Part shown: in pieces, positions 1-64,000 of the stretch | Layout of the letters: each line of letters opens with the position of its first letter | Position numbering within the stretch: the stretch's first letter is position 1 | Source of the DNA: an uncultured Gammaproteobacteria bacterium | GTDB taxonomy: Bacteria; Patescibacteriota; Microgenomatia; JAMCZE01 | Assembly (NCBI GenBank): GCA_964609775.1 | Contig: CAZSSJ010000002.1 | Span: forward strand, 19,260-83,259 | Length of the DNA: 64,000 nt | Direction of reading: 5' to 3' | Notes under the pieces: model-generated | What the model saw: only the letters and a program-made list of their open reading frames with translations | Told to the model about the DNA's origin: nothing | The model's database searches: none | Made by a program: the position numbers and the translations under genes

Positions 1-2
1 GG

Positions 3-398
3 GACGTTATCGAACATTTTACCGACCCGGTTTCGGAAATTACAAAAGTTTATCGCACCCTAAAAAAGGGCGGAGTTTTCGCTTTTTCCACCGTCGACCC
101 TGAGAGTCTAACGGCTAAAATTAGGGGGAGTAAGTGGCCCTGGTATATGGAAATGCACCGAGTCTTATTAAGCCGGCCGGTCATTGAACGCTATCTTCGA
201 CAGTCGGGATTTAAAACAGTCTTTTTTAGGTCACATTGGCGTTTTTTTTCGTTAGGTTATGCTGCCACCAGGTGGGAAACTATCAGTCCCACACTTGCTC
301 GAATTTTGACCAGCGCAGTTAAGATTATGCACCTACAGAAAGTCTTAGTGCCGTTTTATGCTAACGATCTCTACGACTGCTATGCGTTTAAGTAGCCA
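3..398 (+). CDS. class I SAM-dependent methyltransferase, C-terminal fragment (5' end lies outside the window)
   Basis: Frame-3 translation from nt 3 gives DVIEHFTDPVSEITKVYRTLKKGGVFAFSTVDPESL...; this is the post-motif-II/III region typical of Methyltransf_11/23 enzymes; the open frame runs to the window edge. Confidence 0.5.
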
Positions 399-1947
399 CC
401 AGCCAAAGCCACTGTCTCTAATTATCCTGGTAACCGTTCTCCTTGCGGCCTTCTTCCTTCGCACCTGGCCGACTCTGAGTGACACCACCCATTTTTCCTT
501 TGATCAGGGCCTGGACATGATCATGGCCAAACTGTTGATCGTCGATCACCAGATCAACTTAATCAGTCGCCACAGTGGACTTCAGGGCGTCTTGATGGGC
601 CCCCTCTGGACTTATTTTCTGGCCACCCCTTTTGCCCTTTCAGGTGGTCACCCCTCCGGCAACGTCATCTTCCTGTCTGTTTTTAATCTGGTCACCTCTG
701 TTCTGGCAACTGTGCTGGTCGGCCGGAAATTCGGCTTGACTGCCGGAGTTGTTACCGGACTTTTTTTTCTGTTCTCACCCTCCTTCATCACCGGTTCTCA
801 AGTAGTCCTTAGTCCTTATCCTCTAATACCCTTATTTATTTTTTTCCCCCTACTTGCCCACGAAACCCTAGTTAACAAAAGCAGTCGTTTCGCCTGGCTT
901 CTCATGCTGCTCTTGGGACTATACTTTCAATTCGAAGTCGGCTTTGCCATTTTTGCCCTTCTCGCTTTTGTTGTCCTTTTTGTTTTTTTCCACTCGTGGT
1001 GGCTTTTTAAAAAGCGGTCATTCTGGGCAGGCTGTGGGCTTTTTGTCTTGACATTTTTGCCCCAGATCCTTTTTGACCTTCGCCACCAATTTCTGATAAC
1101 CAGCGGTTTGTTAGCCTACTTTACTGGCAGTAATACTAGTCTTTACCAGAAGTCAGCTCCACTCATCATTCGCCTCGCTCAGCGATTATATTCATTCTAT
1201 GAAGACGCGACCGCAATGGCATTTTTTGGCCATTGGTCGGTGAATATTGCTCTTCTTCTTCTGGTGGTTTCCGGCTGGATAGTCGCTCTAAAGCATGACG
1301 CAAAAACCCATCGGAAATTTTTGCAAATGATCCTTTTGACATTGGCGTCTTTTTTTATCGGTTTTACCCTTTATCCTGGTCCGATTTGGGGTTGGTATCG
1401 AATTGGCCTACCGGCAATCTACATCTTTCTTGTTTCCATACCAACTGGCGTCCTTTGGCAGAGAATGTATCGTCTTCGGCCGTTAATTCTGATCGTTCTA
1501 ATCGCACTATTTTTGACTGGCGTCAAACCCTGGACTCTCTGGCACCTATATAAAAATCCAGGTGTTGGCGGAGTGGGGACACTCAATAATCAAAAAAAAG
1601 TCATCGACTACGTTTATTCTCAGGCAGAGGGAAAGCCGTTCAACTATCTCGTCTATACCCCGCCGGTCTATGACTACATCTGGCAATATGACTTTTGGTG
1701 GTACGGAAGACAAAAATATGGCTATCTTCCGACAAATTGGCAAATGAGTGTGCCCCTATTGGGAATCGGGGAACAATCCAAACCTCCTGCCACCAAAGAA
1801 CCTTTCTTTCTCATTATTGAGCCAAATACCGACCACCCCGACGAATCCGTCAATTGGAAGAAGACTTTAAAACTAGAGCCAGCAGATTCAAAAGCTACTC
1901 TTCCCGGAGGAATTATCGTCGAAAGTCGGCAAGGCGACAATTTATGA
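358..1947 (+). CDS. polytopic membrane protein, GT39/PMT_2-like putative glycosyltransferase (start could be 382)
   Basis: At least 10 hydrophobic helices are followed by a soluble C-terminal domain (…YVYSQAEGKPFNYLVYTPPVYDYIWQYDFWWYGRQKYGY) that resembles the C-terminal domains of the GT39-like paralogues downstream. Confidence 0.4.
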   Translation: MLTISTTAMRLSSHQPKPLSLIILVTVLLAAFFLRTWPTLSDTTHFSFDQGLDMIMAKLLIVDHQINLISRHSGLQGVLMGPLWTYFLATPFALSGGHPSGNVIFLSVFNLVTSVLATVLVGRKFGLTAGVVTGLFFLFSPSFITGSQVVLSPYPLIPLFIFFPLLAHETLVNKSSRFAWLLMLLLGLYFQFEVGFAIFALLAFVVLFVFFHSWWLFKKRSFWAGCGLFVLTFLPQILFDLRHQFLITSGLLAYFTGSNTSLYQKSAPLIIRLAQRLYSFYEDATAMAFFGHWSVNIALLLLVVSGWIVALKHDAKTHRKFLQMILLTLASFFIGFTLYPGPIWGWYRIGLPAIYIFLVSIPTGVLWQRMYRLRPLILIVLIALFLTGVKPWTLWHLYKNPGVGGVGTLNNQKKVIDYVYSQAEGKPFNYLVYTPPVYDYIWQYDFWWYGRQKYGYLPTNWQMSVPLLGIGEQSKPPATKEPFFLIIEPNTDHPDESVNWKKTLKLEPADSKATLPGGIIVESRQGDNL

Positions 1948-4010
1948 TCGGTGACTTCCTGCCACTGCAAACAAATCTTTTACCCTATTGGTTTTTTCCC
2001 TGGAACACTAATTCCTGGTCAGGCTTTACTCCCTTTATTTTCCACAAGGAACTATTAGCTATCGACGCTCTGCGCCAGATTTTTGTCTGGAAAGAATTTG
2101 CTTTTTCCCAAATCAGACTAGGTGGGTGGCCGCTCTGGAATCCCTACAGTTTTTCCGGTCAGCCGCTTTTGGCCAATTTCCAATCCTCGGTTTTCTATCC
2201 GTTGTCTTGGTTTTTTATGTTTCTGCCGCCCATGATTGCCTGGGCGGCTTATGTTTTTAGTCAGCCGCTCCTTTTAGTCACTTTTATGTTCTTCTGGATG
2301 CGACCAAAAGTGGGTGCCGTTGCCGCCCTTTTTGCCGCCCTCGCCCTTGCAACGGCCAGTTTTTTTGCCACCCGCTATTTCTGGGGAGTCTACGTTCATT
2401 CGCTGTTATGGATTCCTCTGGGGTTAGGCCTGATTGACCGCTACAAAGAAGCCAAAATCAAAACATCATCTTTCGTCGCCTCTTTTTCCCTGGTTTGTGT
2501 CTTAACGGTTCTGGGTGGTTATCCTCAGTTTGGCTTGTACGCCATTGCCCTTTTGGGAGCGTACTATTTGTATATTTTTGGCAAAAAGCGCCTGCTCCTC
2601 TTTCTCCTTTCCCTGATTTTGGCCTTGTTAATTTCCGCCGTCCAGTTAATCCCAACAGCCGAACTATACCGCTATTCGCTTCGTGAGGGAACTGCCTCAG
2701 CCCGGACCTTTAGCGATTCCCTCTTGTCTCCGAAATACCTTGCTACCATAGTTTACCCCGACATGTTTGGCAGTCCGGCAGTTAATGACTACACTGGAGG
2801 CAAAGACTACTCTGGTGTCAACGGCTATTTTGGCGTCGTCCCCTTTCTTCTGGCTTCGGGTGCTGCTATTTTCTTACGAAGGGACAGACAAGTTAGGTTT
2901 TGGATCGCCGTTGGAGCATTGGGGCTACTTCTTGCCTACGACAATCCTTTTGCTCGGCTACCTCAGGTGTTGCCCTTGCCCATCATAAGCAGCGGGAATG
3001 CGTGGCACAACCTTTTCTTTTTTCAGTTTGCCGGTGTCGTATTAGCCACAATTCTACTTACCAGGTTACCAAAGAGAGCCATTCTCATCTGTCTCCTGTT
3101 GACAACCTTCTTAGGCTTCTATTATTCACTGAAAGTGTCACCCTTCGGACAGACCAAATATTTTTATCCTCCCCACCCTCTTCTTTCTTGGCTAAGGCAA
3201 AATGCTGGCCTAGATCGGTTTTATGGTTATCGCAGTTCCCACTTTCTTTCTAATCTTTCCACCTACTATCGCATCTATAGTCCCGAGGGCTATGACAGTC
3301 TTTGGCCGTCTTGGTACGGAGAGTTACTTTCCTCCGCTGACAGAGGTAAAGTTCCTCCGGAAGTAAATCGGGCGGATGTCTCCGTGACTGATTGGGACAC
3401 TTCCTACCGGCGTAAATTGCTAAATCTTCTGGGGGTCAAATATTTTTTAGACAAATCTGATAAACCCGGCGGCGACCAAGGTCCAAACCTGGCCAAGTAC
3501 CCGGCCGGGCAATTTGTCTTAAGGAAACAATGGGGAGAAGTGTCCATCTATGAAAACAAAGAGGCCTTGCCGAGAGCTTTTTTGGCAGACGGCGTCATCT
3601 CTGCCCCAAAATCGGAAGTCATCGAGAAAATCTATTCTTTGCCCTCGCTTCGGACCATCATCTTGGATTCACCACCCGGCCTGGGGTCAAAAAAACTGAC
3701 CACCGGATCAGCGAGTATTAAAAAATATCTTCCCAATGAGGTAATCGTGACCACCAATTCCCCTGGTAATTCCCTCCTCTTTTTATCCGATACCTACTTC
3801 CCCGGTTGGGATGCTTTCGTAGACGGCCACAAAGCAAAAATCCTTCGGGCTGACTATGCCTTTCGGGCAGTCCCTGTTCCTCCCGGAAAAAATGAAGTAA
3901 GATTCATATATCAACCAAAATCATTTTTTCTTGGGATTTCTATGAGTTTATTAGGGAGCGCGATCTGGCTATGGCTGTTGTTAAAAAATTTTTTCAAGAA
4001 AACTGGCTAG
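1945..4010 (+). CDS. YfhO-family membrane glycosyltransferase (GT-C), paralogue 1
   Basis: Contains FFPWNTNSW…WPLWNPYSFSGQPLLANFQSSVFYP and the C-terminal …LFLSDTYFPGWDAFVDGHKAKILRADYAFRAVPVPPGKNEVRFIYQP; these are signature YfhO (PF09586) blocks. Confidence 0.75.
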
Positions 4011-6325
4011 TCATCTTTGCTCTGGGTGTCTCCAATCTTGTTTCTTTTTGGCAATTCTACCTTAAGGGTTTGTTACCCTTTCCCGGGGACCTTCTAGTTT
4101 CCTTTTTCTTTCCTTGGAACTCTGGAGGGTTTGTGGGCTTTGATTCCTGGACCACCCACAAGGAATACATCGCCTCCGACGCTCTCCGTGCCCTTTTCCC
4201 CTGGAAGGTCGAAGTCATCCGTCAATTCTTAAGCGGCAATTTTCCTTTGTGGAACCCCTTCAACTTTGCTGGTACACCGCTTCTGGCTGATTTCCAGTCC
4301 GGAGCCTTTTTTCCCACTAATCTTCTTTACGCCTTTCTGCCTCCTCTCACCGTCTGGATTCTCCAAGTGCTAGTTCTCTTGAGTCTGTTTGCCTTTTTTT
4401 CCTATCTGTTCCTGCGTGCCCTCAAACTCTCACCACTTGCCAGTGCTTTTGGAGCTGTTGTTTTGTCGAATTTACCCTATTTGGTCAACTGGCACGAGAT
4501 CCTCGTCGTGACGCAAAGTGCCCTCTTCTTGCCTCTGGATTTGTACCTACTTGAGAAATTTGCTCAAACAAAAAAAACTATTTATCTTTTTTTTCTGCCC
4601 CTTTTTTTGGCCTTCGCAATTTTTGCTGGCCATCCCCAGACAATCATTATGGTCTTCTTTCTCATCGGAAGTTATGCTCTTTTCCGCCGCTTGTCTTTGG
4701 GCAGAATTTTCCTAATTTTCGTAATCTCACTTCTTTTGGGTGCTGTCCAGTTGTTGCCGTCCTGGCAGTTTTATGAATTCTCGGCCCGGGAAGCAGGAGA
4801 CACGGCTAAACTTTTCCTTGACCACCTCTTCCCGTGGCGAAACGTAATAACCGCCCTAGCTCCGGATTTCTTTGGCAATCCGGTGACCGGAAACTTTTGG
4901 GGGTGGGATTATCACAACTCTCTTGCTTATATTGGTGTGACCGCTTTGTTCCTGGCCCTGTTTTCGTTCTTTTGGCAGTCCAGGAGAAGAGAGGTTGGCT
5001 TTTTTGCCCTGCTGGCACTTATTGGCTTGTTGCTGGCCACCTCTCCACTGGCCAACATTTTTCTCTTCTTTAAAATCCCGATTCTCTCCACCGGCATTGC
5101 CGCCAGGAATATTTTTTTCTGGCAGTTTTCTTTGGGAGTTCTCTCCGCTTTTGGTTTGGACTATCTCCTAAATAAGGTCCGACAAAGCAGGTCTCGGTGG
5201 CATTTTGCCCCCCTAATATTTCTTCTAGTTTTATATCTACTGCTTTGGGTTGTTGTCCTCACAAGCTCTTCCCCGGAGTTTCTTATAAGTCGCCATAATC
5301 TGATTCTCCCCACGGCCATCTTTATCCTGACAGCCATCCTGATTCTCGGCGTCATTGTCCAGCCAAAAATAGGAAAATATCTTCTCTTTGTGCTTTTAGC
5401 ATTGGCAATCTTTGAACAGGGGCGCTATTTTAATAAAATCGAACCCTTCGCTAGCCCCGCCTTTGTCTTTCCCGACCACCCGGTCCTGACTTTTTTGCAG
5501 GAAAATGCCGGAACCAACCGCTTTATCGGAGCAGGGACAGCCAAAATTGATAGCAACTTTGCCACCTACTACCGCATTTTTGACCCCCAGGGCTATGACC
5601 CACTCTATCTTCTTCGCTATGGCCAGCTGCTCGCGGCCTCAAAAAATGGCGGTAAAAAAGCGCCTGTCATCTCCCGGGCTGATGCGATGATCGCCAATTT
5701 GGACCGAAATGATGGCTTTAAAGACCGCTTACTCGATATTTTGGGAGTCAAATACGTCCTCGATAATGAAAATATGTCTGTCGCCAGAGACTGGGAACCG
5801 GGGACTCTTGAGACTGCAAACAACCGCCATCTGCTTGTTTGGCAGCAAGAGAACAAGTGGAAAATTTACGAGCGACAAACCGCCCTCCCCCGAACCTTTT
5901 TGGCCGGAAGCTATGAAGTTGCCTCCTCTGATGAGGCAATTTTGGCACGTCTCTTTGATCCAGACTTTGCTGCTCAAGACAAAATTATCTTGGAAAAAGA
6001 TCCCGGTTTTCCAATCACCAATCAAGGCTCTGCCGAGGCAGTAATCACTCATTATTCTCCCAATACCGTCACGATTCAGACCCGTTCCGACCACCCTCGG
6101 CTGCTTTTTCTTTCGGATAATTACTATCACGGTTGGCTAGCAACCCTTGACGGCCAAAAGGCGGAGATTTTTCGGGCTAACTACACTTTTCGCGCCGTTG
6201 CCGCCCCTTCCGGATCGCACGTGGTGGAATTTAGATATAGTCCGGAGTCATTTCGCCTTGGACTAGTTGTCAGCGTTCTGGGTTTGCTGCTATGGCTAAA
6301 ATTTTTGCGACCAACAAGAAGCTAA
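3971..6325 (+). CDS. YfhO-family membrane glycosyltransferase, paralogue 2
   Basis: FPGDLLVSFFFPWNSGGF…FPLWNPFNFAGTPLLADFQSGAFFP; C-terminus …YYHGWLATLDGQKAEIFRANYTFRAV. Confidence 0.75.
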   Translation: MAVVKKFFQENWLVIFALGVSNLVSFWQFYLKGLLPFPGDLLVSFFFPWNSGGFVGFDSWTTHKEYIASDALRALFPWKVEVIRQFLSGNFPLWNPFNFAGTPLLADFQSGAFFPTNLLYAFLPPLTVWILQVLVLLSLFAFFSYLFLRALKLSPLASAFGAVVLSNLPYLVNWHEILVVTQSALFLPLDLYLLEKFAQTKKTIYLFFLPLFLAFAIFAGHPQTIIMVFFLIGSYALFRRLSLGRIFLIFVISLLLGAVQLLPSWQFYEFSAREAGDTAKLFLDHLFPWRNVITALAPDFFGNPVTGNFWGWDYHNSLAYIGVTALFLALFSFFWQSRRREVGFFALLALIGLLLATSPLANIFLFFKIPILSTGIAARNIFFWQFSLGVLSAFGLDYLLNKVRQSRSRWHFAPLIFLLVLYLLLWVVVLTSSSPEFLISRHNLILPTAIFILTAILILGVIVQPKIGKYLLFVLLALAIFEQGRYFNKIEPFASPAFVFPDHPVLTFLQENAGTNRFIGAGTAKIDSNFATYYRIFDPQGYDPLYLLRYGQLLAASKNGGKKAPVISRADAMIANLDRNDGFKDRLLDILGVKYVLDNENMSVARDWEPGTLETANNRHLLVWQQENKWKIYERQTALPRTFLAGSYEVASSDEAILARLFDPDFAAQDKIILEKDPGFPITNQGSAEAVITHYSPNTVTIQTRSDHPRLLFLSDNYYHGWLATLDGQKAEIFRANYTFRAVAAPSGSHVVEFRYSPESFRLGLVVSVLGLLLWLKFLRPTRS

Positions 6326-8616
6326 TTCTGGTTTTCCTGTGCCTGTTAGCGGCCAATGTTGCAATTTTCTGGCAGTTCTATTTTCGTGGACTTTTGCCCT
6401 TTCCCGGCGATCTACTGGTGTCATTTTTCTTTCCCTGGAACTCTGGCGGCTTTGCCAATTTTGATCAGTGGACCACTCACAAAGAAGTCATCGCCGCCGA
6501 TGTCATTCGGCAAATGTATCCTTGGAAAGCCCTCCTAGTCAACGCCGTAAAGAACGGCACCTGGCCTCTGTGGAACCCCTACAATTTTTCTGGAACTCCG
6601 CTTCTGGCTAATCTTCAGTCATCCGTTTTCTTTCCGGCCAATGTTGTTTTTCTCTTTTTGCCCCGGCTTGTTTCCTGGATCAGTCTCGTCATTTTTCTCC
6701 CCCTCATTTTTTCCATTTTTTGCTATCTCTTTTTACGCTCTTTAAACATTAGCCGGCTCGCCAGTCTCCTCGGAGCAATCATCCTGTCAAATATTTCTTA
6801 TTTGCTCGTCTGGTCAGAGCAATTGGTCTTTATTCAAAGTGTTCTTTTCCTGCCACTCTCCCTGTTGCTAATTAATTATTATTCAGTTTCAAAAAAACCA
6901 CTTCTTCTCCTCCTTTTGCCCCTAACCTTATCTTTTGCCGTTTTTGGCGGTCACATCCAAACAGTTGTCTATGTTTGTGTTGTGGTAACTTTATATGCCC
7001 TTTTCCGCCGCCTGCCAATCAAATACCTTTTTATCATCGCTCTTTCGACCATAGGCCTGTCATCACTACAACTTCTTCCTTCTCTCGAACTGTATCTCTA
7101 TTCAGCTCGCGAGGGAAATGCCTCTGCCCAGTTGTTTCTTGAATCTGTCCTTCCGATCCAAAATCTCGCCACCATTCTTGCTCCGGATTTCTTCGGCAAC
7201 CCCGCCACCGGCAATTTTTTCGGCTCTGACTATGGCAATAATCAGGTCTATTTCGGAGTATTGGCAGCATTTTTTTCCGTCGTTGGACTTTATTACGGAC
7301 TGAAGGGAAAAAAGAGTTTGACGCTTTTTTTTGCTCTCGTTGGCCTAGGAGGTCTGGTGTTTTCTCTAGATCCTTTTGCTCGCTTGTTTCTTGTTTTTAA
7401 AATCCCGGTTCTTTCTTCAGCGGTCGCTGCCCGAGGAATTTTCATTTTTCAATTTTGTTTTGCCGTCGTGGCCGCTTTGGGAATTGATCAATTTCTGGCA
7501 AACACAAGGAAACGAGCAATAATTACTATTTTTTTCCTCTTTCTCGGCTTCTACCTGCTCCTATATTTTTCCACCAAGTTAATTCCCAATCACGCCACTA
7601 TTGCTCAAAAGAACCTAGTTCTGCCCTTGCTGGTCCTACTTTCCACTGGTGTGACCGCCTTTCTCTCCCGTTTTCGAAGGCAAGCAGCCGTTGTTCTCAT
7701 TCTAATTGCCACTTTGGAATATGCTTATTTTTTCAACAAATTTGCCCCCTTCGCCAGGAGAGAGTTTGTCTTTCCTGGGCATCCGGTTTTCAATTTTTTG
7801 ACGACGCGGGCGGAAGTTGACCGGTTTTACGGCTTCGGGACAGCCTATGTTGACAATAATTTTGCCTCCTACTACCGCGTCTTTTCCGCCGAGGGCTATG
7901 ACTCGCTATATATCAAGCGCTATGGTGAACTTCTCGCCTCCACCAAAAACGGCCAACTTCCCCCAGATGTTCCCCGTTCTGACGCCCTCTTTACAAGTCA
8001 AGACAACGTCTTCCGTAACCGGCTCTTTGATCTTTTAGGCGTCAAGTATATCCTTGATAAAAATGATAATCCCCAGTCAAATTGGGAACCGGAGAATGAC
8101 AAATTCCCCGAGGAGCGCTATAAGCTTGTCTGGCAGAAACTGAAATGGAAAGCCTATGAGAGAAAAACCGCCTTGCCTCGGGTATTTCTCGCCGATTCAT
8201 TCCTCGTTACCAATTCCGACCAGCTGATATTGTCAAAAATGTTTGACCCCCGATTCGATCTGGCAGCCACCGTGATCCTTGAAAAGAACCCCCCTTGGGA
8301 ACTTGCTCCGGGAGGGAAAAGTGAGGCAAAAATGAGCAACTACCGGGAAAACATGGTTGTCATTGAGACACAAGCTGACAAACCCAAAGCACTTTTCTTA
8401 TCAGATACCTACTACCCCGGTTGGAAAGCTACTCTTGATGGAAAACCAATAGATATCTATCGAGCCGATTATATTTTTAGATCCGTCATGGTTCCGTCTG
8501 GAAAACATACTGTCATTTTTAACTACGATCCTGAAACTTTTAAATTTGGGCTTGCCCTTTCAGGATTATCAGCCGCTCTTCTCTTGATAACCATCTTGCG
8601 AAAATCGCATCCATGA
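6292..8616 (+). CDS. YfhO-family membrane glycosyltransferase, paralogue 3
   Basis: The N-terminus (FWQFYFRGLLPFPGDLLVSFFFPWNSGGF) is almost identical at the protein level to paralogue 2 but diverged in DNA; WPLWNPYNFSGTPLLANLQSSVFFP; C-terminus …YYPGWKATLDGKPIDIYRADYIFRSV. Confidence 0.75.
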   Translation: MAKIFATNKKLILVFLCLLAANVAIFWQFYFRGLLPFPGDLLVSFFFPWNSGGFANFDQWTTHKEVIAADVIRQMYPWKALLVNAVKNGTWPLWNPYNFSGTPLLANLQSSVFFPANVVFLFLPRLVSWISLVIFLPLIFSIFCYLFLRSLNISRLASLLGAIILSNISYLLVWSEQLVFIQSVLFLPLSLLLINYYSVSKKPLLLLLLPLTLSFAVFGGHIQTVVYVCVVVTLYALFRRLPIKYLFIIALSTIGLSSLQLLPSLELYLYSAREGNASAQLFLESVLPIQNLATILAPDFFGNPATGNFFGSDYGNNQVYFGVLAAFFSVVGLYYGLKGKKSLTLFFALVGLGGLVFSLDPFARLFLVFKIPVLSSAVAARGIFIFQFCFAVVAALGIDQFLANTRKRAIITIFFLFLGFYLLLYFSTKLIPNHATIAQKNLVLPLLVLLSTGVTAFLSRFRRQAAVVLILIATLEYAYFFNKFAPFARREFVFPGHPVFNFLTTRAEVDRFYGFGTAYVDNNFASYYRVFSAEGYDSLYIKRYGELLASTKNGQLPPDVPRSDALFTSQDNVFRNRLFDLLGVKYILDKNDNPQSNWEPENDKFPEERYKLVWQKLKWKAYERKTALPRVFLADSFLVTNSDQLILSKMFDPRFDLAATVILEKNPPWELAPGGKSEAKMSNYRENMVVIETQADKPKALFLSDTYYPGWKATLDGKPIDIYRADYIFRSVMVPSGKHTVIFNYDPETFKFGLALSGLSAALLLITILRKSHP

Positions 8617-10103
8617 CCAAAAATACTTTCTTTTTTCTCATTATCCTCCTCCTCCTGCTCATCCCCATTGTCGTCCCTCTTGTCCAGCCCGGTTTCTTTG
8701 TCTCTGATGATGGCGACTGGATGGTTATCAGGCTATCCGCTTTCCACGAAACCCTCAAAACCGGCCAGTTCCCGGTTCGCTTTTTAGAAAGGCTCAATCA
8801 TGGCTACGGCTACCCGGTGACTGACTTTCTTTATCCTCTACCTTTCTATTTGGGAGAAATAATCCATCTCCTGGGCTTCAATTTTGTCGATTCAGTAAAA
8901 ATTCTTTTTGGCATGAGTTTTCTTCTCGGGGCTTTTTCCATGTTTTTCTACGCCAAAGATAAGTGGGGGAATCAGATAGGAATTATTGCTGCCGTTTTTT
9001 ACACTTATTTTCCCTACCGAATTTTTGACGTCTACAAACGTGGCTCGCTGGGAGAATCAGTCGCTTTTGTCTTTATCCCTCTGGTCTTTCTTTTTTATGA
9101 CCGCTTAGTCACCACCAAAAATCTAATATATCTTTCGTTTGGCGCTCTAGCCACAGCAGCCATGATAACCTCTCACAATACCGTTGCTTTTCTTACGTTA
9201 CTTGTCCTCATCGCATATATAACTACTAATCTTTTCTCAAAGACCGAAAAAAAATGGCTAATACTGTCCTCTATGTCTTATCTTGGTCTCTCTTTGACTC
9301 TTTCCGCCTTTTTTGTTATTCCGGCCCTTGTTGACCTCCAGTTCACTAAGACAAGGTTAATCACAATTTCTGATCCAACACGGTTCTTTCTTTCGTTAGA
9401 CAATCTTTTAAGTCTAGCCGGCATCCCAATAATGTTGATCACCGGTGCAGCCATACACCTAATTCGTAAGGGATCACGCGGGGTGGTATTTTGGACAGCT
9501 ATATCAATAGTCTCAATCCTGATGGCCATGTCCGTTTCTGATGTCCTTTGGGCAAATCTATCGTCACTTTCTAAACTAGTCCAATTTCCTTGGCGCTTTC
9601 TTTCGATTACGGCTCTAGCCGGAGCAATCTTAACCGGATTTTTGTTAAGCCACTACAGAATCAAGATATTATTCCCCCTCCTCATAATCTTGCCTGTCAT
9701 TTTCTCAGGAATATTGACACTAAAAATAGACAGAACTTTTCACCCAGAAAGCTATTACACTACCAACGACGACAGCACTACTGTCAAGAACGAATATATG
9801 CCCATTTGGGTAAAAAAAGACCCCACCAACCTTCCTAAGGAAAAAATTGCCTGGATAGACTCAAATCTTGTTCGAGTCAACACTGTATACTTCCCCGGTT
9901 GGGCAGCCTATGTCAATGGGCAAGAAAGGGAAATAATCTACCAGGACGATGGCCTAATCAAATTCGCTGCCCGACCAGACGACAAAATTGAACTTCGCTT
10001 TGAAGAAACTCCACTGCGGGCGGAAGCTAACCTTGTCACCATTTTGGGAATCTTCCTGGCCTTGGCTTTAATACTTTTGCCCCCCAAAAGTCAAATCACA
10101 TGA
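8613..10103 (+). CDS. YfhO-related integral membrane protein of the COG5617 / '6-pyruvoyl-tetrahydropterin-synthase-related' type, putative GT-C
   Basis: DDGDWMVIRLSAFHETLKTGQFPVRFLERLNHGYGYPVTDFLYPLPFYLGEIIHLLG; C-terminal motif NTVYFPGWAAYVNGQ; many TM helices. Confidence 0.5.
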   Translation: MTKNTFFFLIILLLLLIPIVVPLVQPGFFVSDDGDWMVIRLSAFHETLKTGQFPVRFLERLNHGYGYPVTDFLYPLPFYLGEIIHLLGFNFVDSVKILFGMSFLLGAFSMFFYAKDKWGNQIGIIAAVFYTYFPYRIFDVYKRGSLGESVAFVFIPLVFLFYDRLVTTKNLIYLSFGALATAAMITSHNTVAFLTLLVLIAYITTNLFSKTEKKWLILSSMSYLGLSLTLSAFFVIPALVDLQFTKTRLITISDPTRFFLSLDNLLSLAGIPIMLITGAAIHLIRKGSRGVVFWTAISIVSILMAMSVSDVLWANLSSLSKLVQFPWRFLSITALAGAILTGFLLSHYRIKILFPLLIILPVIFSGILTLKIDRTFHPESYYTTNDDSTTVKNEYMPIWVKKDPTNLPKEKIAWIDSNLVRVNTVYFPGWAAYVNGQEREIIYQDDGLIKFAARPDDKIELRFEETPLRAEANLVTILGIFLALALILLPPKSQIT

Positions 10104-11749
10104 CAGGGAAAATTGTCATGCTAATTCTTGCCTCAATCATTCTGCTAGGATTTCTTGTCCGCCTATACAGACTTGGCAATATTCCTAACGGCTTTTTCTT
10201 TGACGAAGCCACCATTTCCTACCAGGCATATAGTTTACTCCAGACGGGTAAAGATACCTGGGGAACTGACTTTCCTTTATTGTCATTTAGAGATTATGGA
10301 GAGTACATTTTGCCAATCGGCGTTTATGGTCAAATTCCTAGTCTATTAATTGGAGGGCTAAATGTCTTATCTGCTCGGTTTCCCCATGCTATTTTGGGAA
10401 TACTTAGTGTCCCATTAGTATATTTTTTAGCCAAAGAACTGTTTAAGAACACTAAAATTTCTCTTTTATCTTCATTTTTACTAACAATATCACCTCTTTC
10501 AATTGGTTGGACACGTTTTGTGTTCGAAGGTAATTTCGGGACAGTCCTTTTCTTGAGTGGGACACTTCTTTTCGCCAGGTCTTTAAAAAAGCCCCGACTT
10601 CTACCCTGGTCAATCCTTTCTTTTGGTCTGTCAGCCCTTTCCTATCACATATTTTTAATCCTCACTCCACTTTACTTTTGCCTGCTCTCTCTCCTGAATC
10701 GAAAATCCCCAAGTCTGATTGGACACATAAGACCCATAACTCTCATCATCGTTGTTTTCTTCCTCGCCTGGATCCTGGCTGCTATCGCCTCAGGCGCTGG
10801 TCGGCAGCGCTTTTCCCAAGCCTCAACTCTTCTTACACCTCAAAAAATTGACAACCTCAACCATCAAATTGGCTACTGTTCAAACCAAATGTCTCTCACC
10901 CTGTGCAAAGTATTTCTAAATAAGCCAGTCTTAGCAGCGACCAGCTACCTGGAAAACTACCTCGCCCACTTTTCGCCGGTCTTTTTAGGATTTGACGGGA
11001 CATTCCTTCGCCAAAATGTCTTGCCCAAGTCGGGAATACTTTTACCTGTGGAAATGGTCGGCTTTTTCGTGGGATTATTTTTTCTTGTCAGATCACCTAC
11101 TTCTTTAGCGAGCCGGATTTTATTACCGATAATCCTGATCTATCCCGTGGCTAATAGCTTCACTGGTCTGGGAGAAATCAGCCGGATTGCCTTTGCCAGC
11201 CCCTTTCTCTCGCTTGTCGCCGCCTATGGTTTGGTGCGAATCACCCAAACTTTCCGGGTGTTTAAGCCCCCGCTTTTTCTGGCTATTCTTTACAGCGTTG
11301 TCAGTTTCCTCATCACTTATTTTCTAATCTTCCCCAAAACTAACGCCTACTACACCAATTTTGGCTACGACAAAGTATTTTCTTGGGTGCGGGCCAATCA
11401 GTCTAAATATGACCGGATTTTTATCTCCCGCAACTATGCCGGTTCCGTTCCCTACATTTCTGCCCAATTTTTCCTGCCCATTGATCCGCAGATGTTTCAA
11501 AGGGGTCAAGTGGAGAGAAAAAAATCGCCTGAGGGTTATTATCAGATTGAATCCGTTGACCAGAAATTTCGATTTTTTCAAAATTTACACTCTGAAGCTC
11601 TTAAGCCAAATGATTTTGTTGTCGCCACCCCTGAGGACATTCAATCTTATGCGCTAACGCCGAAATTTACTATAATTGATCCCACGGGGAGAAAACTGCT
11701 CCTTGGCGTTGAAGCAAATGAAATTTTGGCAAAAACTGCTGTCCCTTAG
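10100..11749 (+). CDS. GT39/PMT_2-family (ArnT-like) polyprenol-phosphate-sugar-dependent glycosyltransferase
   Basis: LVRLYRLGNIPNGFFFDEATISYQAYSLLQTGKDTWG…: a DE-containing first loop followed by multiple TM helices, then a soluble C-terminal domain. Confidence 0.6.
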   Translation: MTGKIVMLILASIILLGFLVRLYRLGNIPNGFFFDEATISYQAYSLLQTGKDTWGTDFPLLSFRDYGEYILPIGVYGQIPSLLIGGLNVLSARFPHAILGILSVPLVYFLAKELFKNTKISLLSSFLLTISPLSIGWTRFVFEGNFGTVLFLSGTLLFARSLKKPRLLPWSILSFGLSALSYHIFLILTPLYFCLLSLLNRKSPSLIGHIRPITLIIVVFFLAWILAAIASGAGRQRFSQASTLLTPQKIDNLNHQIGYCSNQMSLTLCKVFLNKPVLAATSYLENYLAHFSPVFLGFDGTFLRQNVLPKSGILLPVEMVGFFVGLFFLVRSPTSLASRILLPIILIYPVANSFTGLGEISRIAFASPFLSLVAAYGLVRITQTFRVFKPPLFLAILYSVVSFLITYFLIFPKTNAYYTNFGYDKVFSWVRANQSKYDRIFISRNYAGSVPYISAQFFLPIDPQMFQRGQVERKKSPEGYYQIESVDQKFRFFQNLHSEALKPNDFVVATPEDIQSYALTPKFTIIDPTGRKLLLGVEANEILAKTAVP

Positions 11750-13454
11750 CCCTCTTGTTGTTCTCTTTATCGCCTCATTTTGGTCCTGGAAGCCGCTTCT
11801 GGCCTCCGGCTTTTTTACAATTCATGACAACCAGCAGATCGCCCGGCTGTTTGAATTAAATAAAGCTCTTCTTGCTGGTCAGTTTCCCGTTCGCTGGGTG
11901 CCGGATCTGGGTTTTAGCTTTGGCTACCCGCTCTTTAATTTCTATCCGCCCCTGATTTATTATCTCGGCGAACTCTTTCATCTGTTGCTCGGGACAGGAT
12001 TCATTGACTCAATTAAGATAGTTTGGTTCGTCGCCCTGGTGGGATCGGGGATTGCCATGTACTTCTTGGCGAAAGAGTACTTTGGCAGAGCAGGAGGACT
12101 CGTTGCCGCGATGTTTTATGTTTACGCTCCCTACCACGCCGTCGACGCCTACGTCCGCGGGTCTTTGGCCGAACTTTTTTCTTTTGTTTGGCTCCCCCTC
12201 ATCCTGCTGGCATTGTATAAAATTGTGACTTTGCCAATAAGCTACGATCGTTGGATTTTGGCAAGCGGTATTCTCCTTGGCCTGCTGATGATCACCCACA
12301 ACCTCATTTTTCTCCCTTTTGTGGGAATATCAGCCCTTTGGTATTTTGCTCTAGTATTAATTTATCGCCGTAACGAACCGGTCCGTTATACTTTATACTT
12401 TATACTTTATACAGCCCTTTGTTTCGCTCTATCAGCCTTTTTCTGGCTGCCGGCGCTGGCTGAAAAACAATTCACCCTCGTTGACCAACTCCTGATTAAG
12501 AATCTGGCTTCCTACCAAATCCATTTTGTCTGCCCGCAGCAGTTATGGAACAGTCCCTGGGGTTTTGGCGGTTCGACTGCAGGTTGTCTTGATGGCCTGT
12601 CATTCAAACTCGGCAAGCTGCACATCTTGGCAGCCATAGCCTCTTTCGGGGCTGTCGCCTACCTCTGGCTTAAAGCTCACAAAAAGCTAGCGTTAGTAAT
12701 TCTTATATCTTATTTCTTATTTTTTATATCCCTGTTCATGACTACTGACTATTCAAAAATTTTGTGGGACAATTTTCCCCCTCTTTGGTACCTTCAGTTC
12801 CCCTGGCGTTTTCTGGAATTTGCCACCCTTTTTGCCGCGCTAATTGCGGGGAGTATCTTGGCGTTGGTCAAAAATATCCCCCTTAAAATATTGGTTACCA
12901 TAACGCTAATTTCGGCAATTCTCTACATCGAAGCTAAAAACTTCGTTCCCCAAACCCACCTCTTCACTGACACAGACGACCAAGAAACTTCTGATGAGCA
13001 AATTAAGTGGGTCATCAGTTCAACTTCGTTTGAGTATCTCCCAAAAGAAGTTGCCACTAGAGTCACAGACCTCGGGACCGTTTGGGTCGATATTGATCGA
13101 TCAAAAATTCCCCCCCGAAAGTATCAAGTTCTCTCCGGAAACTTGCAAAGCACCGAGGAAATATTTCTTCCCCATCGTTTCAAACTCACTGGCCAATTTA
13201 CAAACGAGACGACAATTCAAATTAATGTGGCAAACTTTCCCGGGTGGGAAGTGTGGCTCGATGGTTCCGAAGCACGCATCAGGGATAACAATGCCTATAA
13301 ATTGATCACTATCAATGTCCCCCCAGGAAACCATACACTAACTGGGCAATTTACCAATACCTGGCCGAGGTCCCTAGGTAACACCATTTCCATCATTGCA
13401 CTCATCGCGTTAGCCCTTTACTTTGGAAAATATGGAATTAGAAGAAGTTCTTAA
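11718..13454 (+). CDS. COG5617/PTPS-related-type membrane protein, paralogue 2 (the ORF could start at 11676)
   Basis: FTIHDNQQIARLFELNKALLAGQFPVRWVPDLGFSFGYPLFNFYPPLIYYLGELFHLL; C-terminus NVANFPGWEVWLDGSEARI. Confidence 0.5.
   Translation: MKFWQKLLSLSPLVVLFIASFWSWKPLLASGFFTIHDNQQIARLFELNKALLAGQFPVRWVPDLGFSFGYPLFNFYPPLIYYLGELFHLLLGTGFIDSIKIVWFVALVGSGIAMYFLAKEYFGRAGGLVAAMFYVYAPYHAVDAYVRGSLAELFSFVWLPLILLALYKIVTLPISYDRWILASGILLGLLMITHNLIFLPFVGISALWYFALVLIYRRNEPVRYTLYFILYTALCFALSAFFWLPALAEKQFTLVDQLLIKNLASYQIHFVCPQQLWNSPWGFGGSTAGCLDGLSFKLGKLHILAAIASFGAVAYLWLKAHKKLALVILISYFLFFISLFMTTDYSKILWDNFPPLWYLQFPWRFLEFATLFAALIAGSILALVKNIPLKILVTITLISAILYIEAKNFVPQTHLFTDTDDQETSDEQIKWVISSTSFEYLPKEVATRVTDLGTVWVDIDRSKIPPRKYQVLSGNLQSTEEIFLPHRFKLTGQFTNETTIQINVANFPGWEVWLDGSEARIRDNNAYKLITINVPPGNHTLTGQFTNTWPRSLGNTISIIALIALALYFGKYGIRRSS
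12386..12412. repeat. heptanucleotide tandem repeat (TTATACT) x3 plus a partial fourth copy, in frame inside the CDS
   Basis: Read directly: gttatactttatactttatactttatacag, encoding …RYTLYFILYT…. Confidence 0.8.
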
Positions 13455-14877
13455 TCGGACCGTAAAAAGCGTCATCGCGCTGACGAGCCGCAGCGTTGTC
13501 TTGCTGCTGATTCAGGCCGTGGCTTATTCTCTTCTCATCGCTTTTCTGGGAGCCCAGGAGATCGGCATTTTTATTGTCGTCTCGGCAATTTTGCGCGTCT
13601 TCACTTTCTTTACCGATTTGGGATTGGGCGCCGCCCTCATCCAGAAAAAAGAAAATTTAGACCAGGATGACCTGCGCTCTGCCTTTACTATTCAAACCGC
13701 ACTGGTCCTCATAATTATCGCCGTTGCCTTTGCGCTCACCCCGCTTGTCAGATCCTATGCCAATTTGGACCCGGCCGGAGTTTTTCTTTACCAGGTTCTC
13801 GCCTTCACTTTGCTCATTTCTTCCTTAAAAATGATCCCCTCGATTCTTCTGGAGAGGCAGCTGCGCTTTGAAAAACAAATCATTCCCCAAATCGTCGAGG
13901 CATTGGTATTCAACAGCTTGGTGGTCATTCTGGCGGCCAAACATTTTGGTGTCGCCTCCTATTCATGGGCCATTCTAGTTTCCTCTCTCGCCGGATTGCC
14001 CGTCTACTACCTAATTTCGCCGTGGAGAATTTCCCTGGGATTGTCGAAAGATGTGGCCAAACACCTCATTCGCTATGGCCTCCCTTTCCAAGGCAAGAGT
14101 GTCCTGGCGATAATAAAAGATGATCTTCTGGTCTTCTTTCTTTCCGGAATTGTTGGCACCGCCGGAATTGGCTACTGGGGGACGGCGCAAAAATTTGCCT
14201 ATTATCCCTTCCGTCTGCTCGTCGACACTCTCACTAAAGTCACTTTTCCCGCTTATTCGCGAATTCAACTGGAAAAAGAAGCCTTAAGAATTGGTATAGA
14301 AAAATCGCTACTTGCCGTCAGCCTCCTGCTCTTTCCGGTGCTCACCTTAATCGCCGTGCTGGCCCACAATCTTGTTTATTTAATCCCCAAATATCAAAAG
14401 TGGGAGCCGTCACTGCCTTCTCTCTATTTCCTCTGTGCGGGGGCGGCCGTCTCTGCCTTGTCAAACATTTTGGTGAACGCCCTTGACGCTACCGGACACG
14501 TCAAAACAACTCTGGGGTTGATGGTAATGTGGATAGTATTAACCTGGGTTGGAACTTTGGTCCTCGTAGCCAAGTTTGGTTTTACCGGAATAGCTATGGC
14601 CTCGTTCGTGGTCGCTCTCACCATTATTCTTACCATCTACTTGGTTAAACGGGTTGTCAATTTTCGCTTTTTGGGAAGTATCTTCAAGCCATTTTTGGGT
14701 TCCCTACTTATGGGGCTTTCGGTGTTTGCCCTCATTCAAGTTCTGCCAATCTCCTTCCCGGCTCTTCTTCTTGAAGGTATTGCTGGTGCTATAATTTATT
14801 TGGGTGCGATGTATCTGCTCGCCCGCAAGGAACTATTAGCGGATCTGAGAATCGTCATCAAAACTTTCAGAAAATGA
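13423..14877 (+). CDS. Wzx-type oligosaccharide/lipid-linked glycan flippase (MOP superfamily)
   Basis: About 14 TM helices; N-terminus …VIALTSRSVVLLLIQAVAYSLLIAFLGAQEIGIFIVVSAILRVFTFFTDLGLGAALIQ… is typical of polysaccharide biosynthesis proteins (Polysacc_synt). Confidence 0.65.
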   Translation: MENMELEEVLNRTVKSVIALTSRSVVLLLIQAVAYSLLIAFLGAQEIGIFIVVSAILRVFTFFTDLGLGAALIQKKENLDQDDLRSAFTIQTALVLIIIAVAFALTPLVRSYANLDPAGVFLYQVLAFTLLISSLKMIPSILLERQLRFEKQIIPQIVEALVFNSLVVILAAKHFGVASYSWAILVSSLAGLPVYYLISPWRISLGLSKDVAKHLIRYGLPFQGKSVLAIIKDDLLVFFLSGIVGTAGIGYWGTAQKFAYYPFRLLVDTLTKVTFPAYSRIQLEKEALRIGIEKSLLAVSLLLFPVLTLIAVLAHNLVYLIPKYQKWEPSLPSLYFLCAGAAVSALSNILVNALDATGHVKTTLGLMVMWIVLTWVGTLVLVAKFGFTGIAMASFVVALTIILTIYLVKRVVNFRFLGSIFKPFLGSLLMGLSVFALIQVLPISFPALLLEGIAGAIIYLGAMYLLARKELLADLRIVIKTFRK

Positions 14878-15767
14878 CAACAATTTCCTTCGCAATTGCG
14901 ACTCGTAATGAGGCTGATGACATTAAAGATTGCCTCGAATCGATCAAATGGGCTGATGAAATCGTCATTTTTGACGAAAAATCAATCGACAAAACGGTTG
15001 AGGTCGCCAAAAAATATACTTCTAAAATTTTCCTCATTGACCACGATCCGATGTTTCACCGCACTAAGCAAAAGGCAATCGATAAATGTGCCAGTGATTG
15101 GATTTTTCAAATTGACGCTGACGAAAGAGTCAGCCCCGACCTAAAAGATGAAATTCTCCAGACAATTAGTGGCGTCTCGTCGCTTCCCGGTTACCAACTC
15201 CCCCGCAAAAGCAGGATTTTTGGCAAATGGATGGAACACACCGGTTGGTACCCCGACTATCAGGTCAAGCTTTTCCAAAAGGGCAAGGGTCACTATCCCT
15301 GTCAGTCAGTTCACGAAATGATAACTATCGACGGTCAAATGGGAACTTTAACAAACGATCTTCTGCACGAACACTATTCCACTCTTGACTGGTATTTGAA
15401 TCGCCGGTTCGAATACACCAAAAACGACGCCGAAAACATCATCGCCCGCGGGGAAAAAATTGTTTGGTCAGATGCGATTAAATTCCCCGCCGACGAGTTC
15501 TTTAAACGATTTTTCTTTTGGCAAGGCTACAAAGACGGTCTGCATGGCTTAGTCCTCTCACTTTTGATGGCCTTTGACCGCTTAATCGTTTTTGCCCGCC
15601 TCTGGGAGCACCAAAAATTTTGGCAACATGACAGTGCTGATTTTCGAGGGGAAGTCATACACAAGACAAAAAAGGTGGCGCATGACTGGCACCATTGGCT
15701 GTCGCAAACTGCCACCAAACCCCACGAGAAAATCTTGCATAAGCTGAAAGCAAAATTTAATTTCTAA
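14874..15767 (+). CDS. glycosyltransferase family 2
   Basis: ISFAIATRNEADDIKDCLESIKWADEIVIFDEKSIDKTVEVAKKY…QIDADERV: GT2 Rossmann fold with DxD; paralogous to 18381..19187 and 39213..39971. Confidence 0.6.
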   Translation: MTTISFAIATRNEADDIKDCLESIKWADEIVIFDEKSIDKTVEVAKKYTSKIFLIDHDPMFHRTKQKAIDKCASDWIFQIDADERVSPDLKDEILQTISGVSSLPGYQLPRKSRIFGKWMEHTGWYPDYQVKLFQKGKGHYPCQSVHEMITIDGQMGTLTNDLLHEHYSTLDWYLNRRFEYTKNDAENIIARGEKIVWSDAIKFPADEFFKRFFFWQGYKDGLHGLVLSLLMAFDRLIVFARLWEHQKFWQHDSADFRGEVIHKTKKVAHDWHHWLSQTATKPHEKILHKLKAKFNF

Positions 15768-15770
15768 TCT

Positions 15771-16700
15771 ATGGAAAAAACTGAACTCTCAATTGCCACC
15801 ATTCTCCATAACGAGGAGGCGAACGTTGTCGAACTCCACCGGAGATTAAGCACGGTCCTAAAAACCCTCAATAAAACCCATGAAATTATTTTGGTAGATG
15901 ATGGCAGCACTGACAGGACACTTGATAAACTCAAGACGCTTCGCCAAAAGGACAGATCCATCAAAATCATCTCTCTCTCGCGAAACTTCGGTATCGAGGC
16001 CGCCGCCACTGCCGCCCTAGATCACACCAGCGGAGAAATGGTTGTTCTCATGGACGGCGACCTTCAGGACGCCCCGGAATTCATTCCCTCACTCCTGAAT
16101 AAAATTGGACAGGGCTACGACGTCGTCTACGCCCAGCACCCAAAGAGAAAAGACACCCTCGTGAAGCAAGCACTTTTTGGTAGCTTTTATCGGCTGATGG
16201 ACAAACTGGCCGACTATAAATTTCCCGTTGACGTGGGTCATTTTTCCGTGATGAGACGGCCGGTTGTCGACGTGTTGACGCAAATGACGGAAAGAAATCG
16301 GTTTATTGCCGGACTTCGGGCTTGGGTGGGCTTCAAACAAACAGGAATCCTGTATGAAAAACAGGCCAGGTTTGCCGGCAAACCACCACAAACATTTAAA
16401 AAGTTGCTCAAAATGGGCTTTGATGCTTTGTTTTCTTTCTCGTACATCCCACTTCGAGTTGCAACATTAATGGGTCTATTGGTCGCTATTGGAACAATTA
16501 TTGTGATCATTAACGTTTTGTATCAAAAATTCGTCGTCAACACTGCTATTATCGGATGGGCTGGACCCATGCTCTCAATATTGATCATCGGAGGTGTGCA
16601 ACTTTTCATTCTCGGCATAATCGGGGAATATTTAGCCAGAATCTATGATGAAGTCAAAAGGCGTCCCTACTATATCGTCTCTGAGAAAATTGGTTTCTAA
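15771..16700 (+). CDS. GT2 polyprenyl-phosphate glycosyltransferase (GtrB/ArnC/DPM1-like) with C-terminal TM helices
   Basis: LSIATILHNEEANV…ILVDDGSTDRT…VVLMDGDLQDAPEFIP…, then two C-terminal hydrophobic helices (LMGLLVAIGTIIVIINV…ILIIGGVQLFILGIIGEY). This is the classic C55-P-sugar synthase architecture. Confidence 0.75.
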   Translation: MEKTELSIATILHNEEANVVELHRRLSTVLKTLNKTHEIILVDDGSTDRTLDKLKTLRQKDRSIKIISLSRNFGIEAAATAALDHTSGEMVVLMDGDLQDAPEFIPSLLNKIGQGYDVVYAQHPKRKDTLVKQALFGSFYRLMDKLADYKFPVDVGHFSVMRRPVVDVLTQMTERNRFIAGLRAWVGFKQTGILYEKQARFAGKPPQTFKKLLKMGFDALFSFSYIPLRVATLMGLLVAIGTIIVIINVLYQKFVVNTAIIGWAGPMLSILIIGGVQLFILGIIGEYLARIYDEVKRRPYYIVSEKIGF

Positions 16701-18378
16701 CGGGAGAGAGTTTGTCCCGCCGCTTGCCCCGGCAATATTCTTCACCCTGGTAGTCATCTACCTTCAGGGGGCAACAATTTTCCCCAGTGGTTTGTTTGAC
16801 AAAAGTGGCAACCTCATTTTCTATAATGATGTCCTCTTCCATGACAGCAATGTCCATCTTTCTTTAACGGGTGAACTCCTTCACCGTTTCCCCCCCACCA
16901 ATTTTGCTGCTTCCGGCGTACCTCTCAAAAACTATCATTATCTCTTTGACGTCTTTCTCGCCGTCATGCATAAATTAACGGCAATATCGGTTCTCGATCT
17001 TTATTTTCGCCTTGTCCCCGTAATTTTATCTTCTCTTTTATGTTTAGTCATTTATCAGTCTCTGATGGTCTTAACGAAAAAGCGTTGGGCCTGCGCTTTA
17101 GGGATCTTCTTTACGATTCTGGCAACCAGTTGGGGACCGCAGACGCCCTTCGTTAAAGACATCCTTGGCGCTTCGCCAGTGACCCCGGCCAGCAATCTTT
17201 TTATGACCGACCAGCTGCTAAGTATGCTTGTCAATCCCCAGGGTCAATTGTCCTTGATCGTCTTCCTCACTCTTTTTCTCTTGCTCCATCACTACGAACA
17301 CACAAAAAGAACTATCACGCTAGTTCTTTTTGCTTTGCTCCTGGGACTGTCGTTTGGGATCAAAGCCTATGGGGGAATCGTCTTTGCCCCAGCGGCAATC
17401 TTTAGTGCCGTCTACTTTATCATCCGCACCAGAGATCCAAAACCACTCCTCGCTGTCCTTTTTGGCTTTGCGATTATGGCTTCGTGGGTTGCCCTTACGA
17501 TTGATAGAGGCGTCGCCGGTTTGCAATTCGCCCCCTTCTGGCTGCTGGATCACATGATGACTGACCTGGATAAGCTCAACGAACCCCGTTTCTTGCTCCT
17601 CAAAGAACACTACACCCAGATGAGTAATTGGGCTCGTTTGTTTGTTCTAAATCTCTTTTCTCTAGCAATCTATGTCTTCGGCAGTTTGGGTTTGCGTCTC
17701 TTCGGTCTACTGGGCGTCATTTGGCTCATCAAGCAAAAGATGTCATCTCCCTCGCTCTTCTTTTTAATCACTGCCGCGGCGATCTCTTTTACCGTCCCTG
17801 TCCTTTTCAACCAATCGAAAAAAGCCTACGACACCGTCCAGTTTACCCCATACTTCACCCTCTTCATGGGCTTGATGTTCTCCGTAACCGTGTTTATCTT
17901 CCTAAAACATCTCCGGAAGCGCCGCATATTCAAAGCGATTTTTGCCGTGTCTGTTGTCACCTTAGTCATCCTTTTAAATCTCAGCGAAATTTCCATCCGA
18001 TTTCGACCAAGAGAAGAGAAAATAGTCATCCCTAACACCACACTCGAGGCGACTGAGTATGTCAGAACCGAAACCCCACCAAACGCCATTTTTCTGCTCG
18101 CTCCGACGGAGTTTAATCGCAGCTACCTCATCTTTTCCTCCTTGACACAAAGGCGGACGGCTTTTTCCGGACTGGATTTTGCCTACCAAGTGGGGCAGGA
18201 CACCCAACGCCTACGCACCCAGTGGGAGAGCTATTTTGCCGACGGGAAAGTGCCAGCTGACGTTGACTATCTATTTATTCCCGCCCCGGAAGAGGACGAT
18301 TTTGTTAGAATTAAAGAAAACTCCCGCTTCGTCACCGTCTTTGACAACAGCGCGGTAAAAATTCTTAAAAAAAGTTGA
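16645..18378 (+). CDS. large polytopic membrane protein, family unclear (candidate GT-C); the start may be TTG 16690
   Basis: About 12 predicted TM helices; N-terminal block NDVLFHDSNVHLSLTGELLHRFPPTNFAASGVPLKNYHYLFDVFLAV; lies inside a glycosylation operon. Confidence 0.4.
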   Translation: MMKSKGVPTISSLRKLVSNGREFVPPLAPAIFFTLVVIYLQGATIFPSGLFDKSGNLIFYNDVLFHDSNVHLSLTGELLHRFPPTNFAASGVPLKNYHYLFDVFLAVMHKLTAISVLDLYFRLVPVILSSLLCLVIYQSLMVLTKKRWACALGIFFTILATSWGPQTPFVKDILGASPVTPASNLFMTDQLLSMLVNPQGQLSLIVFLTLFLLLHHYEHTKRTITLVLFALLLGLSFGIKAYGGIVFAPAAIFSAVYFIIRTRDPKPLLAVLFGFAIMASWVALTIDRGVAGLQFAPFWLLDHMMTDLDKLNEPRFLLLKEHYTQMSNWARLFVLNLFSLAIYVFGSLGLRLFGLLGVIWLIKQKMSSPSLFFLITAAAISFTVPVLFNQSKKAYDTVQFTPYFTLFMGLMFSVTVFIFLKHLRKRRIFKAIFAVSVVTLVILLNLSEISIRFRPREEKIVIPNTTLEATEYVRTETPPNAIFLLAPTEFNRSYLIFSSLTQRRTAFSGLDFAYQVGQDTQRLRTQWESYFADGKVPADVDYLFIPAPEEDDFVRIKENSRFVTVFDNSAVKILKKS

Positions 18379-18380
18379 CT

Positions 18381-19187
18381 ATGGTTTCAGCTATTGTTTT
18401 TATATTTTGGCCCGAAGAGGAAGATCATTTTGAAGTCTGCTTAAAAACTTTGTCATGGGTTGATGAAATTATCGTCATTGATAATGGGGCTTCAAAGAAA
18501 ACATCTAACCTTGCCAAAAAATATCATGGTCGAATTATTAAAACTGATTCAAAAAGTTTTGCCCAAAGACATAATCTTGGTGCAAATGAAGCAAAAGGGG
18601 ACTGGCTATTATTTATCGACGCCGATGAACGGATATCCAAGGATCTTCAGCAAGAGATTGCCCGAGAAATTGTTCACCCGACAGCTGACGCCTACGAGTT
18701 AAACAGAATCAATTTTTATCTTGGTAAGAAGGTTCGGTTTGGAGACCGATACCCAGACTACGTTGCTAGATTGTTTTATAAAACAAAACTTAAAGAATGG
18801 ACCGGTGATATCCATGAATCTTCGGTTGTGAGTGGCACAACGGGTCGACTGTCAGCTCCTCTATATCACCTAACTCACCGTGACATATTTTTGATGATAG
18901 ATAAAACAAAAAACTATGCTGAGATTGAAGCCAAACTCAGACTGGAATCTCACCATCCACCGGTTGTTGGTTGGCGTCTGGTGCGAGTTTTTCTGACCGA
19001 ACTCTATAATCGCATCATTAAACTTCAAGGTTTCAGGCAGGGGACAGAGGGTTGGATTGACGGCCTCTTTCAAGCCTTTTCCCTGTTTATCGTCTATGCC
19101 CGACTTTGGGAAAAGCAAAGAAAGCCTGATTTAGAAGAAACCTACCGGCAACTTGACCAAAAAATTTTGACGGGAGAAGAACTATAA
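18381..19187 (+). CDS. glycosyltransferase family 2 (paralogue of 14874 and 39213)
   Basis: LSWVDEIIVIDNGASKKTSNLAKKYHGRIIKTD…GDWLLFIDADERISKDLQQEI. Confidence 0.6.
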   Translation: MVSAIVFIFWPEEEDHFEVCLKTLSWVDEIIVIDNGASKKTSNLAKKYHGRIIKTDSKSFAQRHNLGANEAKGDWLLFIDADERISKDLQQEIAREIVHPTADAYELNRINFYLGKKVRFGDRYPDYVARLFYKTKLKEWTGDIHESSVVSGTTGRLSAPLYHLTHRDIFLMIDKTKNYAEIEAKLRLESHHPPVVGWRLVRVFLTELYNRIIKLQGFRQGTEGWIDGLFQAFSLFIVYARLWEKQRKPDLEETYRQLDQKILTGEEL

Positions 19188-19273
19188 TCATCATCTTCGA
19201 ATTTGCAACAGTTTTGATGATTAATACACATCGAAATGCGGTGAACGCATAATATTTACCTTATGATGGGTAT

Positions 19274-20350
19274 ATGAAAGTTGGCATCTATAGCCCCTAT
19301 TTGGACACTTTGGGTGGGGGAGAGCGCTACATTTTGACCGCTGCAGAATTTTTCCTCCACAGAAAAGATAGTGTCGACATTTTCTGGGATAAGGACAGCG
19401 ACTTGCAAGATATGGCCGCCCGTTTCGGACTTGATCTGAAAGGTGCCAAGTTTGTCTCCAATCTTTTTTCCGGAAACTTCAGTTTTTGGCAAAGACTTAG
19501 AAAAAGTTACCGATACGACTTAATTCTGGTTCTCTCGGACGGTAGCATCCCTTTGACGCTGGCAAAGAAAAACTTCATCCATCTTCAAGTCCCATTTCAA
19601 AAATCCAACCGGCCAAAAATAGTCAACCGCCTTAAGCTACTGACATATAAAGCCGTCCTCTGCAATTCATATTTCACTAAAAAGATTATCGATCAGACCT
19701 ATGGCATAACCAGTAGTGTTCTCTATCCGCCTGTTGATGTTAACCGTTTCCAGCCGGGGAAAAAAGAAAAAGTGATTCTTTCGGTGGGTCGCTTCTTTGC
19801 AGCCAGGCACCTGCACAATTTTGCCCCAAAAAAGCACCAAGAAATGATTAGCGCCTTTGAGGAGCTAATTGATTCCGGTCTTAAAGACTGGAAACTTCGC
19901 TTGCTAGGAGCCAATTCTCCCGATCAGCAAAGTTCCCTTGAGCAGTTAAAAAAAATTGCCCAAAACTACCCGATTGAAATTTCGTCCAACGTTGACTATG
20001 AAGATTTAAAGACCAGCTTCGCCCAGGCCTCTATATATTGGCACGCCGCCGGTTTTGGTGAGGATCTGGATAAACACCCAGAAAGAGCCGAGCACTTCGG
20101 CATTACCACTGTTGAAGCGATGGCCTCGGGCGCTGTCCCGGTTGTCTTTGCCGGCGGCGGCCAAAAGGAGATCATTCAGGACTCGGTCAATGGTTTGTTT
20201 TGGCAAACCCCAGGCGAGCTTCAGACCAAAACTATTCAACTCATCAAAAATCAATCTCTAACACGGAAACTAGCTGAAAAAGCCCTCATCAGGTCACGCG
20301 ATTTTAGTAAGCAAAAATTTTTCCGTTCTTTGGAAGACCTCTTGAAATGA
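19274..20350 (+). CDS. GT4 (Glycos_transf_1) glycosyltransferase
   Basis: The C-terminal domain carries the E-x7-E block: …EHFGITTVEAMASGAVPVVFAGGGQKEII…. Confidence 0.7.
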   Translation: MKVGIYSPYLDTLGGGERYILTAAEFFLHRKDSVDIFWDKDSDLQDMAARFGLDLKGAKFVSNLFSGNFSFWQRLRKSYRYDLILVLSDGSIPLTLAKKNFIHLQVPFQKSNRPKIVNRLKLLTYKAVLCNSYFTKKIIDQTYGITSSVLYPPVDVNRFQPGKKEKVILSVGRFFAARHLHNFAPKKHQEMISAFEELIDSGLKDWKLRLLGANSPDQQSSLEQLKKIAQNYPIEISSNVDYEDLKTSFAQASIYWHAAGFGEDLDKHPERAEHFGITTVEAMASGAVPVVFAGGGQKEIIQDSVNGLFWQTPGELQTKTIQLIKNQSLTRKLAEKALIRSRDFSKQKFFRSLEDLLK

Positions 20351-22557
20351 GAAAAAAAATATTTTTCCTTCCGTTGATATTTCTTATCGTTTTTGCGGCT
20401 CTTTTTTATTCTCCCCTAATTTTAGAAAAAAAACTTCCCATTCCGGCGGACACCATCGTCGGTCTGTATCACCCCTGGCGGGACTATTTTTCTAAAAATT
20501 ATCCAAACGGAATTCCCTTCAAAAACTTTCAAATCACCGACTCCGTCCGGCAACAATATCCTTGGCGAAGCCTGTCAATTGATCTGATCAAAAGGGGAGA
20601 GGTGCCAAGGTGGAACCCCTATTCGTTTTCGGGCACTCCCCTGCTGGGGAATTTTCAATCAGCTGTATTCTATCCCCTCAACATCCTCTACCTCTTGGTG
20701 AGCGATTTTGCTTCTGTTTGGGCCATCCAGGTGGTCTTGCAAACAGTTTTGGGTGGAATTTTTATGTGGGCCTATCTCCACAATCTGAAGCTAAAACCTC
20801 AAGCGCAAGTTCTGGGAACCTTGGCCTGGGTCGGCAGCGGATTTTTTATCGCCTGGCTGGAGTGGAACACGGTCGTTCATGTGGCCATCTATTTACCGCT
20901 GGTTCTACTCACTATCGATGAAATCATTCTGGAAAAACATTCCCCCCCAAAAAGCATTTTTTGGCCTTTTGTCTTTGTGGGCGCTTTAGTCAGTAGTTTC
21001 TTTGCTGGATATCTGCAGCCGTTCTTTTATGTCTTTATAACCAGCTTGGTTTATCTGTCAGCCAGAGTGTGGCAGACGAAGAAGTTTCAAAAGCTCCTGC
21101 TGTTTTCAATTCTGTACGTCCTTTTCTTTATCATTAGTCTTCCTCAACTGATCCCGACCTTAAGTTTCATAAATTTGTCCGCCCGCGACGTTGACCAGGC
21201 AAATTGGACTCGGCCCGACTGGTTCCTCCCTTGGCAAAACTTAATTCAGCTCGTTGCTCCCGATTTTTTTGGCAATCCGGCGACTCTCAATTATTTCGGC
21301 GTTTGGAACTATCAGGAGTTTGTCAGTTTCATTGGCACCGCACCACTTGTTTTCGCCCTGGCAGCCCTTTTTATGCGCCGCGATAAAAAGACGCTTTTTT
21401 GGGGAGCTCTTTTGACCTTGACCTTAGTCTTCGCCTTACCCACGCCAATTGCCAGGTTGCCGTACGTTTTAAAATTGCCCTTTCTCTCAACTGCCCAACC
21501 ATCAAGAATAATAATGCTGGTAGACTTTGCCCTGGCGATCCTGGCCGCACTTGGCCTGGATCACTATTTGCGAAAATCCCCGCGCGCTCCTTTGGGCAGT
21601 ACCTTAATTGTTGTTTCGGCCCTGGCTCTTCTACTTATCTTTACTTATAAGTCAGGCCTGCTGGTCAGTCAGAGAAATCTCATTTTACCCCTGGTAATAA
21701 CCGTCGTCGTTTTCTTCCTCCTTTCCGTCGTCCATTTGGTCAAAAAAACTAAATCCGTCATCGTCCTGGCAATTCTCATCCTTACCTTATTTGACTTGCT
21801 TCGTTTTGCGACAAAGTTTGAACCGTTTTCGCCCAGAGAATATCTTTACCCTTCAACAAAAATACTTTCTTTTCTTGAGGGCAAAGCAAAAGAAGAAGTC
21901 TTTCGAGTGGCTGCCCTGGACGATCGCATTTTGCCCTCAAATTTTAATGTTGCTTATAAAATTCAGATGGCCGCTGGCTACGATCCACTTTATTCAAAAC
22001 GCTACGGACAATTTATCGCCTCACTTGAGCGGGGAAAGCCCGACATCTCCCCGCCTTGGGGATTTAACAGAATTATTACCCCCAAACTTGTCGGCAGTCA
22101 CCTTTACGGCCTTTTAAACACCAAGTATGTCCTCTCTTTTGTTGATTTTCCTCAGTTCAAACTTCTTGCTAAAGAAGGGGACACCTATCTATTTGAATAC
22201 CCGGACGCTCTTCCCCGGGCCTTTTTTGTTTCCCGGACGATAAATGCCATCAGCGGTAATGAAGCCATAAGCAAAATATATTCTTCGGACTTTGATTCCC
22301 GAAACAGTGCCGTGGTAGAAAACTTCCGCACCGCTGCCTTTACGACCGGACAGGCAAAGATAACTTCCTATACGGAAAATACTGTCGTGCTTCAAACGCA
22401 AAATACCTCTGAGGGCTTCCTAGTGCTGCTGGACGCCTATTATCCTGATTGGCATGCCACTGTTGATAGTGTTCCTACTCAGATCTATATTACAAACTAT
22501 ATTTTCAGGGGCATAAAAGTGCCACGCGGGAATCATCTCGTGAAATTTCAAATATGA
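20347..22557 (+). CDS. YfhO-family membrane glycosyltransferase, paralogue 4
   Basis: VPRWNPYSFSGTPLLGNFQSAVFYPLNILY…; C-terminus LVLLDAYYPDWHATVDSVPTQIYITNYIFRGIKVPRGNHLVKF. Confidence 0.7.
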   Translation: MRKKIFFLPLIFLIVFAALFYSPLILEKKLPIPADTIVGLYHPWRDYFSKNYPNGIPFKNFQITDSVRQQYPWRSLSIDLIKRGEVPRWNPYSFSGTPLLGNFQSAVFYPLNILYLLVSDFASVWAIQVVLQTVLGGIFMWAYLHNLKLKPQAQVLGTLAWVGSGFFIAWLEWNTVVHVAIYLPLVLLTIDEIILEKHSPPKSIFWPFVFVGALVSSFFAGYLQPFFYVFITSLVYLSARVWQTKKFQKLLLFSILYVLFFIISLPQLIPTLSFINLSARDVDQANWTRPDWFLPWQNLIQLVAPDFFGNPATLNYFGVWNYQEFVSFIGTAPLVFALAALFMRRDKKTLFWGALLTLTLVFALPTPIARLPYVLKLPFLSTAQPSRIIMLVDFALAILAALGLDHYLRKSPRAPLGSTLIVVSALALLLIFTYKSGLLVSQRNLILPLVITVVVFFLLSVVHLVKKTKSVIVLAILILTLFDLLRFATKFEPFSPREYLYPSTKILSFLEGKAKEEVFRVAALDDRILPSNFNVAYKIQMAAGYDPLYSKRYGQFIASLERGKPDISPPWGFNRIITPKLVGSHLYGLLNTKYVLSFVDFPQFKLLAKEGDTYLFEYPDALPRAFFVSRTINAISGNEAISKIYSSDFDSRNSAVVENFRTAAFTTGQAKITSYTENTVVLQTQNTSEGFLVLLDAYYPDWHATVDSVPTQIYITNYIFRGIKVPRGNHLVKFQI

Positions 22558-23237
22558 AACTTTCCATCATCGTCCCAGCATATAACGAAGAAAAAACCAT
22601 TACTAAAGTCATCGATAAGTTATTGCGACTAAAAATCCGTGGTTGGCACAAAGACGTAATTGTCGTTGACGATGCTTCAACCGATCAAACACTCCAGCTT
22701 TTAAAAAACTACCGGGGAAAAATTACCCTCATCCATCACTTAGCCAACCGCGGAAAAACGGCGGCCATAAGGACTGCTGTTCGTCAGACAAGCGGTGATT
22801 ACATCATCATTCAGGATGCCGATCTCGAGTATGATCCCAAGGATATTCCCCTTCTGATTCGCGCTCTCGGTGATAGTAAAGACGCAGTTGTCTTTGGCTC
22901 CCGATTTGCAACGTCAAAGTATGTCGACACTGTCTTTGGTCACAAATTCGGCAACAAGTTGCTGACTCTTCTGGCAAATTTGCTCTACAGGTCAGACATT
23001 TCAGACATGGAAACTTGTTACAAACTCATTCCGGGTCCATTTCTTCGAAGCATCACCCTACAATCTGACCGTTTTGGTTTTGAACCGGAAATTACGGCCA
23101 AGGTGCTTCGAAGTGGGAGAAAAATCAAGGAAGTGCCTATTTCCTATGTCAAAAGATCAGTCACCGAAGGAAAGAGTATCCGTTGGTGGCGCGACGGCTG
23201 GGCCACGGTAGCCATACTGATTCGCTATCGTTTATGA
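22554..23237 (+). CDS. GT2, dolichyl/polyprenyl-phosphate sugar synthase-like (soluble DPM1-type)
   Basis: MKLSIIVPAYNEEKTITKVIDKL…VIVVDDASTDQT…IIIQDADLEYDPKDIPLL. Confidence 0.7.
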   Translation: MKLSIIVPAYNEEKTITKVIDKLLRLKIRGWHKDVIVVDDASTDQTLQLLKNYRGKITLIHHLANRGKTAAIRTAVRQTSGDYIIIQDADLEYDPKDIPLLIRALGDSKDAVVFGSRFATSKYVDTVFGHKFGNKLLTLLANLLYRSDISDMETCYKLIPGPFLRSITLQSDRFGFEPEITAKVLRSGRKIKEVPISYVKRSVTEGKSIRWWRDGWATVAILIRYRL

Positions 23238-24859
23238 AATTTCTAATCCTCTTTCTTATTGTAATCCTGGCCTTTTTACTTCGCTTCTATCAGCTCTCAA
23301 CAAATCCCCCGGGCCTCAATCTCGACGAAGTGGCCATCGGTTACAATGCCTACTCTATTCTCCGTACTGGCAGAGACGAGTATGGCAAATTTCTCCCGAT
23401 TGTTTTTCGCTCCCACGACGACTACAAACCACCCCTATACATTTATTTAACCGCGCCTTCAATCGCCGTCTTTGGGGTCAATGAGTTCGCCGTTCGGTTT
23501 CCCGCCGCGCTTTTTGGGACCCTGTCAGTGCTGGCAGTATTTTTTCTCAGCCGGCAACTTTTTTCTTCCTCTAAATTAGCCTTGCTGTCTTCTTATTTTT
23601 TGGCGATTTCCCCCTGGCACTTGCAATTCACCCGAGCGGCATTTGAAACTGGCGTGACGGTTTTTGCCACCGCCGTTGGGGTTTTCTTGTTCCTTCGCGG
23701 GCTAACGAAAAAGAGTTCCGCCTCCCTCATCCTCGCCAGCCTCGCCTTTGGATTGGAACTCTATCTCTACCAGGCTGCCAAGGTTTTTATTCCTCTTCTT
23801 GTCATCGCTCTTCTGGCTCTCAACCTTCAGAAAATTATCAACCAGAAGAAAAGAGTCCTTGTTTTCGTCTTCATTTTTGCAACTTTCTTCCTTCCCGTTG
23901 CCTTCCTTTCCACAACCCGCGCGGGCCAACTTCGCTTCCAAGGAACGAGTATTTTCAAAGAGTATCTCCCATATGCCCATGCTCAGTCCTGGAGAGAAGC
24001 CGATCAACTCTCCGGGAGTACTTTTGCCGCCTCTCTTTTCCATCCACGCTTTTTAACTTACCTTCCCTCAGTCATTTCCGGATACCTGTCCCACTATGAC
24101 CTCACCTTTCTCTTTGTCGGTGATCACGGCCCGCCGAATAATTATGTCCCTGGAGCGGTTGGTCTTCTGTATCCCTGGGAGATCCTCGCGGTCATTCCTG
24201 GCTTGTATTTTCTTGCCCGACGTTTTCGCCCCGCCTCGCTAGTCGTCTTTGCTTGGTTTCTTCTGGCTCCCTTGCCGGCTTCCGTGACCTCCGGCGTCCC
24301 TAGTGCCACCCGCACCGCACTCAGTCTTCCTATCTATCAGATCATCACCGCGCTTGCCATTGTTGTGTTGTTAAATATCATCAGGAACCATTCACGCTTC
24401 TGGGCAAACGCTTCTTCCTTGGCCTTTTTGCTTCTGACTGTCCCCATCGTCACCTATTACCTGCATATGATGTTTTTCCATGCCCCTCGGGACTATTCAG
24501 ACATTTGGTTTTATGGCTATAAAAACGTCGTTGCCGAGACGGCTCGCCTTGCTCCAAACTATCGTCGGGTGGTTGTTTCCACGGCGCTAAAACAACCCCA
24601 GAATTTTTTCGCTTTCTTTTTACGCTATGATCCCTTGACCTACCTGCGTGTTGACGGGGGAACCGTTTCTGGCGGTTTTAAGGAAAACCGAAATCACTTC
24701 GCTAAGTTCAACTTCACTTCCTCTGATTGGGAGACGCTTCTCAAAGAGAAGTCACTCTTATTTGTGGGTTTGGTAGATGACTTTCCTGATAGCATTACCC
24801 CCATTAAGACGTTTCACTATCTTAATGGCAAGCCGTCAGTTATGATAGTGGGAACGTAA
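23234..24859 (+). CDS. GT39/PMT_2-family glycosyltransferase, paralogue
   Basis: LRFYQLSTNPPGLNLDEVAIGYNAYSILRTGRDEYGKFLPIVFRSHDDYKPPLYIYL…FGVNEFAVRFPAALFG. Confidence 0.65.
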   Translation: MKFLILFLIVILAFLLRFYQLSTNPPGLNLDEVAIGYNAYSILRTGRDEYGKFLPIVFRSHDDYKPPLYIYLTAPSIAVFGVNEFAVRFPAALFGTLSVLAVFFLSRQLFSSSKLALLSSYFLAISPWHLQFTRAAFETGVTVFATAVGVFLFLRGLTKKSSASLILASLAFGLELYLYQAAKVFIPLLVIALLALNLQKIINQKKRVLVFVFIFATFFLPVAFLSTTRAGQLRFQGTSIFKEYLPYAHAQSWREADQLSGSTFAASLFHPRFLTYLPSVISGYLSHYDLTFLFVGDHGPPNNYVPGAVGLLYPWEILAVIPGLYFLARRFRPASLVVFAWFLLAPLPASVTSGVPSATRTALSLPIYQIITALAIVVLLNIIRNHSRFWANASSLAFLLLTVPIVTYYLHMMFFHAPRDYSDIWFYGYKNVVAETARLAPNYRRVVVSTALKQPQNFFAFFLRYDPLTYLRVDGGTVSGGFKENRNHFAKFNFTSSDWETLLKEKSLLFVGLVDDFPDSITPIKTFHYLNGKPSVMIVGT

Positions 24860-24866
24860 GACACCC

Positions 24867-26402
24867 ATGGCCCGAGCAAGCTCCATCGTTTTACTGTTAG
24901 TAGTTATTCTGGCGAGCCTCTTGCGGTTGTATCGGATACAGACCAACCCGCCCTCACTCTATCGGGACGAAGTTTCGATCGGCTACAATGCCTATTCGAT
25001 CATCAGCACCGGCAAAGACGAGTGGGCAGCGGCCTTCCCGCAAACCTTTAAATCGTTCGGTGATTATAAATTGCCTTTGTATATCTATCTCGTGGCCGGA
25101 CTGGAAAAATTTCTTGGGCCGACTGAACTGGCCGTCCGCCTGCCCTCAGCACTTGCCGGCATTCTTTCTGTGGTAGTGATGTTCTTTTTAATGACTGAGA
25201 TAAAACTGTTGGTGTTAAAGCACTACCCCGACTTTAAATTTCTCCGCGGCTACACTCTAGCGCTTCTTTCGGCCTTGCTGTTGTCAATTTCCCCCTGGCA
25301 CCTCCAGTTCTCCAGGGCCGGCTTCGAAGCCGGTCTTGGTCTTCTGTTTTTGACGGCTTCGCTGGTCTTTTTTTTACTCTCGCTGCGAAAAAGCAGTCAC
25401 TTTTTCCTTCCCGCCGTCATTTCTGCTGTCGGGTGCTTTTACAGCTATCACAGCGCCGCTTTTGTCCTTCCCTTTCTCGCTCTCGCCGCCATAGCGATCT
25501 TTTTTCGCCCAGTCTTTTCCCGGGGGAAAATTGTTCTTGTTGGGCTCATCCTCGGAGCCGTCCTTTTAATGCCTTACCTTCCCCAATATTTCTCTGCCGG
25601 AACAAATCGAGTCGCTTTCACCGGTATTTCCGTTGTTAACCAGAAAGGGGACGTGCTTTCTAACTTTGTCCAAAATTACGTGGCCAACTTTTCCTTTGAC
25701 TATCTCTTTTTCAAGGGCGACCAGGAAGGCCGGCACTCCGTCAAGAAGCTCGGGGAACTCTATCTTTGGCAATTCCCGGCCGTTTTGGCCGGAATTTATT
25801 TTCTCCTTCGCTTCCGTTCAAAGGCCAGTGTTCTTCTCTTTGTCTGGCTGCTTGTCAGCGCCCTCCCCGTCGCCCTCACCCGCGTCTCCCCCCACGCCCT
25901 AAGAAACCTCATGGCCGTTTTTCCCTGGCAAGCCGTCTCGGCCTTCGGCCTCCTCTATGTTTTGCGCAAAACAAGAGCCGCCGGGGGCTTTATCTTTGCC
26001 ATAATCTTTGTTTATGCCCTGGTAACCTATCTTCACCAATACTACGTCCACTATCCCGTCTCCTATGCCGCCGATTGGCAAGATGGTCAAAAACAAGCAG
26101 TCACCTTCCTAAAACAGGTGGAAAAGAACTACTCCGAAATCTTTCTGACCAAAGATCTCTACCCTATATATTTAAAGTTCTTTTTGCCCTACCCTCCGCA
26201 GAAACTTCAAGAAAGCAGCCACAACGAAAGCCAATTGGGCAAATATAAATACCTAACTCCCGCCCAAGCCCCAAAGAAAGAATTTCCCGACCGGACTTCT
26301 CTGATGATTGCTCCTTCCTGGATGGGCTCCGATGTCATGCGAGCTCTCCCGTCGATTAAAATGACTAACGGTGATGTTGCCTTTCGCGTCTATGAATTTT
26401 AA
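24867..26402 (+). CDS. GT39/PMT_2-family glycosyltransferase, paralogue
   Basis: LRLYRIQTNPPSLYRDEVSIGYNAYSIISTGKDEWAAAFPQTFKSFGDYKLPLYIYL…ELAVRLPSALAG. Confidence 0.65.
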   Translation: MARASSIVLLLVVILASLLRLYRIQTNPPSLYRDEVSIGYNAYSIISTGKDEWAAAFPQTFKSFGDYKLPLYIYLVAGLEKFLGPTELAVRLPSALAGILSVVVMFFLMTEIKLLVLKHYPDFKFLRGYTLALLSALLLSISPWHLQFSRAGFEAGLGLLFLTASLVFFLLSLRKSSHFFLPAVISAVGCFYSYHSAAFVLPFLALAAIAIFFRPVFSRGKIVLVGLILGAVLLMPYLPQYFSAGTNRVAFTGISVVNQKGDVLSNFVQNYVANFSFDYLFFKGDQEGRHSVKKLGELYLWQFPAVLAGIYFLLRFRSKASVLLFVWLLVSALPVALTRVSPHALRNLMAVFPWQAVSAFGLLYVLRKTRAAGGFIFAIIFVYALVTYLHQYYVHYPVSYAADWQDGQKQAVTFLKQVEKNYSEIFLTKDLYPIYLKFFLPYPPQKLQESSHNESQLGKYKYLTPAQAPKKEFPDRTSLMIAPSWMGSDVMRALPSIKMTNGDVAFRVYEF

Positions 26403-26820
26403 CTTTCTCTGCACTAAGGACTGGATCCTCGGCGATGTTCCCCTTCAGCTCTGGGAAGCAACCACCGCCGATGGTCCCACCGCGAACGCTTTGCTGACTC
26501 GGTTTCTCCATAATAAGCCGATGTTTTATTTGGACAATTTTCTCCGCTGCTATCTGTCCTATCTTTCGGCAGACTTTTTGGTCAAAGCCTTCTCTCTCTT
26601 AGGATTAGGACTTTTCATTTTCGGAGTCTACCAAGCCATCCGACAGCGAAGAAAATGGCTGTTAAGCATTGTTCTAATGACCCCGTTGTTCCCCCTTTTT
26701 CAATTTCCCGCGGCTAACTTAGCCCAGGGAGTTCTTCTTTATGGTTCACAATTAGCCCTGATCTTGTTTGGTCTCCAACAACTCATTAAAATTCTAATAC
26801 AAAAATTCCGTGCGCCTTAA
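26371..26820 (+). CDS. hypothetical small membrane protein (two predicted TM helices); this ORF is the only one filling an otherwise empty 408-bp gap
   Basis: The ORF spans the gap exactly; hydrophobic stretches AFSLLGLGLFIFGVYQAI and LLSIVLMTPLFPLFQF…LALILFGL; I recognise no family. Confidence 0.3.
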   Translation: MMLPFASMNFNFLCTKDWILGDVPLQLWEATTADGPTANALLTRFLHNKPMFYLDNFLRCYLSYLSADFLVKAFSLLGLGLFIFGVYQAIRQRRKWLLSIVLMTPLFPLFQFPAANLAQGVLLYGSQLALILFGLQQLIKILIQKFRAP

Positions 26821-28399
26821 GCTACTTTTAATCAGCATAGTTCTCTTAGCCGCCATTCTCCGGCTCTATCGTTTGGCCAATGCCCCCCCCAGTCTCTACT
26901 GGGACGAAGCCTCAATTGGCTATAACGCCTACAGTATTGCCCAAACACTTCGCGACGAGCACGGCGAATTTTTGCCTCTGACGCGTTTCATCGCTTTTGG
27001 TGACTATAAACCACCGGGCTACATCTACGCTGCTGCTCTCTCCGTTAAGCTTTTTGGGCCAACGGAGTTTGTAGTCCGTCTACCCTCCGCTGCAGCAGGA
27101 ACTCTTTTGGTTCTCGTCAGTTTTTATCTCGCCCGAATGCTTACAGGAAACGCCAAACTAGGCCTGGTGACGGCCGCGCTTTTGGCTGTTTCTCCCTGGG
27201 CCCTCCAATTTTCCCGGGGCGCTTTCGAAGCCAATTTAGCCACTTTGTTTTCCTCTGCCGGACTCTACTTTTTTGTCCGAACCATTCGCACAAAAACACT
27301 TGCTTCGGGCATCTCTAGTGCCGTTTTTTTCGCGCTTTCCCTGTACACTTTTAATTCCCACCGCGTCTTTGTCCCAGCAGTCATTGGTGCTCTGGGTCTA
27401 ATTTACTTTCGGGAGATTTGGCGCAGCAGGGGACAATGGTTAGTTTTTTTGTTAGCTCTACTTCTTCTGCTTGCTCCCCTAATCCCTCATCTGCTTTCCC
27501 GCGAGGGACAGCTTCGCTTCTATGAAGTTACTTGGCTAAACGATCTCGCCCCCATTGAACTTTCTAATTCGCGGACGGCTGTCGACGGTAACACCTGGTG
27601 GTCAGGATTAATCCACAACCGGCGGATCATTTTTTCCCAAGAGTTTCTGAAGCACTACACCGACCATTTCCGGGCTGAATTTTTGTTCTTCTCCGGGGAC
27701 GTCAATCCCCGGCTGTCGATCCAAACTGTCGGCGAAATGTACTGGCTGGATCTACCACTCCTCTTGATTGGAGTCTTCATCTTGGTCAAAAAGCGCCGCC
27801 GGGCCGCTCTTGTTCTCCTCGCCTGGGTTGTCCTTTCTCCTGTCCCCGCCGCCACCGCCCGCGAAACCCCCCACGCCCTACGCATCCTCCACATCCTGCC
27901 CTCATTGCAAATCGTCGCTGCCTTTGGCCTTTTGACCTTTTGGAAACTAGATTCCTTTAAAAAAATCCGTCTGCTTCTCGTCCCCATTTATGGTCTTTTT
28001 ATCATCATGTATCTTCATGACTATTACGTTCACTACCCGAAATTCTATTCCTCCGACTGGCAGTACGGCTATAAAGAAATGGTAGGTTTTGTTTCTTCAC
28101 TCCAGGACAAGTACGACCACATCAGTGTTACTGACACTTTGGGCAGACCCTACATCTATCTACTGTTCTATCAAAAATACCCCCCCGAAAAATACTGGGC
28201 AAACCGTCAGGTACGCCGCGATTGGTATGGCTTTTGGTACGTCGACGGCTTTGACAAATATACATTTGGAGGTCCGTTGCCTCCTGGCCGTTCGCTCATC
28301 GTTTCCGGTCCGCAGCCAATTCCCGGCAATTGGCAGCTCCTGAAGTCCGTCACTGACCCGCAAGGAAACACCGTCTTTCAAATAAGCGAAAAGGACTAA
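26810..28399 (+). CDS. GT39/PMT_2-family glycosyltransferase, paralogue
   Basis: LRLYRLANAPPSLYWDEASIGYNAYSIAQTLRDEHGEFLPLTRFIAFGDYKPPGYIYA…FVVRLPSAAAG; C-terminus WQYGYKEMVGFV…GRPYIYLLFYQKYPP. Confidence 0.65.
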   Translation: MRLKLLLISIVLLAAILRLYRLANAPPSLYWDEASIGYNAYSIAQTLRDEHGEFLPLTRFIAFGDYKPPGYIYAAALSVKLFGPTEFVVRLPSAAAGTLLVLVSFYLARMLTGNAKLGLVTAALLAVSPWALQFSRGAFEANLATLFSSAGLYFFVRTIRTKTLASGISSAVFFALSLYTFNSHRVFVPAVIGALGLIYFREIWRSRGQWLVFLLALLLLLAPLIPHLLSREGQLRFYEVTWLNDLAPIELSNSRTAVDGNTWWSGLIHNRRIIFSQEFLKHYTDHFRAEFLFFSGDVNPRLSIQTVGEMYWLDLPLLLIGVFILVKKRRRAALVLLAWVVLSPVPAATARETPHALRILHILPSLQIVAAFGLLTFWKLDSFKKIRLLLVPIYGLFIIMYLHDYYVHYPKFYSSDWQYGYKEMVGFVSSLQDKYDHISVTDTLGRPYIYLLFYQKYPPEKYWANRQVRRDWYGFWYVDGFDKYTFGGPLPPGRSLIVSGPQPIPGNWQLLKSVTDPQGNTVFQISEKD

Positions 28400-29778
28400 T
28401 GACCAGATTTCTTTTGACTGTCAGTTTTGTCATTTTGACTCTCCTCTCTTGGGTCCTTCTGTTGCGTGACGAGCAAGCAATCACCGCCTTGGGTGACTTC
28501 TCTTTGCATTTGGGAACAACCCTAACCTCCTTTCGTCAAACCCTGCTTCATTATGGCCTCAACAGCCTCGTCAGCCTCCTTTTTGCCATGTGTGTCATCA
28601 TTGCTTTTGGGGCATACTTTCAAGCCTTGCGTCAAAAAATTTCTTTAAACCAAGCGTTGCTTTTCTCCGCCATCTTTCCGGCCATTGTCTTTTTCTCCTA
28701 CCCCGCTTTGTCTACGGACATCTTTGACTATATCCTTTCTGACCGTCTCGCCGTAATTTTTGGCGCCAATGTCTGGACAACGCCCCCCTCGGCTTTGATT
28801 CCTCCCGCCGATCCCTACTTTCAACTCACCAGTTGGGGATCCCAAGTAAATCCCTATGGTCCACTCAATCAGTTTTTCTATTTGCTTGCCGGGCTGGCCT
28901 CGATGAATAATTTCTGGCTAAGCTTAGCTGCCCATAAACTCTTGCCTTTAACTTTTCTTTTGGCTTCTTTAGTTGTCGTCTCTAAAACGTTACAAAAATA
29001 TTATCCTCAGTCACAAAGTCAAGGCATCATCCTTCTCTTTTGGAATCCTCTGTTCATTCTAGAAACAGCCGGTTCCGGCCATAATGATATCTTGTGGATC
29101 TTTTTTGCCCTAGCCGCTATCTATTTTTGGCTGGGAAAAAAATTTTTTATTTCCGGCTTGCTTTTAGCTCTAGCCGTCCAGGTCAAATTCATTCCCGTCA
29201 TCCTCTTTATATTCTTGCTGGCCTCGTTAACAAGCAAGGAACGGCAAGGTGCTTTGCAATTTGCCGGTGCCTTTATAACAGTAAACATCCTGGCCTTTTT
29301 ATACTTAGGCTCAGCGGTGTTTCCCTTTCTAACTAGGCTGGTTCTGGGAGCAAGCATCTATTGGCAATCGCTGCCACAACTTGTCCATCCTCTCTACGGC
29401 CAGGAGAAAATCTTCTTCACCACCTCCTTCTTACTATTATTAACGTCCGCTCTTATCCTTGTTCTCAAACAACGAATTACTCCGCTGCTGGGATACGTAG
29501 TGGTCATGTTCTTCTACCTACTCCTCCTGACCTCCGTCTATTGGAACTGGTACATCCTCTGGATCCTCTTCCTAATCCCTTTTCTGGGCAAAACCCGTTT
29601 GACTCGTCCGATCCTCATCTTTTCTGCCACCTCCCTTCTTGCCTACCCGCTCTATTGGCTGTCGCTCCGCTTTGGTTTCGGCAGTCTCTCCTGGCAGGTT
29701 ATAATATATCTGTTTATTGCTTTGCCCCCACTGGCAAGCTTTTTCCATGAGAAAATTATTCGACGACCACAAGACTGA
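28399..29778 (+). CDS. polytopic membrane protein, DUF2029/GT87-like putative glycosyltransferase
   Basis: YPALSTDIFDYILSDRLAVIFGANVWTTPP in the first extracytoplasmic loop; about 11 TM helices. Confidence 0.35.
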   Translation: MTRFLLTVSFVILTLLSWVLLLRDEQAITALGDFSLHLGTTLTSFRQTLLHYGLNSLVSLLFAMCVIIAFGAYFQALRQKISLNQALLFSAIFPAIVFFSYPALSTDIFDYILSDRLAVIFGANVWTTPPSALIPPADPYFQLTSWGSQVNPYGPLNQFFYLLAGLASMNNFWLSLAAHKLLPLTFLLASLVVVSKTLQKYYPQSQSQGIILLFWNPLFILETAGSGHNDILWIFFALAAIYFWLGKKFFISGLLLALAVQVKFIPVILFIFLLASLTSKERQGALQFAGAFITVNILAFLYLGSAVFPFLTRLVLGASIYWQSLPQLVHPLYGQEKIFFTTSFLLLLTSALILVLKQRITPLLGYVVVMFFYLLLLTSVYWNWYILWILFLIPFLGKTRLTRPILIFSATSLLAYPLYWLSLRFGFGSLSWQVIIYLFIALPPLASFFHEKIIRRPQD

Positions 29779-31252
29779 CCTTCTTGTTTTTGGGGGATTA
29801 ATTCTTGCCTACTTTCTCACCCGGCTTCCCCGCTTGGATCTCATCCCAATCTTCACTGACGAGGCCATCTATCTTCGCTGGAGTCAGATCATGGCCTATG
29901 ATGCCTCGCTGCGCTATCTGCCTCTGGTCGACGGTAAACCACCACTTTTTATGTGGGCTACCTCTATTGTTCTTAAACTGTTTCCGAGTCTTGACCCACT
30001 GCTTTCTCTCAGATTAACTTCGGTCGGGGGTGGCCTCTTTTCCATGGCCGGGATAATTTTTACCTCGTATGTGTTTTTTCGCAATAAACGCATTTCTTTG
30101 CTGGCGGCCTTGCTCTATCTTGTCGTCCCCTTCACATTTTTTTATGACCGCTTTGGTTTGGCCGATAGCCTTTTGGCCGCCTTTGGAGTCTGGAGTCTTG
30201 GGTTGGGGGCTTTGCTTGTCCAGTCGATCCGCCTTGACGTGGCACTGATACTTGGGACGGCGATTGGCTTAGGACTTTTGACGAAAACCCCGGCGCTATT
30301 TTTCCTCGTCACTTTGCCGTTGCAACTCCTCCTCTTTAATTTCAAAACCAGTGGATGGAAGATTCGACTTGTGAAGTTATTTCTCCTGTTTTTATTGGTC
30401 GTAATAATTTCCCAAGCCATCTTTTCGATCCTTCGGCTTTTCCCCTTGTTTCATATGATTTCTCAAAAAAACTTGGAATTTATCGTTACTCCGGCAGAAT
30501 TTCTCGCCCGGCCCTTCGAATTCTTTTTTAACAATCTCAAAACATTGCTCACCTGGGAAGTTGGCTACCTCACTGCCCCTGTCGCTTTGACCATCGCTTT
30601 TGCCTTTCTTAGAGGCCAGGCCGTTAAGCAAAATCTCATTCTGGCAGCCATCTTTCTCATCCATCTGCTTTATATGTCCACCTTTAACAAATCAATTTTT
30701 CCCCGTTTCTTGCTCACTTTCACTCCGGGCTTGTTGGTTTTGGCGGCCGTCGGGCTTGACCAAATGTCAACTCGTCTTCGTCCGTCATTACTCGTCTTGG
30801 TCTTTGTCCTCGTCCTGGCGCTCCCAGTTTATACCGATTTCAAACTTCTAACCGATCCTCCGACTGCTCCAATTCCCGATGGCGATTCCAAGCAGTACAT
30901 CAACGCCTGGCCGGCCGGCTATGGAGTCAAGGAAATTCGCCAGTTTTTGGCCCGGGAAAGTAGCCAATATCCAAAAGTGACTATCGGCACCGAAGGCACC
31001 TTCGGGCTTATGCCCTATGCCCTGCAGCTCTATCAAAAAGACTACCCTAATGTCGAAATCAAAGACTATTGGCCCTTGGGAGAGACAGTGCCGGCAGCAT
31101 TATTGGAAGCCTCGGCCAACCACCCCACCTACTTCATTATCTACCAGCGGCCAGATGTGCCCCCGAACTGGAAGCTGCGTTTGGTCGCCTCCTTCCAGCA
31201 AGGACGAAGTAATGACTATCTCCGACTCTATCAGATTTTACCCGAAGATTGA
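29747..31252 (+). CDS. GT39/GT83-like (ArnT-type) membrane glycosyltransferase, divergent
   Basis: LTRLPRLDLIPIFTDEAIYLRWSQIMAYDASLRYLPLVDGKPPLFMW: a DE motif loop followed by TM helices, then a C-terminal soluble domain. Confidence 0.5.
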   Translation: MRKLFDDHKTDLLVFGGLILAYFLTRLPRLDLIPIFTDEAIYLRWSQIMAYDASLRYLPLVDGKPPLFMWATSIVLKLFPSLDPLLSLRLTSVGGGLFSMAGIIFTSYVFFRNKRISLLAALLYLVVPFTFFYDRFGLADSLLAAFGVWSLGLGALLVQSIRLDVALILGTAIGLGLLTKTPALFFLVTLPLQLLLFNFKTSGWKIRLVKLFLLFLLVVIISQAIFSILRLFPLFHMISQKNLEFIVTPAEFLARPFEFFFNNLKTLLTWEVGYLTAPVALTIAFAFLRGQAVKQNLILAAIFLIHLLYMSTFNKSIFPRFLLTFTPGLLVLAAVGLDQMSTRLRPSLLVLVFVLVLALPVYTDFKLLTDPPTAPIPDGDSKQYINAWPAGYGVKEIRQFLARESSQYPKVTIGTEGTFGLMPYALQLYQKDYPNVEIKDYWPLGETVPAALLEASANHPTYFIIYQRPDVPPNWKLRLVASFQQGRSNDYLRLYQILPED

Positions 31253-32910
31253 AAGTTATGACCCGCAAGATCTGGATCATCCTCCTGAGCATTGTCCTTC
31301 TGGGTGCTTTCCTTCGTTTTTACCTGCTTGGCAAAATCCCTGCCAGTCTTGACTGGGATGAAGCCTCCATCGGCGACAATGCCTATTCACTTTTAAAAAC
31401 CAGCAGCGATGAATACGGTAACCGCTTCCCGCTCTCCATTCGCTCTTTCAACGACTACAAGCCCCCCCTCTATGTCTATGCCACTATTCCCAGCATTGCC
31501 CTTTTTGGCAAGAATGAATTTGCCATCCGTTTCCCTTCCGCTTTCGTCGGTACCCTTTCAATTTTAGCAACTTTTCTGCTGATTCAACAACTTCTCAACT
31601 TCCGAAGGGAGAAAAATTCATTGCATTATTGCATTATTGCATTATTGATTTCTTTCCTCTTGGCCGTCTCTCCCTGGCACATCCAGTTTAGCCGGCTCGC
31701 CTTTGAAGCCAATCTCGCCCTCTTTTTTAGTCTCTGCGGGTGGCTGTTCCTCACTAAATTCATCTCCCAGGGGAGATGGTGGCCCATTATTCCATCGACA
31801 CTAAGCTACGTGCTTGCCCTCTATAGTTATCACAGCGCCCGCCTGGTAGTTCCTCTTTTTCTTTTAGGAATCGGATTCTACTATCACCGAATATTATTTG
31901 CCCGGATTAAAACGGTCCTTGTTGGCCTGGGTCTTGCTATAGTCCTCCTCCTGCCTTTAGCCCTGTCCACACTTCAGACGACAAGCCTGCAAGCCCGCTG
32001 GGGCGAGGTGAGCATTTTTTCTTCAGCGGGACTGCGCGATACCGTCAAAGTCACCCTCGACGCCCAGCAAGAATATTGGCGGCAAGACAAGCTCCAGGGC
32101 GATCGCCTGGCCCGGCTGATCCACACTAAATTTATCTCCTACAGCCGACTGCTGGCCAAAAACTACCTCGACCACTTCAATTTCAGTTTTCTTTTCCTTG
32201 AAGCCGATGGCAACGGTCGGCACCACGCTCCGGGGATGGGCCTTCTCTATCTTGTTGAGGCGCCGTTCCTCCTCTATGGAGGCTATCTGCTTCTTAGGAG
32301 GCGCCCGACCTACTCATTTTTTCTTGTGTGGGCTTTTCTCGTCGCCCCCTCGGCTGCCAGCCTGACTGCTGATACCCCCCACGCCGTCCGCTCCCTATCC
32401 TTCCTCCCCAGCTTTCAAATCATCACCGCCTTCGGCCTTTACAGTCTGTTGTCAAAAGTCAAAACTCTTTTCCGAGGGCCACTGCTACTTTTGATCAGTC
32501 TTCTTTTCCTGGCTAATTTTTACTACTTTTTCCACCAATATTTTGTCCATTTCGGAATCGAGCACGCTTCTTCTTTTCAATACGGCTACAAGGAGATGGT
32601 CGCCAAAGTCCGCGCCCTAAGTGGAGAATTTGACCAGATCTATGTCACTGTGAAATATGACCAACCCTACATCTATTTTCTTTTCTATGGCCACTCCGAT
32701 CCCAGAATAAAAAATGACGGGACCTTCCAACTAAGCTTTGATAAATACCGTTTTGTCAATTGGGGAGAACTGACAAACGAGCAAAAATCTAATTTGAGCC
32801 CGAAAATCTTGGCCGTCCACGCCCCCGATGACTTTTTTAGCCCCCATGTCATTCTTGACAAGATCTATTACCCGGACGGGAAAGTTGTTTTCGTCCTCAG
32901 CCACATGTGA
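31249..32910 (+). CDS. GT39/PMT_2-family glycosyltransferase, paralogue
   Basis: LRFYLLGKIPASLDWDEASIGDNAYSLLKTSSDEYGNRFPLSIRSFNDYKPPLYVYA…FAIRFPSAFVG; C-terminus FQYGYKEMVAKV…DQPYIYFLFYGHSDP. Confidence 0.65.
   Translation: MKVMTRKIWIILLSIVLLGAFLRFYLLGKIPASLDWDEASIGDNAYSLLKTSSDEYGNRFPLSIRSFNDYKPPLYVYATIPSIALFGKNEFAIRFPSAFVGTLSILATFLLIQQLLNFRREKNSLHYCIIALLISFLLAVSPWHIQFSRLAFEANLALFFSLCGWLFLTKFISQGRWWPIIPSTLSYVLALYSYHSARLVVPLFLLGIGFYYHRILFARIKTVLVGLGLAIVLLLPLALSTLQTTSLQARWGEVSIFSSAGLRDTVKVTLDAQQEYWRQDKLQGDRLARLIHTKFISYSRLLAKNYLDHFNFSFLFLEADGNGRHHAPGMGLLYLVEAPFLLYGGYLLLRRRPTYSFFLVWAFLVAPSAASLTADTPHAVRSLSFLPSFQIITAFGLYSLLSKVKTLFRGPLLLLISLLFLANFYYFFHQYFVHFGIEHASSFQYGYKEMVAKVRALSGEFDQIYVTVKYDQPYIYFLFYGHSDPRIKNDGTFQLSFDKYRFVNWGELTNEQKSNLSPKILAVHAPDDFFSPHVILDKIYYPDGKVVFVLSHM
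31620..31643. repeat. octanucleotide tandem repeat (ATTGCATT) x3 plus a degenerate fourth copy, in frame inside the CDS
   Basis: Read directly: aattc attgcatt attgcatt attgcatt attgattt; encodes …LHYCIIALLI…. Confidence 0.8.
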
Positions 32911-34478
32911 CTAGGAAAGTAGTTTTTTTCTTAATCATCGTTCTTGCCGCCCTGCTGCGCCTGGCCTATCTGGCAGGAGCCCCCCCGAGTCTCAATTGGG
33001 ACGAGGTCTCGGTCGGTTGGAACGCCTATTCTCTTTTAACAACCAGCCGTGACGAATATGGCCAGTCCTTTCCTCTCTCCATTCGCTCCTTCAACGACTA
33101 TAAACCTCCCCTCTACACCTACGCGACCGCTGCCGCCATGGCTCTTCTTGGCAAAACTGAGATTGCCGTCCGGTTGCCTTCCGCTCTGGCCGGCCTTTTA
33201 ACGGTGGTTTTAATTTTTTTCCTTGGTCGAGTGAGCGGGCTGGGTGGCAAAGCGAACTTCCGTTTTGCCTATCTCTCCGCTTTCCTTCTGTCCGTCTCCC
33301 CCTGGCACATCCAGCTTAGCCGTATTGCCTTTGAAGCCAGTCTGGCCCTCTTTTTTTTCCTCTTTGGACTGGCCTTGATACTTTTCTATTTCCGTCACCC
33401 CACCACAAAGCTGCTGGCCATCCTCAGCGCTACCGGTTTTGTTCTGTCAACTTACGCTCACCATAGTGTCAAGATATTTCTACCGTTGTTTACCCTCCTC
33501 TTTGCTGCGGCTTACCGTCAACAAATTACTAAAAACTGGCCCAAACTACTTCCTGCCCTTGTCATTGGCGCGATCCTTCTTCTACCTCTAGGAAGAAACA
33601 TGCTCTACACCTCTGGTCAAGCCACCCGGGCACTTACGGTGAGCATTTTCGCCCCGGAAAACCAATTTCATTTCCAGGGAAAATCAACGCTGCAAGTTTT
33701 GACGGAAAACTATCTGTCTCATCTTGATCCCGCCTTCTTGTTCTTTGGCCGGGGTGACAATCCCCGGCATCACGCCCCAGATACAGGTGTTGTCCTCCTC
33801 TGGACTGCCCCCTTTATCATTCTTGGTCTAATTTACCTCATCAGACACCGACCAAAATATCTCGCGCTGCTCCTAATTTGGTTTGTCCTATCGCCCGTCC
33901 CGGCGATTCTCTCCATCGACAATCCCCACGCCAGCCGCTCCTTTCTCAGCCTCCCCATCTACGTTTTTCTCACTGCGCTGGGAATACTGTTTCTTGCCAA
34001 GCGAAGAGCGCTTGCCGCTTTGGGCATAGGGTTGCTGTTGGTGTTTAATCTGCTCTATTTCTTCCATCAATACTTTAGCGATCTGTCGATAAGAGATGCC
34101 CCGGCTTGGCAGTATGGTTATAAACAGCTTGTCGAACGCCTCGACTCTGTCTCTTCTAGTCGCTACCGGAAAATTTATGTCTCCACTGCCTATGACCAAC
34201 CCTACATTTATTTTCTTTTCTATGGCCACTCCGACCCATGGATAAAAAATGACGGCAGTTTTTCCCAAGCGTTGGGAAAAATCTCTTTTGTCAACTTTAA
34301 AAATTGGAGGCAATCCGATTGGGACGCCCTTGACGCTGACGATCTATTAGTTCTAACTTCAACTGATCCCCAAGATGGCTTAACAATCATTGAGGAGATA
34401 AACTATCCCGATAGTCAGGTTGCTTTTCGAATTACTCAACCAATCTCACGCCATGGCGTAATTTTGATTACACCCTAG
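32907..34478 (+). CDS. GT39/PMT_2-family glycosyltransferase, paralogue
   Basis: LRLAYLAGAPPSLNWDEVSVGWNAYSLLTTSRDEYGQSFPLSIRSFNDYKPPLYTYA…; C-terminus WQYGYKQLVERL…DQPYIYFLFYGHSDP, closely related to the preceding gene. Confidence 0.65.
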   Translation: MTRKVVFFLIIVLAALLRLAYLAGAPPSLNWDEVSVGWNAYSLLTTSRDEYGQSFPLSIRSFNDYKPPLYTYATAAAMALLGKTEIAVRLPSALAGLLTVVLIFFLGRVSGLGGKANFRFAYLSAFLLSVSPWHIQLSRIAFEASLALFFFLFGLALILFYFRHPTTKLLAILSATGFVLSTYAHHSVKIFLPLFTLLFAAAYRQQITKNWPKLLPALVIGAILLLPLGRNMLYTSGQATRALTVSIFAPENQFHFQGKSTLQVLTENYLSHLDPAFLFFGRGDNPRHHAPDTGVVLLWTAPFIILGLIYLIRHRPKYLALLLIWFVLSPVPAILSIDNPHASRSFLSLPIYVFLTALGILFLAKRRALAALGIGLLLVFNLLYFFHQYFSDLSIRDAPAWQYGYKQLVERLDSVSSSRYRKIYVSTAYDQPYIYFLFYGHSDPWIKNDGSFSQALGKISFVNFKNWRQSDWDALDADDLLVLTSTDPQDGLTIIEEINYPDSQVAFRITQPISRHGVILITP

Positions 34479-35122
34479 ACACCGAAGTATTTTCGAAACT
34501 GTTCATCATTTTCAATCCTTTCAGCCAGAATTAATCGGACCTCGCCATTAATTCCCAGGAAACTTCGGAGAAACTCGACTTGAGTCTCGCAAGGATAGGC
34601 ATGAATATAGACACTTTCCTGAAGTGGATAAAAGCCTGCGCTCCGAAGAATCCGTTGAAATCTGTCTCTGATTGACTTTTTGCTACTTTTTATATCGTAG
34701 AAAACGAGCCACCATTTATGATCCCATTTTGACGGTGGATCAATTTTCACCGATTCGATCGCAAACTGAAGAACTTTTGTTTTCCCCTTTTCCGTGATTT
34801 TGACAGTTTGGTAGTCTCCCATACCCTCGGTCTCAATTATTTTTTCCCTTTGTAAACGTCTAATTGTGTTTTGTAAATAGCGGCGGTTAAACAATTTCCA
34901 GTCATCCCAATCAGACCTATCTGGTTGAAAGAAAGTGAGCAGGCGAGTGCTTCGGGGTGAGGCGATGGCTAAAGCCAGACTAGAACCCGCTGCTAGAAGC
35001 AAGAGCACTTTTTTAATTTTTTCGTTACGCTCTCGGGCTTTGCTAGTGACCAGTTGTTTTAAGAGAAAATCACTCAGCTCTTTAGGTAGATCATGGGGAA
35101 GTGTCTCAGAACGGTTATCCAT
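34475..35122 (-). CDS. PaaX-like transcriptional regulator: N-terminal winged helix plus a PaaX_C / Cas2-like C-terminal domain
   Basis: C-terminus KWDHKWWLVFYDIKSSKKSIRDRFQRILRSAGFYPLQESVYIHAYP matches the PaaX_C pattern (W-G-W-h-V-YD…R…L…GF…Q-SV-i-P), which is also Cas2-like; the N-terminus …YLQNTIRRLQREKIIETEGMGDYQTVKITEKGK is wHTH-like. No Cas1 or repeats are nearby. Confidence 0.5.
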   Translation of the reverse strand: MDNRSETLPHDLPKELSDFLLKQLVTSKARERNEKIKKVLLLLAAGSSLALAIASPRSTRLLTFFQPDRSDWDDWKLFNRRYLQNTIRRLQREKIIETEGMGDYQTVKITEKGKTKVLQFAIESVKIDPPSKWDHKWWLVFYDIKSSKKSIRDRFQRILRSAGFYPLQESVYIHAYPCETQVEFLRSFLGINGEVRLILAERIENDEQFRKYFGV

Positions 35123-35325
35123 AAGATGAATATAGCACCAAACCTACGCCATGGCGTTTTAATGATGATAACCGATTTTGTTAAACAATTAAAAGTTTTT
35201 AATCAAATCGGGGGAATTGAATTATTAAACTTCATGAATGCCTTTATGAATGTCATTTCCAAGCAGGTGAAATTCCAGAGCGTTCTGGAGAATTTTGACC
35301 AGATACTGTGTTAGAATCTTAATAT
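35123..35325. promoter_or_regulatory. AT-rich divergent intergenic region with a candidate TG-extended -10 (TGTTAGAAT, 35309..35317) just upstream of the GT2 start; the regulator's promoter probably lies on the other strand
   Basis: This 203-bp stretch is the only sizeable non-coding region in the centre of the island; TGnTAGAAT was read directly; no convincing -35 at 17-bp spacing. Confidence 0.3.
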
Positions 35326-36075
35326 ATGTCTAGCAAAAAGCCTAAAGTAATTGTCGTCATGCCGGCATACCACGCCGAAAAAACAATTGAAAAAACCTTT
35401 GCCGAAGTGCCGAAAGGTTTGGTCAATGAGATCATCCTTGTTGACGATGCCGGCGGCGACAAAACCATCGCTATTGCCAAAAAACTGGGAATCACTGTCT
35501 ATCAGCACTCTCACAATTTAGGTTATGGCGGCAACCAGAAAACTTGCTATTGGGAAGCCCTCAAAAGAAATCCCGACGTGGTCGTCATGCTCCATCCCGA
35601 CTATCAATATAATGGCAGCAAGATTAAAGGTCTGGTCGATCCAATTTTAAACGGTGACTATGACATGATGTTCGGCAGCCGAATCAAAAGTCGGGGCATG
35701 GCCCTGACCGGGGGAATGCCCAAGTCAAAATATTTTTCCAACCGCCTCTTCACCCTGTTTGCTAATATTCTCCTTGGCGAGAATCTCTCCGAGTACCTAA
35801 GCGGGCTTCGAGCCTACAGTCGGAAGTGCTTGGAAAGTGTGCCCTACCAAAGATTTTCTGACGACTTTGCTTTTGATCAACAGTTCACCGTTTCCGCCAT
35901 TGCCAAAAATCTTCGTATTGGCGAAATTCCCATCCCGACACGCTATCATGTCGAGCAACACACCCTTCCTTTAATTAGTTTTCGAGGAGTCAAATTTGTT
36001 GTCGAAAGTTACTGGATCATCTTTCTCTATCTTCTCCGAAAAGCAAATGTGTATAAAAGCAAAATTTTCGACTGA
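35326..36075 (+). CDS. GT2, polyprenyl-phosphate mannose/glucose synthase-like (DPM1/Ppm1 type)
   Basis: KVIVVMPAYHAEKTIEKTF…EIILVDDAGGDKTIAIAKKLG…MLHPDYQYNGSKIKGLVDPIL. Confidence 0.7.
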   Translation: MSSKKPKVIVVMPAYHAEKTIEKTFAEVPKGLVNEIILVDDAGGDKTIAIAKKLGITVYQHSHNLGYGGNQKTCYWEALKRNPDVVVMLHPDYQYNGSKIKGLVDPILNGDYDMMFGSRIKSRGMALTGGMPKSKYFSNRLFTLFANILLGENLSEYLSGLRAYSRKCLESVPYQRFSDDFAFDQQFTVSAIAKNLRIGEIPIPTRYHVEQHTLPLISFRGVKFVVESYWIIFLYLLRKANVYKSKIFD

Positions 36076-36081
36076 TCGTTT

Positions 36082-37539
36082 ATGTGGACGAAATTTTCCT
36101 CAGCAGCCTTGTTAATTTTGCTCATCTCCACCTCTCTTCATTTTTACGGCCGATCCTTCACCAACTTTTTCTTCCAGGACGATTTTTTCAATATCACCCT
36201 GTCTCAAAGTCAAAGCATTATTCAATCTTTTAACATTTTTTCTAAGCCGATACTTGACTTCTATTTCTTCCGACCGCTGACGACCCAGCTTTTTTGGGGC
36301 GTGACTTTTCCCGTCTTCGGGTGGAATGTCGCTCCATATCACCTAATCGTATCAATATTTTTTGCCATAAACATATTTTTCATCTATTGGCTATCAACGC
36401 TCCTGACAGACAAAAAGCCCATCGCTCTCTTAACCACATTCCTGTACGCCTTCTCCGCCACGCATTTCCATCGTCTGTTTTTTCTGTCACAGTTCCAAGA
36501 GATCGGCCTGACTACTTTTGTTCTACTGACAATAATATCCTATATTAAAAACAGCAAGCTTTCTTTAGTCTTTTTCATTCTCGCTTTGACAAGCAAGGAA
36601 ACTGCCGTTGTCACTCCAATCTTCCTCCTCGTCTTCAGTGTCCTATCAAGTCGCAAACAATACCGGCTTCTAGCACTGCATTTTCTAATCCTGGGAGTCT
36701 ACTTATTTCTTCGTTTCACCTTTTTTGGTTTTGCCTCTGGGGGCCCGTACACCTACGATTTTAATCCACTCCACGTCATCAATAACTATGTTTGGTACGG
36801 CCTTTGGGCCTTGGGCATCCCGGAGTCTTTCGTCAATTTGAAACTGTTTTTTGTCAACAGATATGATGATCTGGGACAGTGGCAATCGTTCTCGTTTATT
36901 AATCCCGATATATTCACTGCTTTTGGAATCTGGGGCGGGCCAATTATTCTTGTCTTCGCACTTTTGTTGTTAACTCTAATTCTAGCCCTAAACAAAAAAA
37001 ACTGGACCCATTTCTTCCGTCGAGAAAGCATTTTCGCCTCCATGATATTTATCATCTTCCTTTTGCCAGTTGCCTTCTTTCCTTTCCATAAATTTGCCTA
37101 CAGCTTAACACTTCCGGCCATAGGCCTGTCTCTGTTTCTGGCCAACCTACTTATCAATTTTTCTCTGCGTTTCCAAATCTTGTCCCTTGTCTTCTTCATT
37201 GCCCTCTCCTTTTTTACGACTCAATACAATGTTTCCGAGCACTGGGCAGTCAAGAAGGCGATAGTAGCCAAATTGGCTTGGGAATATTTCCGTCAAAACC
37301 ACCCGGAAAACATCACTGCGGACAACATTTATTTTCGAAATACTGACGCGCCCTATTGCTCGATTCTGAAAAATAAATTTAAACCCTCGCAGGAAGTGGC
37401 CTATGGTCTCGGCGGAGCCGATAGCCTCAGGCTTCTCTACAACAACCCAGAGTTGAAAGTTTATTTTGAAGACTTTGACGACAATCATCATTTGATGGCC
37501 GATTCTTTGATGATCGATTCTCGGCAGTTTTTGCCATGA
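36082..37539 (+). CDS. polytopic membrane protein, GT-C-like (ArnT/PMT-like traits), family uncertain
   Basis: FFQDDFFNITLSQ… acidic first loop; about 12 TM helices; …LTSKETAVVTPIFLL; C-terminal soluble tail. Confidence 0.4.
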   Translation: MWTKFSSAALLILLISTSLHFYGRSFTNFFFQDDFFNITLSQSQSIIQSFNIFSKPILDFYFFRPLTTQLFWGVTFPVFGWNVAPYHLIVSIFFAINIFFIYWLSTLLTDKKPIALLTTFLYAFSATHFHRLFFLSQFQEIGLTTFVLLTIISYIKNSKLSLVFFILALTSKETAVVTPIFLLVFSVLSSRKQYRLLALHFLILGVYLFLRFTFFGFASGGPYTYDFNPLHVINNYVWYGLWALGIPESFVNLKLFFVNRYDDLGQWQSFSFINPDIFTAFGIWGGPIILVFALLLLTLILALNKKNWTHFFRRESIFASMIFIIFLLPVAFFPFHKFAYSLTLPAIGLSLFLANLLINFSLRFQILSLVFFIALSFFTTQYNVSEHWAVKKAIVAKLAWEYFRQNHPENITADNIYFRNTDAPYCSILKNKFKPSQEVAYGLGGADSLRLLYNNPELKVYFEDFDDNHHLMADSLMIDSRQFLP

Positions 37540-39206
37540 AAGCCAACACCTTAGCGATCGTTATCATTATTTTCTTAGGGCTTTTTGCCATTCAGGCGCT
37601 CTTCACCCCCGGCTTCTACACGAGCCACGACGGCGCCACCCACGCTGCCCGGATTGCCAACTACTTCCTTGCCCTTGCAGACCACCAGTTTCCCCCCAGG
37701 TGGGCTCCGCTTCTTAATGGCGGGATGGGCTCGCCGATTTTTGTTTACATCTATCCCTTGCCCTATTTTCTCGGCGCGTTAGTTCACGCCATTGGGCTAT
37801 CTTTTACCGACAGTTTTAAAGCCATCCTTGGTCTGGCCTACATTGCTTCCGGAATAACTTTTTATATTTGGATGCGCAAACACTTTGCGGTCTGGTCTTC
37901 TCTTGCAGCGGCAGCAGTTTATCTGTTTGCTCCCTATCGCTTTTCCCTGTTGTTTGTTCGGGCTGCTTTTGCCGAAAGTATTGCCTACACTTTTGTTCCC
38001 CTGGTTTTTTTATCTATCGACCAAATGTTTTCCTCTAAAAATACGCGAAGATCAATTGCCTTCGGAGCAATGTCCACCAACCTTTTGCTACTGTCTCATA
38101 ATCTGGTAGCCTTCATCTTCTTGCCATTAGCCTTTTTGTATTCATTAGTCCTTTTCTGTCAAAGCAAAAAACTGTCAGCACTAATCAACTATTTTCTTTG
38201 CACCATCTTTGGATTTTTAATCTCTGCCTTTATCTACGTCCCGGACTTTCTAGAAAAAAAATACATCCGCTTTGACGAATTGATTAGTTATTATCAGAAT
38301 CACTTCGTCTATTTTTGGCAGTTCCTCCGCTCACCCTGGGACTATGGCTTTTCTTTCCTTGGTCCAGCTGACGCCATGAGTTTTCAAATCGGACTCGGCC
38401 AGCTTCTTGTACTGATTTTCTCACTGGTAATCTTGATCAGAATAATTATCTTCAAGAAGAAAGATAAACACTTCGCCAAGCTGATTTTCTTTTTAACCCT
38501 TTTTGCCGCTGCGGTGCTCTTAATGCTCGAAAGTCCCTTGAGTCGAATCCTCTGGAAAAACATTCCGGGACTCTCAACGATTGACTACCCCTGGCGGCTT
38601 TTGGGCATCACCACCTTTTCTCTGGCTGCTGTTTCAGGCGTTGTCGTCGACCAAAGTGGAAAAAGACTGAAAACGCTCCTGGCGACTGTCATTATTCTCG
38701 GAGTGCTCATTGCCAATCGCCACCATTTGCGCATTAATCAGCAAGTTTTCCTTCCTGATTCCCAATTTCTTTCCTACAGTGGTTCCGCGACCCATCTTGG
38801 CGAGTTTACCCCTGTCACTCGCGCCAGCTCAAAATTCATTCCTTTCCCCGACACCATCCAGGTCGTTTCCGGAAAAGCCACCATCGTCAAGCAAACAGAA
38901 AAGTCTGCAGGTAAAAAGTACCTCATCAATGCCTCGGAAAAGACCAAAATTCGCCTCAACACCCTCTATTTTCCCGGATGGCAAATTGCTCTTGATGGTA
39001 AAGTTCTGCGTTTGGAGACCGATTTCCAAATCACCGGGGACACCAATTTGAAAACTGACGTTGACCAGAGCGGACTTATATACGTCGACGTCTCTAAAGG
39101 TAAGCACGTGTTGACGGCTAAGTTCGCGGAAACTCCGGTGCGCCAGATAGCCGATTTCATGTCTCTCGGGTCGTTTGTTGTAGTATTAATCTTGCTTGTT
39201 ATCTAA
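37536..39206 (+). CDS. COG5617/PTPS-related-type membrane protein, paralogue 3
   Basis: FYTSHDGATHAARIANYFLALADHQFPPRWAPLLNGGMGSPIFVYIYPLPYFLGALVHAIG; C-terminus NTLYFPGWQIALDGKVLRL. Confidence 0.5.
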   Translation: MKANTLAIVIIIFLGLFAIQALFTPGFYTSHDGATHAARIANYFLALADHQFPPRWAPLLNGGMGSPIFVYIYPLPYFLGALVHAIGLSFTDSFKAILGLAYIASGITFYIWMRKHFAVWSSLAAAAVYLFAPYRFSLLFVRAAFAESIAYTFVPLVFLSIDQMFSSKNTRRSIAFGAMSTNLLLLSHNLVAFIFLPLAFLYSLVLFCQSKKLSALINYFLCTIFGFLISAFIYVPDFLEKKYIRFDELISYYQNHFVYFWQFLRSPWDYGFSFLGPADAMSFQIGLGQLLVLIFSLVILIRIIIFKKKDKHFAKLIFFLTLFAAAVLLMLESPLSRILWKNIPGLSTIDYPWRLLGITTFSLAAVSGVVVDQSGKRLKTLLATVIILGVLIANRHHLRINQQVFLPDSQFLSYSGSATHLGEFTPVTRASSKFIPFPDTIQVVSGKATIVKQTEKSAGKKYLINASEKTKIRLNTLYFPGWQIALDGKVLRLETDFQITGDTNLKTDVDQSGLIYVDVSKGKHVLTAKFAETPVRQIADFMSLGSFVVVLILLVI

Positions 39207-39212
39207 CAACCA

Positions 39213-39971
39213 ATGAAACTTTCCGTTGTCCTGGCCACTTTCAACGAGGAACAAAATATTGATCGCTGCCTCAAAGCCGTTTTCAAATGGGCTGACGAAA
39301 TTGTCGTTGTTGACGGTCGTTCCACTGACAAAACCATCGCTATTGCCCGAAAGTTCAAAGCCAGGATCATCGTCACAGATAATCCTCCGATGTTCCACAT
39401 CAATAAACAAAAAGCCATCGACGCGGCGAAAGGTGATTGGGTTTTGCAACTGGACGCTGATGAAGTTGTCACTCCCGAGCTTAAGAAAGAAATTGATTTC
39501 ACAATGAATAGTGATCCCGATGAAAATGGTTTTTGGATTCCCAGAAAAAATTACTTCCTTGGTAAGTTTCTGACTAAAGGGGGGGCCTATCCCGACTACA
39601 CTCTGCGCCTCTATCGCCGGACTAAAGGCCGCCTTCCTTGTAGGAGCGTTCATGAGCAAGCAGTCGTTGAAGGTAAGATCGGCTATCTAAAAAATCCCAT
39701 TTTGCACTATGCCGACCCCACTTTTGGCCGCTACATTGAAAGATTCAACCGCTACACTGATCTAGCCGCTCACAATGTTACCGGAGGCCTGCTGACAAAT
39801 CTTTTGTGGAAACCGCTTTTTGACCCTCTGCAAGGTTTTTTGCTCATCTACTTTCGTCACTTGGGCTTTCTCGACGGCTTTCCAGGATTTATCTGGGCCC
39901 TCTTTTCCGCCCTCAATTTTCCGATTGCATACTTTAAATCAATTGACATCAAAGAGGGGAGAGTGACCTAA
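39213..39971 (+). CDS. glycosyltransferase family 2 (paralogue of 14874 and 18381)
   Basis: MKLSVVLATFNEEQNIDRCLKAVFKWADEIVVVDGRSTDKTIAIARKF…GDWVLQLDADEVVTPELKKEI. Confidence 0.65.
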   Translation: MKLSVVLATFNEEQNIDRCLKAVFKWADEIVVVDGRSTDKTIAIARKFKARIIVTDNPPMFHINKQKAIDAAKGDWVLQLDADEVVTPELKKEIDFTMNSDPDENGFWIPRKNYFLGKFLTKGGAYPDYTLRLYRRTKGRLPCRSVHEQAVVEGKIGYLKNPILHYADPTFGRYIERFNRYTDLAAHNVTGGLLTNLLWKPLFDPLQGFLLIYFRHLGFLDGFPGFIWALFSALNFPIAYFKSIDIKEGRVT

Positions 39972-39972
39972 C

Positions 39973-41022
39973 TTGCGCCTTGGTTTTGTCCGGCCACCGA
40001 ATGCGGGGAATTTGATAAGAGGTGTCGGTACTTACGCTGATCACTTATATATTGCCTTGCAGAATGCTGGGGTGGGGGTGCATTGGCTTTCCCCGACATA
40101 CCCGGTGCTAAACGCCAGTAATTTCGACCTGATCCATTATCCCTATTTTGACCTCTTCTTTCTGACACAACCAATAACACTAGGTAAGTCAGTTATCACT
40201 GTTCATGATTTGACACCCTTAGTTCTTCCGAAATATTTCCCTGCAGGACCAAGAGGCCATCTTAAGTGGCAAGTCCAGAAAAATATCCTCCGAACTTCTT
40301 CGGCCGTCATCACCGTTTCCCAGGCTTCTAAAAAAGACATTGTCAACATAACTGGTTTGAAACCAGAAAAAATAATAGTTACTTACGAAGCAGCAGGCGA
40401 AAGTTTCCGGAAGCTAACCAGCTTGGCCCAGCTAAAGACCGTTAAAAATAAATTGGCCTTACCTGAAAAGTTTCTGCTTTATGTTGGTGACGTCAACGCC
40501 AATAAAAATATTCCCATGTTGCTTGAGGCCTTTGCGCAGTTTAAAAAAACTTCTCTCGGGGGAACCTTTTCCCTCGTGCTTGCCGGTGGAGCTTTCTTTA
40601 AAAAAGATCTTTTAGAGACAGAAAATATCCGGAGGTTGATCGAAGAGCTCAAGATTAAAAACGCCGTCATCCTTCCCGGTTTCGTGGAAACAAGCGACCT
40701 CGTCGGCCTCTATAATCTCGCCTCCGCCTACATTCAACCATCGCTCTATGAAGGTTTTGGTCTGCCGGTCTTGGAAGCCATGGCTTGCGGCACTCCGGTG
40801 ATCTGCGGACGAAACAGCAGCCTTCCTGAAGTGGCCGGGGACGCTGCTATCTATACAGACGTGACTAACGTAGCTGAATTTGCCCACACTATTACCTCGG
40901 TGGTCAGCTCTCCCAGGGATAAGTACACGCCAAAATGTCTTGCTCAGGCGGCCAAATTCAGCTGGGATAAAACCGCCAAGGAAACAATCGCTGTCTATGA
41001 GAAAGTTCTTAAAAACAAATAG
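39973..41022 (+). CDS. GT4 glycosyltransferase (TTG start inferred)
   Basis: …LYVGDVNANKNIPMLLEAF…PSLYEGFGLPVLEAMACGTPVICGRNSSLPEVAGDAAIY. Confidence 0.7.
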   Translation: MRLGFVRPPNAGNLIRGVGTYADHLYIALQNAGVGVHWLSPTYPVLNASNFDLIHYPYFDLFFLTQPITLGKSVITVHDLTPLVLPKYFPAGPRGHLKWQVQKNILRTSSAVITVSQASKKDIVNITGLKPEKIIVTYEAAGESFRKLTSLAQLKTVKNKLALPEKFLLYVGDVNANKNIPMLLEAFAQFKKTSLGGTFSLVLAGGAFFKKDLLETENIRRLIEELKIKNAVILPGFVETSDLVGLYNLASAYIQPSLYEGFGLPVLEAMACGTPVICGRNSSLPEVAGDAAIYTDVTNVAEFAHTITSVVSSPRDKYTPKCLAQAAKFSWDKTAKETIAVYEKVLKNK

Positions 41023-42100
41023 CTTTGTCATCACCGTCTTTGTCATTTGGCGCCTGGCGATGTTTCTCCTTGGCCTGCCGGGGTTTTCCATCCTGACCTT
41101 CAAAGCCAGCTTCCCCAAAATTGACGAGATGCTCATCGCCTCTGGCTTTCCTCAGTGGCTGTGGCAGTGGGGAAACTTCGACGGCGTGCACTATCTGGAC
41201 ATTGCCCAAAACGGCTATCACGGCTCTGGGCTCCAGGTCTTTTTCCCCGTCTTTCCGCTCCTGATAAAACTGGGCAGTTTCCTTACCGGCAACTACTTTC
41301 TCTCCGGTCTGGTGATCTCCAATTTGGCCATTTTGCTTGCGGGCATAACTTTATTTCAGCTTGTCAGCCGTGACTTCGACAACAAAACAGCCCGTTGGGC
41401 GGTCATCTTTTTGTTCGCCTTTCCCACTTCATTTTTCTTCGGCAGCGTCTATACCGAGTCGCTCTTTCTTCTTTTTCTCTTGCTCACTTTTCTCAAAACC
41501 GGCTGGCTTTCCGGGCTTTTCTCTTTTCTTGCCGGTGGAACCAGGTTAGTCGGAGCTTTTCTTACTCCGGTGCTGGTCGCTTTTCGACCAAGAAACTGGT
41601 GGGGGATTCTTGCTGGAGGCGGCATCGGACTTTATATCTCCTACTTAACACTAACTTTCGGCAATCCGTTCTATTTTCTAACCGGCCAAGGAGCCTTCAA
41701 AAACGCCAGGGCCAATTCTCTTGAGTCCTTAGTCCTTCCTCCGCAAGTGCTTTACCGTTACATCAAAATCTTAACCACCGCGAGTCCTGCCCACTATGAC
41801 TATTGGATTGCCGCACTCGAGTTGGCTGCTTTCATCTTTGGCCTCATCATAGTGCTTTACTTAACACTCAGGAAAAAAATGCCCGCTCCCTACCTCATTT
41901 TTTCCTTCCTGGCGCTTCTCCTCCCTAGCTTTTCCGGCACTCTGTCATCCATGCCCCGCTATCTATTGTCAATTTTCCCGATCTTTATCGGTTTAGCTAT
42001 AATCAAAAATAACTCTGTTAAAGTTGGCATCGTGACGCTTTTTACACTATTATTAGCCGCATTGACAATCCTTTTTACCCGAGGCTACTGGGTCAGTTGA
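40994..42100 (+). CDS. PIG-V / GPI-mannosyltransferase-2-like (GT76-like) membrane glycosyltransferase
   Basis: WQWGNFDGVHYLDIAQNGYHGSGLQVFFPVFPLLIKL: a W-D-x-x-Y-x-x-IA-x-x-GY…FFP block typical of Mannosyl_trans2; 8-10 TM helices. Confidence 0.4.
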   Translation, partial: SMRKFLKTNSFVITVFVIWRLAMFLLGLPGFSILTFKASFPKIDEMLIASGFPQWLWQWGNFDGVHYLDIAQNGYHGSGLQVFFPVFPLLIKLGSFLTGNYFLSGLVISNLAILLAGITLFQLVSRDFDNKTARWAVIFLFAFPTSFFFGSVYTESLFLLFLLLTFLKTGWLSGLFSFLAGGTRLVGAFLTPVLVAFRPRNWWGILAGGGIGLYISYLTLTFGNPFYFLTGQGAFKNARANSLESLVLPPQVLYRYIKILTTASPAHYDYWIAALELAAFIFGLIIVLYLTLRKKMPAPYLIFSFLALLLPSFSGTLSSMPRYLLSIFPIFIGLAIIKNNSVKVGIVTLFTLLLAALTILFTRGYWVS

Positions 42101-42103
42101 CAC

Positions 42104-42784
42104 GTGCCAAAAATCCTAGTTGTCATCCCTGCTTTTAATGAACAAGCTACCTTGCTCTCCGTCCTATCCGACGTGTTAAAGAACATCCCGGCTGATGTAC
42201 TTGTCGTCAACGACGGGTCTTCTGATTCGACTAAAGATATAGCGCTTAAAAACAATGTCTTTGTGGTCTCCCACGTCGCCAACCGCGGTCTTGGCGCGGC
42301 CTTGGGAACCGGTTTTGAGTTTGCCAGGAAAAGAGATTATGACATTTTGGTCACTTTCGACGCGGATGGTCAACACACTTCGAAAGACGCCTTAAAACTC
42401 ATCCGGACAATCGACAAGGGGAGAGCAGATGTGGCTATCGGCAGCCGGCTTTTGACCAAAACTGCGATGCCTTTGGATCGAAAAGTGCTCAACTATCTGA
42501 GCGACCTGTTAACCTATATTTTCTATGGTGTCTGGACAACAGACTCCCAGTCCGGTCTGCGGGCTTTTAATAAGGAGGCAATTTCAGAAATTAAAATTAT
42601 GACTGACCGCATGGAGGTCAGCAGTGAATTTTTTAGAGAGATAAAACGCAATCATTTAACTTTTAAAGAAGTCGCCATTCAGGCAATCTACACTGATTAT
42701 AGTTTGTCAAAAGGCCAGGACAAAAAGGGTAATTGGAATGCTTTGTCGATTGGAGTTAAAATGCTCTTAAGGCTTTTTTCCTAA
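42104..42784 (+). CDS. GT2, polyprenyl-phosphate sugar synthase-like (soluble; GTG start)
   Basis: KILVVIPAFNEQATLLSVL…VLVVNDGSSDSTKDIA…VTFDADGQHTSKDALKLI. Confidence 0.7.
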   Translation: MPKILVVIPAFNEQATLLSVLSDVLKNIPADVLVVNDGSSDSTKDIALKNNVFVVSHVANRGLGAALGTGFEFARKRDYDILVTFDADGQHTSKDALKLIRTIDKGRADVAIGSRLLTKTAMPLDRKVLNYLSDLLTYIFYGVWTTDSQSGLRAFNKEAISEIKIMTDRMEVSSEFFREIKRNHLTFKEVAIQAIYTDYSLSKGQDKKGNWNALSIGVKMLLRLFS

Positions 42785-43129
42785 GTGACACTAATTCAAT
42801 TGCTACTATCGATCTTTCTGCTCTTTGCTCTCAGCCGGGTGATATTGCGCTTCCGTGGCGGCCAACTCTCACCCTTAGAATTCGCCTTTTGGTCGATCCT
42901 CTTCGTGGCAGCAATTTTTGGAATTTTTCTCCCCGAGCAAACGTCGCAACTGGCTAAAATATTAGGAATTGGTCGAGGAGCAGACCTGGTCGTTTATGTC
43001 TCAATTGTAATCATTTTCTACCTTGTTTTTAGACTCTATATTATGATCGAGAATCTCCGTCACGAAATAACCGAGATTGTCAGAAAAATAGCTCTGGAAA
43101 ATGTCATCAAATCGAAAACAAAAAAGTAA
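42785..43129 (+). CDS. DUF2304-like small membrane protein (GTG start), a GT2 partner
   Basis: 114 aa; two or three TM helices followed by an amphipathic C-terminus (…IMIENLRHEITEIVRKIALENV); sits directly after a GT2, the typical DUF2304 context. Confidence 0.4.
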   Translation: MTLIQLLLSIFLLFALSRVILRFRGGQLSPLEFAFWSILFVAAIFGIFLPEQTSQLAKILGIGRGADLVVYVSIVIIFYLVFRLYIMIENLRHEITEIVRKIALENVIKSKTKK

Positions 43130-44235
43130 TGAAAATTTTGTGGATCACTGAGTTTTTCCCCGCAACTTCGGCCGGAGAAATAACGGGGGGAGTTGAAGCG
43201 CGCTGTTTTTATGTCAGCCGATACCTTAAAAAGAGGGGAGTAGAACTAGAAGTCATTACCCGTCCCACCGGAGGAGAAACATGGTATCATGCTTCCCTCT
43301 CTTCAATCCCCAATAGGATCCTTTTTACCCTCAAAGCGATCATTAAAGGACTTGGAACTGACTTTGATCTGGTCGAGGGCTCGAACTCCGCCACCTATCC
43401 AGTTGCTGCCCTTTTGGGACTCCTTAAAAGAAAGCCAATCGTTTTTTGGTACCCCGACGTCTTCCAAGGAAGTTGGGTCGCCAAAGTGGGTTTAGTGGGC
43501 ATTCTTGGTAATATCTCAGACTGGATACTTTTCAAGATGCCAAACGTTCACTACATTGCCATCAGCCAGACAACGAAGCGTAAGCTCATGTCTAAGGGCG
43601 TAAGCGAGCTTAAAATTACCGTTATCTATTGTGGCATTGAACCAAAGGAGATATCCGCAATTAAAACTAATGGTCAGAAGACCACCCTCTCAGCCGTCAG
43701 CCGCTTAGTTGCCTATAAACACCTCGACGAGTTGATTAAAGCCGGGCAAATTCTCGTCCAAAAGCATCCCGACCTCAGCGTTAGCATTATTGGCCAAGGG
43801 CCGGAGGAACAAAAGTTAAAAAACCTGGCCAAAAGAATCGGGGTGGCAAAAAATATCAATTTTTTGGGATTTGTTAAAGACCACAAAGACGTTCTCGGAG
43901 TGGTCAATAAGTCCCAAGTTTTTGTGCACCCCTCGACTGTAGAAGGCTTTGGCATTGCTTTAATGGAGGCGGCAGCGCTGGGCGTTCCCTATGTTGCCGC
44001 TCGTCTTCCTATAGTCACGGAAGTGACTCGGACTGGCCAAGGAGGACTGCTGTTTGCAGCCGGAAATCACCACGATTTAGCTTCGAAAATTGACCAGCTC
44101 TTAACCTCTCGAAAGTTATATTTAACCAAGGCCAAACAAGCTGCTGCCCTCGCCGCCCACTACTCTTGGCATGAAGCCGCAAAGCAAACAGAGCGTCTTT
44201 ACAGGAAACGTGTCCAGAACAAAGCGATAGCATGA
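43129..44235 (+). CDS. GT4 glycosyltransferase
   Basis: …VFVHPSTVEGFGIALMEAAALGVPYVAARLPIVTEV…. Confidence 0.7.
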   Translation: MKILWITEFFPATSAGEITGGVEARCFYVSRYLKKRGVELEVITRPTGGETWYHASLSSIPNRILFTLKAIIKGLGTDFDLVEGSNSATYPVAALLGLLKRKPIVFWYPDVFQGSWVAKVGLVGILGNISDWILFKMPNVHYIAISQTTKRKLMSKGVSELKITVIYCGIEPKEISAIKTNGQKTTLSAVSRLVAYKHLDELIKAGQILVQKHPDLSVSIIGQGPEEQKLKNLAKRIGVAKNINFLGFVKDHKDVLGVVNKSQVFVHPSTVEGFGIALMEAAALGVPYVAARLPIVTEVTRTGQGGLLFAAGNHHDLASKIDQLLTSRKLYLTKAKQAAALAAHYSWHEAAKQTERLYRKRVQNKAIA

Positions 44236-45302
44236 AAGTGGATACGGATATGAAAATAGTAATTCTCACTGATGCTTGGACACCAATTTGGGGCGGTGGC
44301 CAAAAACATATTTGGGAGGTTTCTAAACGTTTAACTACTAATTACGATTGTCAAATAGATATTCTAGTCCCCAATCTTGTCAACGACGGTAAAACTCACC
44401 CGGATGAGGAAAAGTATTTTTCTGACAAATTGGTTATTCGCCGGTTGGGCAAGCCATTCGTTTTTCCTGATATCTTTGGCCGGAGTTTGTTTCTCCTCTT
44501 CTGCTTATCTTGGCCACTGACCCACGATTATGACATCATCCACGCCCACGCCTATCAATTTGTCCTCTTCCCGTTGTTAAGACTACTTCGTCCTCGCACT
44601 AAGCTTGTCTACACTCTCCACGGCGCCGGGGTCAACTTGCTCGGTGGCGCAGTCCTAAACACCTTCAAAATTCCCAAGTTAATCTGGGAGTTTTTTGTTC
44701 ATCACTTCCCTTATGATCTGTTGACGACAGTTGCCAAAAGCACCATCATCGCTCCTGTAGCTGCCAAAAAACTGGCCGTTGTCCCTAACGGTGTCGATAC
44801 CACATTGTTCGATAAGTTTAAGGAGCATAAGGATCCCCACAAGTTTAAGATTCTTTGGGTGGGGAGAATTGCCGATCCCGTCAAGGGCGTCAAGTATCTT
44901 GAGGAAGCAGTGGAGGAAATACAGCGCACTGATCCTAGAGTCAAGCTATCTTTAGTCACAAACAAATTTGGGGACGATTTGATAAAAGAATATAAATCAA
45001 GTGACTTGTTCGTTTTGCCATCCCTATCAGAAGGGCTACCATTAACTCTTCTTGAGGCGATGGCCGCCAAATTGCCCGTTGTGGTCACCGATGTTGGTGA
45101 TTGTAAAATGATTGTCAACTCAGCCCATTGCGGTGAAGTCGTCCCGCCAGCAAGCTCTTCTTCACTCGCGGCCGCAATCTTCAGAATGATTGACAGCAAG
45201 GATCGTCAAAAACTCGGTCTAAACGGTTACAATTTTGTCAAGGGGCACTACCTTTGGGACGAAATCGCCTCGAAGATCTACAGGGCATATCAAAATGTTT
45301 AA
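44232..45302 (+). CDS. GT4 glycosyltransferase
   Basis: …LFVLPSLSEGLPLTLLEAMAAKLPVVVTDVGDCKMIV…. Confidence 0.7.
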   Translation: MKVDTDMKIVILTDAWTPIWGGGQKHIWEVSKRLTTNYDCQIDILVPNLVNDGKTHPDEEKYFSDKLVIRRLGKPFVFPDIFGRSLFLLFCLSWPLTHDYDIIHAHAYQFVLFPLLRLLRPRTKLVYTLHGAGVNLLGGAVLNTFKIPKLIWEFFVHHFPYDLLTTVAKSTIIAPVAAKKLAVVPNGVDTTLFDKFKEHKDPHKFKILWVGRIADPVKGVKYLEEAVEEIQRTDPRVKLSLVTNKFGDDLIKEYKSSDLFVLPSLSEGLPLTLLEAMAAKLPVVVTDVGDCKMIVNSAHCGEVVPPASSSSLAAAIFRMIDSKDRQKLGLNGYNFVKGHYLWDEIASKIYRAYQNV

Positions 45303-46365
45303 AATTTTCTCGGCCGGCCTTGCCATTATTTTGATTCTTTTTGGTCTTCCCAACCTGGAATCCAAAAACATTACCAAAGCCAAACTGCTCATTGCCGACG
45401 TTTCTAAGGAGCCAGAACTCGAAACCTACACAACGGATATGAAAGCCTATCTACGAACTTATTACCAACTTAGGGCGGGCAAACCATATTATGAATCTCT
45501 TGGCAAGTCAGTCGTTGGTGATGCCACCAGAGACAATCTTCCCGGTGAAATCTGGGGTTGGAAACTACCGTTTATTTTTTATTTTTGGTCACTTTTACCA
45601 GGACCATCGGGAGTAGGTGTCTATGTCATTTTTATTTTTCTTCTCAGCGCCACCCTTTTTGCAAGTTTTAAGCTTTCCCAAAGAATAATTGGCAAATATG
45701 CACTTTTCTCTCCCTATCTTTTGGTTGGTTATTTTATTTTGCCATTGACAGAAATAACCATATTTCAGGTAGAATGGTGGGCCGTCTGCTTTTTCATCAT
45801 CGCCCTTGCGTTTTTGGTTTATGACAGAAAACTTTTTGCTGGAATGTTCTTTATGACTTCAATTTTCACTCGTGAACTTTTTGTCTTCCACCTAGCGATG
45901 CTCGCCCTTGTGTGTTTCCTTCTTCGAAGACGCCGCTATTTGTTGCCTCTTGTCATTCCACCCATACTCCTTATTCTCTTCTATTCATTCTATCACTTAG
46001 GCCAGGTCTATAGGTTCGAAAATTTCGGCCCGCTGACCACCTGGTGGCGCCAAGGCATCGATCGGGGCTGGCACCTTGTTAGACCAACGTTGAGTTTTTC
46101 CTCGCAGAACTATTTTTTCTTTTTTCTTCATCCTTTCAGGTTCTTTCTGCTCTTTGCTACAATTGGCCTACTAAGTCTTCTTATCAAAAATAAAGACAAG
46201 CTGTTGCCACTTTTGGCCCTTTTCTCCTTCCTGCCTTTTTTCTTGTTTATTTTTTTCTTCGGCATCCAAACAAAATGGCAGGATTACTGGGGAATATATT
46301 ATTTGCCGCTAGCCATTATTTTCGCACCAACCATTTTAACTTTGTTTCCCTATGCCAAAAAATGA
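45295..46365 (+). CDS. hypothetical polytopic membrane protein
   Basis: At least 8 hydrophobic helices; GEIWGWKLPFIFYFWSLLPG…; I recognise no family. Confidence 0.4.
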   Translation: MFKIFSAGLAIILILFGLPNLESKNITKAKLLIADVSKEPELETYTTDMKAYLRTYYQLRAGKPYYESLGKSVVGDATRDNLPGEIWGWKLPFIFYFWSLLPGPSGVGVYVIFIFLLSATLFASFKLSQRIIGKYALFSPYLLVGYFILPLTEITIFQVEWWAVCFFIIALAFLVYDRKLFAGMFFMTSIFTRELFVFHLAMLALVCFLLRRRRYLLPLVIPPILLILFYSFYHLGQVYRFENFGPLTTWWRQGIDRGWHLVRPTLSFSSQNYFFFFLHPFRFFLLFATIGLLSLLIKNKDKLLPLLALFSFLPFFLFIFFFGIQTKWQDYWGIYYLPLAIIFAPTILTLFPYAKK

Positions 46366-47593
46366 CTTTGCCCCACTTTTTTTAATACTTCTTTCATCAA
46401 TAATGCTTCTATATCAAGTGGCTAAGCCGTTTTGGGGCCATCATGATTTTAATAATGCTTTCTACGGCAACATGGCTCGAAATCTTGTCAGATTTTCAAT
46501 TCTTGATACCAAGCTGGCACAGGTGACCAGTTCTGGAAGACCTTCGGTGTCTGATTTTTCCTTCCATACCCATCACCCCCCATTGCTCATCTGGGCCCTG
46601 GGGGTGTCATATCTACTATTCGGGGTCACGGAATTGTCTACTCGTCTAGTTCCGATTGCCTTTTCCGTCGGCACACTTTTTACTTTTTATATGTTGATAA
46701 AAAAAACCGTCAACTCAAAAACCGCCGTCATTGCCTCCTTCTTTTGGATCGTTACCCCGCTCTATATCTATTTTGGCAAGATGGCCGTTCAGGAAATTCC
46801 GGTGCTGTTTTTCGTCTTGCTCGGACTGTATTCATATGCCGCAGGAAAGGTCAAACTCCTCTATTTTTCCACCTTCTTGGCCGCTCTTTCCGGCTGGCCG
46901 GGCTACTATTTAATCCCCACAATTTGGCTCTGGTCACTACTTCGGACTGGCAAAATCGCTAAAAACATAACTGCTTTGCCAATTGTCGCCATCGGTGTTT
47001 TTGCTTTCCATCTTTTCCAAAACCATGTCGTGACCGGCAGCACCATCGGCGGGGGATTCCTCAACTCTTTCGTCCTGCGAAGCTCTGACATTCCCCTTTT
47101 CGAATACGCAAGAAAGGAACTCAGTTGGATCTTGGCCTATTTTACAAAACCGTTCGTCACACTCGCCGCCGGAGGTTTAATCATCAGCCTTATCCATAGA
47201 AAAGCGTTAATTTTGGTTCTTTTTTTCTTCGGAATCCTTCATCTGATTTTTTTTCGCCAGGCAGCTTTTCGCCACGACTATCTGATTTATTATCTTCTCC
47301 CTGCCGTCTCACTGGGGGCAGCGCTCTTTTTAACCCACATGATAAGAAATAAATTCTTCCTTACTTCCACCACTCTTTTGATCATCGCCTTTTCACTGTC
47401 CCTGAGCTTTCGGTTCACCGGTGCCCTTCAGGGAAGCAATTATGGTCGAATCGCCGTGCAGGCCGGCAAAAACATCGCCACCAAAACCTCTCCGAACGAA
47501 AGGGTAACGCTAATAAATAAAGAAATATATAATAATTTCGACTGGCAGGTCAGATTCTACGCTGATCGCAACGTCACCATTATCCCTGAATGA
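46352..47593 (+). CDS. ArnT/GT83-like (GT39-like) membrane glycosyltransferase
   Basis: FWGHHDFNNAFYGNMARNL…SFHTHHPPLLIWALGVSYLLFGVTELSTRLVPIAFSVGTLFTFYMLIKK: an ArnT-type N-terminal region. Confidence 0.5.
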   Translation: MPKNDFAPLFLILLSSIMLLYQVAKPFWGHHDFNNAFYGNMARNLVRFSILDTKLAQVTSSGRPSVSDFSFHTHHPPLLIWALGVSYLLFGVTELSTRLVPIAFSVGTLFTFYMLIKKTVNSKTAVIASFFWIVTPLYIYFGKMAVQEIPVLFFVLLGLYSYAAGKVKLLYFSTFLAALSGWPGYYLIPTIWLWSLLRTGKIAKNITALPIVAIGVFAFHLFQNHVVTGSTIGGGFLNSFVLRSSDIPLFEYARKELSWILAYFTKPFVTLAAGGLIISLIHRKALILVLFFFGILHLIFFRQAAFRHDYLIYYLLPAVSLGAALFLTHMIRNKFFLTSTTLLIIAFSLSLSFRFTGALQGSNYGRIAVQAGKNIATKTSPNERVTLINKEIYNNFDWQVRFYADRNVTIIPE

Positions 47594-48354
47594 AAGCTGA
47601 TATCACCGTTTTGATGAGCGTGTACAACAACGAACGAACCGTTGGCAAGAGCATAGAAAGTATCCTGTGGCAAACCTATCCGCACTTTGTTTTTGTCATT
47701 ATTAATGACGGTTCGACTGACAATTCATCAAGCCAGATAAGGAAATTCAGTGACAAAAGAATAGTATATATAGACAAAAATAAAAATCTGGGCCTCACCA
47801 GAAGGCTTAACGAGCAACTGGATAATGTAAGTACTCATTATGTCGCTCGAATGGATGCCGATGACATTAGCCGTCCAGACCGCCTGGAGAAACAGCACAA
47901 CTTTATGACCACTCACCAAAGCTACGGGGCCGTCGGCAGCAATTTTAAAAGAGTCAATGCCCAAGGAAGTCTTCTGTGGGAAAGTGATTTCCCTCTTTCC
48001 TCAAAAGACATCAGGCAAAGAATTCTTTTGAAAAATCCCTTCAAGCACTCGATTCTCTTTTTTCGAACGGAAATTCTTAAAACATTGGGGGGATACAACG
48101 AAAAGTTTAAATATAGCCAGGACTACGACCTAATGCTCCGTCTGACTGCCAAATATCCTGTCGCCAATCTAAAGGAATGCTTACTCGTTGACAATCACCT
48201 TGACTCTGCCCTTTCCCAAACCCACCGTTTTGACCAAGCCAAATTTGCCACCTTGGCCCAAATAAATGCTCTCAGGCGGGGAGACTATCCGCTCTTTCAA
48301 AGCGTTTTCTTGTTTCGTTCTTTGGGGTATCTTTTTAAATCATGGTTAAGTTAG
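47590..48354 (+). CDS. glycosyltransferase family 2
   Basis: ITVLMSVYNNERTVGKSIESILWQTYPHFVFVIINDGSTDNS…ARMDADDISRPDRL. Confidence 0.65.
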   Translation: MKADITVLMSVYNNERTVGKSIESILWQTYPHFVFVIINDGSTDNSSSQIRKFSDKRIVYIDKNKNLGLTRRLNEQLDNVSTHYVARMDADDISRPDRLEKQHNFMTTHQSYGAVGSNFKRVNAQGSLLWESDFPLSSKDIRQRILLKNPFKHSILFFRTEILKTLGGYNEKFKYSQDYDLMLRLTAKYPVANLKECLLVDNHLDSALSQTHRFDQAKFATLAQINALRRGDYPLFQSVFLFRSLGYLFKSWLS

Positions 48355-49349
48355 TCAATTACGAACTTGAGTCCATTCCCGTCCCCTTTCGCCTCTCCTG
48401 GGGCAAACTGGGCTATTCCCGGCATGTCTATGTGACTGTCGAAAACGAAAAGGGGGCAAAGGGTCGGGGCGAAGGGGTGCTGTACAAAACCACGCATCTA
48501 GAACTACTGCCATATCTTGAGAATAGATTTACTCTCGATTTGGAGAGACTAGCCGCCTTCGAACCAGCGCTTGCCTTTGCCGTAGACACCGCTCATCTTG
48601 ACCTAAAAGGGAAAATTTTAGTCGTGCCGCCTAACCCCTCTGTCGTTCGCGAAATCTTTATGGAAGACCAGGATCTGGAACAATCTGTCAAAGAGATAGC
48701 AACTCAACACACAAGCGCGATTAAACTAAAAGTCGGGGCGGGAGTAGAGAATGACAAAAAGACCCTTGTTCAGGTTCACCACCTCACCAAGGGCAAGATC
48801 AAAATTCACCTCGACGCCAATCGGGCATATAATTTAAAAGACGCCTTAGAGTTGGCCAGTTTTGCCAGCGCTAGGGGAGTGACTCTTTTTGAGGAACCGG
48901 TCTCTGGAGGCTTTCCTATCGTCGGAGAATTTAAACGGGCATCCAATCTGCCGGTGATGCTTGATGAAAGCATCCAGTCTGCGGCCGATCTGGAAAGTGC
49001 CATTAGAGAAAAATGCTTCGACATCCTAAATATTAAACTCAGCCGGCTGGGCGGTATAACCTTAGCCCAAAGGTACGTTCAGCGCTGCACTCAAGCCGGG
49101 CTAAGAATCTATCTTGGCTGTAGTGAAGAGCTAGAAACGGGCACCCGAGCAATTTTCACTTTGGCAAAATCAACAAAAAATCTTTATGCGGTTGAGGGGC
49201 TGGGCTTCGAAAGATTAGCCGGTCGGGAGGGCTTCCACTACAGTCTTGGAGAAGGTAGTCGGCGACTCTTTTTACTCAAAGAGTTTTCTGGTCTTTGGGC
49301 CACCAGAATTGAAAATTGCCTTAATTACACACTAGCGAAGATAAGGTAA
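48342..49349 (+). CDS. enolase-superfamily enzyme (mandelate racemase / muconate lactonizing / dipeptide-epimerase or OSBS-like)
   Basis: The canonical ligand set sits in order: K-x-K (IKLKVG), metal D (HLDANRAYN), E (LFEEP), D (MLDES); about 335 aa. Confidence 0.55.
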   Translation: MVKLVNYELESIPVPFRLSWGKLGYSRHVYVTVENEKGAKGRGEGVLYKTTHLELLPYLENRFTLDLERLAAFEPALAFAVDTAHLDLKGKILVVPPNPSVVREIFMEDQDLEQSVKEIATQHTSAIKLKVGAGVENDKKTLVQVHHLTKGKIKIHLDANRAYNLKDALELASFASARGVTLFEEPVSGGFPIVGEFKRASNLPVMLDESIQSAADLESAIREKCFDILNIKLSRLGGITLAQRYVQRCTQAGLRIYLGCSEELETGTRAIFTLAKSTKNLYAVEGLGFERLAGREGFHYSLGEGSRRLFLLKEFSGLWATRIENCLNYTLAKIR

Positions 49350-49355
49350 AAACCT

Positions 49356-50591
49356 ATGCGCATCTGTTCGCCACAACTAGGGATTTCTCCGGACTCAAAT
49401 CTTGGCGGCGAGGTCCACGATCGCGAAATGCTCAAATCCCTAGCAGACTTGGGGGTGGAGATCGACATCATTCTTCCTTTTGGAAAGAAGCACGAAGCTC
49501 ACAAAAATTGGCACTTTTATTATTTACTAACCCCAATAGTCTTTCCGCCAATAGTTTTCAACGCTCTAGTCTTACCCCATCTCTTTTGGATTTACTTTCG
49601 GCATAAATTCAATATTCTCCGCGTCCATTCTCCCTACTTCGTCGGGCTAGGAGCTTTGATTTTCAAATTGGTTTTTCCACGGATTTTAGTCATTGCCCAC
49701 TATCACCATTTTGAAGGCAATAAGGTTTATAATTTGATAGATAGCATTATCGCCAACAAGTTCGATTTAATCGTCACTGCTAGCAATGTGACTAAAAGCA
49801 AGTTAATAAACAAATTTGGCGTTTTGGAATCTAAAATTGCAATCATTCCCTACGGAGTATCTGCTAGCTTTGCTCCGCAAATTGTCGACCAACAAATTAT
49901 TCTTGAACCTGCGAATACCTCGTTGCTCTGCAGCGAGGATGAGCAGGCTCCAAGAAGAAACTCCGAGCCCAAGATACCTCGTCAGCCCTTCAGGTCTGAG
50001 CCTCAGGGTCGAAGACTTGCTGCGATGAGTTTCATTTCCAAGTATAAACTTCATGGAAAGAAACCGCTTCTTTATATTGGTCAGTTAATCAGTCGCAAAA
50101 ACATCCCCTTTCTACTTCAAGTAGTAAAGGCGCTACCTGAAGAATATATACTTTTGATCGCCGGTGATGGGCCATTAAAAAATCAACTACAAGACATGGT
50201 AAGGTCCTTACAACTAGATAACCGGGTGACATTTTGCGGTCATATTTCAGAAGAAGAAAAGCCGAAAATGATTTCCCTTGCCGATTTTTTTCTTTTTTCT
50301 TCAAGCAATGAAGGATTCGGACTATCAGTGTTAGAAGCAATGGCCTGCGGCAAAATTGTTATTGCCGCAAAACTTCCCGTCTTTCAACAGTTTATTGACA
50401 CCGGCAGAAACGGATTTCTTTTGGATCTTGATTCCCAGCGATGGGTGAAGACTATTTTATCTTTGGACCATAAACCACAGACCAAACGGTCTTTAGAAAA
50501 AAACGCCAGACAAAGTGCAAAAAAATTTAGCTGGAACAACTTTGCCAAAACCTATCTTCGTCGAGTAAATCATTCATTTCCTAGCCTATGA
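49356..50591 (+). CDS. GT4 glycosyltransferase with a low-complexity inter-domain insert
   Basis: …FFLFSSSNEGFGLSVLEAMACGKIVIAAKLPVFQQFI…; a Pro/Arg/Ser/Glu-rich linker lies around nt 49900..50040. Confidence 0.6.
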   Translation: MRICSPQLGISPDSNLGGEVHDREMLKSLADLGVEIDIILPFGKKHEAHKNWHFYYLLTPIVFPPIVFNALVLPHLFWIYFRHKFNILRVHSPYFVGLGALIFKLVFPRILVIAHYHHFEGNKVYNLIDSIIANKFDLIVTASNVTKSKLINKFGVLESKIAIIPYGVSASFAPQIVDQQIILEPANTSLLCSEDEQAPRRNSEPKIPRQPFRSEPQGRRLAAMSFISKYKLHGKKPLLYIGQLISRKNIPFLLQVVKALPEEYILLIAGDGPLKNQLQDMVRSLQLDNRVTFCGHISEEEKPKMISLADFFLFSSSNEGFGLSVLEAMACGKIVIAAKLPVFQQFIDTGRNGFLLDLDSQRWVKTILSLDHKPQTKRSLEKNARQSAKKFSWNNFAKTYLRRVNHSFPSL

Positions 50592-51367
50592 CAGTCACCA
50601 AGCTTTCTATAGTGCTACTTAAAAAATTGCGGCAAGCAACTCCACTTGCAGCAAAGCTCGTTTTTCTAACAGGGAAATCAACGCAAGCCCTTCACCCGAA
50701 GCACCTCGTCGAAATCGAAAAGCCTTGGTATCTTGATTATCTTTCAAAGAACGATATTGTTCTCGACCTCGGCTGTGGCAACGGTCAAAATTCCCTCAAG
50801 GCAGCCAAGAAGGCCAAACATGTATACGGACTCGACACAAACCAGGCCAGTCTTAATCAAGGAAGATCCTTCGCTAGTCGACACAAGATCACTAATATTA
50901 CCTTCTCATTTCATGATTTGAACAACAAGCTGCTCTACCCCGACCAACGTTTCGACCGAGTACTATTCCTGGATGTCCTAGAACACCTAGGGACCGCCAG
51001 TCGCCAGCAGATAATGGGCGAAATTCACCGGATTCTGAGAACCGATGGCCTGCTGCTCCTAGCCGTCCCTAATAGTCAAACATCTTGGAAAAAGACGCAA
51101 AGGTCTGTAAGCGTGGACTCATTTACCGATCCAGACCATAAAATTGAATATTCGCTTGACGGGATCAAAAAATTTTGTAGTAAATGTAAGTTTAAACAAT
51201 TAAATATTAGTGGTATTACTTATGACAGCCCTTATGCTCCCTTAATTGACATTGCTGGAGGATTTTCACTGCAGCTGTATAAAAAGCTATCACTTTGGAA
51301 AAAAAATAAGATGAAAGGTGGCTTAACTGAAAGTATCGGTTTCAGATTAGTTTGTCAAAAAATGTAG
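50588..51367 (+). CDS. class I SAM-dependent methyltransferase
   Basis: IVLDLGCGNGQNSLKAAKKAKHVYGLD…RVLFLDVLEHL…ILRTDGLLLLAVPN. Confidence 0.7.
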   Translation: MTVTKLSIVLLKKLRQATPLAAKLVFLTGKSTQALHPKHLVEIEKPWYLDYLSKNDIVLDLGCGNGQNSLKAAKKAKHVYGLDTNQASLNQGRSFASRHKITNITFSFHDLNNKLLYPDQRFDRVLFLDVLEHLGTASRQQIMGEIHRILRTDGLLLLAVPNSQTSWKKTQRSVSVDSFTDPDHKIEYSLDGIKKFCSKCKFKQLNISGITYDSPYAPLIDIAGGFSLQLYKKLSLWKKNKMKGGLTESIGFRLVCQKM

Positions 51368-51379
51368 CGCCATCTGATA

Positions 51380-52555
51380 ATGAAAATCGCATATATCGTA
51401 GACTATCTACCAAACTTAGATTCCAGGACAGATTTCAGTGGAGCAGAGGTCAGTGTCCAGCTGTTAGCGGCGGGTTTAAAAAAACACGGGGTCGAGATCA
51501 AGTTAGTTTCACCTGCCCAAGGTTTATATTCTTCACGAGGAAAAGTCTTTCCCTCTTTGCTGACAACAAATATTTTCTGGTTTTTTCTTTCCACTTTAAT
51601 AATTATCAGAAGCCTTCAGAGGGAAGAGATTGACTTGATTCACGCTCAGGGAAAGAACTCCCTAGTAGGAGCTTACTTGAGTAGTCTTTTTTTTAAAAAG
51701 CAACTTTTAGTTACCGTTAGGGACTATCGAGCCCTTTGTGACTTGGGTATGTGTTTTCTTCGGGGCAAGAAACACTGTACTTTCAAAAACTACTTTCAGC
51801 AGGACATTCCGTTTTTCGTCAGAAAATACAAGAAACAGACAGTTTTAAGATATCTCTATGCCTATCTTGTCGGGCTATACCAATATCCTCTTCGCCTTCT
51901 TTATCGTCATATTCTAAAAAAAGCTAATAAAGTCGTTTGTATCAGCATTGCCCAACAGAAGTTATACAATACATTTGGCATTGATAACACAATAGTAATT
52001 TATAACCCAGTGACTTTTGAAAAAGTCCACTATCAAAAGAAAAAACAATTATTTTTCGGCGGCAGATACACACTTGGCAAAGGAAAGGAAATTTTAAAAA
52101 TCATCCTTCCAAAATTCTTTCAACTTTATCCAGATTGGGAACTTATCTTTGCTGGTCGTGACAAGCTGGATATCGAACATCGAAACATCAGAACCCTTGG
52201 CCAATTGCCTTACAAGAGCTATCTAAGGTCAGTCGGGGAGTCATCCCTAGCGCTTGTTCCCTCTGTCTGGCCGGAGCCCTTCGGAAGGGCAGCGCTGGAC
52301 GCAATCTCTGTTGGGACACCGGTAGTTGCGACAAATGCTGGCGCCCTATCTGAAATAGTAGTTAGTGGCCGCTACGGAACCGTAAGTCAACCAAATACGC
52401 AAAGTTATTGGCAAGCCCTCCAAGAGGGAATGGCAAAAAGGAGCGGTCTTTCTGAACAGATCAAAAAAGACACCGAAAAATTGATCAAAAAATTTCAGGT
52501 CGATCCAGTTCAAGATCACCTCAGACTATATGAATCGTCACTACACAAATCTTGA
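51380..52555 (+). CDS. GT4 glycosyltransferase
   Basis: …LALVPSVWPEPFGRAALDAISVGTPVVATNAGALSEIV…. Confidence 0.65.
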   Translation: MKIAYIVDYLPNLDSRTDFSGAEVSVQLLAAGLKKHGVEIKLVSPAQGLYSSRGKVFPSLLTTNIFWFFLSTLIIIRSLQREEIDLIHAQGKNSLVGAYLSSLFFKKQLLVTVRDYRALCDLGMCFLRGKKHCTFKNYFQQDIPFFVRKYKKQTVLRYLYAYLVGLYQYPLRLLYRHILKKANKVVCISIAQQKLYNTFGIDNTIVIYNPVTFEKVHYQKKKQLFFGGRYTLGKGKEILKIILPKFFQLYPDWELIFAGRDKLDIEHRNIRTLGQLPYKSYLRSVGESSLALVPSVWPEPFGRAALDAISVGTPVVATNAGALSEIVVSGRYGTVSQPNTQSYWQALQEGMAKRSGLSEQIKKDTEKLIKKFQVDPVQDHLRLYESSLHKS

Positions 52556-53150
52556 CTATCTATCGCGCTCGCGATGGGCTAGCTTTTACGTCCAAATTAA
52601 AGAAACCGTCAATCCCAAACCTGCCAACGTACTTGAAATCTGTAAGGGTTTCGGGCTCTTGTCTTTTGTCGTCAGAGGCATAGGAACAGACATTAAAACT
52701 TTAGATGTTGACCCTAAATTAAAGCCCGATTTTATTGGAGACGTACGTAGAATTCCCCTCAAAGCCAATTCTTTCGACGTTGTCACTTGTTTTCAAGTTC
52801 TTGAGCATCTTCCTTTTTCCGATTTCAAAATTGCCCTTTTGCAAATGAAACGAGTAAGTAAAAAATATATTCTTCTCTTTCTACCTGAACCCTATAGCAC
52901 CTTTGTCTATTTTGGCGCCAAGTTGATCCCGTTCATTCCTAAGCTTGAATTATTCCGAAAATTTGCTATGTCTGACCGATTTTTTCCGAAATTCGGGCTG
53001 AACAGTCCTCATTATTGGGAAATTGGAAGAAAAGGTGTTTCCTACCAAAAAGTTGAAAAATGTATCACAGCGTGCCAATTAAAAATTATTAAATCCTTTT
53101 ATCCGAAAGAAAACTTATATCACCACGTTTTCGTTTTGTCTAAATTATGA
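52530..53150 (+). CDS. class I SAM-dependent methyltransferase
   Basis: …PANVLEICKGFGLLSFVVRGIGTDIKTLDVD…FDVVTCFQVLEHLPFSDFKIALLQMKRV…. Confidence 0.55.
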   Translation: MNRHYTNLDYLSRSRWASFYVQIKETVNPKPANVLEICKGFGLLSFVVRGIGTDIKTLDVDPKLKPDFIGDVRRIPLKANSFDVVTCFQVLEHLPFSDFKIALLQMKRVSKKYILLFLPEPYSTFVYFGAKLIPFIPKLELFRKFAMSDRFFPKFGLNSPHYWEIGRKGVSYQKVEKCITACQLKIIKSFYPKENLYHHVFVLSKL

Positions 53151-54190
53151 CACTTGGAATTCTTTTGCCGATGGGGAGCAGCCTTGAAGACATGGAGCTT
53201 CATGGCCAAAAGGAACGTTTCCAAAAATACTACCTCAATGTCTATAGACAGAGCTTTGAAAAAGTTATTGTCTTTAGCTATAAGGACTCTCCCCTTCATC
53301 GCTACTTCTATTCCCTAGCTCTCCCGTTAGTCAAGCGCAAAGATTTCACCACATGCGACGTCTTCCGATGCTTTCATTTAAGTTCCACGCCCCCGGCCAT
53401 TGTCGGGAAAATTCTATTTAACAAAAAGTTCGTCTTCAATTACAACTATGATTATAAAAAATGGGCGGTTATCGAAAAAAAACCCTTCCTGGTTCCATTG
53501 ATTCAACTTTTAGAGCAGGTAAGTTTTAGGTTGGCAAACCATATTTTTGTCGCCGACGAAAGAATGGCCGAATTTGCCAGAACGCTCAGAAGTGCAACAA
53601 AAATTACGAACATCCCCAACGGCGTGGACGTCACCATCTTTAGGCCAGCATTGCATAACAAAAAAAACAGCCAAAAAGTTATCCTTTCTGTAGGTCGGCT
53701 AGAAGAGCAAAAAAACTATGGGCAGCTTATCGCTGCCGTTGCCAACATTAGCCCAAAACCACATTTAATCATCATTGGTCGGGGAGCTTTAAAGGAGACT
53801 TTAGTTAGGCAAGCAGGTCGATTGGCAGTGGATATGACAATTATTGATGTGGTCCCCCACCTAGAGTTGCCAAAATATTATCAATCTGCTGATGTTTATG
53901 TTCAACCCTCCTTAGCGGAGGCTCCGGTAAAAACTCTTCTCGAAGCAATGAGCTGCCAATGTGCTTGTGTAGGGACCAGGGTTCCTGGCATTTCGGGAGT
54001 CTTAGAAGATGGAAAAAATGGATTGCTAGCCTCCTTAGAAACGAAAGATCTTCAGAAAAAGATTCAACAGGTTTTAAATAATCCAAAAACGGCAAAAAAA
54101 CTAGGGGAGCAAGCCAGAGTGACAATCATCAACCGCTTCAATATCAAAAAAATGATTAACAAAGAAATCTCCATTCTGAAAAGCATATGA
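53147..54190 (+). CDS. GT4 glycosyltransferase
   Basis: …ILSVGRLEEQKNYGQLIAAV…YVQPSLAEAPVKTLLEAMSCQCACVGTRVPGISGVL…. Confidence 0.7.
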   Translation: MTLGILLPMGSSLEDMELHGQKERFQKYYLNVYRQSFEKVIVFSYKDSPLHRYFYSLALPLVKRKDFTTCDVFRCFHLSSTPPAIVGKILFNKKFVFNYNYDYKKWAVIEKKPFLVPLIQLLEQVSFRLANHIFVADERMAEFARTLRSATKITNIPNGVDVTIFRPALHNKKNSQKVILSVGRLEEQKNYGQLIAAVANISPKPHLIIIGRGALKETLVRQAGRLAVDMTIIDVVPHLELPKYYQSADVYVQPSLAEAPVKTLLEAMSCQCACVGTRVPGISGVLEDGKNGLLASLETKDLQKKIQQVLNNPKTAKKLGEQARVTIINRFNIKKMINKEISILKSI

Positions 54191-55242
54191 CAGTCTGCTA
54201 TTTTGGCTACTACCGACCCTTTCATTCTAGAAATCGCAACCTCATACTTGGTTTACGGAGAAATGGTGTTAACGTAATTGAATGCAATGCTGTAGTGCCG
54301 TTTATTCAAGGAAGATACTTTTGTCTTCTTGCAAAATACTTCCGCTATGGCACAGGGGCGGATGTGATTATTGTTGGTTTTCCTGGGCACACAGATGTGC
54401 CCCTTGCCTGGGCTTTAGCGAAAATTTTTCACCGAAAGTTAGTTTTTGACGCTTTTACTTCTATGTATTTAAACCTTGTGTATGACCGCCAGGATGTTGC
54501 TCAACATTCTTTGAAGGCTTTAGTCTACTGGCTAGTCGACTGGTTAAGTTGCCTGCTATCAGATAAAGTTCTGGTCGATACTTCCGATAACCAACAATAT
54601 TTTGCTAAAGAGTTTTCTGTTAAGGTGGATAAAATTGCCTGTATTCCTGTATGTTTTGACGAAAGTATTTTTAAACCGCAAAAAGCGATTAATGGTGATA
54701 GTTGTATCGTCGGTTGGCACGGCACTTTCCTCCCGCTTCAGGGGGTGGAGACTATTATCGCAGCAGCGCAAAAACTTAAGAACGTGAATATAAATTTTCG
54801 CCTTTTAGGCTACGGGCGAGAGAAAGACATGAGTGTTAAATTAGTAAAAAAGAAGGGCTTGAAAAATATTTATTTTTTTGATCGAGTAAATTACCAACGC
54901 CTGCCAGATTTTATCAGTGGCTGTGATATTTATCTTGGAGGACCGTTTGGCCAGAATTTAAAGGCCAACATGGTTATACCAAATAAGGTAGTAGAGGCAA
55001 TGGCCATGGGCAAGCCGGTAATTTGTGCTGACACACCTGCCATGCGGCGAGCTTTTGTTTCGGGAAAAGAAGTTTTGTTAACAACACAAAGTAATCAGCT
55101 TGCTTTAGCTAGGGCGATAATAAGTCTGAAGGAAAGCCCCAAGCTACGCGAAACCCTGGGTCATAACGCACTAAGGGCTGCTTCTTTCTATACTAGCAAG
55201 AATATTGGTCGCTTATTACTTCAAAAAATCGCCCAGCTATAA
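54187..55242 (+). CDS. glycosyltransferase, GT4/GT1-like
   Basis: The C-terminal domain …VVEAMAMGKPVICADTPAMRRAFVSGKEVLL is a retaining-GT-like nucleotide-sugar-binding block. Confidence 0.5.
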   Translation: MTVCYFGYYRPFHSRNRNLILGLRRNGVNVIECNAVVPFIQGRYFCLLAKYFRYGTGADVIIVGFPGHTDVPLAWALAKIFHRKLVFDAFTSMYLNLVYDRQDVAQHSLKALVYWLVDWLSCLLSDKVLVDTSDNQQYFAKEFSVKVDKIACIPVCFDESIFKPQKAINGDSCIVGWHGTFLPLQGVETIIAAAQKLKNVNINFRLLGYGREKDMSVKLVKKKGLKNIYFFDRVNYQRLPDFISGCDIYLGGPFGQNLKANMVIPNKVVEAMAMGKPVICADTPAMRRAFVSGKEVLLTTQSNQLALARAIISLKESPKLRETLGHNALRAASFYTSKNIGRLLLQKIAQL

Positions 55243-55256
55243 TATACTTTCTAAAG

Positions 55257-56462
55257 ATGCGTAAGATAGGTTATCTAGAGGGGTTAAGAGGCATCGCTGC
55301 GTTCATTGTCGTCCTTAATCATTTTGCCGTATCCTTTTTCCCGGCATTGTATAACGGAAAGATAACCCAGGCTCATACCTTATCCTGGCTAGAATCGGCT
55401 ATCGCTAGTAGCCCTATTAATTTTTTTTATAATGGCAACTTTGCCGTCGCTGTTTTCTTTGTTCTTAGCGGCTTTGTCCTCTCATACAACTATTTCAAAA
55501 CTCTACGTGTAGAGGTAATTGTGTCCGGAGCAATTAAACGATATTTCCGGCTAGTGATTCCGGTTGCCTTTACTGTCCTGTTGGCCTACTTATTCATGAA
55601 ATTTTCATTTTTCTTTAACAAACAGGCCGGAGAGATAAGTTATTCGACTTGGTGGCTATCAAGATATTGGGAATTTGATACCAATCTAATAGATGTTTTA
55701 AATACCGCATTTATTAGAGTGCTCTTTTTTGGTGATGTTAGATTTAATCACATATTGTGGACGATGCGTTATGAGTTTTTTGGATCCATAATTGTATTCA
55801 CGACGTTATTTATCTTTCGACAAAGAAGGTATCGATATGCGGCTTATATCATTCTTAGTTTATGGTTTTTAAGGTCATACTATCTTCCATTTATCCTTGG
55901 TTTGGTTCTCTCCGACCTATATAGTCTTAAAAGATACACAGTTAAACTAAATAAAGATTTAAAAAGAATTTGTCTTCTATTGCTGGGATTTGTTGGTTTA
56001 TATTTAAGTTCCTGTCCCAGTGGAGCCCCAATAAGAAATACAATCTATGCCCCCTTGTTTATCTTGGATCGTTATCCCTACACCTTTTATCACATCTTAG
56101 GGGCTTTAATGCTCATGATTACTCTTTTAAATTGGACAGCGCTGCAAAACTTATTTTCAAACAGACTATTTATCTTTTTGGGCAGAATATCGTTTTCTAT
56201 GTATTTGCTTCATTTGATAGTGATTGGTTCCTTATCCAGTCTACTGTTAATTATTTTGACTCACTATTTTACCTATCCTGTTGCAGCTATGCTCGTCTTT
56301 GTGATATCGATGCCGGTCTTAGTATTTACCTCCTATTTAATGTACGTGCTGGTGGATAGTAAGGGTACCATCCTATCTAAAATTATTTGTCGTTGGCTCA
56401 CTGGGTCAATCAGGCGGCAACAATTCGCCAACCAGTTTGTCCTTGGTGGCAAAAAATCATAA
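55257..56462 (+). CDS. acyltransferase family 3 (membrane O-acyltransferase)
   Basis: MRKIGYLEGLRGIAAFIVVLNHFAVSFFPALYNG… is the canonical Acyl_transf_3 N-terminus; about 10 TM helices. Confidence 0.7.
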   Translation: MRKIGYLEGLRGIAAFIVVLNHFAVSFFPALYNGKITQAHTLSWLESAIASSPINFFYNGNFAVAVFFVLSGFVLSYNYFKTLRVEVIVSGAIKRYFRLVIPVAFTVLLAYLFMKFSFFFNKQAGEISYSTWWLSRYWEFDTNLIDVLNTAFIRVLFFGDVRFNHILWTMRYEFFGSIIVFTTLFIFRQRRYRYAAYIILSLWFLRSYYLPFILGLVLSDLYSLKRYTVKLNKDLKRICLLLLGFVGLYLSSCPSGAPIRNTIYAPLFILDRYPYTFYHILGALMLMITLLNWTALQNLFSNRLFIFLGRISFSMYLLHLIVIGSLSSLLLIILTHYFTYPVAAMLVFVISMPVLVFTSYLMYVLVDSKGTILSKIICRWLTGSIRRQQFANQFVLGGKKS

Positions 56463-56471
56463 AATAGATTT

Positions 56472-57284
56472 ATGGAAATAATCATTCGACCAAAAAGTGT
56501 CTTCAATCTAGATTTTAAAGAAATCTGGCATTATCGCGAACTTTTTTACGTCTTTGCCTGGCGAGATATTAAAGTCCGTTATAAACAAACAGTTTTAGGC
56601 ATCTCGTGGGCTCTTTTTCAACCTCTAGTTACGACTGGAATATTTAGCATTTTTTTTGGAAAAATTGCCAAAATCCCTTCTGACCATATCCCATACCCGT
56701 TATTTGTTCTTACTGGATTGGTTTTTTGGAGCTTTTTTTCAAATAGTGTTACGGCGGCAAGTCAAAGCATGGTCGCCAGTGAAAACATCATCAAAAAAGT
56801 CTACTTTCCACGCCTGATTATTCCACTTTCCTCAATTGTGACAGCCGGGCTTGACTTTCTAATTTCCTTTTTGATGCTATTACTAGTAATGGTTTACTAC
56901 CGGTATTTTCCTCAATTTACCAGCCTGCTAGTTCTCCCAGTGTTGTTGCTTACTTTAATTCTCACTGCTGGGGGAATCGGTTTATTTACATCAGCGATTA
57001 ATGTCAAATATCGCGATGTCAGATATATCCTGCCGTTTTTCATCCAAATTGGGCTCTTCGTTACTCCCATTATCTATCCAATAAGTGTTATCTTGGACTA
57101 CCGTAAATGGCTTCTGATTCTCAATCCTCTGACCTCAGTAATCGAAACAGCGCGTGCCCTCTATTCGGGCAAACCAATAAATTATTTTCTCATCTCTTTA
57201 GGCTTTGCGATTTCGGTCGTCATATTTTCTCTCGGCCTTTACTATTTTCGCAAGACCGAAGCTTTCTTTGCTGACGTCGCTTAG
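56472..57284 (+). CDS. ABC-2 type polysaccharide/teichoic-acid exporter permease (Wzm/TagG-like)
   Basis: ELFYVFAWRDIKVRYKQTVLGISWALFQPLVTTGIFSIFFGKIAK; six TM helices. Confidence 0.7.
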   Translation: MEIIIRPKSVFNLDFKEIWHYRELFYVFAWRDIKVRYKQTVLGISWALFQPLVTTGIFSIFFGKIAKIPSDHIPYPLFVLTGLVFWSFFSNSVTAASQSMVASENIIKKVYFPRLIIPLSSIVTAGLDFLISFLMLLLVMVYYRYFPQFTSLLVLPVLLLTLILTAGGIGLFTSAINVKYRDVRYILPFFIQIGLFVTPIIYPISVILDYRKWLLILNPLTSVIETARALYSGKPINYFLISLGFAISVVIFSLGLYYFRKTEAFFADVA

Positions 57285-57293
57285 ACTTTTGCT

Positions 57294-58574
57294 ATGGACA
57301 ATATTATTGAAGTCAGTGATCTATCTAAAAAGTACCGTCTCGGCCAAGAACAGCGCTATTACACGCTACGGGACAGCATTGCGTCTTTGTCTTCGCTTCC
57401 CAAACAGCTTTGGGGGGTGTGGGGAAATTTTAGCGAAATTCTTGAAAAAAATGAATTTTGGGCTCTTAAAGACGTTTCTTTTTCGGTCAAACGAGGCGAA
57501 GTTGTTGGAGTCATCGGGAAAAACGGTGCTGGTAAAAGCACTCTGCTTAAAATTCTGTCTCGCATCACTCCTCCAACCTATGGTCAAGCTCGACTGCGTG
57601 GTCGTGTAGCTAGCCTTCTGGAGGTTGGAACTGGTTTTAACCAGGAATTAACAGGCCGCGAAAATATCTTTCTCAACGGTGCTATCTTAGGCATGAGCCG
57701 CCAAGAGGTAAGAAGAAAATTCGACGAGATAGTCGCTTTTGCCGAAGTCGAAAGGTTCATCGACACGCCAGTGAAACGTTATTCTTCAGGGATGTATTTG
57801 CGCCTTGCCTTTGCCGTCGCCGCCCATTTGGAACCAGAAATACTTCTGGTTGACGAAGTCCTTTCCGTTGGTGATGCCCAATTTCAAGAAAAGAGTTTGG
57901 GAAAAATGCGCGAAATTACCCAGCAGGAAGGCAGGACAATAATATTTGTCAGTCACAACATGGGTGCAATTAACGCTCTTTGCAACCGGTGTTTATTGCT
58001 TGAACAAGGGCAGACTGTCGCTTTCGGCGAAACCGCCGAGGTCGTCACCAAATACTTATCGTCGAAAAGAAAATCAGTCAACAATATTTGGAAGATTCCG
58101 AAAAAACCGTCCGTCCCATTTTATGTTTCTAAAATGTGGTTAACTGACGAAAACGGGAAAGCTATTTCTCAAATAGAGATGGGAGAAAATGTTAACCTCA
58201 ATCTAGAAGCTAAAATTACTCAGGAAATCAGGGATGGAGTCCTTGCCGCTCTCGTCGCTACGGAAGGATCACCGCTTCTTTATATCTATGATACTGACAA
58301 CTCCCCAGAACTGCGTCGGAAGCGTCGGGTAGGTAAATATTTTGAACAGGTTCTCCTGCCCACATCCATATTTAAAGAAGGCGACTACACGATCAGTATA
58401 ATGATCGGCCACGGACAAGATAATCTCACCGACCAAAACTGTGAAATTTCCTTCAAGATCGTTAACACCAAAAGGGATTTGACACACCTCAGTTTCCGTA
58501 AAAACAGACTAGGATTTCTTTATCAGGAAACCCACTGGGAGGTGCGCCAACTTGGACGTCAAAAAGAGTACTAA
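57294..58574 (+). CDS. ABC exporter ATP-binding protein (Wzt/TagH-like) with a C-terminal extension of about 170 aa
   Basis: Walker A GKNGAGKST; signature YSSGMYLRLAFAVA; Walker B ILLVDEVLSVGD; then a non-NBD C-terminal domain (…VSKMWLTDENGKAISQIEMGENVNLNLEAKI…ISFKIVN). Confidence 0.75.
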   Translation: MDNIIEVSDLSKKYRLGQEQRYYTLRDSIASLSSLPKQLWGVWGNFSEILEKNEFWALKDVSFSVKRGEVVGVIGKNGAGKSTLLKILSRITPPTYGQARLRGRVASLLEVGTGFNQELTGRENIFLNGAILGMSRQEVRRKFDEIVAFAEVERFIDTPVKRYSSGMYLRLAFAVAAHLEPEILLVDEVLSVGDAQFQEKSLGKMREITQQEGRTIIFVSHNMGAINALCNRCLLLEQGQTVAFGETAEVVTKYLSSKRKSVNNIWKIPKKPSVPFYVSKMWLTDENGKAISQIEMGENVNLNLEAKITQEIRDGVLAALVATEGSPLLYIYDTDNSPELRRKRRVGKYFEQVLLPTSIFKEGDYTISIMIGHGQDNLTDQNCEISFKIVNTKRDLTHLSFRKNRLGFLYQETHWEVRQLGRQKEY

Positions 58575-59520
58575 CCACCTTGTCCGGTACTTAGACAGGG
58601 CCTTTGGAGTCAGATCAGTTTTTCCTCTAAACCCGGTCAGAAAAAGGGCCAGAAAGGAACTTCTTAGACGGCTATCATCCGGAATTTATAAATTCCAGGA
58701 GATAAATTGTCCCTCCTGTGCCAGTCATAGATTTACAATCTTGGCTAAACAGGACATGTACGCCCTGCCGCATCTTGTGGTCATTTGCCTCTGTTGCTCG
58801 CTGGTTTATACGCGACAAAGATTGACGGAAAAATCTTTGTCAAACTTTTATCAAAATCTCTACCAGCAGTTAGACCGGGGTAGGGATTTGCCAAAAGAAG
58901 AATATTTCCGTTTAGAATCTAAAAAAGGACAAGACATTTTCCACTATATGTTCAATAACTCTTTGCTACCTCCTAAAAACACACTCATTGTTGAAATTGG
59001 TTGTGGTGTTGGAGGCGTACTTTATCCATTCCGAAAGTACGGTTATGAGATAATAGGTTGCGATTTCAATCAAGACTATATCAATTTTGGCATCACCACC
59101 CGCGGTCTTAATCTAAAAGCTGGAGGATTGAAAGAGATATCAAAAGTCCTCTTTAAAAGCAAAAAGAAAGTAGGTCTAGTCATTTATGAACAAGTATTTG
59201 AACATCTACCTGACCCCAAAAAAGAATTAACACAACTTAAAAAAATTATGACATCAAACACTTTACTCTATCTTGGCGTTCCAGGAATTAAAAATATTCG
59301 TCATCACTACCAGGAAAATTTTCGTGCATTCCTTCAATTTCCCCATTTGACCTATTTTGAACTGTCAACTCTTAAATCTCTGCTTGCTAGTCAGGGATTT
59401 CAATTATTAAAGGGGACTGAGAGAATTAGAGGAGTTTTTAAACTGGGTCAGAAAAGAAATATCCTCCTCACCAACCCGGATGGGATTATAACCTATATTC
59501 AAAATTTGAAATTTATCTAA
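58552..59520 (+). CDS. SAM-dependent methyltransferase with an N-terminal Cys4 zinc-ribbon
   Basis: CPSCASH…CLCCSLVY, then LIVEIGCGVGGVLYPFRKYGYEIIGCDFN…VFEHLPDPKKEL. Confidence 0.55.
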   Translation: MDVKKSTNHLVRYLDRAFGVRSVFPLNPVRKRARKELLRRLSSGIYKFQEINCPSCASHRFTILAKQDMYALPHLVVICLCCSLVYTRQRLTEKSLSNFYQNLYQQLDRGRDLPKEEYFRLESKKGQDIFHYMFNNSLLPPKNTLIVEIGCGVGGVLYPFRKYGYEIIGCDFNQDYINFGITTRGLNLKAGGLKEISKVLFKSKKKVGLVIYEQVFEHLPDPKKELTQLKKIMTSNTLLYLGVPGIKNIRHHYQENFRAFLQFPHLTYFELSTLKSLLASQGFQLLKGTERIRGVFKLGQKRNILLTNPDGIITYIQNLKFI

Positions 59521-59532
59521 TTTGCCATCCCT

Positions 59533-60258
59533 ATGGCTTTGGAAAAGCAAGACCTAACGCTGCTCCTTAGATTAAGAAAACAATATCCCGAAGGAAAAAA
59601 TCTGTGTATTTTAGGCGATTGCACTTTTCATTTTACCGATGAAACACTCAATCGAAAGTGTGGAATTAAATTTAAAGGGCAAGCAAAACAGACGACTTTA
59701 AAGTCTTTTAGCCAAGCCTATGGCTTCGAAACAGCGGTGACTATAGATATTGACGGCAATCCAACCCTTAAATTCGATTTACAAAAGAAGCTCCCTCGGA
59801 ATTTGATCGGAAAATTTGATTGGGTTATTGATGCTGGCACGTTATTCTGGTGTTTTGATATTGCCGGGATTTGGGAAAATATCCTCCTGCTTCTTAAGCC
59901 TCACGGTTGTGTGTTTCACATTGATGCCTTAACCGGCTATTTTGGCCGGGGTTATTATTCTTTGCATCCACGGTTGTTTAGCGATTTCTATAGCCAGAAT
60001 GGCCTAAAAATTATTACGTTCGCTTACCGTCTCAGGCCACCATCCCTTAATATTATCGAAAAAAGGTTCCGGAGACTTGAGTGGCAACCTTTTCCGCCAA
60101 GCCACATGTTTTTAAAAAATGCGGATAAATTTAATATGGAATTTTCTGATAAAAACACCACGGACCCGTCAATTGTGCCAAATGATGCCGTTTTGGCCTG
60201 TTTCGCGGTAAGGGCGAAAAAAGTGCCTTTCCAAACCGTTTTACCGTCAAATATTTAA
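59533..60258 (+). CDS. hypothetical protein, possibly a degenerate methyltransferase-like Rossmann fold
   Basis: NLCILGDCTF…FDWVIDAGTLFWCFD…LLLKPHGCVF; only weak resemblance. Confidence 0.3.
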   Translation: MALEKQDLTLLLRLRKQYPEGKNLCILGDCTFHFTDETLNRKCGIKFKGQAKQTTLKSFSQAYGFETAVTIDIDGNPTLKFDLQKKLPRNLIGKFDWVIDAGTLFWCFDIAGIWENILLLLKPHGCVFHIDALTGYFGRGYYSLHPRLFSDFYSQNGLKIITFAYRLRPPSLNIIEKRFRRLEWQPFPPSHMFLKNADKFNMEFSDKNTTDPSIVPNDAVLACFAVRAKKVPFQTVLPSNI

Positions 60259-60276
60259 TTACTTGAGTTAATACCT

Positions 60277-60915
60277 GTGCCAAATAACGCCGATATTCTT
60301 ATTGTTGTAGCTCACCCGGACGACGAGTCCTTATGGTTTGGCGAAGGAATTCACCAGCTGGTAGCTAGGGGCAAAAATATAATTGTCCTTTGCCTCTCAG
60401 GTGGATCAAATCCAATCCGAAGCGCCGAATTTAAAAAAGCCTGCTTAAGACTCAAAGTTAAAGGCAAGATGCTGAACAATCCTGATCGAGGGATGCCGCG
60501 TTTGCAGACTAGCCCAAGTGACCTAGATTTGGTCGATTGGCATCCCGAATATGTGATAACTCATGCACCGTGGGGAAATGAACGACATCATCCCCACCAC
60601 CAACAGTGCTTTCAAATCTCCCGGTCATGGGCTTTAAAAGGGGGAATTCCGTTTGGTTATTTCTCGGAAAAAAAACCTCTCATTCTGAATCCTTTAATAG
60701 AAACGATCGAGTTTTCAGTCAACCGTCCGAGGAAAAACGCCCTTTTGTCCATCTATGATTCAGAAATTTCCGGACTTCGCGACTACGAAGCCTACCACCA
60801 CGACAAGGAATATCTAATTATCGAGCGAAAATATTTTTCCCGCATTTCCAAGATATTCACTAGGCTTTGCCAAACCTTAAGTTCTATTTTCGAATCGCGA
60901 GGACCACGAACGTGA
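60277..60915 (+). CDS. LmbE/PIG-L family N-acetylglucosaminyl deacetylase (GTG start)
   Basis: ILIVVAHPDDESLWFGEGI…VLCLSGGS…: the HPDDE zinc-binding signature. Confidence 0.65.
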   Translation: MPNNADILIVVAHPDDESLWFGEGIHQLVARGKNIIVLCLSGGSNPIRSAEFKKACLRLKVKGKMLNNPDRGMPRLQTSPSDLDLVDWHPEYVITHAPWGNERHHPHHQQCFQISRSWALKGGIPFGYFSEKKPLILNPLIETIEFSVNRPRKNALLSIYDSEISGLRDYEAYHHDKEYLIIERKYFSRISKIFTRLCQTLSSIFESRGPRT

Positions 60916-60966
60916 GTTCGAGGCGTTGCGAGAGAAAAGAAACTGGCGAAGCCAAAACGAAAGAGA

Positions 60967-60986
60967 CCTCGGGCGTAAGCCCGAGG
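60967..60986. terminator. perfect 8-bp GC-rich hairpin (CCTCGGGC-GTAA-GCCCGAGG) in a 97-bp intergenic gap; possible terminator or RNA structural element
   Basis: Inverted repeat read directly; no U-tract follows it. Confidence 0.25.
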
Positions 60987-61011
60987 AGTTTCATACAATT
61001 AAAATAATCAG

Positions 61012-62154
61012 ATGCCGTGCATATTAAAAAAACTGGCAAGGAAAAGTCCGGGTATAGTCACTTTTACTCATAACGAAGCCCTATATGGTTTACCGGCGAG
61101 ATCGCGTAAGGTTAAAAACTACATTACCCAAACCTCTGGGAAAAGATGGATTTATGGCGTTCATCTTCAGGGCAGCTTGAAACATCTGAAGGAGTGGCCA
61201 CTTGAGCCCTGGCAAGCATTCATTTCTTGGTCGAACCCAAAGTCCCCATTTCTGTCAAATGTCCCCACCGAAAAACTAATTGATATTAATCACATTAATC
61301 TTCTACCCGAATTTGGGTTTACCCCACGCCCTAAGATTTGGGACATCATCATTATTTCTCGGCCATCAAAAATTAAAAGAATTCAGGAATCAGTTTTCAT
61401 CATTAAAAAATTAATGTTGAAAAGACCTGAGTTAAAAACAATTTTTATCGTTCCAACTCCCAGTCGGCAAGCCAAAGACATTGACCGGAGTTTTTTTGAA
61501 TTGCCCAAAAGGTTATTTTCTACTAAAGAGATGAAAAATACATCATTTATTGTTTCACCGACTGAAAGTTTCGGAAATTTTCCCGTTTCCTCAGAACTAA
61601 TATCAAAATTGATTTCACAGTCAAAATTTTTACTGTTAACTTCTCACCGTGAAGGTGGGCCACGGGCGATTGGCGAAGCGCTTCTGGCGGGAACACCCTG
61701 CATTATATCTAAAAATTTAGACACGGGAATCGTGGGCGTTTTTGACAATAAAAATACTCTCACAATCGACGACAATATCGATCTAGCCACGCAGCAAATT
61801 AATCAAGGCTTGCAAAATTACTCTTCATTTAAAATTGATGATAAAAAAATCTGCCGCTTTTTCAGTGAGCGGCATAATAAGCCAATATTTAAAGCCAAAT
61901 TATCAAAACTACTAACACAAATGAGTTACCAGGTGGCGGGAGAATGGTATCTTGAAGATTTGTCTTTTCGGCTCTGCGGTCACGGTCGAAAATTCAGTTT
62001 TCAATCCCTGGACGACGACCGACAATTCTTTTTTTGGTTTGATAAGATTACTTCAGTAAATCCATATGATGAAGATGGTCTGATTTATCACCCCGAATCA
62101 TTATCAGACTATGCTCTTCGGAAACTAAAAAGGTTATGGCAGACAAGACGCTGA
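61012..62154 (+). CDS. glycosyltransferase, GT4-like C-terminal domain
   Basis: …FLLLTSHREGGPRAIGEALLAGTPCIISKNLDTGIVGV…. Confidence 0.45.
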   Translation: MPCILKKLARKSPGIVTFTHNEALYGLPARSRKVKNYITQTSGKRWIYGVHLQGSLKHLKEWPLEPWQAFISWSNPKSPFLSNVPTEKLIDINHINLLPEFGFTPRPKIWDIIIISRPSKIKRIQESVFIIKKLMLKRPELKTIFIVPTPSRQAKDIDRSFFELPKRLFSTKEMKNTSFIVSPTESFGNFPVSSELISKLISQSKFLLLTSHREGGPRAIGEALLAGTPCIISKNLDTGIVGVFDNKNTLTIDDNIDLATQQINQGLQNYSSFKIDDKKICRFFSERHNKPIFKAKLSKLLTQMSYQVAGEWYLEDLSFRLCGHGRKFSFQSLDDDRQFFFWFDKITSVNPYDEDGLIYHPESLSDYALRKLKRLWQTRR

Positions 62155-63015
62155 TATTTTTTCTCCTCATGATTCCTGGCACCCTGCTCCTCGGAATCAA
62201 TGACGTTCTTGCTCGAAAGATTCTTCGTTCCGGGGTGGCCGACAGTCTTCTTGTGGGGCTAATGTTCTTGGCCTCGGGAGTTCTTGGCCTTGCCCTTTTA
62301 TCTCTTTTTGGTCTTCCGGAAATAAAAAATGGCTTTTGGCTGGTTTTTTCGGGAACTGTAATTCTCAATGTTTTTGGTCAGGTGGCTTGGTACCGAGCCT
62401 TCAAACTCGAGAGGTATCTTTACTTTCTCCACTGTGCCTCTTGACCCCGCCCCTCGTCATTTTCACCGGCTCCTCCTTCTTCACGAACAGCCAACACTTG
62501 CCGGTGTCAGCGGGATCCTGATTACCACACTGGGTTTGTTAGTCCTCCTCCAGCCGGATCTTTTATCAACAGAGCTAAAAATAAAAGCTGTTGTCTTGAG
62601 AAAAGGCGTGGTCTACGGCATTATCGGCGCCATCCTATTTTCCTTTTCTTTTCCCTTGGACAAAATCACCATATCAAAACCTTCAGGTCTCGTTTTGGCA
62701 GCTGGAATGAGTACGGCCGTCGGTCTAACGACCCTTCTCTACAGCCTTGTGACGAGCAGTGGACAGCGTGCTAATCCTCATCTTCTCATCAAAGAAAAAA
62801 CCCTCATATTTCTAATCATCACTATCTTTGCTGGCACCGTGCTCGTTTCCCAAGCCCTCCTCTACGCTCCCGTGGCCAACGCCGCCAGTGTTAAAAGGCT
62901 CTGGTCCCTCTGGGCTGTGATCTTGGGCGGGAAGTTTCTCCACGAGAGTCACATCAAAGAAAAAATTATTGCCACAGTCATTATGGCCTTGGGGATTTTT
63001 CTGCTCTCAGTTTAG
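62136..63015 (+). pseudogene. EamA/DMT-family transporter disrupted by two closely spaced -1 frameshifts (or assembly errors)
   Basis: The coding signal passes from frame 0 (…GQVAWYRAFKLE, to about 62412), to frame 2 (…SLLSPLCLLTPPLVIFTGSSFF), to frame 1 (FLHEQPTLAGVSGILITTLGLLVL… to 63015). Joined together, the pieces give a typical 10-TM EamA protein. Confidence 0.45.
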
Positions 63016-63588
63016 GGGTAGGGAAGTTGGGTCAACTCTTTTAGCCTGAAGTAATAAATTACAAAAATCTCGTACCGCGCCGCTACCAGCCTCCCGTGAT
63101 GCTGTGAAATGGGCGATGTCCTTGATAATCTTCTCCGCTCCGGCAGGGCAAGCCGCCAGACCGACCTTTTTCATCACTGGGTAATCGCCCAAATCATCGC
63201 CCATAAACGCACATTCATCCCAAGCAAGACCCAGTTTTTTCAGCCAATTTCCAACGACCTTGACTTTCCCTTCTCCCGCCGCCTGGACAAAAACGTCTAC
63301 TTTAGGCCACTTGCCGGATTTAGCCGAAGGCAAACTGTTTAATTTTTCAGCGAATTTTGGCAAGAAATTGTCGCCCGTTGCAGTGACAAAGCAGATTCTC
63401 AGGCCTATCCCGCGCAGAAGCGAAATCCCCTGGCCATCAACATGGCTTCTAACGCGTTGGACTTCACCCTTTTCGGAGTCAAACCAGACGGTCGCCGAAA
63501 AAAGGACCCCGAGCGACCCAAAGCCGGCCGCTTTAATTTTTTTAGCTTGAGCTAGAACCTTACTCTTTTGTGTCTTTCTTTTTACCAT
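63007..63588 (-). CDS. KdsC-family HAD-IIIA phosphatase (Kdo-8-P / nonulosonate-9-P phosphatase-like)
   Basis: …CAFMGDDLGDYPVMKKVGLAACPAGAEKIIKDIAHFTASREAGSGAVRDFCNLLLQAK: the KdsC C-terminal signature. Confidence 0.65.
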   Translation of the reverse strand: MVKRKTQKSKVLAQAKKIKAAGFGSLGVLFSATVWFDSEKGEVQRVRSHVDGQGISLLRGIGLRICFVTATGDNFLPKFAEKLNSLPSAKSGKWPKVDVFVQAAGEGKVKVVGNWLKKLGLAWDECAFMGDDLGDYPVMKKVGLAACPAGAEKIIKDIAHFTASREAGSGAVRDFCNLLLQAKRVDPTSLPLN

Positions 63589-64000
63589 TGTTAAGTTGTT
63601 TTTTTAAAAAGCTTTCGGCTAAAGACCAGTCGGCCGGTTCGTCAATGTCAATCGCCTTTTCTTCCGGCATGACATAGACACCAATTTTACCACCCAAGCG
63701 ATTTTTATAAGTCTCTAAGACTTCTTTCTTCGTCAGGTAAAACGCCCCATTTTCATTGACCACGCCTTCAAATTCCTGTCGTCTGGGACGATGCAAGTAG
63801 TCATAGTTTAGCGGCTTGCCGTCTAGTGTCCAGTAGAACTTTTTGTACAGTATTCCAGTTAGCATTGAATCCCAGCCATTTTCAAAGAACAATTCAATCG
63901 CCTGGTCCAAATCCTCGCTGGTCGTAAATGGCGATGTGGCCTGAATCAGATTTAAAACGTTAAAATCCTTTATGAGTGTCGCAAAATGGAGCATTACCGA
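63560..64000 (-). CDS. acylneuraminate/Kdo-type cytidylyltransferase (CTP_transf_3, NeuA/PseF/LegF-like), 3' portion; the N-terminus lies beyond the window
   Basis: …LIQATSPFTTSEDLDQAIELF…KKFYWTLDGKPLNYDYLHRPRRQEFEGVVNENGAFYLTKKEVL…IGVYVMPEEKAIDIDEPADW. Confidence 0.65.
   Translation of the reverse strand, partial: SVMLHFATLIKDFNVLNLIQATSPFTTSEDLDQAIELFFENGWDSMLTGILYKKFYWTLDGKPLNYDYLHRPRRQEFEGVVNENGAFYLTKKEVLETYKNRLGGKIGVYVMPEEKAIDIDEPADWSLAESFLKKQLNNGKKKDTKE

Follow-up and report, generated by a model that had tools for sequence, protein, structure and literature searches.

A 34-kb block at positions 358-34478 of the 64,000-nucleotide stretch of DNA analysed here (the window) raises the question of what a small-genome bacterium could build with so many extracytoplasmic GT-C glycosyltransferases. 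The original prediction described about 22 back-to-back genes on one strand and took them to suggest combinatorial surface glycosylation, for example heavy O-glycosylation of S-layer, pilin, or cell-wall polymers, an interpretation that is partly supported. The array is real and is confirmed here. On a reading that we consider an even call, the region forms the middle of a cell-envelope glycan 'superlocus', in which a few synthases and a flippase feed GT-Cs that build up and branch a single glycan outside the membrane. The locus suggests an unexpectedly elaborate sugar coat in poorly known, tiny-genome CPR bacteria.

Extent and gene content of the array

The host is a groundwater member of the Microgenomates (CPR), Microgenomates group bacterium GW2011_GWA1_48_10, for which the array genes are deposited as hypothetical proteins (e.g., g4 exactly matches the NCBI hypothetical protein KKU92446.1). 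As predicted, it is a small-genome organism, of roughly 1 Mb judging from its relatives. The ORF listing gives 23 consecutive plus-strand ORFs in 358-34478, with no credible minus-strand gene inside. The overlapping stop and start codons are borne out by 4-nt overlaps at ten of the 22 junctions (g2, for instance, overlaps g1 by 4 nt), and the only gap above 10 bp is 19188-19273, just before g13.

382..1947, +: g1, polytopic PMT_2-like GT-C of a second PMT_2-like family (~11 hydrophobic segments)
1944..4010, +: g2, YfhO-family GT-C (PF09586 67.3 bits; 33-39% identity with g3 and g4)
3971..6325, +: g3, YfhO-family GT-C (PF09586 71 bits; 47% identity with g4)
6292..8616, +: g4, YfhO-family GT-C (PF09586 95 bits)
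8613..10103, +: g5, PTPS_related (PF10131/COG5617) GT-C (PF10131 43.6 bits)
10100..11749, +: g6, PMT_2/PMT GT-C (PMT_2 41.4, PMT 27 bits)
11718..13454, +: g7, PTPS_related-type GT-C (BLASTP 1e-50 and 3e-56 to g5 and g26)
13432..14877, +: g8, MOP/Wzx-type flippase (Polysacc_synt_3 160.7 bits)
14874..15767, +: g9, GT2 with one C-terminal hydrophobic segment (PF00535 51.6 bits)
15771..16700, +: g10, GtrB/ArnC/PgfS-type polyprenyl-phosphate-sugar synthase (KKU92440.1) with a C-terminal TM hairpin
16645..18378, +: g11, GT-C-fold protein (KKU92439.1; predicted structure and fold search)
18381..19187, +: g12, GT2 (PF00535 46.4 bits)
19274..20350, +: g13, GT4 (Glycos_transf_1 70.3 bits)
20347..22557, +: g14, YfhO-family GT-C (PF09586 79 bits)
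22554..23237, +: g15, soluble GT2, DPM1/AglJ/PpgS-like (PF00535 115.6 bits)
23234..24859, +: g16, PMT_2/PMT GT-C of the core paralogue family (PMT_2 58.6, PMT 38.9 bits)
24867..26402, +: g17, PMT_2-type GT-C of the core paralogue family (PMT_2 22.8 bits, under the gathering score)
26392..26820, +: g18, short ORF of 142-149 aa with no Pfam or NCBIfam match
26810..28399, +: g19, PMT_2/PMT GT-C (PMT_2 61.3, PMT 42.9 bits)
28399..29778, +: g20, GT87/MptA_B-family GT-C (GT87 30.4 bits)
29747..31252, +: g21, PMT_2 GT-C (PMT_2 41.8 bits)
31258..32910, +: g22, PMT_2-type GT-C (PMT_2 25.5 bits, just under the gathering score)
32907..34478, +: g23, PMT_2/PMT GT-C (PMT_2 38.1, PMT 33.1 bits)

Sixteen full-length polytopic GT-C genes and one GT-C fragment occur in the block, the former occupying 28.0 of its 34.1 kb (82%). 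At least 17 polytopic GT-Cs had been claimed; 16 stand, and the seventeenth is only the fragment g18. The tally (four YfhO, two PTPS_related/COG5617, eight PMT_2-like, one GT87/MptA_B and one without a Pfam model) agrees by Pfam and paralogy with the predicted four, two, and six to eight for the first three families. The remaining genes encode the Wzx-type flippase, the GtrB/ArnC homologue, three more GT2 enzymes and one GT4.

The block limits proved too narrow, as the whole array is more than twice that length: it exceeds 70 kb, nearly all on one strand, with about 27 GT-C genes of at least seven sequence families. Upstream, it extends at least 10 kb beyond the window and includes six further GT-C genes; downstream, it reaches about 63015, with five further GT-C genes, many GT2 and GT4 genes, methyltransferases and Wzm/Wzt. 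This full length was missed by the prediction, as were similar arrays throughout the Microgenomates. No locus of comparable GT-C density was found described in the literature searched, CPR papers included, which agrees with the claim of a density without known counterpart.

All four YfhO-family proteins (g2, g3, g4, and g14) match PF09586 at 67-95 bits, well above its gathering score of 28.5 bits, and K64, D70, and R73 after TM1 are invariant among them. The PTPS_related family, with an invariant D33 after TM1, is linked to YfhO by profile comparison (97.5%, E = 6e-12). It includes g7, a paralogue of g5 and g26 (BLASTP 1e-50 to 1e-56), which has no match in the Pfam search done here and a weak precomputed PF10131 match only. 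PMT_2 exceeds the gathering score in g6, g16, g19, g21 (97.9% by hhalign against the PMT_2 core profile), and g23. Paralogy adds g17 (BLASTP 1e-62 to 1e-80 to g16, g19, g22, and g23) and g22 (41% identical to g23), both being paralogues of g16, g19, and g23 at 1e-60 to 1e-107. The loop-1 pair D31-E32 is invariant in six of six PMT_2 paralogues compared, and the D-E motif is kept in g6. The first gene, g1, scores 18.3 bits with PMT_2, just under the gathering score, and groups with three upstream paralogues, one of them a significant PMT_2 match. g18 aligns with columns 218-393 of the PMT_2 core profile (hhalign 87.9%, E = 4e-7) and with residues 242-345 of g19 (BLASTP), and is probably a relic of the middle part of a PMT_2 paralogue. 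g20 also has a precomputed PF26314 MptA_B_family match. g11 has no Pfam match; its AF2 model (pLDDT 89.1) retrieves only GT-C proteins among the top 29 PDB matches by Foldseek, including AglB (1.3e-8), STT3, PglB, DPY19, AftA, and ArnT, and D67 in loop 1 is invariant in its family (2,631 representatives).

An acidic loop-1 residue directly after TM1 is thus invariant in the four multi-member families examined (PMT_2, PTPS_related, YfhO, and that of g11), and because this acid is retained, their 14 GT-Cs look catalytically competent. Paralogue identities of 27-47% (BLASTP) mark the duplications as old. Pfam matches, paralogy, and fold searches with two predicted structures uphold the prediction that the proteins are lipid-carrier-dependent GT-Cs and not transporters. 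A chimeric assembly, or a set of membrane proteins that are mostly transporters, is scarcely credible: five of the 16 GT-C candidates of the block do fall under every Pfam gathering score, but paralogy or fold links all five to GT-C families, and at least 24 independent contigs (ENA, JGI, Logan, and NCBI assemblies; many samples, different assemblers) are 99.96-100% identical to the window. Both forms of this artefact reading are refuted, including the misassembly that the prediction itself had considered.

Candidate donor synthases, flippase and downstream genes

The interleaved synthase and flippase of the prediction are both present. g10 aligns end to end (residues 4-307) with GtrB sll0501 (5EKP; E = 8e-78) and also matches ArnC (E = 2e-43); its best NCBIfam match is PgfS (249 bits), from the protein-glycosylation system of S. 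mutans. g15 is a candidate polyprenyl-P-hexose synthase by its NCBIfam scores (AglJ 112.9, PpgS 55, Dol-P-hexose transferase 53 bits), all under the equivalog cut-offs. As the DPM1/PpgS-like GT2 genes score far under these cut-offs, a lipid-sugar-synthase role is only inferred for them, and g10 is the sole clear GtrB homologue. About five candidate polyprenyl-P-sugar synthases are found for about 27 GT-Cs. The array contains no GtrA-family flippase. A natural 1,639-aa fusion, P0150, combines a g8-like flippase domain (39% identity, E = 4e-106) with a g11-like GT-C.

34475..35122, -: PaaX_M/Cas2-like domain protein (PF20803 62.8 bits), a possible regulator and the sole opposite-strand gene interrupting the array
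35326..47593, +: array continuation, first part, with GT2 g24, polytopic g25, PTPS_related g26, a GT2, and a GT4
35326..47593, +: second part, with PIG-V-like GT-C g29, PpgS-like GT2 g30, and DUF2304 protein g31
35326..47593, +: third part, with two GT4 genes, GT-C-fold g34 (fold like ALG12/ALG9/PimE), and PMT_2 g35
47590..63015, +: cytoplasmic-assembly/ABC-transporter glycan cluster (Pfam)

The last cluster encodes a GT2, an enolase-superfamily enzyme, five clear GT4 and one weak GT4-like protein, three methyltransferases, Acyl_transf_3, Wzm, Wzt with a Wzt_C domain (24.1 bits, under the gathering score of 30.4), a PIG-L deacetylase, and EamA. Its GC content is 0.39-0.42, compared with 0.43-0.51 in the block. 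The window and 10 kb on each side yielded no acceptor, no lipid anchor, and no priming phosphoglycosyltransferase.

Proposed stepwise assembly and possible parallel decoration

In the proposed mechanism, most glycosidic bonds would form on the outward side of the cytoplasmic membrane. Cytoplasmic-face GT2 enzymes (g10, g15, g24, g30 together with DUF2304 protein g31, and one upstream GT2) would load sugar from nucleotide sugars onto polyprenyl phosphate, and g8 would carry the lipid-linked sugars across, although it could be a conventional repeat-unit Wzx instead. The roughly 27 GT-Cs, presumably co-transcribed, would each pass a sugar from a lipid donor to an acceptor outside the membrane. 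With so few donors for so many transferases, most GT-Cs may differ in acceptor or linkage and work in succession as a single branched glycan or lipoglycan grows. Its backbone or primer is probably a cytoplasmic product of GT4 and GT2 enzymes exported by the downstream Wzm/Wzt, and the glycan would comprise a core conserved across Microgenomates with lineage-specific extra branches.

Alternatively, the GT-Cs might act singly or in small groups, adding single sugars to different ready-made acceptors to give a combinatorial coat, as in the original prediction; this is a possible but rather doubtful reading. Candidate acceptors would include glycans linked to peptidoglycan, polymers of the teichoic-acid type, and Ser/Thr-rich stretches in S-layer, pilin, or other surface proteins. 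Gene content fits this parallel decoration equally well. Characterised YfhO and PMT_2 enzymes decorate LTA, WTA, rhamnan, and other polymers (PMC5836110, PMC8035078), in Firmicutes one sugar at a time onto finished polymers or proteins (streptococcal Pgf), and GT-C enzymes glycosylate disordered, Ser/Thr-rich segments of membrane proteins in streptococci (PMC12041528). The PgfS match of g10 points the same way, as does PF02366 (protein O-mannosyltransferase), above the gathering score in g6, g16, g19, and g23. However, donor synthases and GT-Cs of Firmicutes are paired roughly 1:1 (Table 1, PMC8035078), unlike the ~5:27 ratio of the array; the GT87, MptA_B, and PIG-V types are chain-building mannosyltransferases in characterised members (PMC3229680); and the region searched encodes no candidate acceptor protein.

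Gene order bears on the same choice. Of 38 loci from Microgenomates, each 20 kb or longer, picked for a YfhO homologue and therefore no measure of genome-wide frequency, 36 carry 5-11 GT-C genes, and 83% of the GT-Cs in the compared loci are co-directional. The core order GT2, GT87, PMT_2, YfhO, PTPS_related x2, GT2, Wzx, GT2 is shared by Levy-, Gottesman-, Woese-, and Shapirobacteria. Such arrays are a lineage-wide trait, not a peculiarity of the GW2011_GWA1_48_10 genome, and a conserved order of at least five GT-C families would be expected of a multi-step pathway more than of parallel decoration. Together, the LM/LAM-type families (GT87, MptA_B, a PpgS-like GT2 paired with a DUF2304 protein, and numerous GT4), donor ratio, ABC-transporter cluster, and conserved order point to a glycan or lipoglycan that is assembled and branched step by step, and partly disfavour protein O-glycosylation as the main role.

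The array would then be an enlarged version of the multi-component (three-component) transmembrane glycosylation systems, and known systems share parts of this design. The GtrB-type synthase g10 recalls GtrA/GtrB/GtrC, CsbB/GtcA/YfhO, GacI/J/K/L, and the GT136 pentofuranose systems, g8 resembles GacK or the MATE flippase of GT136 systems, the soluble GT2 g30 with small membrane partner g31 resembles GacI/GacJ, and GT-Cs of the YfhO and PMT_2 families are likewise shared with these systems. The g8-g9-g10-g11 module has the same arrangement of synthase, Wzx/MATE-type flippase, and GT-C as GacI/J/K/L (PMC8035078) and GT136 systems (PMC11127046). In those systems, however, each module includes a single GT-C, and a genome has no more than about three modules, whereas the array packs 16 GT-Cs into 34 kb and about 27 into 74 kb, with about five synthases; it lacks a GtrA-family flippase, and it adds PTPS_related, GT87/MptA_B, PIG-V-like, and two Pfam-less families.

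The stepwise reading resembles mycobacterial and corynebacterial LM/LAM and arabinogalactan synthesis (PimE, MptA/B/C, Emb/Aft), in which many GT-Cs build one glycan outside the membrane. After GT-A/B steps, GT-Cs elongate and branch LM/LAM from polyprenyl-P-sugars (PMC3229680), and the array would likewise use few such donors after cytoplasmic GT4 steps. It has GT87 and MptA_B members, and g30 with g31 resembles (NCBIfam) PpgS (Rv3631) and its small membrane partner Rv3632, which supply the GT-C Rv3779 (PMC3485146). In contrast to this single locus, mycobacterial LM/LAM genes are dispersed, and Micrococcus luteus clusters three only (PMC3229680); moreover, YfhO and PTPS_related dominate here, no Emb/Aft-type arabinosyltransferase was found by sequence, and the host is a CPR bacterium. 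The ER-lumen ALG/GPI series (ALG3/9/12/6/8/10; PIG-M/V/B) also has GT-Cs that act in succession, with Dol-P-Man or Dol-P-Glc as donor, on a single lipid-linked glycan. PIG-V-like g29, the PIG-L-like gene, and the ALG12/ALG9-like fold of g34 recall it, any connection with a GPI-like anchor being speculative; unlike that series, the array is bacterial and a single locus, with no OST/STT3 orthologue identified by sequence. Only the downstream part resembles the ABC-transporter-dependent O-polysaccharide loci (E. coli O8/O9a type) that have a carbohydrate-binding Wzt domain and cap the chain by methylation; it shares with them Wzm, Wzt bearing a Wzt_C-like domain, GT4 enzymes, and methyltransferases, but here it is physically fused to a GT-C array and Wzt_C is sub-threshold.

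Repeat tracts and variation among samples and relatives

Two perfect tandem repeats lie within GT-C genes.

12386..12412, +: (TTATACT) x3.9 in g7 (Tandem Repeats Finder score 54, 100% match)
31620-31647, +: 8-bp repeat (ATTGCATT) x3.5 in g22 (tandem repeat search)

They raise the unlikely prospect, compatible with either stepwise assembly or decoration, that the paralogues are a reservoir of surface-glycan diversity, with GT-Cs switched (e.g., by slipped-strand repeats) or gained and lost, so that cells differ in the glycan displayed. If so, such differences might serve phage evasion or the matching of different hosts. Among assemblies of the same population, the length of the g7 tract varies by one unit; the x2.9 form, present in one assembly, splits g7 by frameshift into 256 + 238 aa. 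Yet this variant occurs in just one among about 22 contigs covering g7, two metagenome scans for the g7 tract found nothing, and the g22 tract is constant in all six contigs covering it. The decayed fragment g18 would suit gene loss, but the age of the paralogues and the catalytic motif kept in all those examined argue against a variable repertoire. In its favour, the lower GC of the downstream ABC-type cluster is typical of exchangeable glycan loci, and outside the conserved core, GT-C copy number and order vary among the relatives.

Gene content and extent of the array

The window contains 79 ORFs of at least 100 aa, and the long non-nested ones form a nearly continuous series on the + strand. 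Its first part, the block 358-34478, comprises 23 long + strand ORFs (g1-g23). With start codons matching the gene calls of public assemblies, 10 of the 22 block junctions show 4-nt start/stop overlaps, and the sole gap larger than 10 bp lies at 19188-19273. Scans of the whole window for tRNA and Rfam elements found none that would interrupt the series. Promoter and terminator scans gave counts near the shuffled background, mostly intragenic, and do not inform the operon structure.

Families encoded in the block (window 358-34478; Pfam assignments)
g2, g3, g4, g14 (+): YfhO; mutually 29-47% identical (BLASTP)
g5 (+): PTPS_related, PF10131
g6, g16, g19, g21, g23 (+): PMT_2 with or without PMT, above the gathering score
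g1, g17, g22 (+): PMT_2, slightly under the gathering score
g20 (+): GT87
g8 (+): Polysacc_synt_3 (Wzx type)
g9, g10, g12, g15 (+): GT2
g13 (+): GT4
g7, g11, g18 (+): no Pfam match

The original prediction described the block as a 34-kb array with at least 17 proteins resembling GT-C enzymes, i.e., polytopic membrane glycosyltransferases with lipid-carrier donors. Pfam, BLASTP, and fold search bear this out almost item by item: 16 full-length GT-C genes occupy 28.0 of the 34.1 kb, while the seventeenth (g18) is just a fragment. The Pfam gathering score is exceeded by 11 of the 16 proteins; that of PF02366 (PMT, the domain of GT39 protein O-mannosyltransferases) is exceeded by g6, g16, g19, and g23, with a conserved loop-1 D-E motif. 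In all-against-all BLASTP, g7 groups with g5 and the downstream g26 (1e-50 to 1e-56), and g17 and g22 group with g16, g19, g23, and g6 (27-41% identity, down to 1e-107). The g1 protein clusters with three upstream paralogs, one of them a clear PMT_2 match. Profile comparison by hhalign connects g21 with the PMT_2 core (97.9%), and the PTPS_related profile matches that of YfhO (97.5%, E = 6e-12). PDB sequence searches gave no matches with the YfhO and PTPS_related profiles and just weak ones with PMT_2 (ArnT at E = 0.037 and Pmt4 at E = 0.7). Block proteins are thus placed in GT-C families by Pfam, BLASTP, and hhalign, and the superfamily fold (a polytopic N-terminal module with a conserved helix arrangement) is found as well. 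A transporter or other non-GT identity of the membrane proteins, on which the original prediction could have foundered, is ruled out by Pfam, paralogy, and two fold searches, all of which side with GT-C.

An invariant acidic residue occurs directly after TM1, in the first extracytoplasmic loop, of the four multi-member families compared (14 of the 16 block GT-Cs, the singletons g1, g20, and g21 being left out). It corresponds to D31-E32 in the six PMT_2 paralogs, D33 in PTPS_related, D70 in YfhO, and D67 in the g11 family. As GT-C catalytic residues sit at this position, these side chains are probably catalytic. Use of polyprenyl-phosphate-linked sugar donors by the GT-Cs is suggested by the adjacent GtrB-type and DPM1-like GT2 genes.

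The fragment g18 (26392-26820, +; 142-149 aa) has three hydrophobic segments and resembles the neighboring PMT_2 paralogs over their central third alone; it is probably a decayed relic of one. A GtrA-type flippase is ruled out for g18 by this mid-region alignment, together with the lack of any Pfam or NCBIfam match. Judged by their divergence, the block paralogs are old: they are just 27-47% identical, which rules out recent tandem duplication or assembly repeats as their origin, so repeat-induced misassembly is of no concern.

Exact-protein look-ups show that at least 24 contigs, drawn from differing samples and assemblers (ENA, JGI, Logan, and NCBI assemblies) and 99.96-100% identical to the window, carry these genes in unchanged order. 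Misassembly is thereby ruled out, and the array assumed in the original prediction is not chimeric. Exact copies of its proteins (KKU92446.1, KKU92439.1, KKU92440.1, and neighbors) are deposited on contig UY21_C0001 (140 kb) of Microgenomates group bacterium GW2011_GWA1_48_10, where the array proteins are named hypothetical, except g10 ('Glycosyl transferase, family 2'). At about 30745, within g21, a Rifle ANAN16 scaffold carries an in-frame 3-bp deletion, and a contig from another sample stops exactly there (L099, L100), which hints at population heterogeneity.

The array extent given by the original prediction proves too small, with at least 10 kb more upstream and a continuation downstream to about 63015.

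Array genes outside the block
10 kb before the window (+): six GT-C genes, namely four PMT_2-like of the g1 type, one PMT_2 core-like, and one MptA_B/GT87-like; also a GT2 and a methyltransferase
34475-35122 (-): gene with a PaaX_M/Cas2-like domain and a possible winged-helix region
g24 (+), downstream of the - strand gene: GT2
g25 (+): polytopic protein with weak full-length similarity to the PMT_2 profile
g26 (+): PTPS_related; followed by GT2 and GT4
g29, 40880-42100 (+): PIG-V-like GT-C
g30 and g31, 42104-43129 (+): soluble PpgS-like GT2 and, directly after it, a small DUF2304 membrane protein; followed by two GT4
g34 (+): polytopic GT-C-fold protein; followed by g35, PMT_2
After g35, to about 63015 (+): GT2, enolase-superfamily enzyme, five clear GT4 and one weak GT4-like, three methyltransferases, Acyl_transf_3, Wzm, Wzt with a Wzt_C-like domain, PIG-L deacetylase, EamA protein

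In total, the array contains about 27 GT-C genes in 74 kb, 21 of them inside the window. One upstream gene (374 aa) bears PF26314 in its precomputed domain list, but a direct Pfam scan is blank; its product is 34% identical to g20. The single - strand gene, after which the + strand series resumes, is the sole opposite-strand gene in ~63 kb; it runs toward g23, overlaps it by 4 nt, and may be a regulator of the array.

GT-C families without a Pfam model and candidate lipid-sugar partners

Sequence searches of Pfam, NCBIfam, and the PDB give no match for the g11 protein, and no sequence link was found between its family and PDB entries or PMT_2; the fold is therefore seen by structure alone. Its predicted structure (pLDDT 89.1, pTM 0.89), compared with the PDB by Foldseek, retrieves GT-C enzymes as all of the best 29 matches (AglB at 1.3e-8, STT3, PglB, DPY19, AftA, ArnT, EmbB, and Pmt4), and transporters in the list have a probability of at most 0.15. 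None of the 39 homologs gathered, 28 of which form the family alignment, is annotated or carries a precomputed Pfam domain; the named ones belong to Gottesmanbacteria or Patescibacteria. The family amounts to 2,631 representatives at 50% identity (E of 1e-3 or better), and other members, of about 1,030-1,160 aa, bear unannotated N-terminal domains. The polytopic g34 protein, without family assignment by sequence, is also predicted to adopt a GT-C fold, with a WaaL probability of just 0.06. On the strength of the models, two sizeable GT-C families without a Pfam model are added.

The g10 protein matches GtrB sll0501 (5EKP) over its full length (E = 8e-78) and ArnC (2e-43), and ends in a C-terminal TM hairpin, as expected for a membrane-anchored synthase of the GtrB/CsbB/ArnC type. 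GtrA-family flippases (PF04138) have no match on any window ORF or within 10 kb on either side; in their place stands the Wzx-type flippase g8, as in the Gac and GT136 variants. A natural protein of 1,639 aa (P0150) fuses a g8-like Wzx/MOP flippase (residues 15-493, 39% identity, E = 4e-106) to a g11-like GT-C (1065-1455) through a linker of ~570 aa with no assigned function. By homology, g8-g9-g10-g11 is a multi-component glycosylation module, and this fusion ties it together. Such compact modules (g8-g11 and the like) might be transferred to heterologous hosts. A Wzx/Wzy-dependent repeat-unit pathway would place Wzy and an initiating phosphoglycosyltransferase beside Wzx; no Wzy_C, Bac_transf, or MraY/WecA-type Pfam match occurs in the window or in the 10-kb flanks (precomputed Pfam for the latter).

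DPM1/PpgS-like GT2 genes score under the NCBIfam equivalog cut-offs (e.g., 147 bits against 370 for g30). In Mycobacterium tuberculosis, PpgS (Rv3631) and its small membrane partner Rv3632 supply the GT-C enzyme Rv3779 (PMC3485146). The g30-g31 pair mirrors this Rv3631/Rv3632 pairing and also that of GacI and GacJ.

Occurrence in relatives and in-gene repeats

Scanning the YfhO alignment against one genome per GTDB species yields 364 relatives (the source genome is absent, and the best match is 55% identical). The best 80 of these 364 loci belong to Levy-, Gottesman-, Woese-, and Shapirobacteria and other Patescibacteria. Their ORFs were classed against the window proteins, the loci having been chosen for a YfhO homolog with 10 kb visible per side. 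The 38 loci that reach 20 kb hold 3-11 GT-C-like ORFs each, with a median of 7, and 36 of them have no fewer than five; 83% of the GT-Cs in the loci are co-directional with the YfhO match. A recurring order is GT2, GT87, PMT_2 (g21 type), YfhO, two PTPS_related, GT2, Wzx, and GT2 (then a g11-type gene). These counts and this order argue that dense GT-C arrays are a trait of Microgenomates, of which the source genome has an expanded version. Many SPIRE/binchicken MAG contigs titled 'uncultured Gammaproteobacteria' (L015-L092) bear YfhO homologs and have GT-C arrays that resemble the ones in records named as Microgenomates; their gene content suggests mislabeled Patescibacteria bins.

Two array genes contain perfect tandem repeats. 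In g7 (11718-13454), the (TTATACT) tract at 12386-12412 has 3.9 units, and an independent assembly of the same population (ERZ27254754, L002/L102), otherwise 99.96% identical over 22 kb, has 2.9, i.e., exactly one unit fewer. The loss shifts the reading frame and splits g7 into two ORFs, one of 256 and one of 238 aa. The variant occurs in 1 of about 22 contigs covering the tract, and scans of metagenome contigs for the repeat flank gave zero matches. Several pathogens turn surface-glycan genes on and off by slipped-strand switching, and the g7 repeat is a candidate phase-variation switch of this kind. It might be the first example of such repeat-driven switching in a glycosyltransferase of a CPR bacterium. 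The other perfect tract, also out of frame, is (ATTGCATT) with 3.5 units; it lies at 31620-31647 in g22 (PMT_2-type GT-C) and shows no variation in the six other contigs covering it.

The original claim that no characterized locus has such a density agrees with the literature searched on GT-C, YfhO, PMT, and glycosyltransferases in CPR/Microgenomates, which holds no description of such arrays. Neither the classes of enzyme nor the underlying mechanism is new. New are the scale of the clustering, with about 27 co-directional GT-Cs in a ~1-Mb genome, the occurrence of arrays across Microgenomates, the skewed donor-to-transferase ratio, the two GT-C families without a Pfam model, and the candidate phase-variable repeat. 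The whole M. tuberculosis genome encodes about 16-17 GT-C enzymes, fewer than this array of more than 74 kb, which would commit several per cent of a ~1-Mb genome (size inferred from relatives) to glycan synthesis. The finding gives many 'hypothetical membrane proteins' a biochemical role. Although CPR/Patescibacteria must attach to their hosts through the cell surface, hardly anything is known of its composition, and glycans go unmentioned in a 2024 review of the biology of Patescibacteria.

Possible assembly of an envelope glycan

In three- and multi-component systems, a GT-A enzyme forms a C55-P-sugar, a flippase follows, and a GT-C acts outside the membrane (PMC8035078; PMC11127046). Transmembrane glycosylation by the array could follow the same scheme, with a GT-A making the C55-P-sugar, a GtrA/Wzx-type flippase moving the sugar across, and a GT-C transferring it outside. 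In Firmicutes systems, GT-A and GT-C are roughly paired, with at most about three pairs per genome (PMC8035078), whereas here about five candidate lipid-sugar synthases would feed about 27 GT-Cs. There is thus no single GT-C per synthase, and the ratio is unlike every characterized case. In mycobacterial LM/LAM synthesis, cytoplasmic GT-A/B steps and flipping precede elongation and branching by GT-Cs that use polyprenyl-P-sugars (PMC3229680). The combination of few donors and many transferases is common to the array and to mycobacterial LM/LAM and arabinogalactan synthesis. LM/LAM families found here, by membership and with no orthology implied, are GT87 (PimE/MptC), MptA/B, and a PpgS-like enzyme; g20 matches GT87 (30.4 bits) together with PF26314. 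For the other LM/LAM components (Emb/Aft arabinosyltransferases, Ppm1, and the enzymes of the PI-mannoside primer), there are zero Arabinose_trans matches, the DPM1/PpgS-like GT2 genes score under the equivalog cut-offs, and the GT4 genes present have no PimA/PimB assignment.

Because the donor-to-transferase proportion and the GT87, MptA/B, and PpgS-like families match the mycobacterial LM/LAM logic, the favored reading, with confidence about evenly balanced, is that a single envelope glycan or lipoglycan is assembled stepwise and branched outside the membrane. The core of this glycan would be conserved and its additions lineage-specific. Parallel decoration of several acceptors, proteins included, as the original prediction of combinatorial surface glycosylation had it, is a plausible but less likely alternative: YfhO, PMT_2, and Pgf enzymes act exactly so in Firmicutes, and the acceptor is not readable from sequence. 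For stepwise assembly, the acceptor may be a polymer made by the downstream GT4 cluster and exported by Wzm-Wzt.

A broader reading is tentative. Microgenomates, and perhaps other CPR, might owe a major layer of their envelope to a lipoglycan or wall polysaccharide, complex and branched, that is built almost wholly outside the membrane by 20-30 clustered GT-Cs, including at least two GT-C families unseen by domain databases. It would represent a second, independent 'mycobacterium-like' glycan factory, its branching steps switched by short out-of-frame repeats. If so, the glycan would be a leading candidate for the structure through which these episymbionts attach to hosts and evade phages, and the reading might explain part of the membrane-localized 'hypothetical' families described as enriched in Microgenomates by Méheust et al. 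(PMC6744442).

Several features of the downstream half deserve mention. The region of about 50000-62000 has a GC content of 0.39-0.42, against 0.43-0.51 in the GT-C block, and with its GT4 genes, three methyltransferases, O-acyltransferase, and Wzm/Wzt it looks like an exchangeable polysaccharide cluster of the ABC-transporter type, with methyl capping possible. Grouping of the PIG-V-like mannosyltransferase (g29), the PIG-L-family de-N-acetylase (60277-60915), the acyltransferase (55257-56462), and GT4 genes recalls the synthesis of GPI anchors or PIM-type glycolipids, purely as a resemblance. The enolase-superfamily (MR_MLE) gene at 48342-49349, amid glycosyltransferases, could encode a sugar-acid dehydratase or epimerase yielding an unusual sugar. 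Past the array (63007-63994 and positions 1-10000 of L010/L011), genes for a KdsC-like phosphatase, a CMP-sugar cytidylyltransferase, a NeuB-like synthase fused to AP_endonuc_2, PhyH, and a Kdo-8-P-synthase-like protein follow. Together, these genes form a nonulosonic/ulosonic acid pathway, unexpected if, as supposed, the bacterium lacks an outer membrane.

What the first reader, a model, noticed from the sequence alone, without database searches (positions are those of the whole stretch)
1945..8616. Three tandem YfhO paralogues whose proteins are conserved but whose DNA has diverged
Paralogues 2 and 3 share almost identical N-terminal peptides (FWQFY[LF][KR]GLLPFPGDLLVSFFFPWNSGGF), yet the underlying DNA differs at many synonymous sites. 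This indicates an old duplication kept by selection rather than a recent amplification, and so implies distinct functions such as different acceptors or donors. A fourth copy lies at 20347..22557.
Basis: seen in the sequence. Interest (0 to 1): 0.6.

Follow-up and report, generated by a model that had tools for sequence, protein, structure and literature searches.

The report
Ancient tandem YfhO glycosyltransferase paralogues
A groundwater candidate-phyla-radiation (CPR) bacterium carries three adjacent, anciently duplicated membrane sugar-transferase genes of the YfhO family plus a fourth nearby; all look functional, which makes this an ordinary gene-family expansion with one unusual truncated subtype.

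Summary
Four genes, Y1 (1944-4010), Y2 (3971-6325), Y3 (6292-8616) and Y4 (20347-22557), all match Pfam YfhO above its cut-off, and the Y1 and Y3 models have a GT-C glycosyltransferase fold. "Conserved proteins" is overstated: the pairs are 32-47% identical, and only the 29-residue N-terminal peptide of Y2 and Y3 is nearly identical (27/29). Synonymous sites are saturated (pS about 0.75), and codon sharing at identical residues is at or near chance. This rules out an assembly artefact, a recent amplification and gene conversion. It also makes dN/dS between the paralogues impossible to estimate.

The duplications are old. Related Microgenomates genomes carry the same Y1-Y2-Y3 order. The Y1 and Y2 clades each have 100% bootstrap support, and Y2 and Y3 are never sisters. 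Against the nearest relative, dN is about 0.2 with dS saturated, so omega is below roughly 0.1, equally for Y1 and Y2.

New here: Y1 belongs to a small conserved clade that lacks the first transmembrane helix but keeps the invariant Asp. The whole Y4 clade lacks the C-terminal helix. The genes sit in a 62-kb cluster with polyprenyl-phosphate-sugar synthases.

Distinct donors or acceptors are plausible but not shown. Interest is modest.

The parts
1944..4010 (+). Y1: a YfhO-family GT-C glycosyltransferase of the subtype without the first transmembrane helix (TM1). It starts directly in the first outer loop, has TN in place of the GD of the PFPGD motif, and lacks a roughly 70-aa segment (two TM helices) in the variable TM module.
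   Evidence: Pfam YfhO 67.6 bits. Alignments. All full-length members of the clade (P0121-P0137) start at M..LPL[PQH]TN and have no TM1. Loss of TM1 is confined to this clade among 116 homologues. AF2 model pLDDT 81.5. Foldseek matches AftD, STT3 and ArnT.
3971..6325 (+). Y2: a canonical YfhO (TM1, outer loop, TM core, beta-rich outer domain, C-terminal TM). It belongs to an extra duplicate clade found in only some relatives.
   Evidence: Pfam YfhO 71 bits. The Y2 clade of 7 clusters has 100% bootstrap support. It is 72% identical to its orthologue in L081.
6292..8616 (+). Y3: a canonical YfhO, the copy closest to the single canonical YfhO of related genomes.
   Evidence: Pfam YfhO 95 bits. 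It equals UY21_C0001G0069 of Microgenomates bacterium GW2011_GWA1_48_10. AF2 model pLDDT 87.5, pTM 0.89. Foldseek matches PglB, AftD, STT3, ArnT and Emb.
20347..22557 (+). Y4: a YfhO of a different, older clade whose members all lack the C-terminal TM helix. Its stop overlaps (ATGA) the start of a GT2 gene.
   Evidence: Pfam YfhO 79 bits. Separate clade in the tree. C-terminal alignment of the clade.
4046..4132 (+). Y2 copy of the conserved N-terminal peptide FWQFYLKGLLPFPGDLLVSFFFPWNSGGF, at the start of the first outer loop.
   Evidence: Codon sharing is at chance level.
6367..6453 (+). Y3 copy of the same peptide, FWQFYFRGLLPFPGDLLVSFFFPWNSGGF.
3971..4010 (+). 40-nt overlap between the end of Y1 and the start of Y2.
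   Evidence: Overlaps of 31-58 nt recur between tandem YfhO genes in L001, L081, L082, L083 and L084.
6292..6325 (+). 34-nt overlap between the end of Y2 and the start of Y3.
8613..10103 (+). PTPS_related membrane protein immediately after Y3. It is a distant YfhO relative and a conserved neighbour.
   Evidence: Pfam PF10131 43.6 bits. hhalign against the YfhO alignment gives probability 92.9 and E 3.8e-7. The same neighbour is present in L001 and L082-L084.
13423..14877 (+). Wzx-type flippase (Polysacc_synt_3) in the same gene string.
   Evidence: Its position is conserved in L001, L002 and L084.
15771..16700 (+). GT2 enzyme of the PgfS/ArnC/CsbB type (the sequence ends in two hydrophobic stretches, as in GtrB/ArnC-type enzymes). 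It is the likely maker of the lipid-linked sugar donor.
   Evidence: NCBIfam PgfS 249 bits and ArnC 151 bits, both full length but below the equivalog cut-offs. Pfam GT2.
22554..23237 (+). GT2 enzyme of the AglJ/dolichyl-phosphate-hexose-transferase type, coupled to Y4.
   Evidence: The ATGA junction is shown.

Best explanation
The window comes from a Microgenomates (candidate phyla radiation, CPR) bacterium. It holds four intact, anciently diverged genes for YfhO-family GT-C glycosyltransferases inside a cluster of about 62 kb for making and decorating a cell-envelope glycan.

Proposed mechanism (inferred by analogy). Cytoplasmic GT2 enzymes load single sugars onto polyprenyl phosphate. The lipid-linked sugar is flipped across the membrane. 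Each YfhO enzyme then transfers it, outside the membrane, onto a glycan or protein acceptor. Catalysis would use the first outer loop, which carries an invariant Asp (D70 in Y3, D41 in Y1). Acceptor handling would use the beta-rich outer domain.

History of the tandem trio. It arose by two old in-place duplications. The first gave a subtype without TM1 (Y1) next to a canonical copy; this pair is found in at least six lineages. The second split the canonical copy into Y2 and Y3. Y4 is a much older lineage without the C-terminal helix and has its own GT2 partner.

Selection and function. All four copies are under strong purifying selection, so they are not redundant. The most likely division of labour is different donor sugars or different acceptor positions.

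Status of each step. Shown: family membership, fold, age of the duplications, synteny, constraint and the architectural differences. Inferred: the enzyme chemistry, the identity of donors and acceptors, and the division of labour.
For: Family and fold: Pfam YfhO is above cut-off for all four genes. The confident AF2 models of Y3 and Y1 match PglB, AftD, STT3, ArnT and Emb.

Age of the duplications:
- pS is 0.75-0.79 between paralogues.
- Codon sharing at identical residues is at or near chance.
- There is no long DNA repeat.
- The Y1-Y2-Y3 order is conserved in L001, and L081 has Y1 and Y2 followed by the start of a third gene at the contig end.
- The Y1-type plus canonical pair is present in L082, L083 and L084.
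- NJ bootstrap support is 100% for the Y1 clade, 100% for the Y2 clade and 0% for Y2+Y3 as sisters.

Constraint: against the 71%-identical orthologues, dN is 0.206 (Y1) and 0.195 (Y2) with dS saturated. D70 is invariant in 116 of 116 homologues, including Y1. Other near-invariant residues are kept as well.

Differences between the copies:
- Loss of TM1 is confined to the Y1 clade.
- 17 sites are conserved within the Y1 clade but differ from the canonical copies, and they are enriched in the first outer loop (7 of 99 residues).
- The whole Y4 clade lacks the last TM helix.

Donor supply: there is a PgfS/ArnC-like GT2, plus three GT2 genes resembling AglJ, PpgS or dolichyl-phosphate-hexose transferases, and a Wzx-like flippase.

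Precedent in the literature: CsbB-YfhO glycosylates lipoteichoic or wall teichoic acid (PMC5836110). In S. mutans, PgfS works with two co-operonic YfhO paralogues, PgfM1 and PgfM2, whose mutants have different phenotypes (PMC12041528).
Against: - No biochemical or expression data exist for this uncultured organism.
- Donor, acceptor and stereochemistry are unknown.
- Omega is only a bound, because dS is saturated even against the closest relative.
- Y2 differs from the other canonical copies at only two strongly conserved sites, so specialisation of Y2 against Y3 is weakly supported.
- The trees are neighbour-joining on corrected p-distances. Deep branch order, such as Y1 with the second Chisholmbacteria copy (30% bootstrap), is unresolved.
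- The catalytic role of D70 rests on invariance and on its position in the first outer loop. I could not map it residue by residue onto a solved GT-C active site.
- No GtrA-type flippase was identified in the window. There was no dedicated search for short ORFs, though every ORF of 150 aa or more outside a larger gene was scanned against Pfam.
Confidence: 0.75

Rival explanations
1. Y1 is not an independent enzyme. It is an obligate partner of the canonical YfhO encoded next to it, forming a heteromer like Pmt1-Pmt2 or EmbA-EmbB. The loss of TM1 is tolerated or exploited at the interface between the two.
For: The Y1-type gene always lies directly upstream of a canonical YfhO, with a 40-58-nt overlap, in the window and in L001, L081, L082, L083 and L084. 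This suggests coupled translation. The first 45 residues of Y1 are modelled with pLDDT below 50 on their own. Loss of TM1 is rare among YfhO relatives.
Against: No interaction evidence exists, and no multimer prediction tool was available. Overlapping genes are common throughout this cluster whatever the gene family. L002 has Y2 and Y3 without a Y1-type gene. Y1 keeps the invariant Asp and the other core residues, so it could act alone.
Confidence: 0.15
2. Y1 is a catalytically dead pseudo-enzyme, kept as an acceptor-binding or scaffolding subunit. It lost TM1 and has Asn where Y2 and Y3 have the Asp of the PFPGD motif.
For: The GD-to-TN change and the absence of TM1 are fixed across the Y1 clade. 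The sites that distinguish the clade cluster in the first outer loop.
Against: The PFPGD Asp (D40) is not universally conserved. 24 of 116 homologues, including full-length clades that have TM1, carry N, T, K or another residue there. D70 is invariant in all 116, including Y1. Other near-invariant residues (K64, W94-N95-P96, Q109, Q223, D299, R511) are kept in Y1. Y1 evolves no faster than Y2.
Confidence: 0.05
3. The copies are redundant and slowly decaying, or are kept only for dosage.
For: Y1 lacks TM1 and about 70 internal residues, and Y4 lacks the last helix. At first sight these look like truncations.
Against: Each 'truncation' is a conserved feature of a clade, not a lesion. TM1 is absent from all full-length members of the Y1 clade, and the last helix is absent from the whole Y4 clade. 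The deletion is shared with a 71%-identical relative. The ORFs are intact although synonymous sites are saturated. dN against orthologues is 0.2 with dS saturated. Dosage copies would be expected to stay similar, but these are 32-47% identical.
Confidence: 0.03
4. The array is an assembly artefact or a recent amplification of a single gene.
For: None beyond the tandem arrangement.
Against: DNA identity is 43-54% between the copies. No repeat is longer than 148 nt, and the repeats found are 66-81% identical. The same multi-copy layout occurs in independent assemblies from other samples.
Confidence: 0.01

Closest known systems
CsbB-YfhO (Bacillus subtilis, Staphylococcus aureus) and Lmo2550-Lmo1079 (Listeria): three-component glycosylation of teichoic acids
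   Same: Same Pfam family (PF09586). Y2 and Y3 have the same overall architecture: many TM helices with a large outer domain between the last two. They sit in the same gene string as a GT2 enzyme of the polyprenyl-phosphate-sugar synthase type (PMC5836110, PMC8035078).
   Different: Sequence similarity to the Firmicutes-based models is low: Pfam scores are 68-95 bits, and no NCBIfam model matches. There are four copies in 21 kb rather than one. No GtrA/GtcA-type flippase was identified. Nothing in the window points to teichoic acid as the acceptor. Y1 and Y4 depart from the canonical architecture.
[quoted passage not shown]
   Same: Two YfhO-domain paralogues sit in one operon with a PgfS-type GT2, and their mutants have different phenotypes (PMC12041528). 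The GT2 at 15771-16700 aligns over the full length of the PgfS model (249 bits).
   Different: The GT2 score is below the PgfS equivalog cut-off of 500 bits. I did not look for target proteins or Ser/Thr-rich acceptors. The surrounding cluster (Wzx, Wzm/Wzt, many GT4 genes) points more to a polysaccharide.
EmbC-EmbA-EmbB of mycobacteria
   Same: Three tandem GT-C paralogues retained over a long time, each with its own acceptor (established knowledge of the family). Emb and AftD are among the Foldseek matches of Y3 and Y1. They likewise belong to a large set of GT-C enzymes that build a wall glycan outside the membrane.
   Different: A different GT-C family (no YfhO domain), about 10% sequence identity, and a different outer-domain arrangement. 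Heterodimer formation is known for EmbA-EmbB and is only speculated here.
Pmt1-Pmt2 protein O-mannosyltransferase heterodimer (yeast)
   Same: Paralogous GT-C enzymes that work as an obligate pair. This is a model for the Y1 plus canonical-neighbour hypothesis.
   Different: A different family (PMT). Both subunits keep TM1. There is no interaction evidence here.

Membership tests
YfhO family (Pfam PF09586) | Significant match to the family profile above the curated cut-off | tested here: met
   Y1 67.6, Y2 71, Y3 95 and Y4 79 bits against a cut-off of 28.5. The precomputed annotation of homologues agrees.
YfhO family (Pfam PF09586) | About 13 TM helices with a large outer domain between the last two (as described for B. 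subtilis YfhO, PMC5836110) | tested here: met
   Met for Y2 and Y3: the Y3 model has TM1 at 2-25, a TM core up to 484, a beta-rich domain at 485-747 and a last TM at 748-772. Only partly met for Y1 (no TM1, two fewer TM helices) and for Y4 (no last TM).
YfhO family (Pfam PF09586) | Transfer of a sugar from a polyprenyl-phosphate-sugar to an acceptor outside the membrane | not testable with these tools
   This needs biochemistry or genetics. The organism is uncultured.
GT-C glycosyltransferase superfamily | GT-C membrane fold | tested here: met
   Foldseek of the Y3 model matches PglB (E 2e-5), AftD, STT3, ArnT and EmbA/B. The Y1 model matches AftD (E 5e-6), STT3, ArnT, DPY19 and AftA. TM-scores are modest (0.3-0.45), as expected across GT-C families.
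GT-C glycosyltransferase superfamily | Conserved acidic residue in the first outer loop | tested here: inconclusive
GT-C glycosyltransferase superfamily | TM1 preceding the catalytic loop, as part of the conserved N-terminal module | tested here: not met
   Not met for Y1 and its clade only. There is no room for a separate TM1 ORF upstream in L082-L084, where the gaps are 22-54 nt. Met for Y2, Y3 and Y4.
Three-component transmembrane glycosylation system (GT-A + flippase + GT-C) | A polyprenyl-phosphate glycosyltransferase of the GtrB/CsbB/PgfS/ArnC type encoded nearby | tested here: met
   The GT2 at 15771-16700 aligns over the full length of the PgfS (249 bits) and ArnC (151 bits) models, below their equivalog cut-offs. 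The GT2 genes at 22554-23237, 35326-36075 and 42104-42784 resemble AglJ, dolichyl-phosphate-hexose transferase or PpgS.
Three-component transmembrane glycosylation system (GT-A + flippase + GT-C) | A small GtrA/GtcA-family flippase | tested here: not met
   No GtrA hit appeared among the ORFs scanned, which covered every ORF of 150 aa or more outside a larger gene. The gene map leaves no gap above about 410 bp. ORFs shorter than 150 aa were not scanned. A Wzx-type flippase (13423-14877) is present instead. A flippase could be encoded elsewhere in the genome.

The most novel reading that the evidence does not exclude
The Y1 clade would be a previously undescribed kind of GT-C protein. It has lost the otherwise universal first transmembrane helix and begins directly with the catalytic outer loop. 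It would work only as a translationally coupled heteromer with the canonical YfhO encoded next to it. The tandem array would then encode one multi-subunit glycosyltransferase machine rather than three independent enzymes.
Probability: 0.15. Interest if true: 0.55.

Novelty: new member of a known kind. Interest (0 to 1): 0.3.

Why it matters
YfhO enzymes are known from Firmicutes, where they decorate teichoic acids and surface proteins. This case shows the family has diversified anciently in CPR bacteria, whose envelope chemistry is essentially unknown and probably mediates attachment to hosts.

Four YfhO genes, three PTPS_related relatives and many PMT_2-type genes lie in one string of about 62 kb. 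That suggests an elaborate glycan assembled outside the membrane, in a lineage generally described as having reduced genomes.

The conserved subtype without TM1 is a small structural curiosity. It could inform how GT-C enzymes insert into the membrane and pair up. None of this overturns current understanding.

Tried and rejected
1. Nei-Gojobori pS is 0.75-0.79, so dS is undefined or above 3.8. The same holds against the closest orthologues at 71% amino-acid identity. Only an upper bound on omega can be given.
2. Gene conversion as the cause of the near-identical N-terminal peptide. Rejected: 10 of 25 codons are the same against 9.3 expected by chance.
3. Y1 as a dead enzyme because the PFPGD Asp is Asn. 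Weakened: that Asp varies in many full-length clades, while D70 is invariant.
4. Y1 and Y4 as truncated pseudogenes. Rejected: both features are conserved across their clades.
5. A TM1 for Y1 encoded by an upstream ORF or reached by a frameshift. Rejected: the upstream gaps are 22-54 nt or the upstream gene is on the opposite strand in L082-L084. The in-frame upstream extension in the window is not hydrophobic.
6. PDB sequence search with Y3. There is no solved relative.
8. Promoter and terminator scan of 1-20000. It gave only intragenic consensus matches, slightly above the shuffled background, which say nothing about operon structure.
9. tRNA and Rfam scans of the window found nothing.
10. 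Literature search for YfhO in Patescibacteria found no paper in the library. The general CPR envelope papers that were listed say nothing on this gene family.


Full report
**What is there.** The window matches contig UY21_C0001 (140 kb) of "Microgenomates group bacterium GW2011_GWA1_48_10", a candidate phyla radiation (CPR) bacterium. Y3 and Y2 are identical to the deposited proteins G0069 and G0070, and Y1 to G0071. ORF listing gives three head-to-tail + strand genes and a fourth further on: Y1 1944..4010 (688 aa), Y2 3971..6325 (784 aa), Y3 6292..8616 (774 aa) and Y4 20347..22557 (736 aa). The ATG at 1944 overlaps the TGA of the upstream ORF. Y1/Y2 overlap by 40 nt and Y2/Y3 by 34 nt. All four proteins match Pfam PF09586 (YfhO) at 68-95 bits against a cut-off of 28.5.

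**Checking the observation.**
- 27 of 29 residues and 67 of 87 nucleotides are identical. 15 of the 27 identical residues use different codons.
- Excluding Met and Trp, 10 of 25 codons are shared against 9.3 expected if synonymous codons were drawn at random from local codon usage. This patch therefore shows no sign of gene conversion.
- Gene-wide, the paralogues are only moderately similar: Y2/Y3 47%, Y1/Y2 37%, Y1/Y3 38%, and Y4 against the others 32-34% amino-acid identity. Nucleotide identity is 43-54%.
- Direct-repeat search finds only patches of at most 148 nt at 66-81% identity, all under conserved protein motifs.

The title's "proteins are conserved" applies to motifs, not to the whole proteins.

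**Age and selection.** Nei-Gojobori pS between the paralogues is 0.75-0.79, which is saturated, and dN is 0.49-0.83. I used comparative evidence instead.

Synteny:
- A related genome (L001, GCA_027371575.1; L003 has identical gene coordinates offset by 39 nt and identical scores) has the same string: a PMT_2-like gene, YfhO(743), YfhO(about 790), YfhO(790), PTPS_related, a flippase, GT2, GT2, an unassigned membrane protein, GT2 and GT4.
- The closest relative found (L081) has a 688-aa Y1 orthologue (71% identical) and a Y2 orthologue (72% identical), followed by the start of a third gene at the contig end.
- L082, L083 and L084 have a Y1-type gene followed by one canonical YfhO and then PTPS_related.
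- L002 has Y2-type and Y3-type genes only.

Phylogeny:
- Neighbour-joining trees place Y1, Y2 and Y3 each with orthologues from other genomes, and Y4 in a separate clade with second YfhO copies of Levybacteria and related lineages.
- With 200 bootstraps, the Y1 clade has 100% support, the Y2 clade (7 clusters) 100%, all canonical copies including Y2 100%, and Y2+Y3 as sisters 0%.

Rates:
- Against the L081 orthologues, dN is 0.206 (Y1) and 0.195 (Y2) while pS is still about 0.75. Omega is therefore at most about 0.1 and is equal for the two.
- Orthologue distances to L001 are likewise equal for Y1, Y2 and Y3.

The duplications predate several speciation events, and every copy is under purifying selection. 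An assembly artefact, a recent amplification and decay of redundant copies are all excluded.

**Structure and active site.**
- The AF2 model of Y3 (pLDDT 87.5, pTM 0.89) has five parts: TM1 (2-25), a first outer loop of about 100 residues, a TM core up to residue 484, a beta-rich domain (485-747) and a final TM helix (748-772). This is the architecture described for B. subtilis YfhO (PMC5836110).
- Foldseek against the PDB returns only other GT-C families, namely PglB, AftD, STT3, ArnT and EmbA/B, at E values from 2e-5 to 1e-2. No YfhO structure has been solved.
- The Y1 model (pLDDT 81.5) matches the same set.
- Across 116 homologues from 80 loci, the Asp of the PFPGD motif (D40) is present in only 92. 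D70, also in the first outer loop, is invariant in all 116, including Y1 (as D41) and Y4.

**What distinguishes the copies.**
- Y1 clade. It comprises 17 clusters at 90% identity (P0121-P0137), separated from all other hits by a score gap from 565 to 424 bits. Every full-length member starts directly at M..LPL[PQH]TN..P.W.FPW. That means no TM1, and TN where the canonical copies have GD.
- Rarity of TM1 loss. Among the 116 aligned homologues it is unique to this clade. Among the top 150 of 71,394 relatives in the 1.84-billion-protein representative library, only P0134, P0137 and P0241 begin at the first profile positions, with P0356 a possible fourth.
- No hidden TM1. The upstream gaps of 22-54 nt in L082-L084 leave no room for a separate TM1 gene.
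- Topology of Y1. Its 95-residue N-terminal tail has no net charge, and the short loop after the first TM carries Arg and Lys. This follows directly from the sequence and fits a tail located outside the membrane.
- Internal deletion. Y1 and its 71% relative P0122 also lack about 70 residues, equal to two TM helices of the variable module, so topology is preserved.
- Sites distinguishing Y1. Seventeen positions are conserved within the Y1 clade but differ from the conserved canonical residue: 7 in the 99-residue first loop, 7 in the 360-residue TM core and 3 in the 263-residue outer domain.
- Y2 against the canonical copies. Only two such positions differ (Q74A, Y479R), so evidence for specialisation of Y2 against Y3 is thin.
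- Y4 clade. Every member ends just before the final TM helix.

**Context.** All ORFs of 150 aa or more outside larger genes, up to 62 kb, are on the + strand except one (34475-35122, PaaX/Cas2-like). Nearly all of them are glycan-related. The content is as follows.
- GT-C-type genes above the Pfam cut-offs: YfhO x4, PTPS_related x2, PMT_2 x6, GT87 x1 and PIG-V-like x1.
- Weaker or unassigned membrane proteins: three weak PMT_2 hits and four polytopic proteins without a Pfam match. One of the four (11676-13454) is a PTPS_related paralogue (E 8e-58).
- Link between families: PTPS_related proteins are distant YfhO relatives (hhalign probability 92.9).
- Donor synthesis: the GT2 at 15771-16700 aligns over the full length of the PgfS (249 bits) and ArnC (151 bits) models. 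The GT2 genes at 22554-23237 (coupled to Y4), 35326-36075 and 42104-42784 resemble AglJ, dolichyl-phosphate-hexose transferases or PpgS. All scores are below the equivalog cut-offs.
- Export and tailoring: a Wzx-type flippase (13423-14877), a Wzm/Wzt ABC exporter (56472-58574), many GT4 genes, methyltransferases and an acyltransferase.
- Not found: a GtrA-type flippase. ORFs shorter than 150 aa were not scanned.

**Most likely mechanism.** I infer this by analogy with CsbB-YfhO and PgfS-PgfM1/PgfM2 (PMC5836110, PMC8035078, PMC12041528). GT2 enzymes make several polyprenyl-phosphate monosaccharides, which are then flipped across the membrane. The YfhO enzymes and the other GT-C enzymes add these sugars, outside the membrane, to an exported polymer or to surface proteins. 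The four YfhO enzymes are non-redundant, and they most likely differ in donor sugar or acceptor position. This is best supported for Y1 (changes in the catalytic loop) and Y4 (its own GT2 partner, a different architecture), and least for Y2 against Y3. In S. mutans the two co-operonic YfhO paralogues give different mutant phenotypes, which is a precedent.

**Rivals.**
- A heteromer of Y1 with its canonical neighbour is possible. The adjacency and the 40-58-nt overlaps are conserved, and the N-terminus of Y1 is poorly modelled on its own. It remains untested.
- A catalytically dead Y1 is unlikely, because the invariant residues are retained and its evolutionary rate is unchanged.
- Decay, a dosage role and an assembly artefact are rejected.

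**Novelty and score.** These are new members of a known family in a lineage where the family has not been discussed. The paper library holds no paper that mentions both YfhO and Patescibacteria. The clade without TM1 is a modest architectural variant that deserves a topology or multimer test. A specialist would not be surprised by tandem GT-C paralogues; embCAB and pgfM1/M2 are precedents. I score interest at 0.3.

Noticed in passing
window 358-62154: Almost the whole window is one + strand glycan super-cluster. It holds at least 14 GT-C-type genes above the Pfam cut-offs (YfhO x4, PTPS_related x2, PMT_2 x6, GT87, PIG-V-like), up to 7 more weak or unassigned polytopic membrane proteins, about 9 GT2 genes and about 9 GT4 genes. 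This is striking for a lineage generally described as having reduced genomes.
   Followed up: partly
window 23183-34478: A second tandem paralogue array: six PMT_2-like genes (23183, 24867, 26810, 29717, 31249, 32907) interrupted by a GT87-like gene (28399-29778). Their N-terminal motifs are similar (for example LRLYRL...PPSL.WDE.S.GYNAYS). The array is analogous to the YfhO array, but I did not analyse it for age or orthology.
   Followed up: no
window 8613-10103, 11676-13454, 37536-39206: Three PTPS_related-type membrane proteins. They are distant YfhO relatives (hhalign probability 92.9) and share the C-terminal YFPGW..(V/L)(D/N)G motif with YfhO. One of them directly follows the canonical YfhO in the window and in at least 11 of the related Microgenomates loci.
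   Followed up: partly
window 34475-35122 (- strand): The only minus-strand gene within the first 62 kb. It has a PaaX_M/Cas2-like domain (62.8 bits) and may be a regulator sitting between two halves of the cluster.
   Followed up: no
window 15771-16700, 22554-23237, 35326-36075, 42104-42784: Four GT2 genes that resemble polyprenyl-phosphate-sugar synthases (PgfS/ArnC-like, AglJ-like, dolichyl-phosphate-hexose-transferase-like, PpgS-like). They imply several different lipid-linked monosaccharide donors.
   Followed up: partly
window 56472-58574: A Wzm/Wzt-type ABC exporter pair (ABC2_membrane; ABC_tran plus a Wzt_C-like domain). It suggests an ABC-transporter-dependent polymer as the possible acceptor scaffold. 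An acyltransferase_3 gene (55257-56462) and a PIG-L deacetylase gene (60277-60915) lie nearby.
   Followed up: no
window 3140-3200 (Y1, about residues 400-417) against Y2 and Y3: Y1 and its 71% relative P0122 lack about 70 residues (two TM helices of the variable module) that the other Y1-clade members keep. P0128 and P0130 carry a different deletion, of about 29 residues, in the outer domain.
   Followed up: partly
whole window: GC skew and AT skew are persistently negative on the coding strand (GC skew about -0.1 to -0.2 over most of 1-48 kb). Nearly every gene is on the + strand. The likely cause is the T- and C-rich codons of membrane proteins, not a replication signal. I did not test this.
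   Followed up: no
window 26403-26809: The largest intergenic gap in the cluster (about 408 bp), in the middle of the PMT_2 array. I did not examine it for a promoter, a small ORF or an RNA, apart from the negative Rfam and tRNA scans.
   Followed up: no
representative proteins P0317 (3051 aa) and P0374 (1608 aa): Two giant proteins from the public collection contain a YfhO-like module embedded far from the N-terminus (residues 869-1547 and 882-1600). They are possible fusions of GT-C enzymes with other domains.
   Followed up: no

Follow-up and report, generated by a model that had tools for sequence, protein, structure and literature searches.

A lineage-wide tandem array of predicted GT-C glycosyltransferases with an apparently undescribed C-terminal outer domain in Microgenomates

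Our analysis of the window (the whole 64-kb stretch of DNA examined here) supports a set of six paralogues as glycosyltransferases of the GT-C type that are old, that share an invariant Asp-Glu pair and a small outer domain at their C-termini and that belong to tandem arrays found throughout Microgenomates. The enzyme type itself, a GT-C transferase with a polyprenyl-phosphate-sugar donor, is ordinary, and its enzymology would hold no surprise for a specialist. The cell envelope of candidate-phyla-radiation (CPR) bacteria is almost uncharacterised, though the cells live attached to or dependent on others, and the six genes, their Asp-Glu pair and a now defined domain of 117 aa that is absent from Pfam are concrete candidates for how Microgenomates build or decorate their surface. 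Our literature search on GT39/PMT_2/ArnT-like arrays in CPR bacteria or Microgenomates found nothing relevant.

All six genes listed by a first-pass annotation are present as open reading frames on the plus strand: paralogue 1 (10100-11749, 549 aa), the most divergent; paralogue 2 (23234-24859, 541 aa from its ATG, the frame opening with TTG at 23183); paralogue 3 (24867-26402, 511 aa), in which the outer loop is shortened; paralogue 4 (26810-28399, 529 aa), our modelled reference, whose sequence is that of UY21_C0001G0054 from Microgenomates bacterium GW2011_GWA1_48_10 (100% identity); paralogue 5 (31249-32910, 553 aa), with a TTG start or, alternatively, ATG at 31258; and paralogue 6 (32907-34478, 523 aa), whose gene overlaps that of paralogue 5 by 4 bp. 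The proteins can be aligned end to end (BLASTP E 1e-23 to 1e-99), yet to call them close, as the annotation did, is too strong for pairwise identities of 27-40% among the six. Most similar are 31249 and 32907 (40.5% identity), and 10100 is the outlier (27-30%). Recent duplication can be dismissed as their origin, since identities to orthologues in other genomes (up to 56%) exceed those within the set of six; the six are old rather than close relatives. Four further PMT_2 genes of the window (29717, 46352, 358 and 40880) were considered as seventh members and rejected, as BLASTP and the HMM of the C-terminal domain assign them to other subfamilies.

Pfam PMT_2 (PF13231; gathering threshold 26.1 bits) matches all six paralogues, four of them above cut-off (38-61 bits; paralogue 1, 41.4 bits; paralogue 2, 58.7 bits). 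The remaining two, 24867 (22.8 bits) and 31249 (25.5 bits), fall just short of it but are homologous to the other four over their full length. With PMT (PF02366; cut-off 22.7 bits), four of the six score above cut-off (27-43 bits; 27 bits for paralogue 1 and 39 bits for paralogue 2) and the other two have no match. Searched against the PDB, the AF2 model of paralogue 4 (pLDDT 95.3) retrieves STT3/AglB/PglB, ArnT, Pmt4 and Pmt1-Pmt2, all at a Foldseek probability of 1.0, with the lowest E-values for STT3/AglB/PglB (4e-9 to 1e-7) and the best TM-score for ArnT (0.56); Emb and AftD are also in the list. Model and profile matches together support the view that the six are integral-membrane glycosyltransferases of the GT-C (GT-C_A) fold, in line with the PMT/ArnT-like family initially proposed. 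Proteins of this fold, among them STT3/PglB, ArnT and PMT, cross the membrane many times and bear their catalytic acidic residue on the first outer loop. As for the label GT39/PMT_2, its second half holds and its first is nominal, given that ArnT-like features occur too and that none of the six paralogues passes a curated NCBIfam cut-off. Neither MIR nor PMT_4TMC gave a Pfam match at E<=0.01 in the six, nor did the STT3 family PF02516 match any of them, and in sequence they resemble characterised enzymes only remotely (profile E 2e-4 for ArnT and 0.05-1.2 for PMT).

None of the six departs from the Asp-Glu pair in its first outer loop (codons 10202-10207, 23324-23329, 24966-24971, 26903-26908, 31357-31362 and 33000-33005 in paralogues 1 to 6), nor does any sequence in an alignment of 77; among 283 family sequences, D32 is found in 280 and E33 in 281, so that the conservation claimed for this loop is borne out. 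The other motifs, said to be common to all six, are not: 10100 reads KDTWG for RDEYG and DYGEY for DYKPP and so lacks both the second DE and KPP, 24867 reads DYKLP and WQDGQK and its PYIY motif is degraded, and 23234 has WFYGYK and PQNF. Conservation extends to the outer-face arginines R358 (283/283 family sequences) and R136 (281/283), to R90 (281/283) and to the position of the KPP lysine (K67), where 265 of the 283 carry Lys or Arg and paralogue 1 carries neither. Lacking K67 and the second acidic motif, paralogue 1 may therefore use another donor or depart from the canonical enzyme. The DE pair aligns collinearly, at marginal E-values (0.05-1.2), with FDEVHFG of Pmt4 and Pmt1, where it falls on Pmt1 D77-E78, and KPP is matched by the KPP with which TM2 of ArnT begins (profile match, E 2e-4). 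In ArnT (5ezm), this lysine reportedly contacts the carrier phosphate. Positive charges cluster in alternate loops, with a net charge of -3 on the first outer loop; the topology we infer has about 11 transmembrane helices and an N-terminus inside, which would put the catalytic first outer loop, an outer loop of about 90 aa and the C-terminal domain of about 117 aa outside the membrane. By homology, the conserved residues are assumed to cluster in space.

In paralogue 4, the C-terminal domain (residues 413-529; 28046-28396) opens with WQYGYK and is a predicted extracytoplasmic alpha/beta domain (pLDDT 91 in the AF2 model); aromatic residues make up 20% of the C-terminal domain. Of all six-frame open reading frames of at least 80 aa in the window, an HMM built on residues 413-529 picks out the six paralogues and no others, with E-values from 2.5e-19 to 3.7e-51; the next-best match scores E 0.35. 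HMM and alignment locate the domain, on the plus strand throughout, at 11345-11746 in paralogue 1 (E 5.6e-22), 24494-24856 in paralogue 2 (E 2.2e-26), 26064-26399 in paralogue 3 (E 2.5e-19), 32566-32907 in paralogue 5 (E 4e-28) and 34101-34475 in paralogue 6 (E 4.6e-29). A shared domain, as first suggested, thus exists, though with about 117 rather than about 180 aa. That it is not a recognised Pfam domain agrees with the lack of any Pfam match at E<=10; sequence profiles found no match in the PDB, and neither did Foldseek. Identity as a carbohydrate-binding module (CBM) received no support from Pfam CBM families or from solved CBM structures, none of which matched. An hhalign comparison with E. 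coli ArnT covers TM2-8 only and yields no alignment between the two C-terminal domains. Among 2165 cluster representatives, the domain occurs solely at the C-terminus of this GT-C family; seemingly stand-alone copies (representatives of 100-250 aa) turned out to be fragment gene calls, P0122 being the tail of 31249 and P0124 that of 10100. We also considered a link to the WWDYG motif of STT3, but only six residues align (hhalign E 0.011 versus 0.023 for a reversed control), which is a lead, not evidence. To judge from these searches, the C-terminal domain appears to be an undescribed small outer domain that Pfam is missing.

Of 80 related Microgenomates loci, 76 carry tandem arrays of two to seven copies, and such ordered arrays are kept in Gottesman-, Chisholm-, Curtiss-, Levy-, Roizman- and Woesebacteria. 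The 80 loci hold 277 family genes, with 186 of 197 neighbour pairs on the same strand and 135 of 197 separated by less than 200 bp; having several copies in an array thus characterises the lineage as a whole and is not peculiar to this genome. Orthologues of paralogue 4 occur in 80/80 loci, a count that reflects the choice of the loci on this very paralogue, those of paralogue 2 in 63/80, of paralogue 1 in 25/80 and of paralogue 3 in 6/80, and paralogue 6 (32907) falls into one group with 31249. Our sequence groupings indicate that the paralogues form separate ancient orthogroups conserved across Microgenomates. Both this and the finding that the outer loop and the C-terminal domain are the most divergent parts (27% and 28% identity among the six, compared with 50% in loop 1) fit the earlier suggestion of different glycan positions or targets. 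Since tandem sets recur across the lineage, the paralogues probably decorate the cell surface.

Most of the 64-kb stretch consists of glycan genes. They include a Wzx-type flippase (13423), a Wzm/Wzt ABC exporter, an acyltransferase, a PIG-L deacetylase, methyltransferases and GT4s as well as other GT-C enzymes (four YfhO proteins, PTPS_related, GT87); no open reading frame for a GtrA-type flippase and no gene for a Ser/Thr-rich target were found in the window. Donor supply may be traced to GT2 enzymes on the same (plus) strand. A soluble DPMS-like GT2 (22554-23237, 227 aa; Pfam GT2), which among PDB entries matches P. furiosus DPMS best (5mlz, E 8e-17), has a stop that overlaps the start of paralogue 2 by 4 bp and a relative within about 10 kb in 31 of the 80 loci; its nearest NCBIfam models are AglJ, PpgS and Dol-P-hexose transferase, each below cut-off. 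It is probably a polyprenyl-phosphate-hexose synthase that is translationally coupled to paralogue 2 and would supply donor. Upstream of the array that starts at 23234, a membrane GT2 of the GtrB/ArnC/PgfS type (15771-16700, 309 aa) matches GtrB over its full length (5ekp, E 8e-78), ArnC (E 1.7e-43) and the NCBIfam PgfS model (249 bits), which identifies it by sequence as a GtrB orthologue and predicted polyprenyl-phosphate sugar synthase. Another GT2, at 42104, is PpgS-like by NCBIfam.

Three further plus-strand genes lie inside the array. The product of the first (29717-31252, 511 aa; PMT_2 41.8 bits) belongs to a sister subfamily that has no BLASTP match to the six and aligns with them profile to profile up to the C-terminus (hhalign probability 99.2%, E 5e-20), the sole such relative among the other PMT_2 genes of the window tested (29717, 46352, 358, 40880); its tail alone compares with the C-terminal domain at hhalign E 0.017 and may be a distant version of it. 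The second (28399-29778, 459 aa) encodes a GT87-type GT-C protein (Pfam GT87, 30.4 bits). Between paralogues 3 and 4, a conserved mini-gene (26392-26820, 142 aa, three hydrophobic segments) without a Pfam match is homologous to the outer loop of the family and the transmembrane helices that follow (BLASTP, paralogue 4 residues 242-345, E 1e-5), and by tblastn loci L002, L005, L006, L077, L026, L014 and L025 have it in the same place. No other small membrane frame of the window was left unassigned.

Taken as a whole, the model that we favour and hold to be reasonably probable sees the six as GT-C transferases that use polyprenyl-phosphate-sugars, as fold and gene context suggest, and share out the work on an envelope glycopolymer. 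Cytoplasmic GT2s of the operon (DPMS-like 22554, GtrB-like 15771 and PpgS-like 42104) would load sugar onto polyprenyl phosphate, the lipid-linked sugar would be flipped outwards across the membrane and each paralogue would pass it, with inversion, to an acceptor outside, the Asp of the Asp-Glu pair acting as base and K67, R136 and R358 holding the phosphate. The variable outer loop and the aromatic-rich C-terminal domain could then pick the acceptor and, as the orthogroups are separate and ancient, we propose that each paralogue therefore serves a different position or linkage. Elsewhere, lipids, polysaccharides and proteins are all known as acceptors of PMT_2 enzymes; here, a cell-envelope glycopolymer made by the 60-kb glycan island around the genes is the most likely one, ahead of six different proteins. 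A bolder version, tentative and on balance doubtful, posits an extracytoplasmic assembly line, made up of the orthogroups and about 15 further GT-C genes of the island, for a Microgenomates-specific surface glycan, with the C-terminal domain as a new acceptor-binding (carbohydrate-binding) fold and coupled neighbours as heteromers. If true, its logic would resemble that of mycobacterial arabinogalactan/lipoarabinomannan, and the glycan could be the surface by which these ultrasmall bacteria attach to their hosts.

Alternatively, the paralogues may be true protein O-mannosyltransferases (GT39 orthologues) which, singly or as adjacent heterodimers like Pmt1-Pmt2, mannosylate Ser/Thr of secreted, pilin or S-layer proteins from polyprenyl-phosphate-mannose. 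Loop-1 DE-x3-G-x2-A does align with PMT FDEVHFGKFA and R90 with Pmt1 R138, PF02366 is above cut-off in four of six, the DPMS-like GT2 is coupled to paralogue 2, the topology with about 11 helices resembles that of PMTs and adjacent pairs overlap by 4 bp. To us this scenario is nevertheless unlikely, as fold matches to PMTs (E 2e-5 or worse) are weaker than those to OST/ArnT (4e-9), MIR and PMT_4TMC are missing and the neighbours are of the polysaccharide type (Wzx, Wzm/Wzt, many other GT-Cs) with no Ser/Thr-rich target in the window. In addition, bacterial Pmt is normally single-copy.

We judge it quite improbable that the six act like ArnT/Rgt and add sugar to a membrane lipid or a lipid-anchored polymer (glycolipid, lipoteichoic-acid-like) instead of wall polysaccharide or protein: the NCBIfam ArnT equivalog reaches 25.9 bits against a cut-off of 567 bits, hhalign to E. 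coli ArnT stops short of the C-terminal domains and, to our knowledge, a lipid A pathway is not expected in this lineage. What speaks for this reading is that ArnT gives both the best TM-score and the sole sequence-profile match in the PDB (E 2e-4, KPP included) and that the island also holds an ArnC/GtrB-type GT2 and four YfhO proteins, which glycosylate teichoic acids in Firmicutes. Finally, TIGR03663 ('flippase activity-associated protein Agl23') is the nearest NCBIfam model for five of six, purified H. hispanica Agl23 is needed for translocation of lipid-linked glycans in liposomes (PMC11182771), the window lacks a GtrA flippase and paralogue 1 lacks K67, so that some or all of the six might be conceived as Agl23-like flipping helpers for polyprenyl-phosphate-sugars rather than transferases. 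This we regard as very improbable, since scores of 18-45 bits fall below the 126.25-bit cut-off and concern the first ~180 residues only (model positions 3-182 of 435), a Wzx-type flippase is at hand (13423) and the DE pair and outer-face arginines are near-absolute in 283 sequences, as a catalytic site predicts.

The known systems closest to the six share some features with them and differ in others. With ArnT (GT83, the lipid A 4-amino-4-deoxy-L-arabinose transferase; 5ezm/5f15), itself an enzyme with a polyprenyl-phosphate-sugar donor and a small C-terminal outer domain, the six share the GT-C_A fold and KPP at the start of TM2; identity is, however, about 12%, the C-terminal domains are unaligned, about 11 predicted helices compare with 13 in ArnT, and the equivalog NF009784 is matched by paralogue 2 only. 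PMTs (GT39; Pmt1-Pmt2 6p25, Pmt4 9e61/9i5k) have in common with them the Pfam PMT/PMT_2 families, loop-1 DE with a conserved arginine, the Foldseek probability of 1.0 and an N-in/C-out arrangement of about 11 helices, but differ in their PMT_4TMC region, in the MIR domain that eukaryotic PMTs carry in the large lumenal loop and in having no such C-terminal domain, and the copies here are multiple and in tandem. STT3/AglB/PglB (GT66), lowest in Foldseek E, likewise carry a soluble domain after the last transmembrane helix, and W-Q-Y-G-Y-K resembles their W-W-D-Y-G-Y-Q at the equivalent place; yet the Asp of WWDYG is Gln here ((D)WQYGYK), the domain is far smaller, PF02516 is not matched and the OST donor is a pyrophosphate-linked oligosaccharide. 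Agl23/TIGR03663, a putative haloarchaeal hexose-P-dolichol flippase, is near in the N-terminal ~180 residues, whereas its 435-position model lacks the C-terminal domain of the six. In gene organisation, the window can be compared with the three-component systems (GtrA/GtrB/GtrC, CsbB-YfhO, streptococcal GacI-GacL, S. mutans Pgf), as one operon combines a GtrB orthologue with DPMS-like GT2s and GT-C transferases, next to a polysaccharide export pathway; the window differs in having no GtrA-type flippase, about 20 GT-C genes instead of one and a distinct, lineage-specific GT-C subfamily. Finally, the mycobacterial set (EmbA-C, AftA-D, PimE, GT87 mannosyltransferases, PpgS/Rv3779) shows no orthology, so that the likeness is organisational only, but there, too, many GT-Cs use polyprenyl-phosphate-sugars for one complex envelope glycan outside the membrane, and GT87 and PpgS-like genes are present here as well.

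Our analysis shows that the six PMT_2-type genes starting at 10100, 23234, 24867, 26810, 31249 and 32907 (paralogues 1 to 6 by start) are real ORFs alignable over their whole length, yet not as close as a first-pass annotation had described them: pairwise BLASTP identities of 27-40% (E 1e-23 to 1e-99) mark clear but old paralogues, with 10100 as the outlier and 31249/32907 as the closest pair. Region by region, the catalytic loop is the most alike among the six (50% identity), followed by TM2-8 (37%), TM9-12 (31%), the C-terminal domain (28%) and the outer loop (27%). Pfam PMT_2 is matched by all six, two of them marginally under the cut-off, and Pfam PMT by four. The proposed conservation of the DE loop holds well: the Asp-Glu pair in the first outer loop (D32 and E33 in the 529-aa protein of 26810, to which residue numbers refer) shows no variation among the six or across an alignment of 77 sequences, and among 283 family sequences from 80 genomes (the best 80 of at least 575 loci) D is kept in 280 and E in 281. 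Near-invariant in these 283 sequences are also R18, P26, D49, P56, R90, P129, R136, G308 and R358. Other motifs that had been ascribed to all six are present in four or five genes but not in the rest; 10100 is without the second DE and without the KPP motif at the start of TM2, and the C-terminal motifs are degraded in 24867 and 23234. The gene at 26810-28399 encodes a protein with 100% identity to UY21_C0001G0054, a hypothetical protein of Microgenomates group bacterium GW2011_GWA1_48_10, which places the window in a candidate-phyla-radiation genome.

An AlphaFold2 model of the 26810 protein (mean pLDDT 95.3; 77 homologues as input) predicts a GT-C_A fold. Foldseek against the PDB links this model at probability 1.0 to the STT3, AglB and PglB oligosaccharyltransferases (E 4e-9 to 1e-7), to Pmt4, Pmt1-Pmt2, ALG9/12, DPY19, Emb and AftD, and to ArnT, which gives the best TM-score (0.56). 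Fold and Pfam matches thus support the PMT/ArnT-like interpretation offered earlier, and the PMT_2 assignment stands; the accompanying GT39 label, however, is nominal, with none of the curated NCBIfam models passed by the paralogues. Across 77 sequences, positive charge marks the N-terminus and the loops 156-163, 199-206, 325-331 and 380-386, and the DE loop is acidic, a distribution that argues for a topology of about 11 TM helices with the N-terminus on the inner side and the C-terminal domain on the outer.

The reading that the data favour most is that the six are inverting GT-C transferases, dependent on polyprenyl-phosphate sugars and working at the membrane's outer face, where each orthogroup would serve an acceptor position of its own; a glycopolymer produced by the surrounding island is the most likely acceptor. 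When the N-terminal 150 residues are compared as a profile, the DE pair falls on FDEVHFG of Pmt4 and Pmt1 and R90 on the arginine conserved in PMTs, in alignments that are collinear albeit at marginal E-values, and true protein O-mannosylation, as these enzymes would suggest, is to our minds unlikely. ArnT is the sole significant PDB relative by sequence (E 2e-4, over TM2-8, with KPP motifs aligned), its C-terminal domain (E. coli ArnT, hhalign) gives no alignment with that of the family and its NCBIfam model scores 26 bits versus 567; glycosylation of lipid in ArnT-like fashion appears less probable still. Agl23/TIGR03663 is likewise among the nearest NCBIfam models (18-45 bits versus 126), and a flippase role like that of Agl23 (PMC11182771) we consider very improbable.

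For polyprenyl-phosphate-sugar-dependent transfer, the window holds candidate donor synthases. A DPMS-like GT2 (22554-23237, plus strand), which ends in a 4-bp overlap with the beginning of paralogue 2 (23234), has Pyrococcus dolichol-phosphate-mannose synthase as its best solved relative (5mlz, E 8e-17) and AglJ, PpgS and Dol-P-hexose transferase as nearest NCBIfam models. Unlike the Pyrococcus enzyme it lacks membrane helices, consisting of the catalytic domain only (227 aa), and hence may depend on a partner in the membrane. A further GT2, at 15771, is homologous to GtrB/ArnC/PgfS over its full length (5ekp, E 8e-78), and that at 42104 resembles PpgS (NCBIfam). Of the 80 loci (best of at least 575), 31-58 have relatives of these GT2s in the neighbourhood of the family arrays.

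The Pfam content of the window is that of a glycan island, with tightly packed genes nearly all on the plus strand and many 4-bp overlaps. This strand carries YfhO proteins (1854, 3971, 6292, 20347), PTPS_related (8613, 37536), GT87 (28399), a PIG-V-like gene (40880), other PMT_2 genes (358, 29717, 46352) and polytopic proteins without family (16645, 36082, 45235); 11676-13454 is without Pfam match, has the C-terminal FPGW motif of 8613 and 37536 and is probably PTPS_related. Seven or more small GT2s, GT4s and a Wzx-type flippase add to the island by Pfam, as do an acyltransferase, a Wzm/Wzt ABC exporter, a PIG-L deacetylase and methyltransferases. The latter four kinds are among the genes of a downstream plus-strand block, 55257-60915 (Acyl_transf_3 at 55257; exporter at 56472 and 57294, the Wzt_C match being weak; PIG-L at 60277; several methyltransferases), which suggests a polysaccharide pathway of the ABC-transporter-dependent type as a possible source of the acceptor. 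In some 47 kb (358-47593, plus strand) there are about 21 predicted GT-C-type membrane proteins, the genes listed above from YfhO to 11676 among them, which is unusually dense for a small genome. PTPS_related-type proteins (8613-10103, 11676-13454, 37536-39206) and YfhO share the C-terminal motif …(Y)FPGW…DG…, which differs from the 117-aa domain of the family. The region's only sizeable minus-strand gene, 34475-35122, is PaaX_M/Cas2-like (62.8 bits) and convergent with paralogue 6 with a 4-bp overlap; a relative is absent from the 80 related loci (best of at least 575), and the gene possibly encodes a regulator. Over almost the whole window the coding strand is C/T-rich, with negative GC and AT skew; the probable cause is the composition of membrane proteins rich in Leu and Phe, not a replication signal.

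Similar arrays are widespread. A pattern scan of one genome per species returned at least 575 loci, and the best 80 of these belong to Gottesman-, Chisholm-, Curtiss-, Levy-, Roizman-, Woesebacteria or other Patescibacteria. Within these best 80, 76 have 2-7 family copies inside ~21 kb, and the 277 full-length family genes of all 80 form 197 neighbour pairs (186 on the same strand, 135 less than 200 bp apart). In a neighbour-joining tree without bootstrap, the window genes fall into separate orthogroups except 31249 and 32907, which group together; the orthogroup of 26810 occurs in 80 of the best 80 loci, that of 23234 in 63, of 10100 in 25 and of 24867 in 6. The order 23234-like, 24867-like, 26810-like, 31249-like is repeated in three related Microgenomates loci (L002, L005, L006). 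Separate orthogroups and recurring gene order suggest that the tandem array is an ancient lineage trait with divided labour. We found no paper on these arrays. Many MAG records with the array are titled 'uncultured Gammaproteobacteria' (loci L001, L003, L008, L009 and others) and one 'Bacteroidota' (L015), titles that seem to be placeholders or the result of mis-binning.

Between paralogues 3 and 4, a plus-strand 142-aa ORF with three hydrophobic segments (26392-26820) is without Pfam match and homologous to the family's outer loop and the TM helices that follow it (E 1e-5). At least seven other genomes have it too, in the same place, and it resembles a mini-gene that arose from a family member and has been kept. 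The PMT_2 gene 29717 belongs to a sister subfamily; its profile-profile match to the family (probability 99.2%) extends to the C-terminus (tail alone, E 0.017), so the C-terminal domain may predate the family.

That domain is indeed real and common to the six, but measures ~117 aa (residues 413-529) instead of the ~180 first proposed. Its HMM matches exactly the six paralogue ORFs in the window (E 2.5e-19 to 3.7e-51; next best 0.35), and a search of 1.84 billion proteins with a profile of the six copies yielded 2165 cluster representatives; the domain invariably sits at the C-terminal end, in proteins of ~500-600 aa. Shorter matches, considered as stand-alone forms, were rejected as fragment gene calls. 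Modelled alone (pLDDT 91), it folds in the order helix, strand, two helices and six strands. As anticipated, Pfam gives zero matches at E<=10; a PDB sequence search found none, nor did Foldseek against the PDB (best E 0.13, no TM-score above 0.26). An aromatic content of 20% would fit, albeit not prove, sugar binding. The domain starts with W-Q-Y-G-Y-K immediately after the last TM helix, and STT3 has WWDYGYQ at the same place; the alignment, however, is limited to those six residues and no better than a reversed control, so we take the STT3 link as a lead only. Set against known systems, the six represent a well-known kind of enzyme in a lineage-specific variant, distinguished by a C-terminal domain not described before and by conservation of the tandem arrangement.
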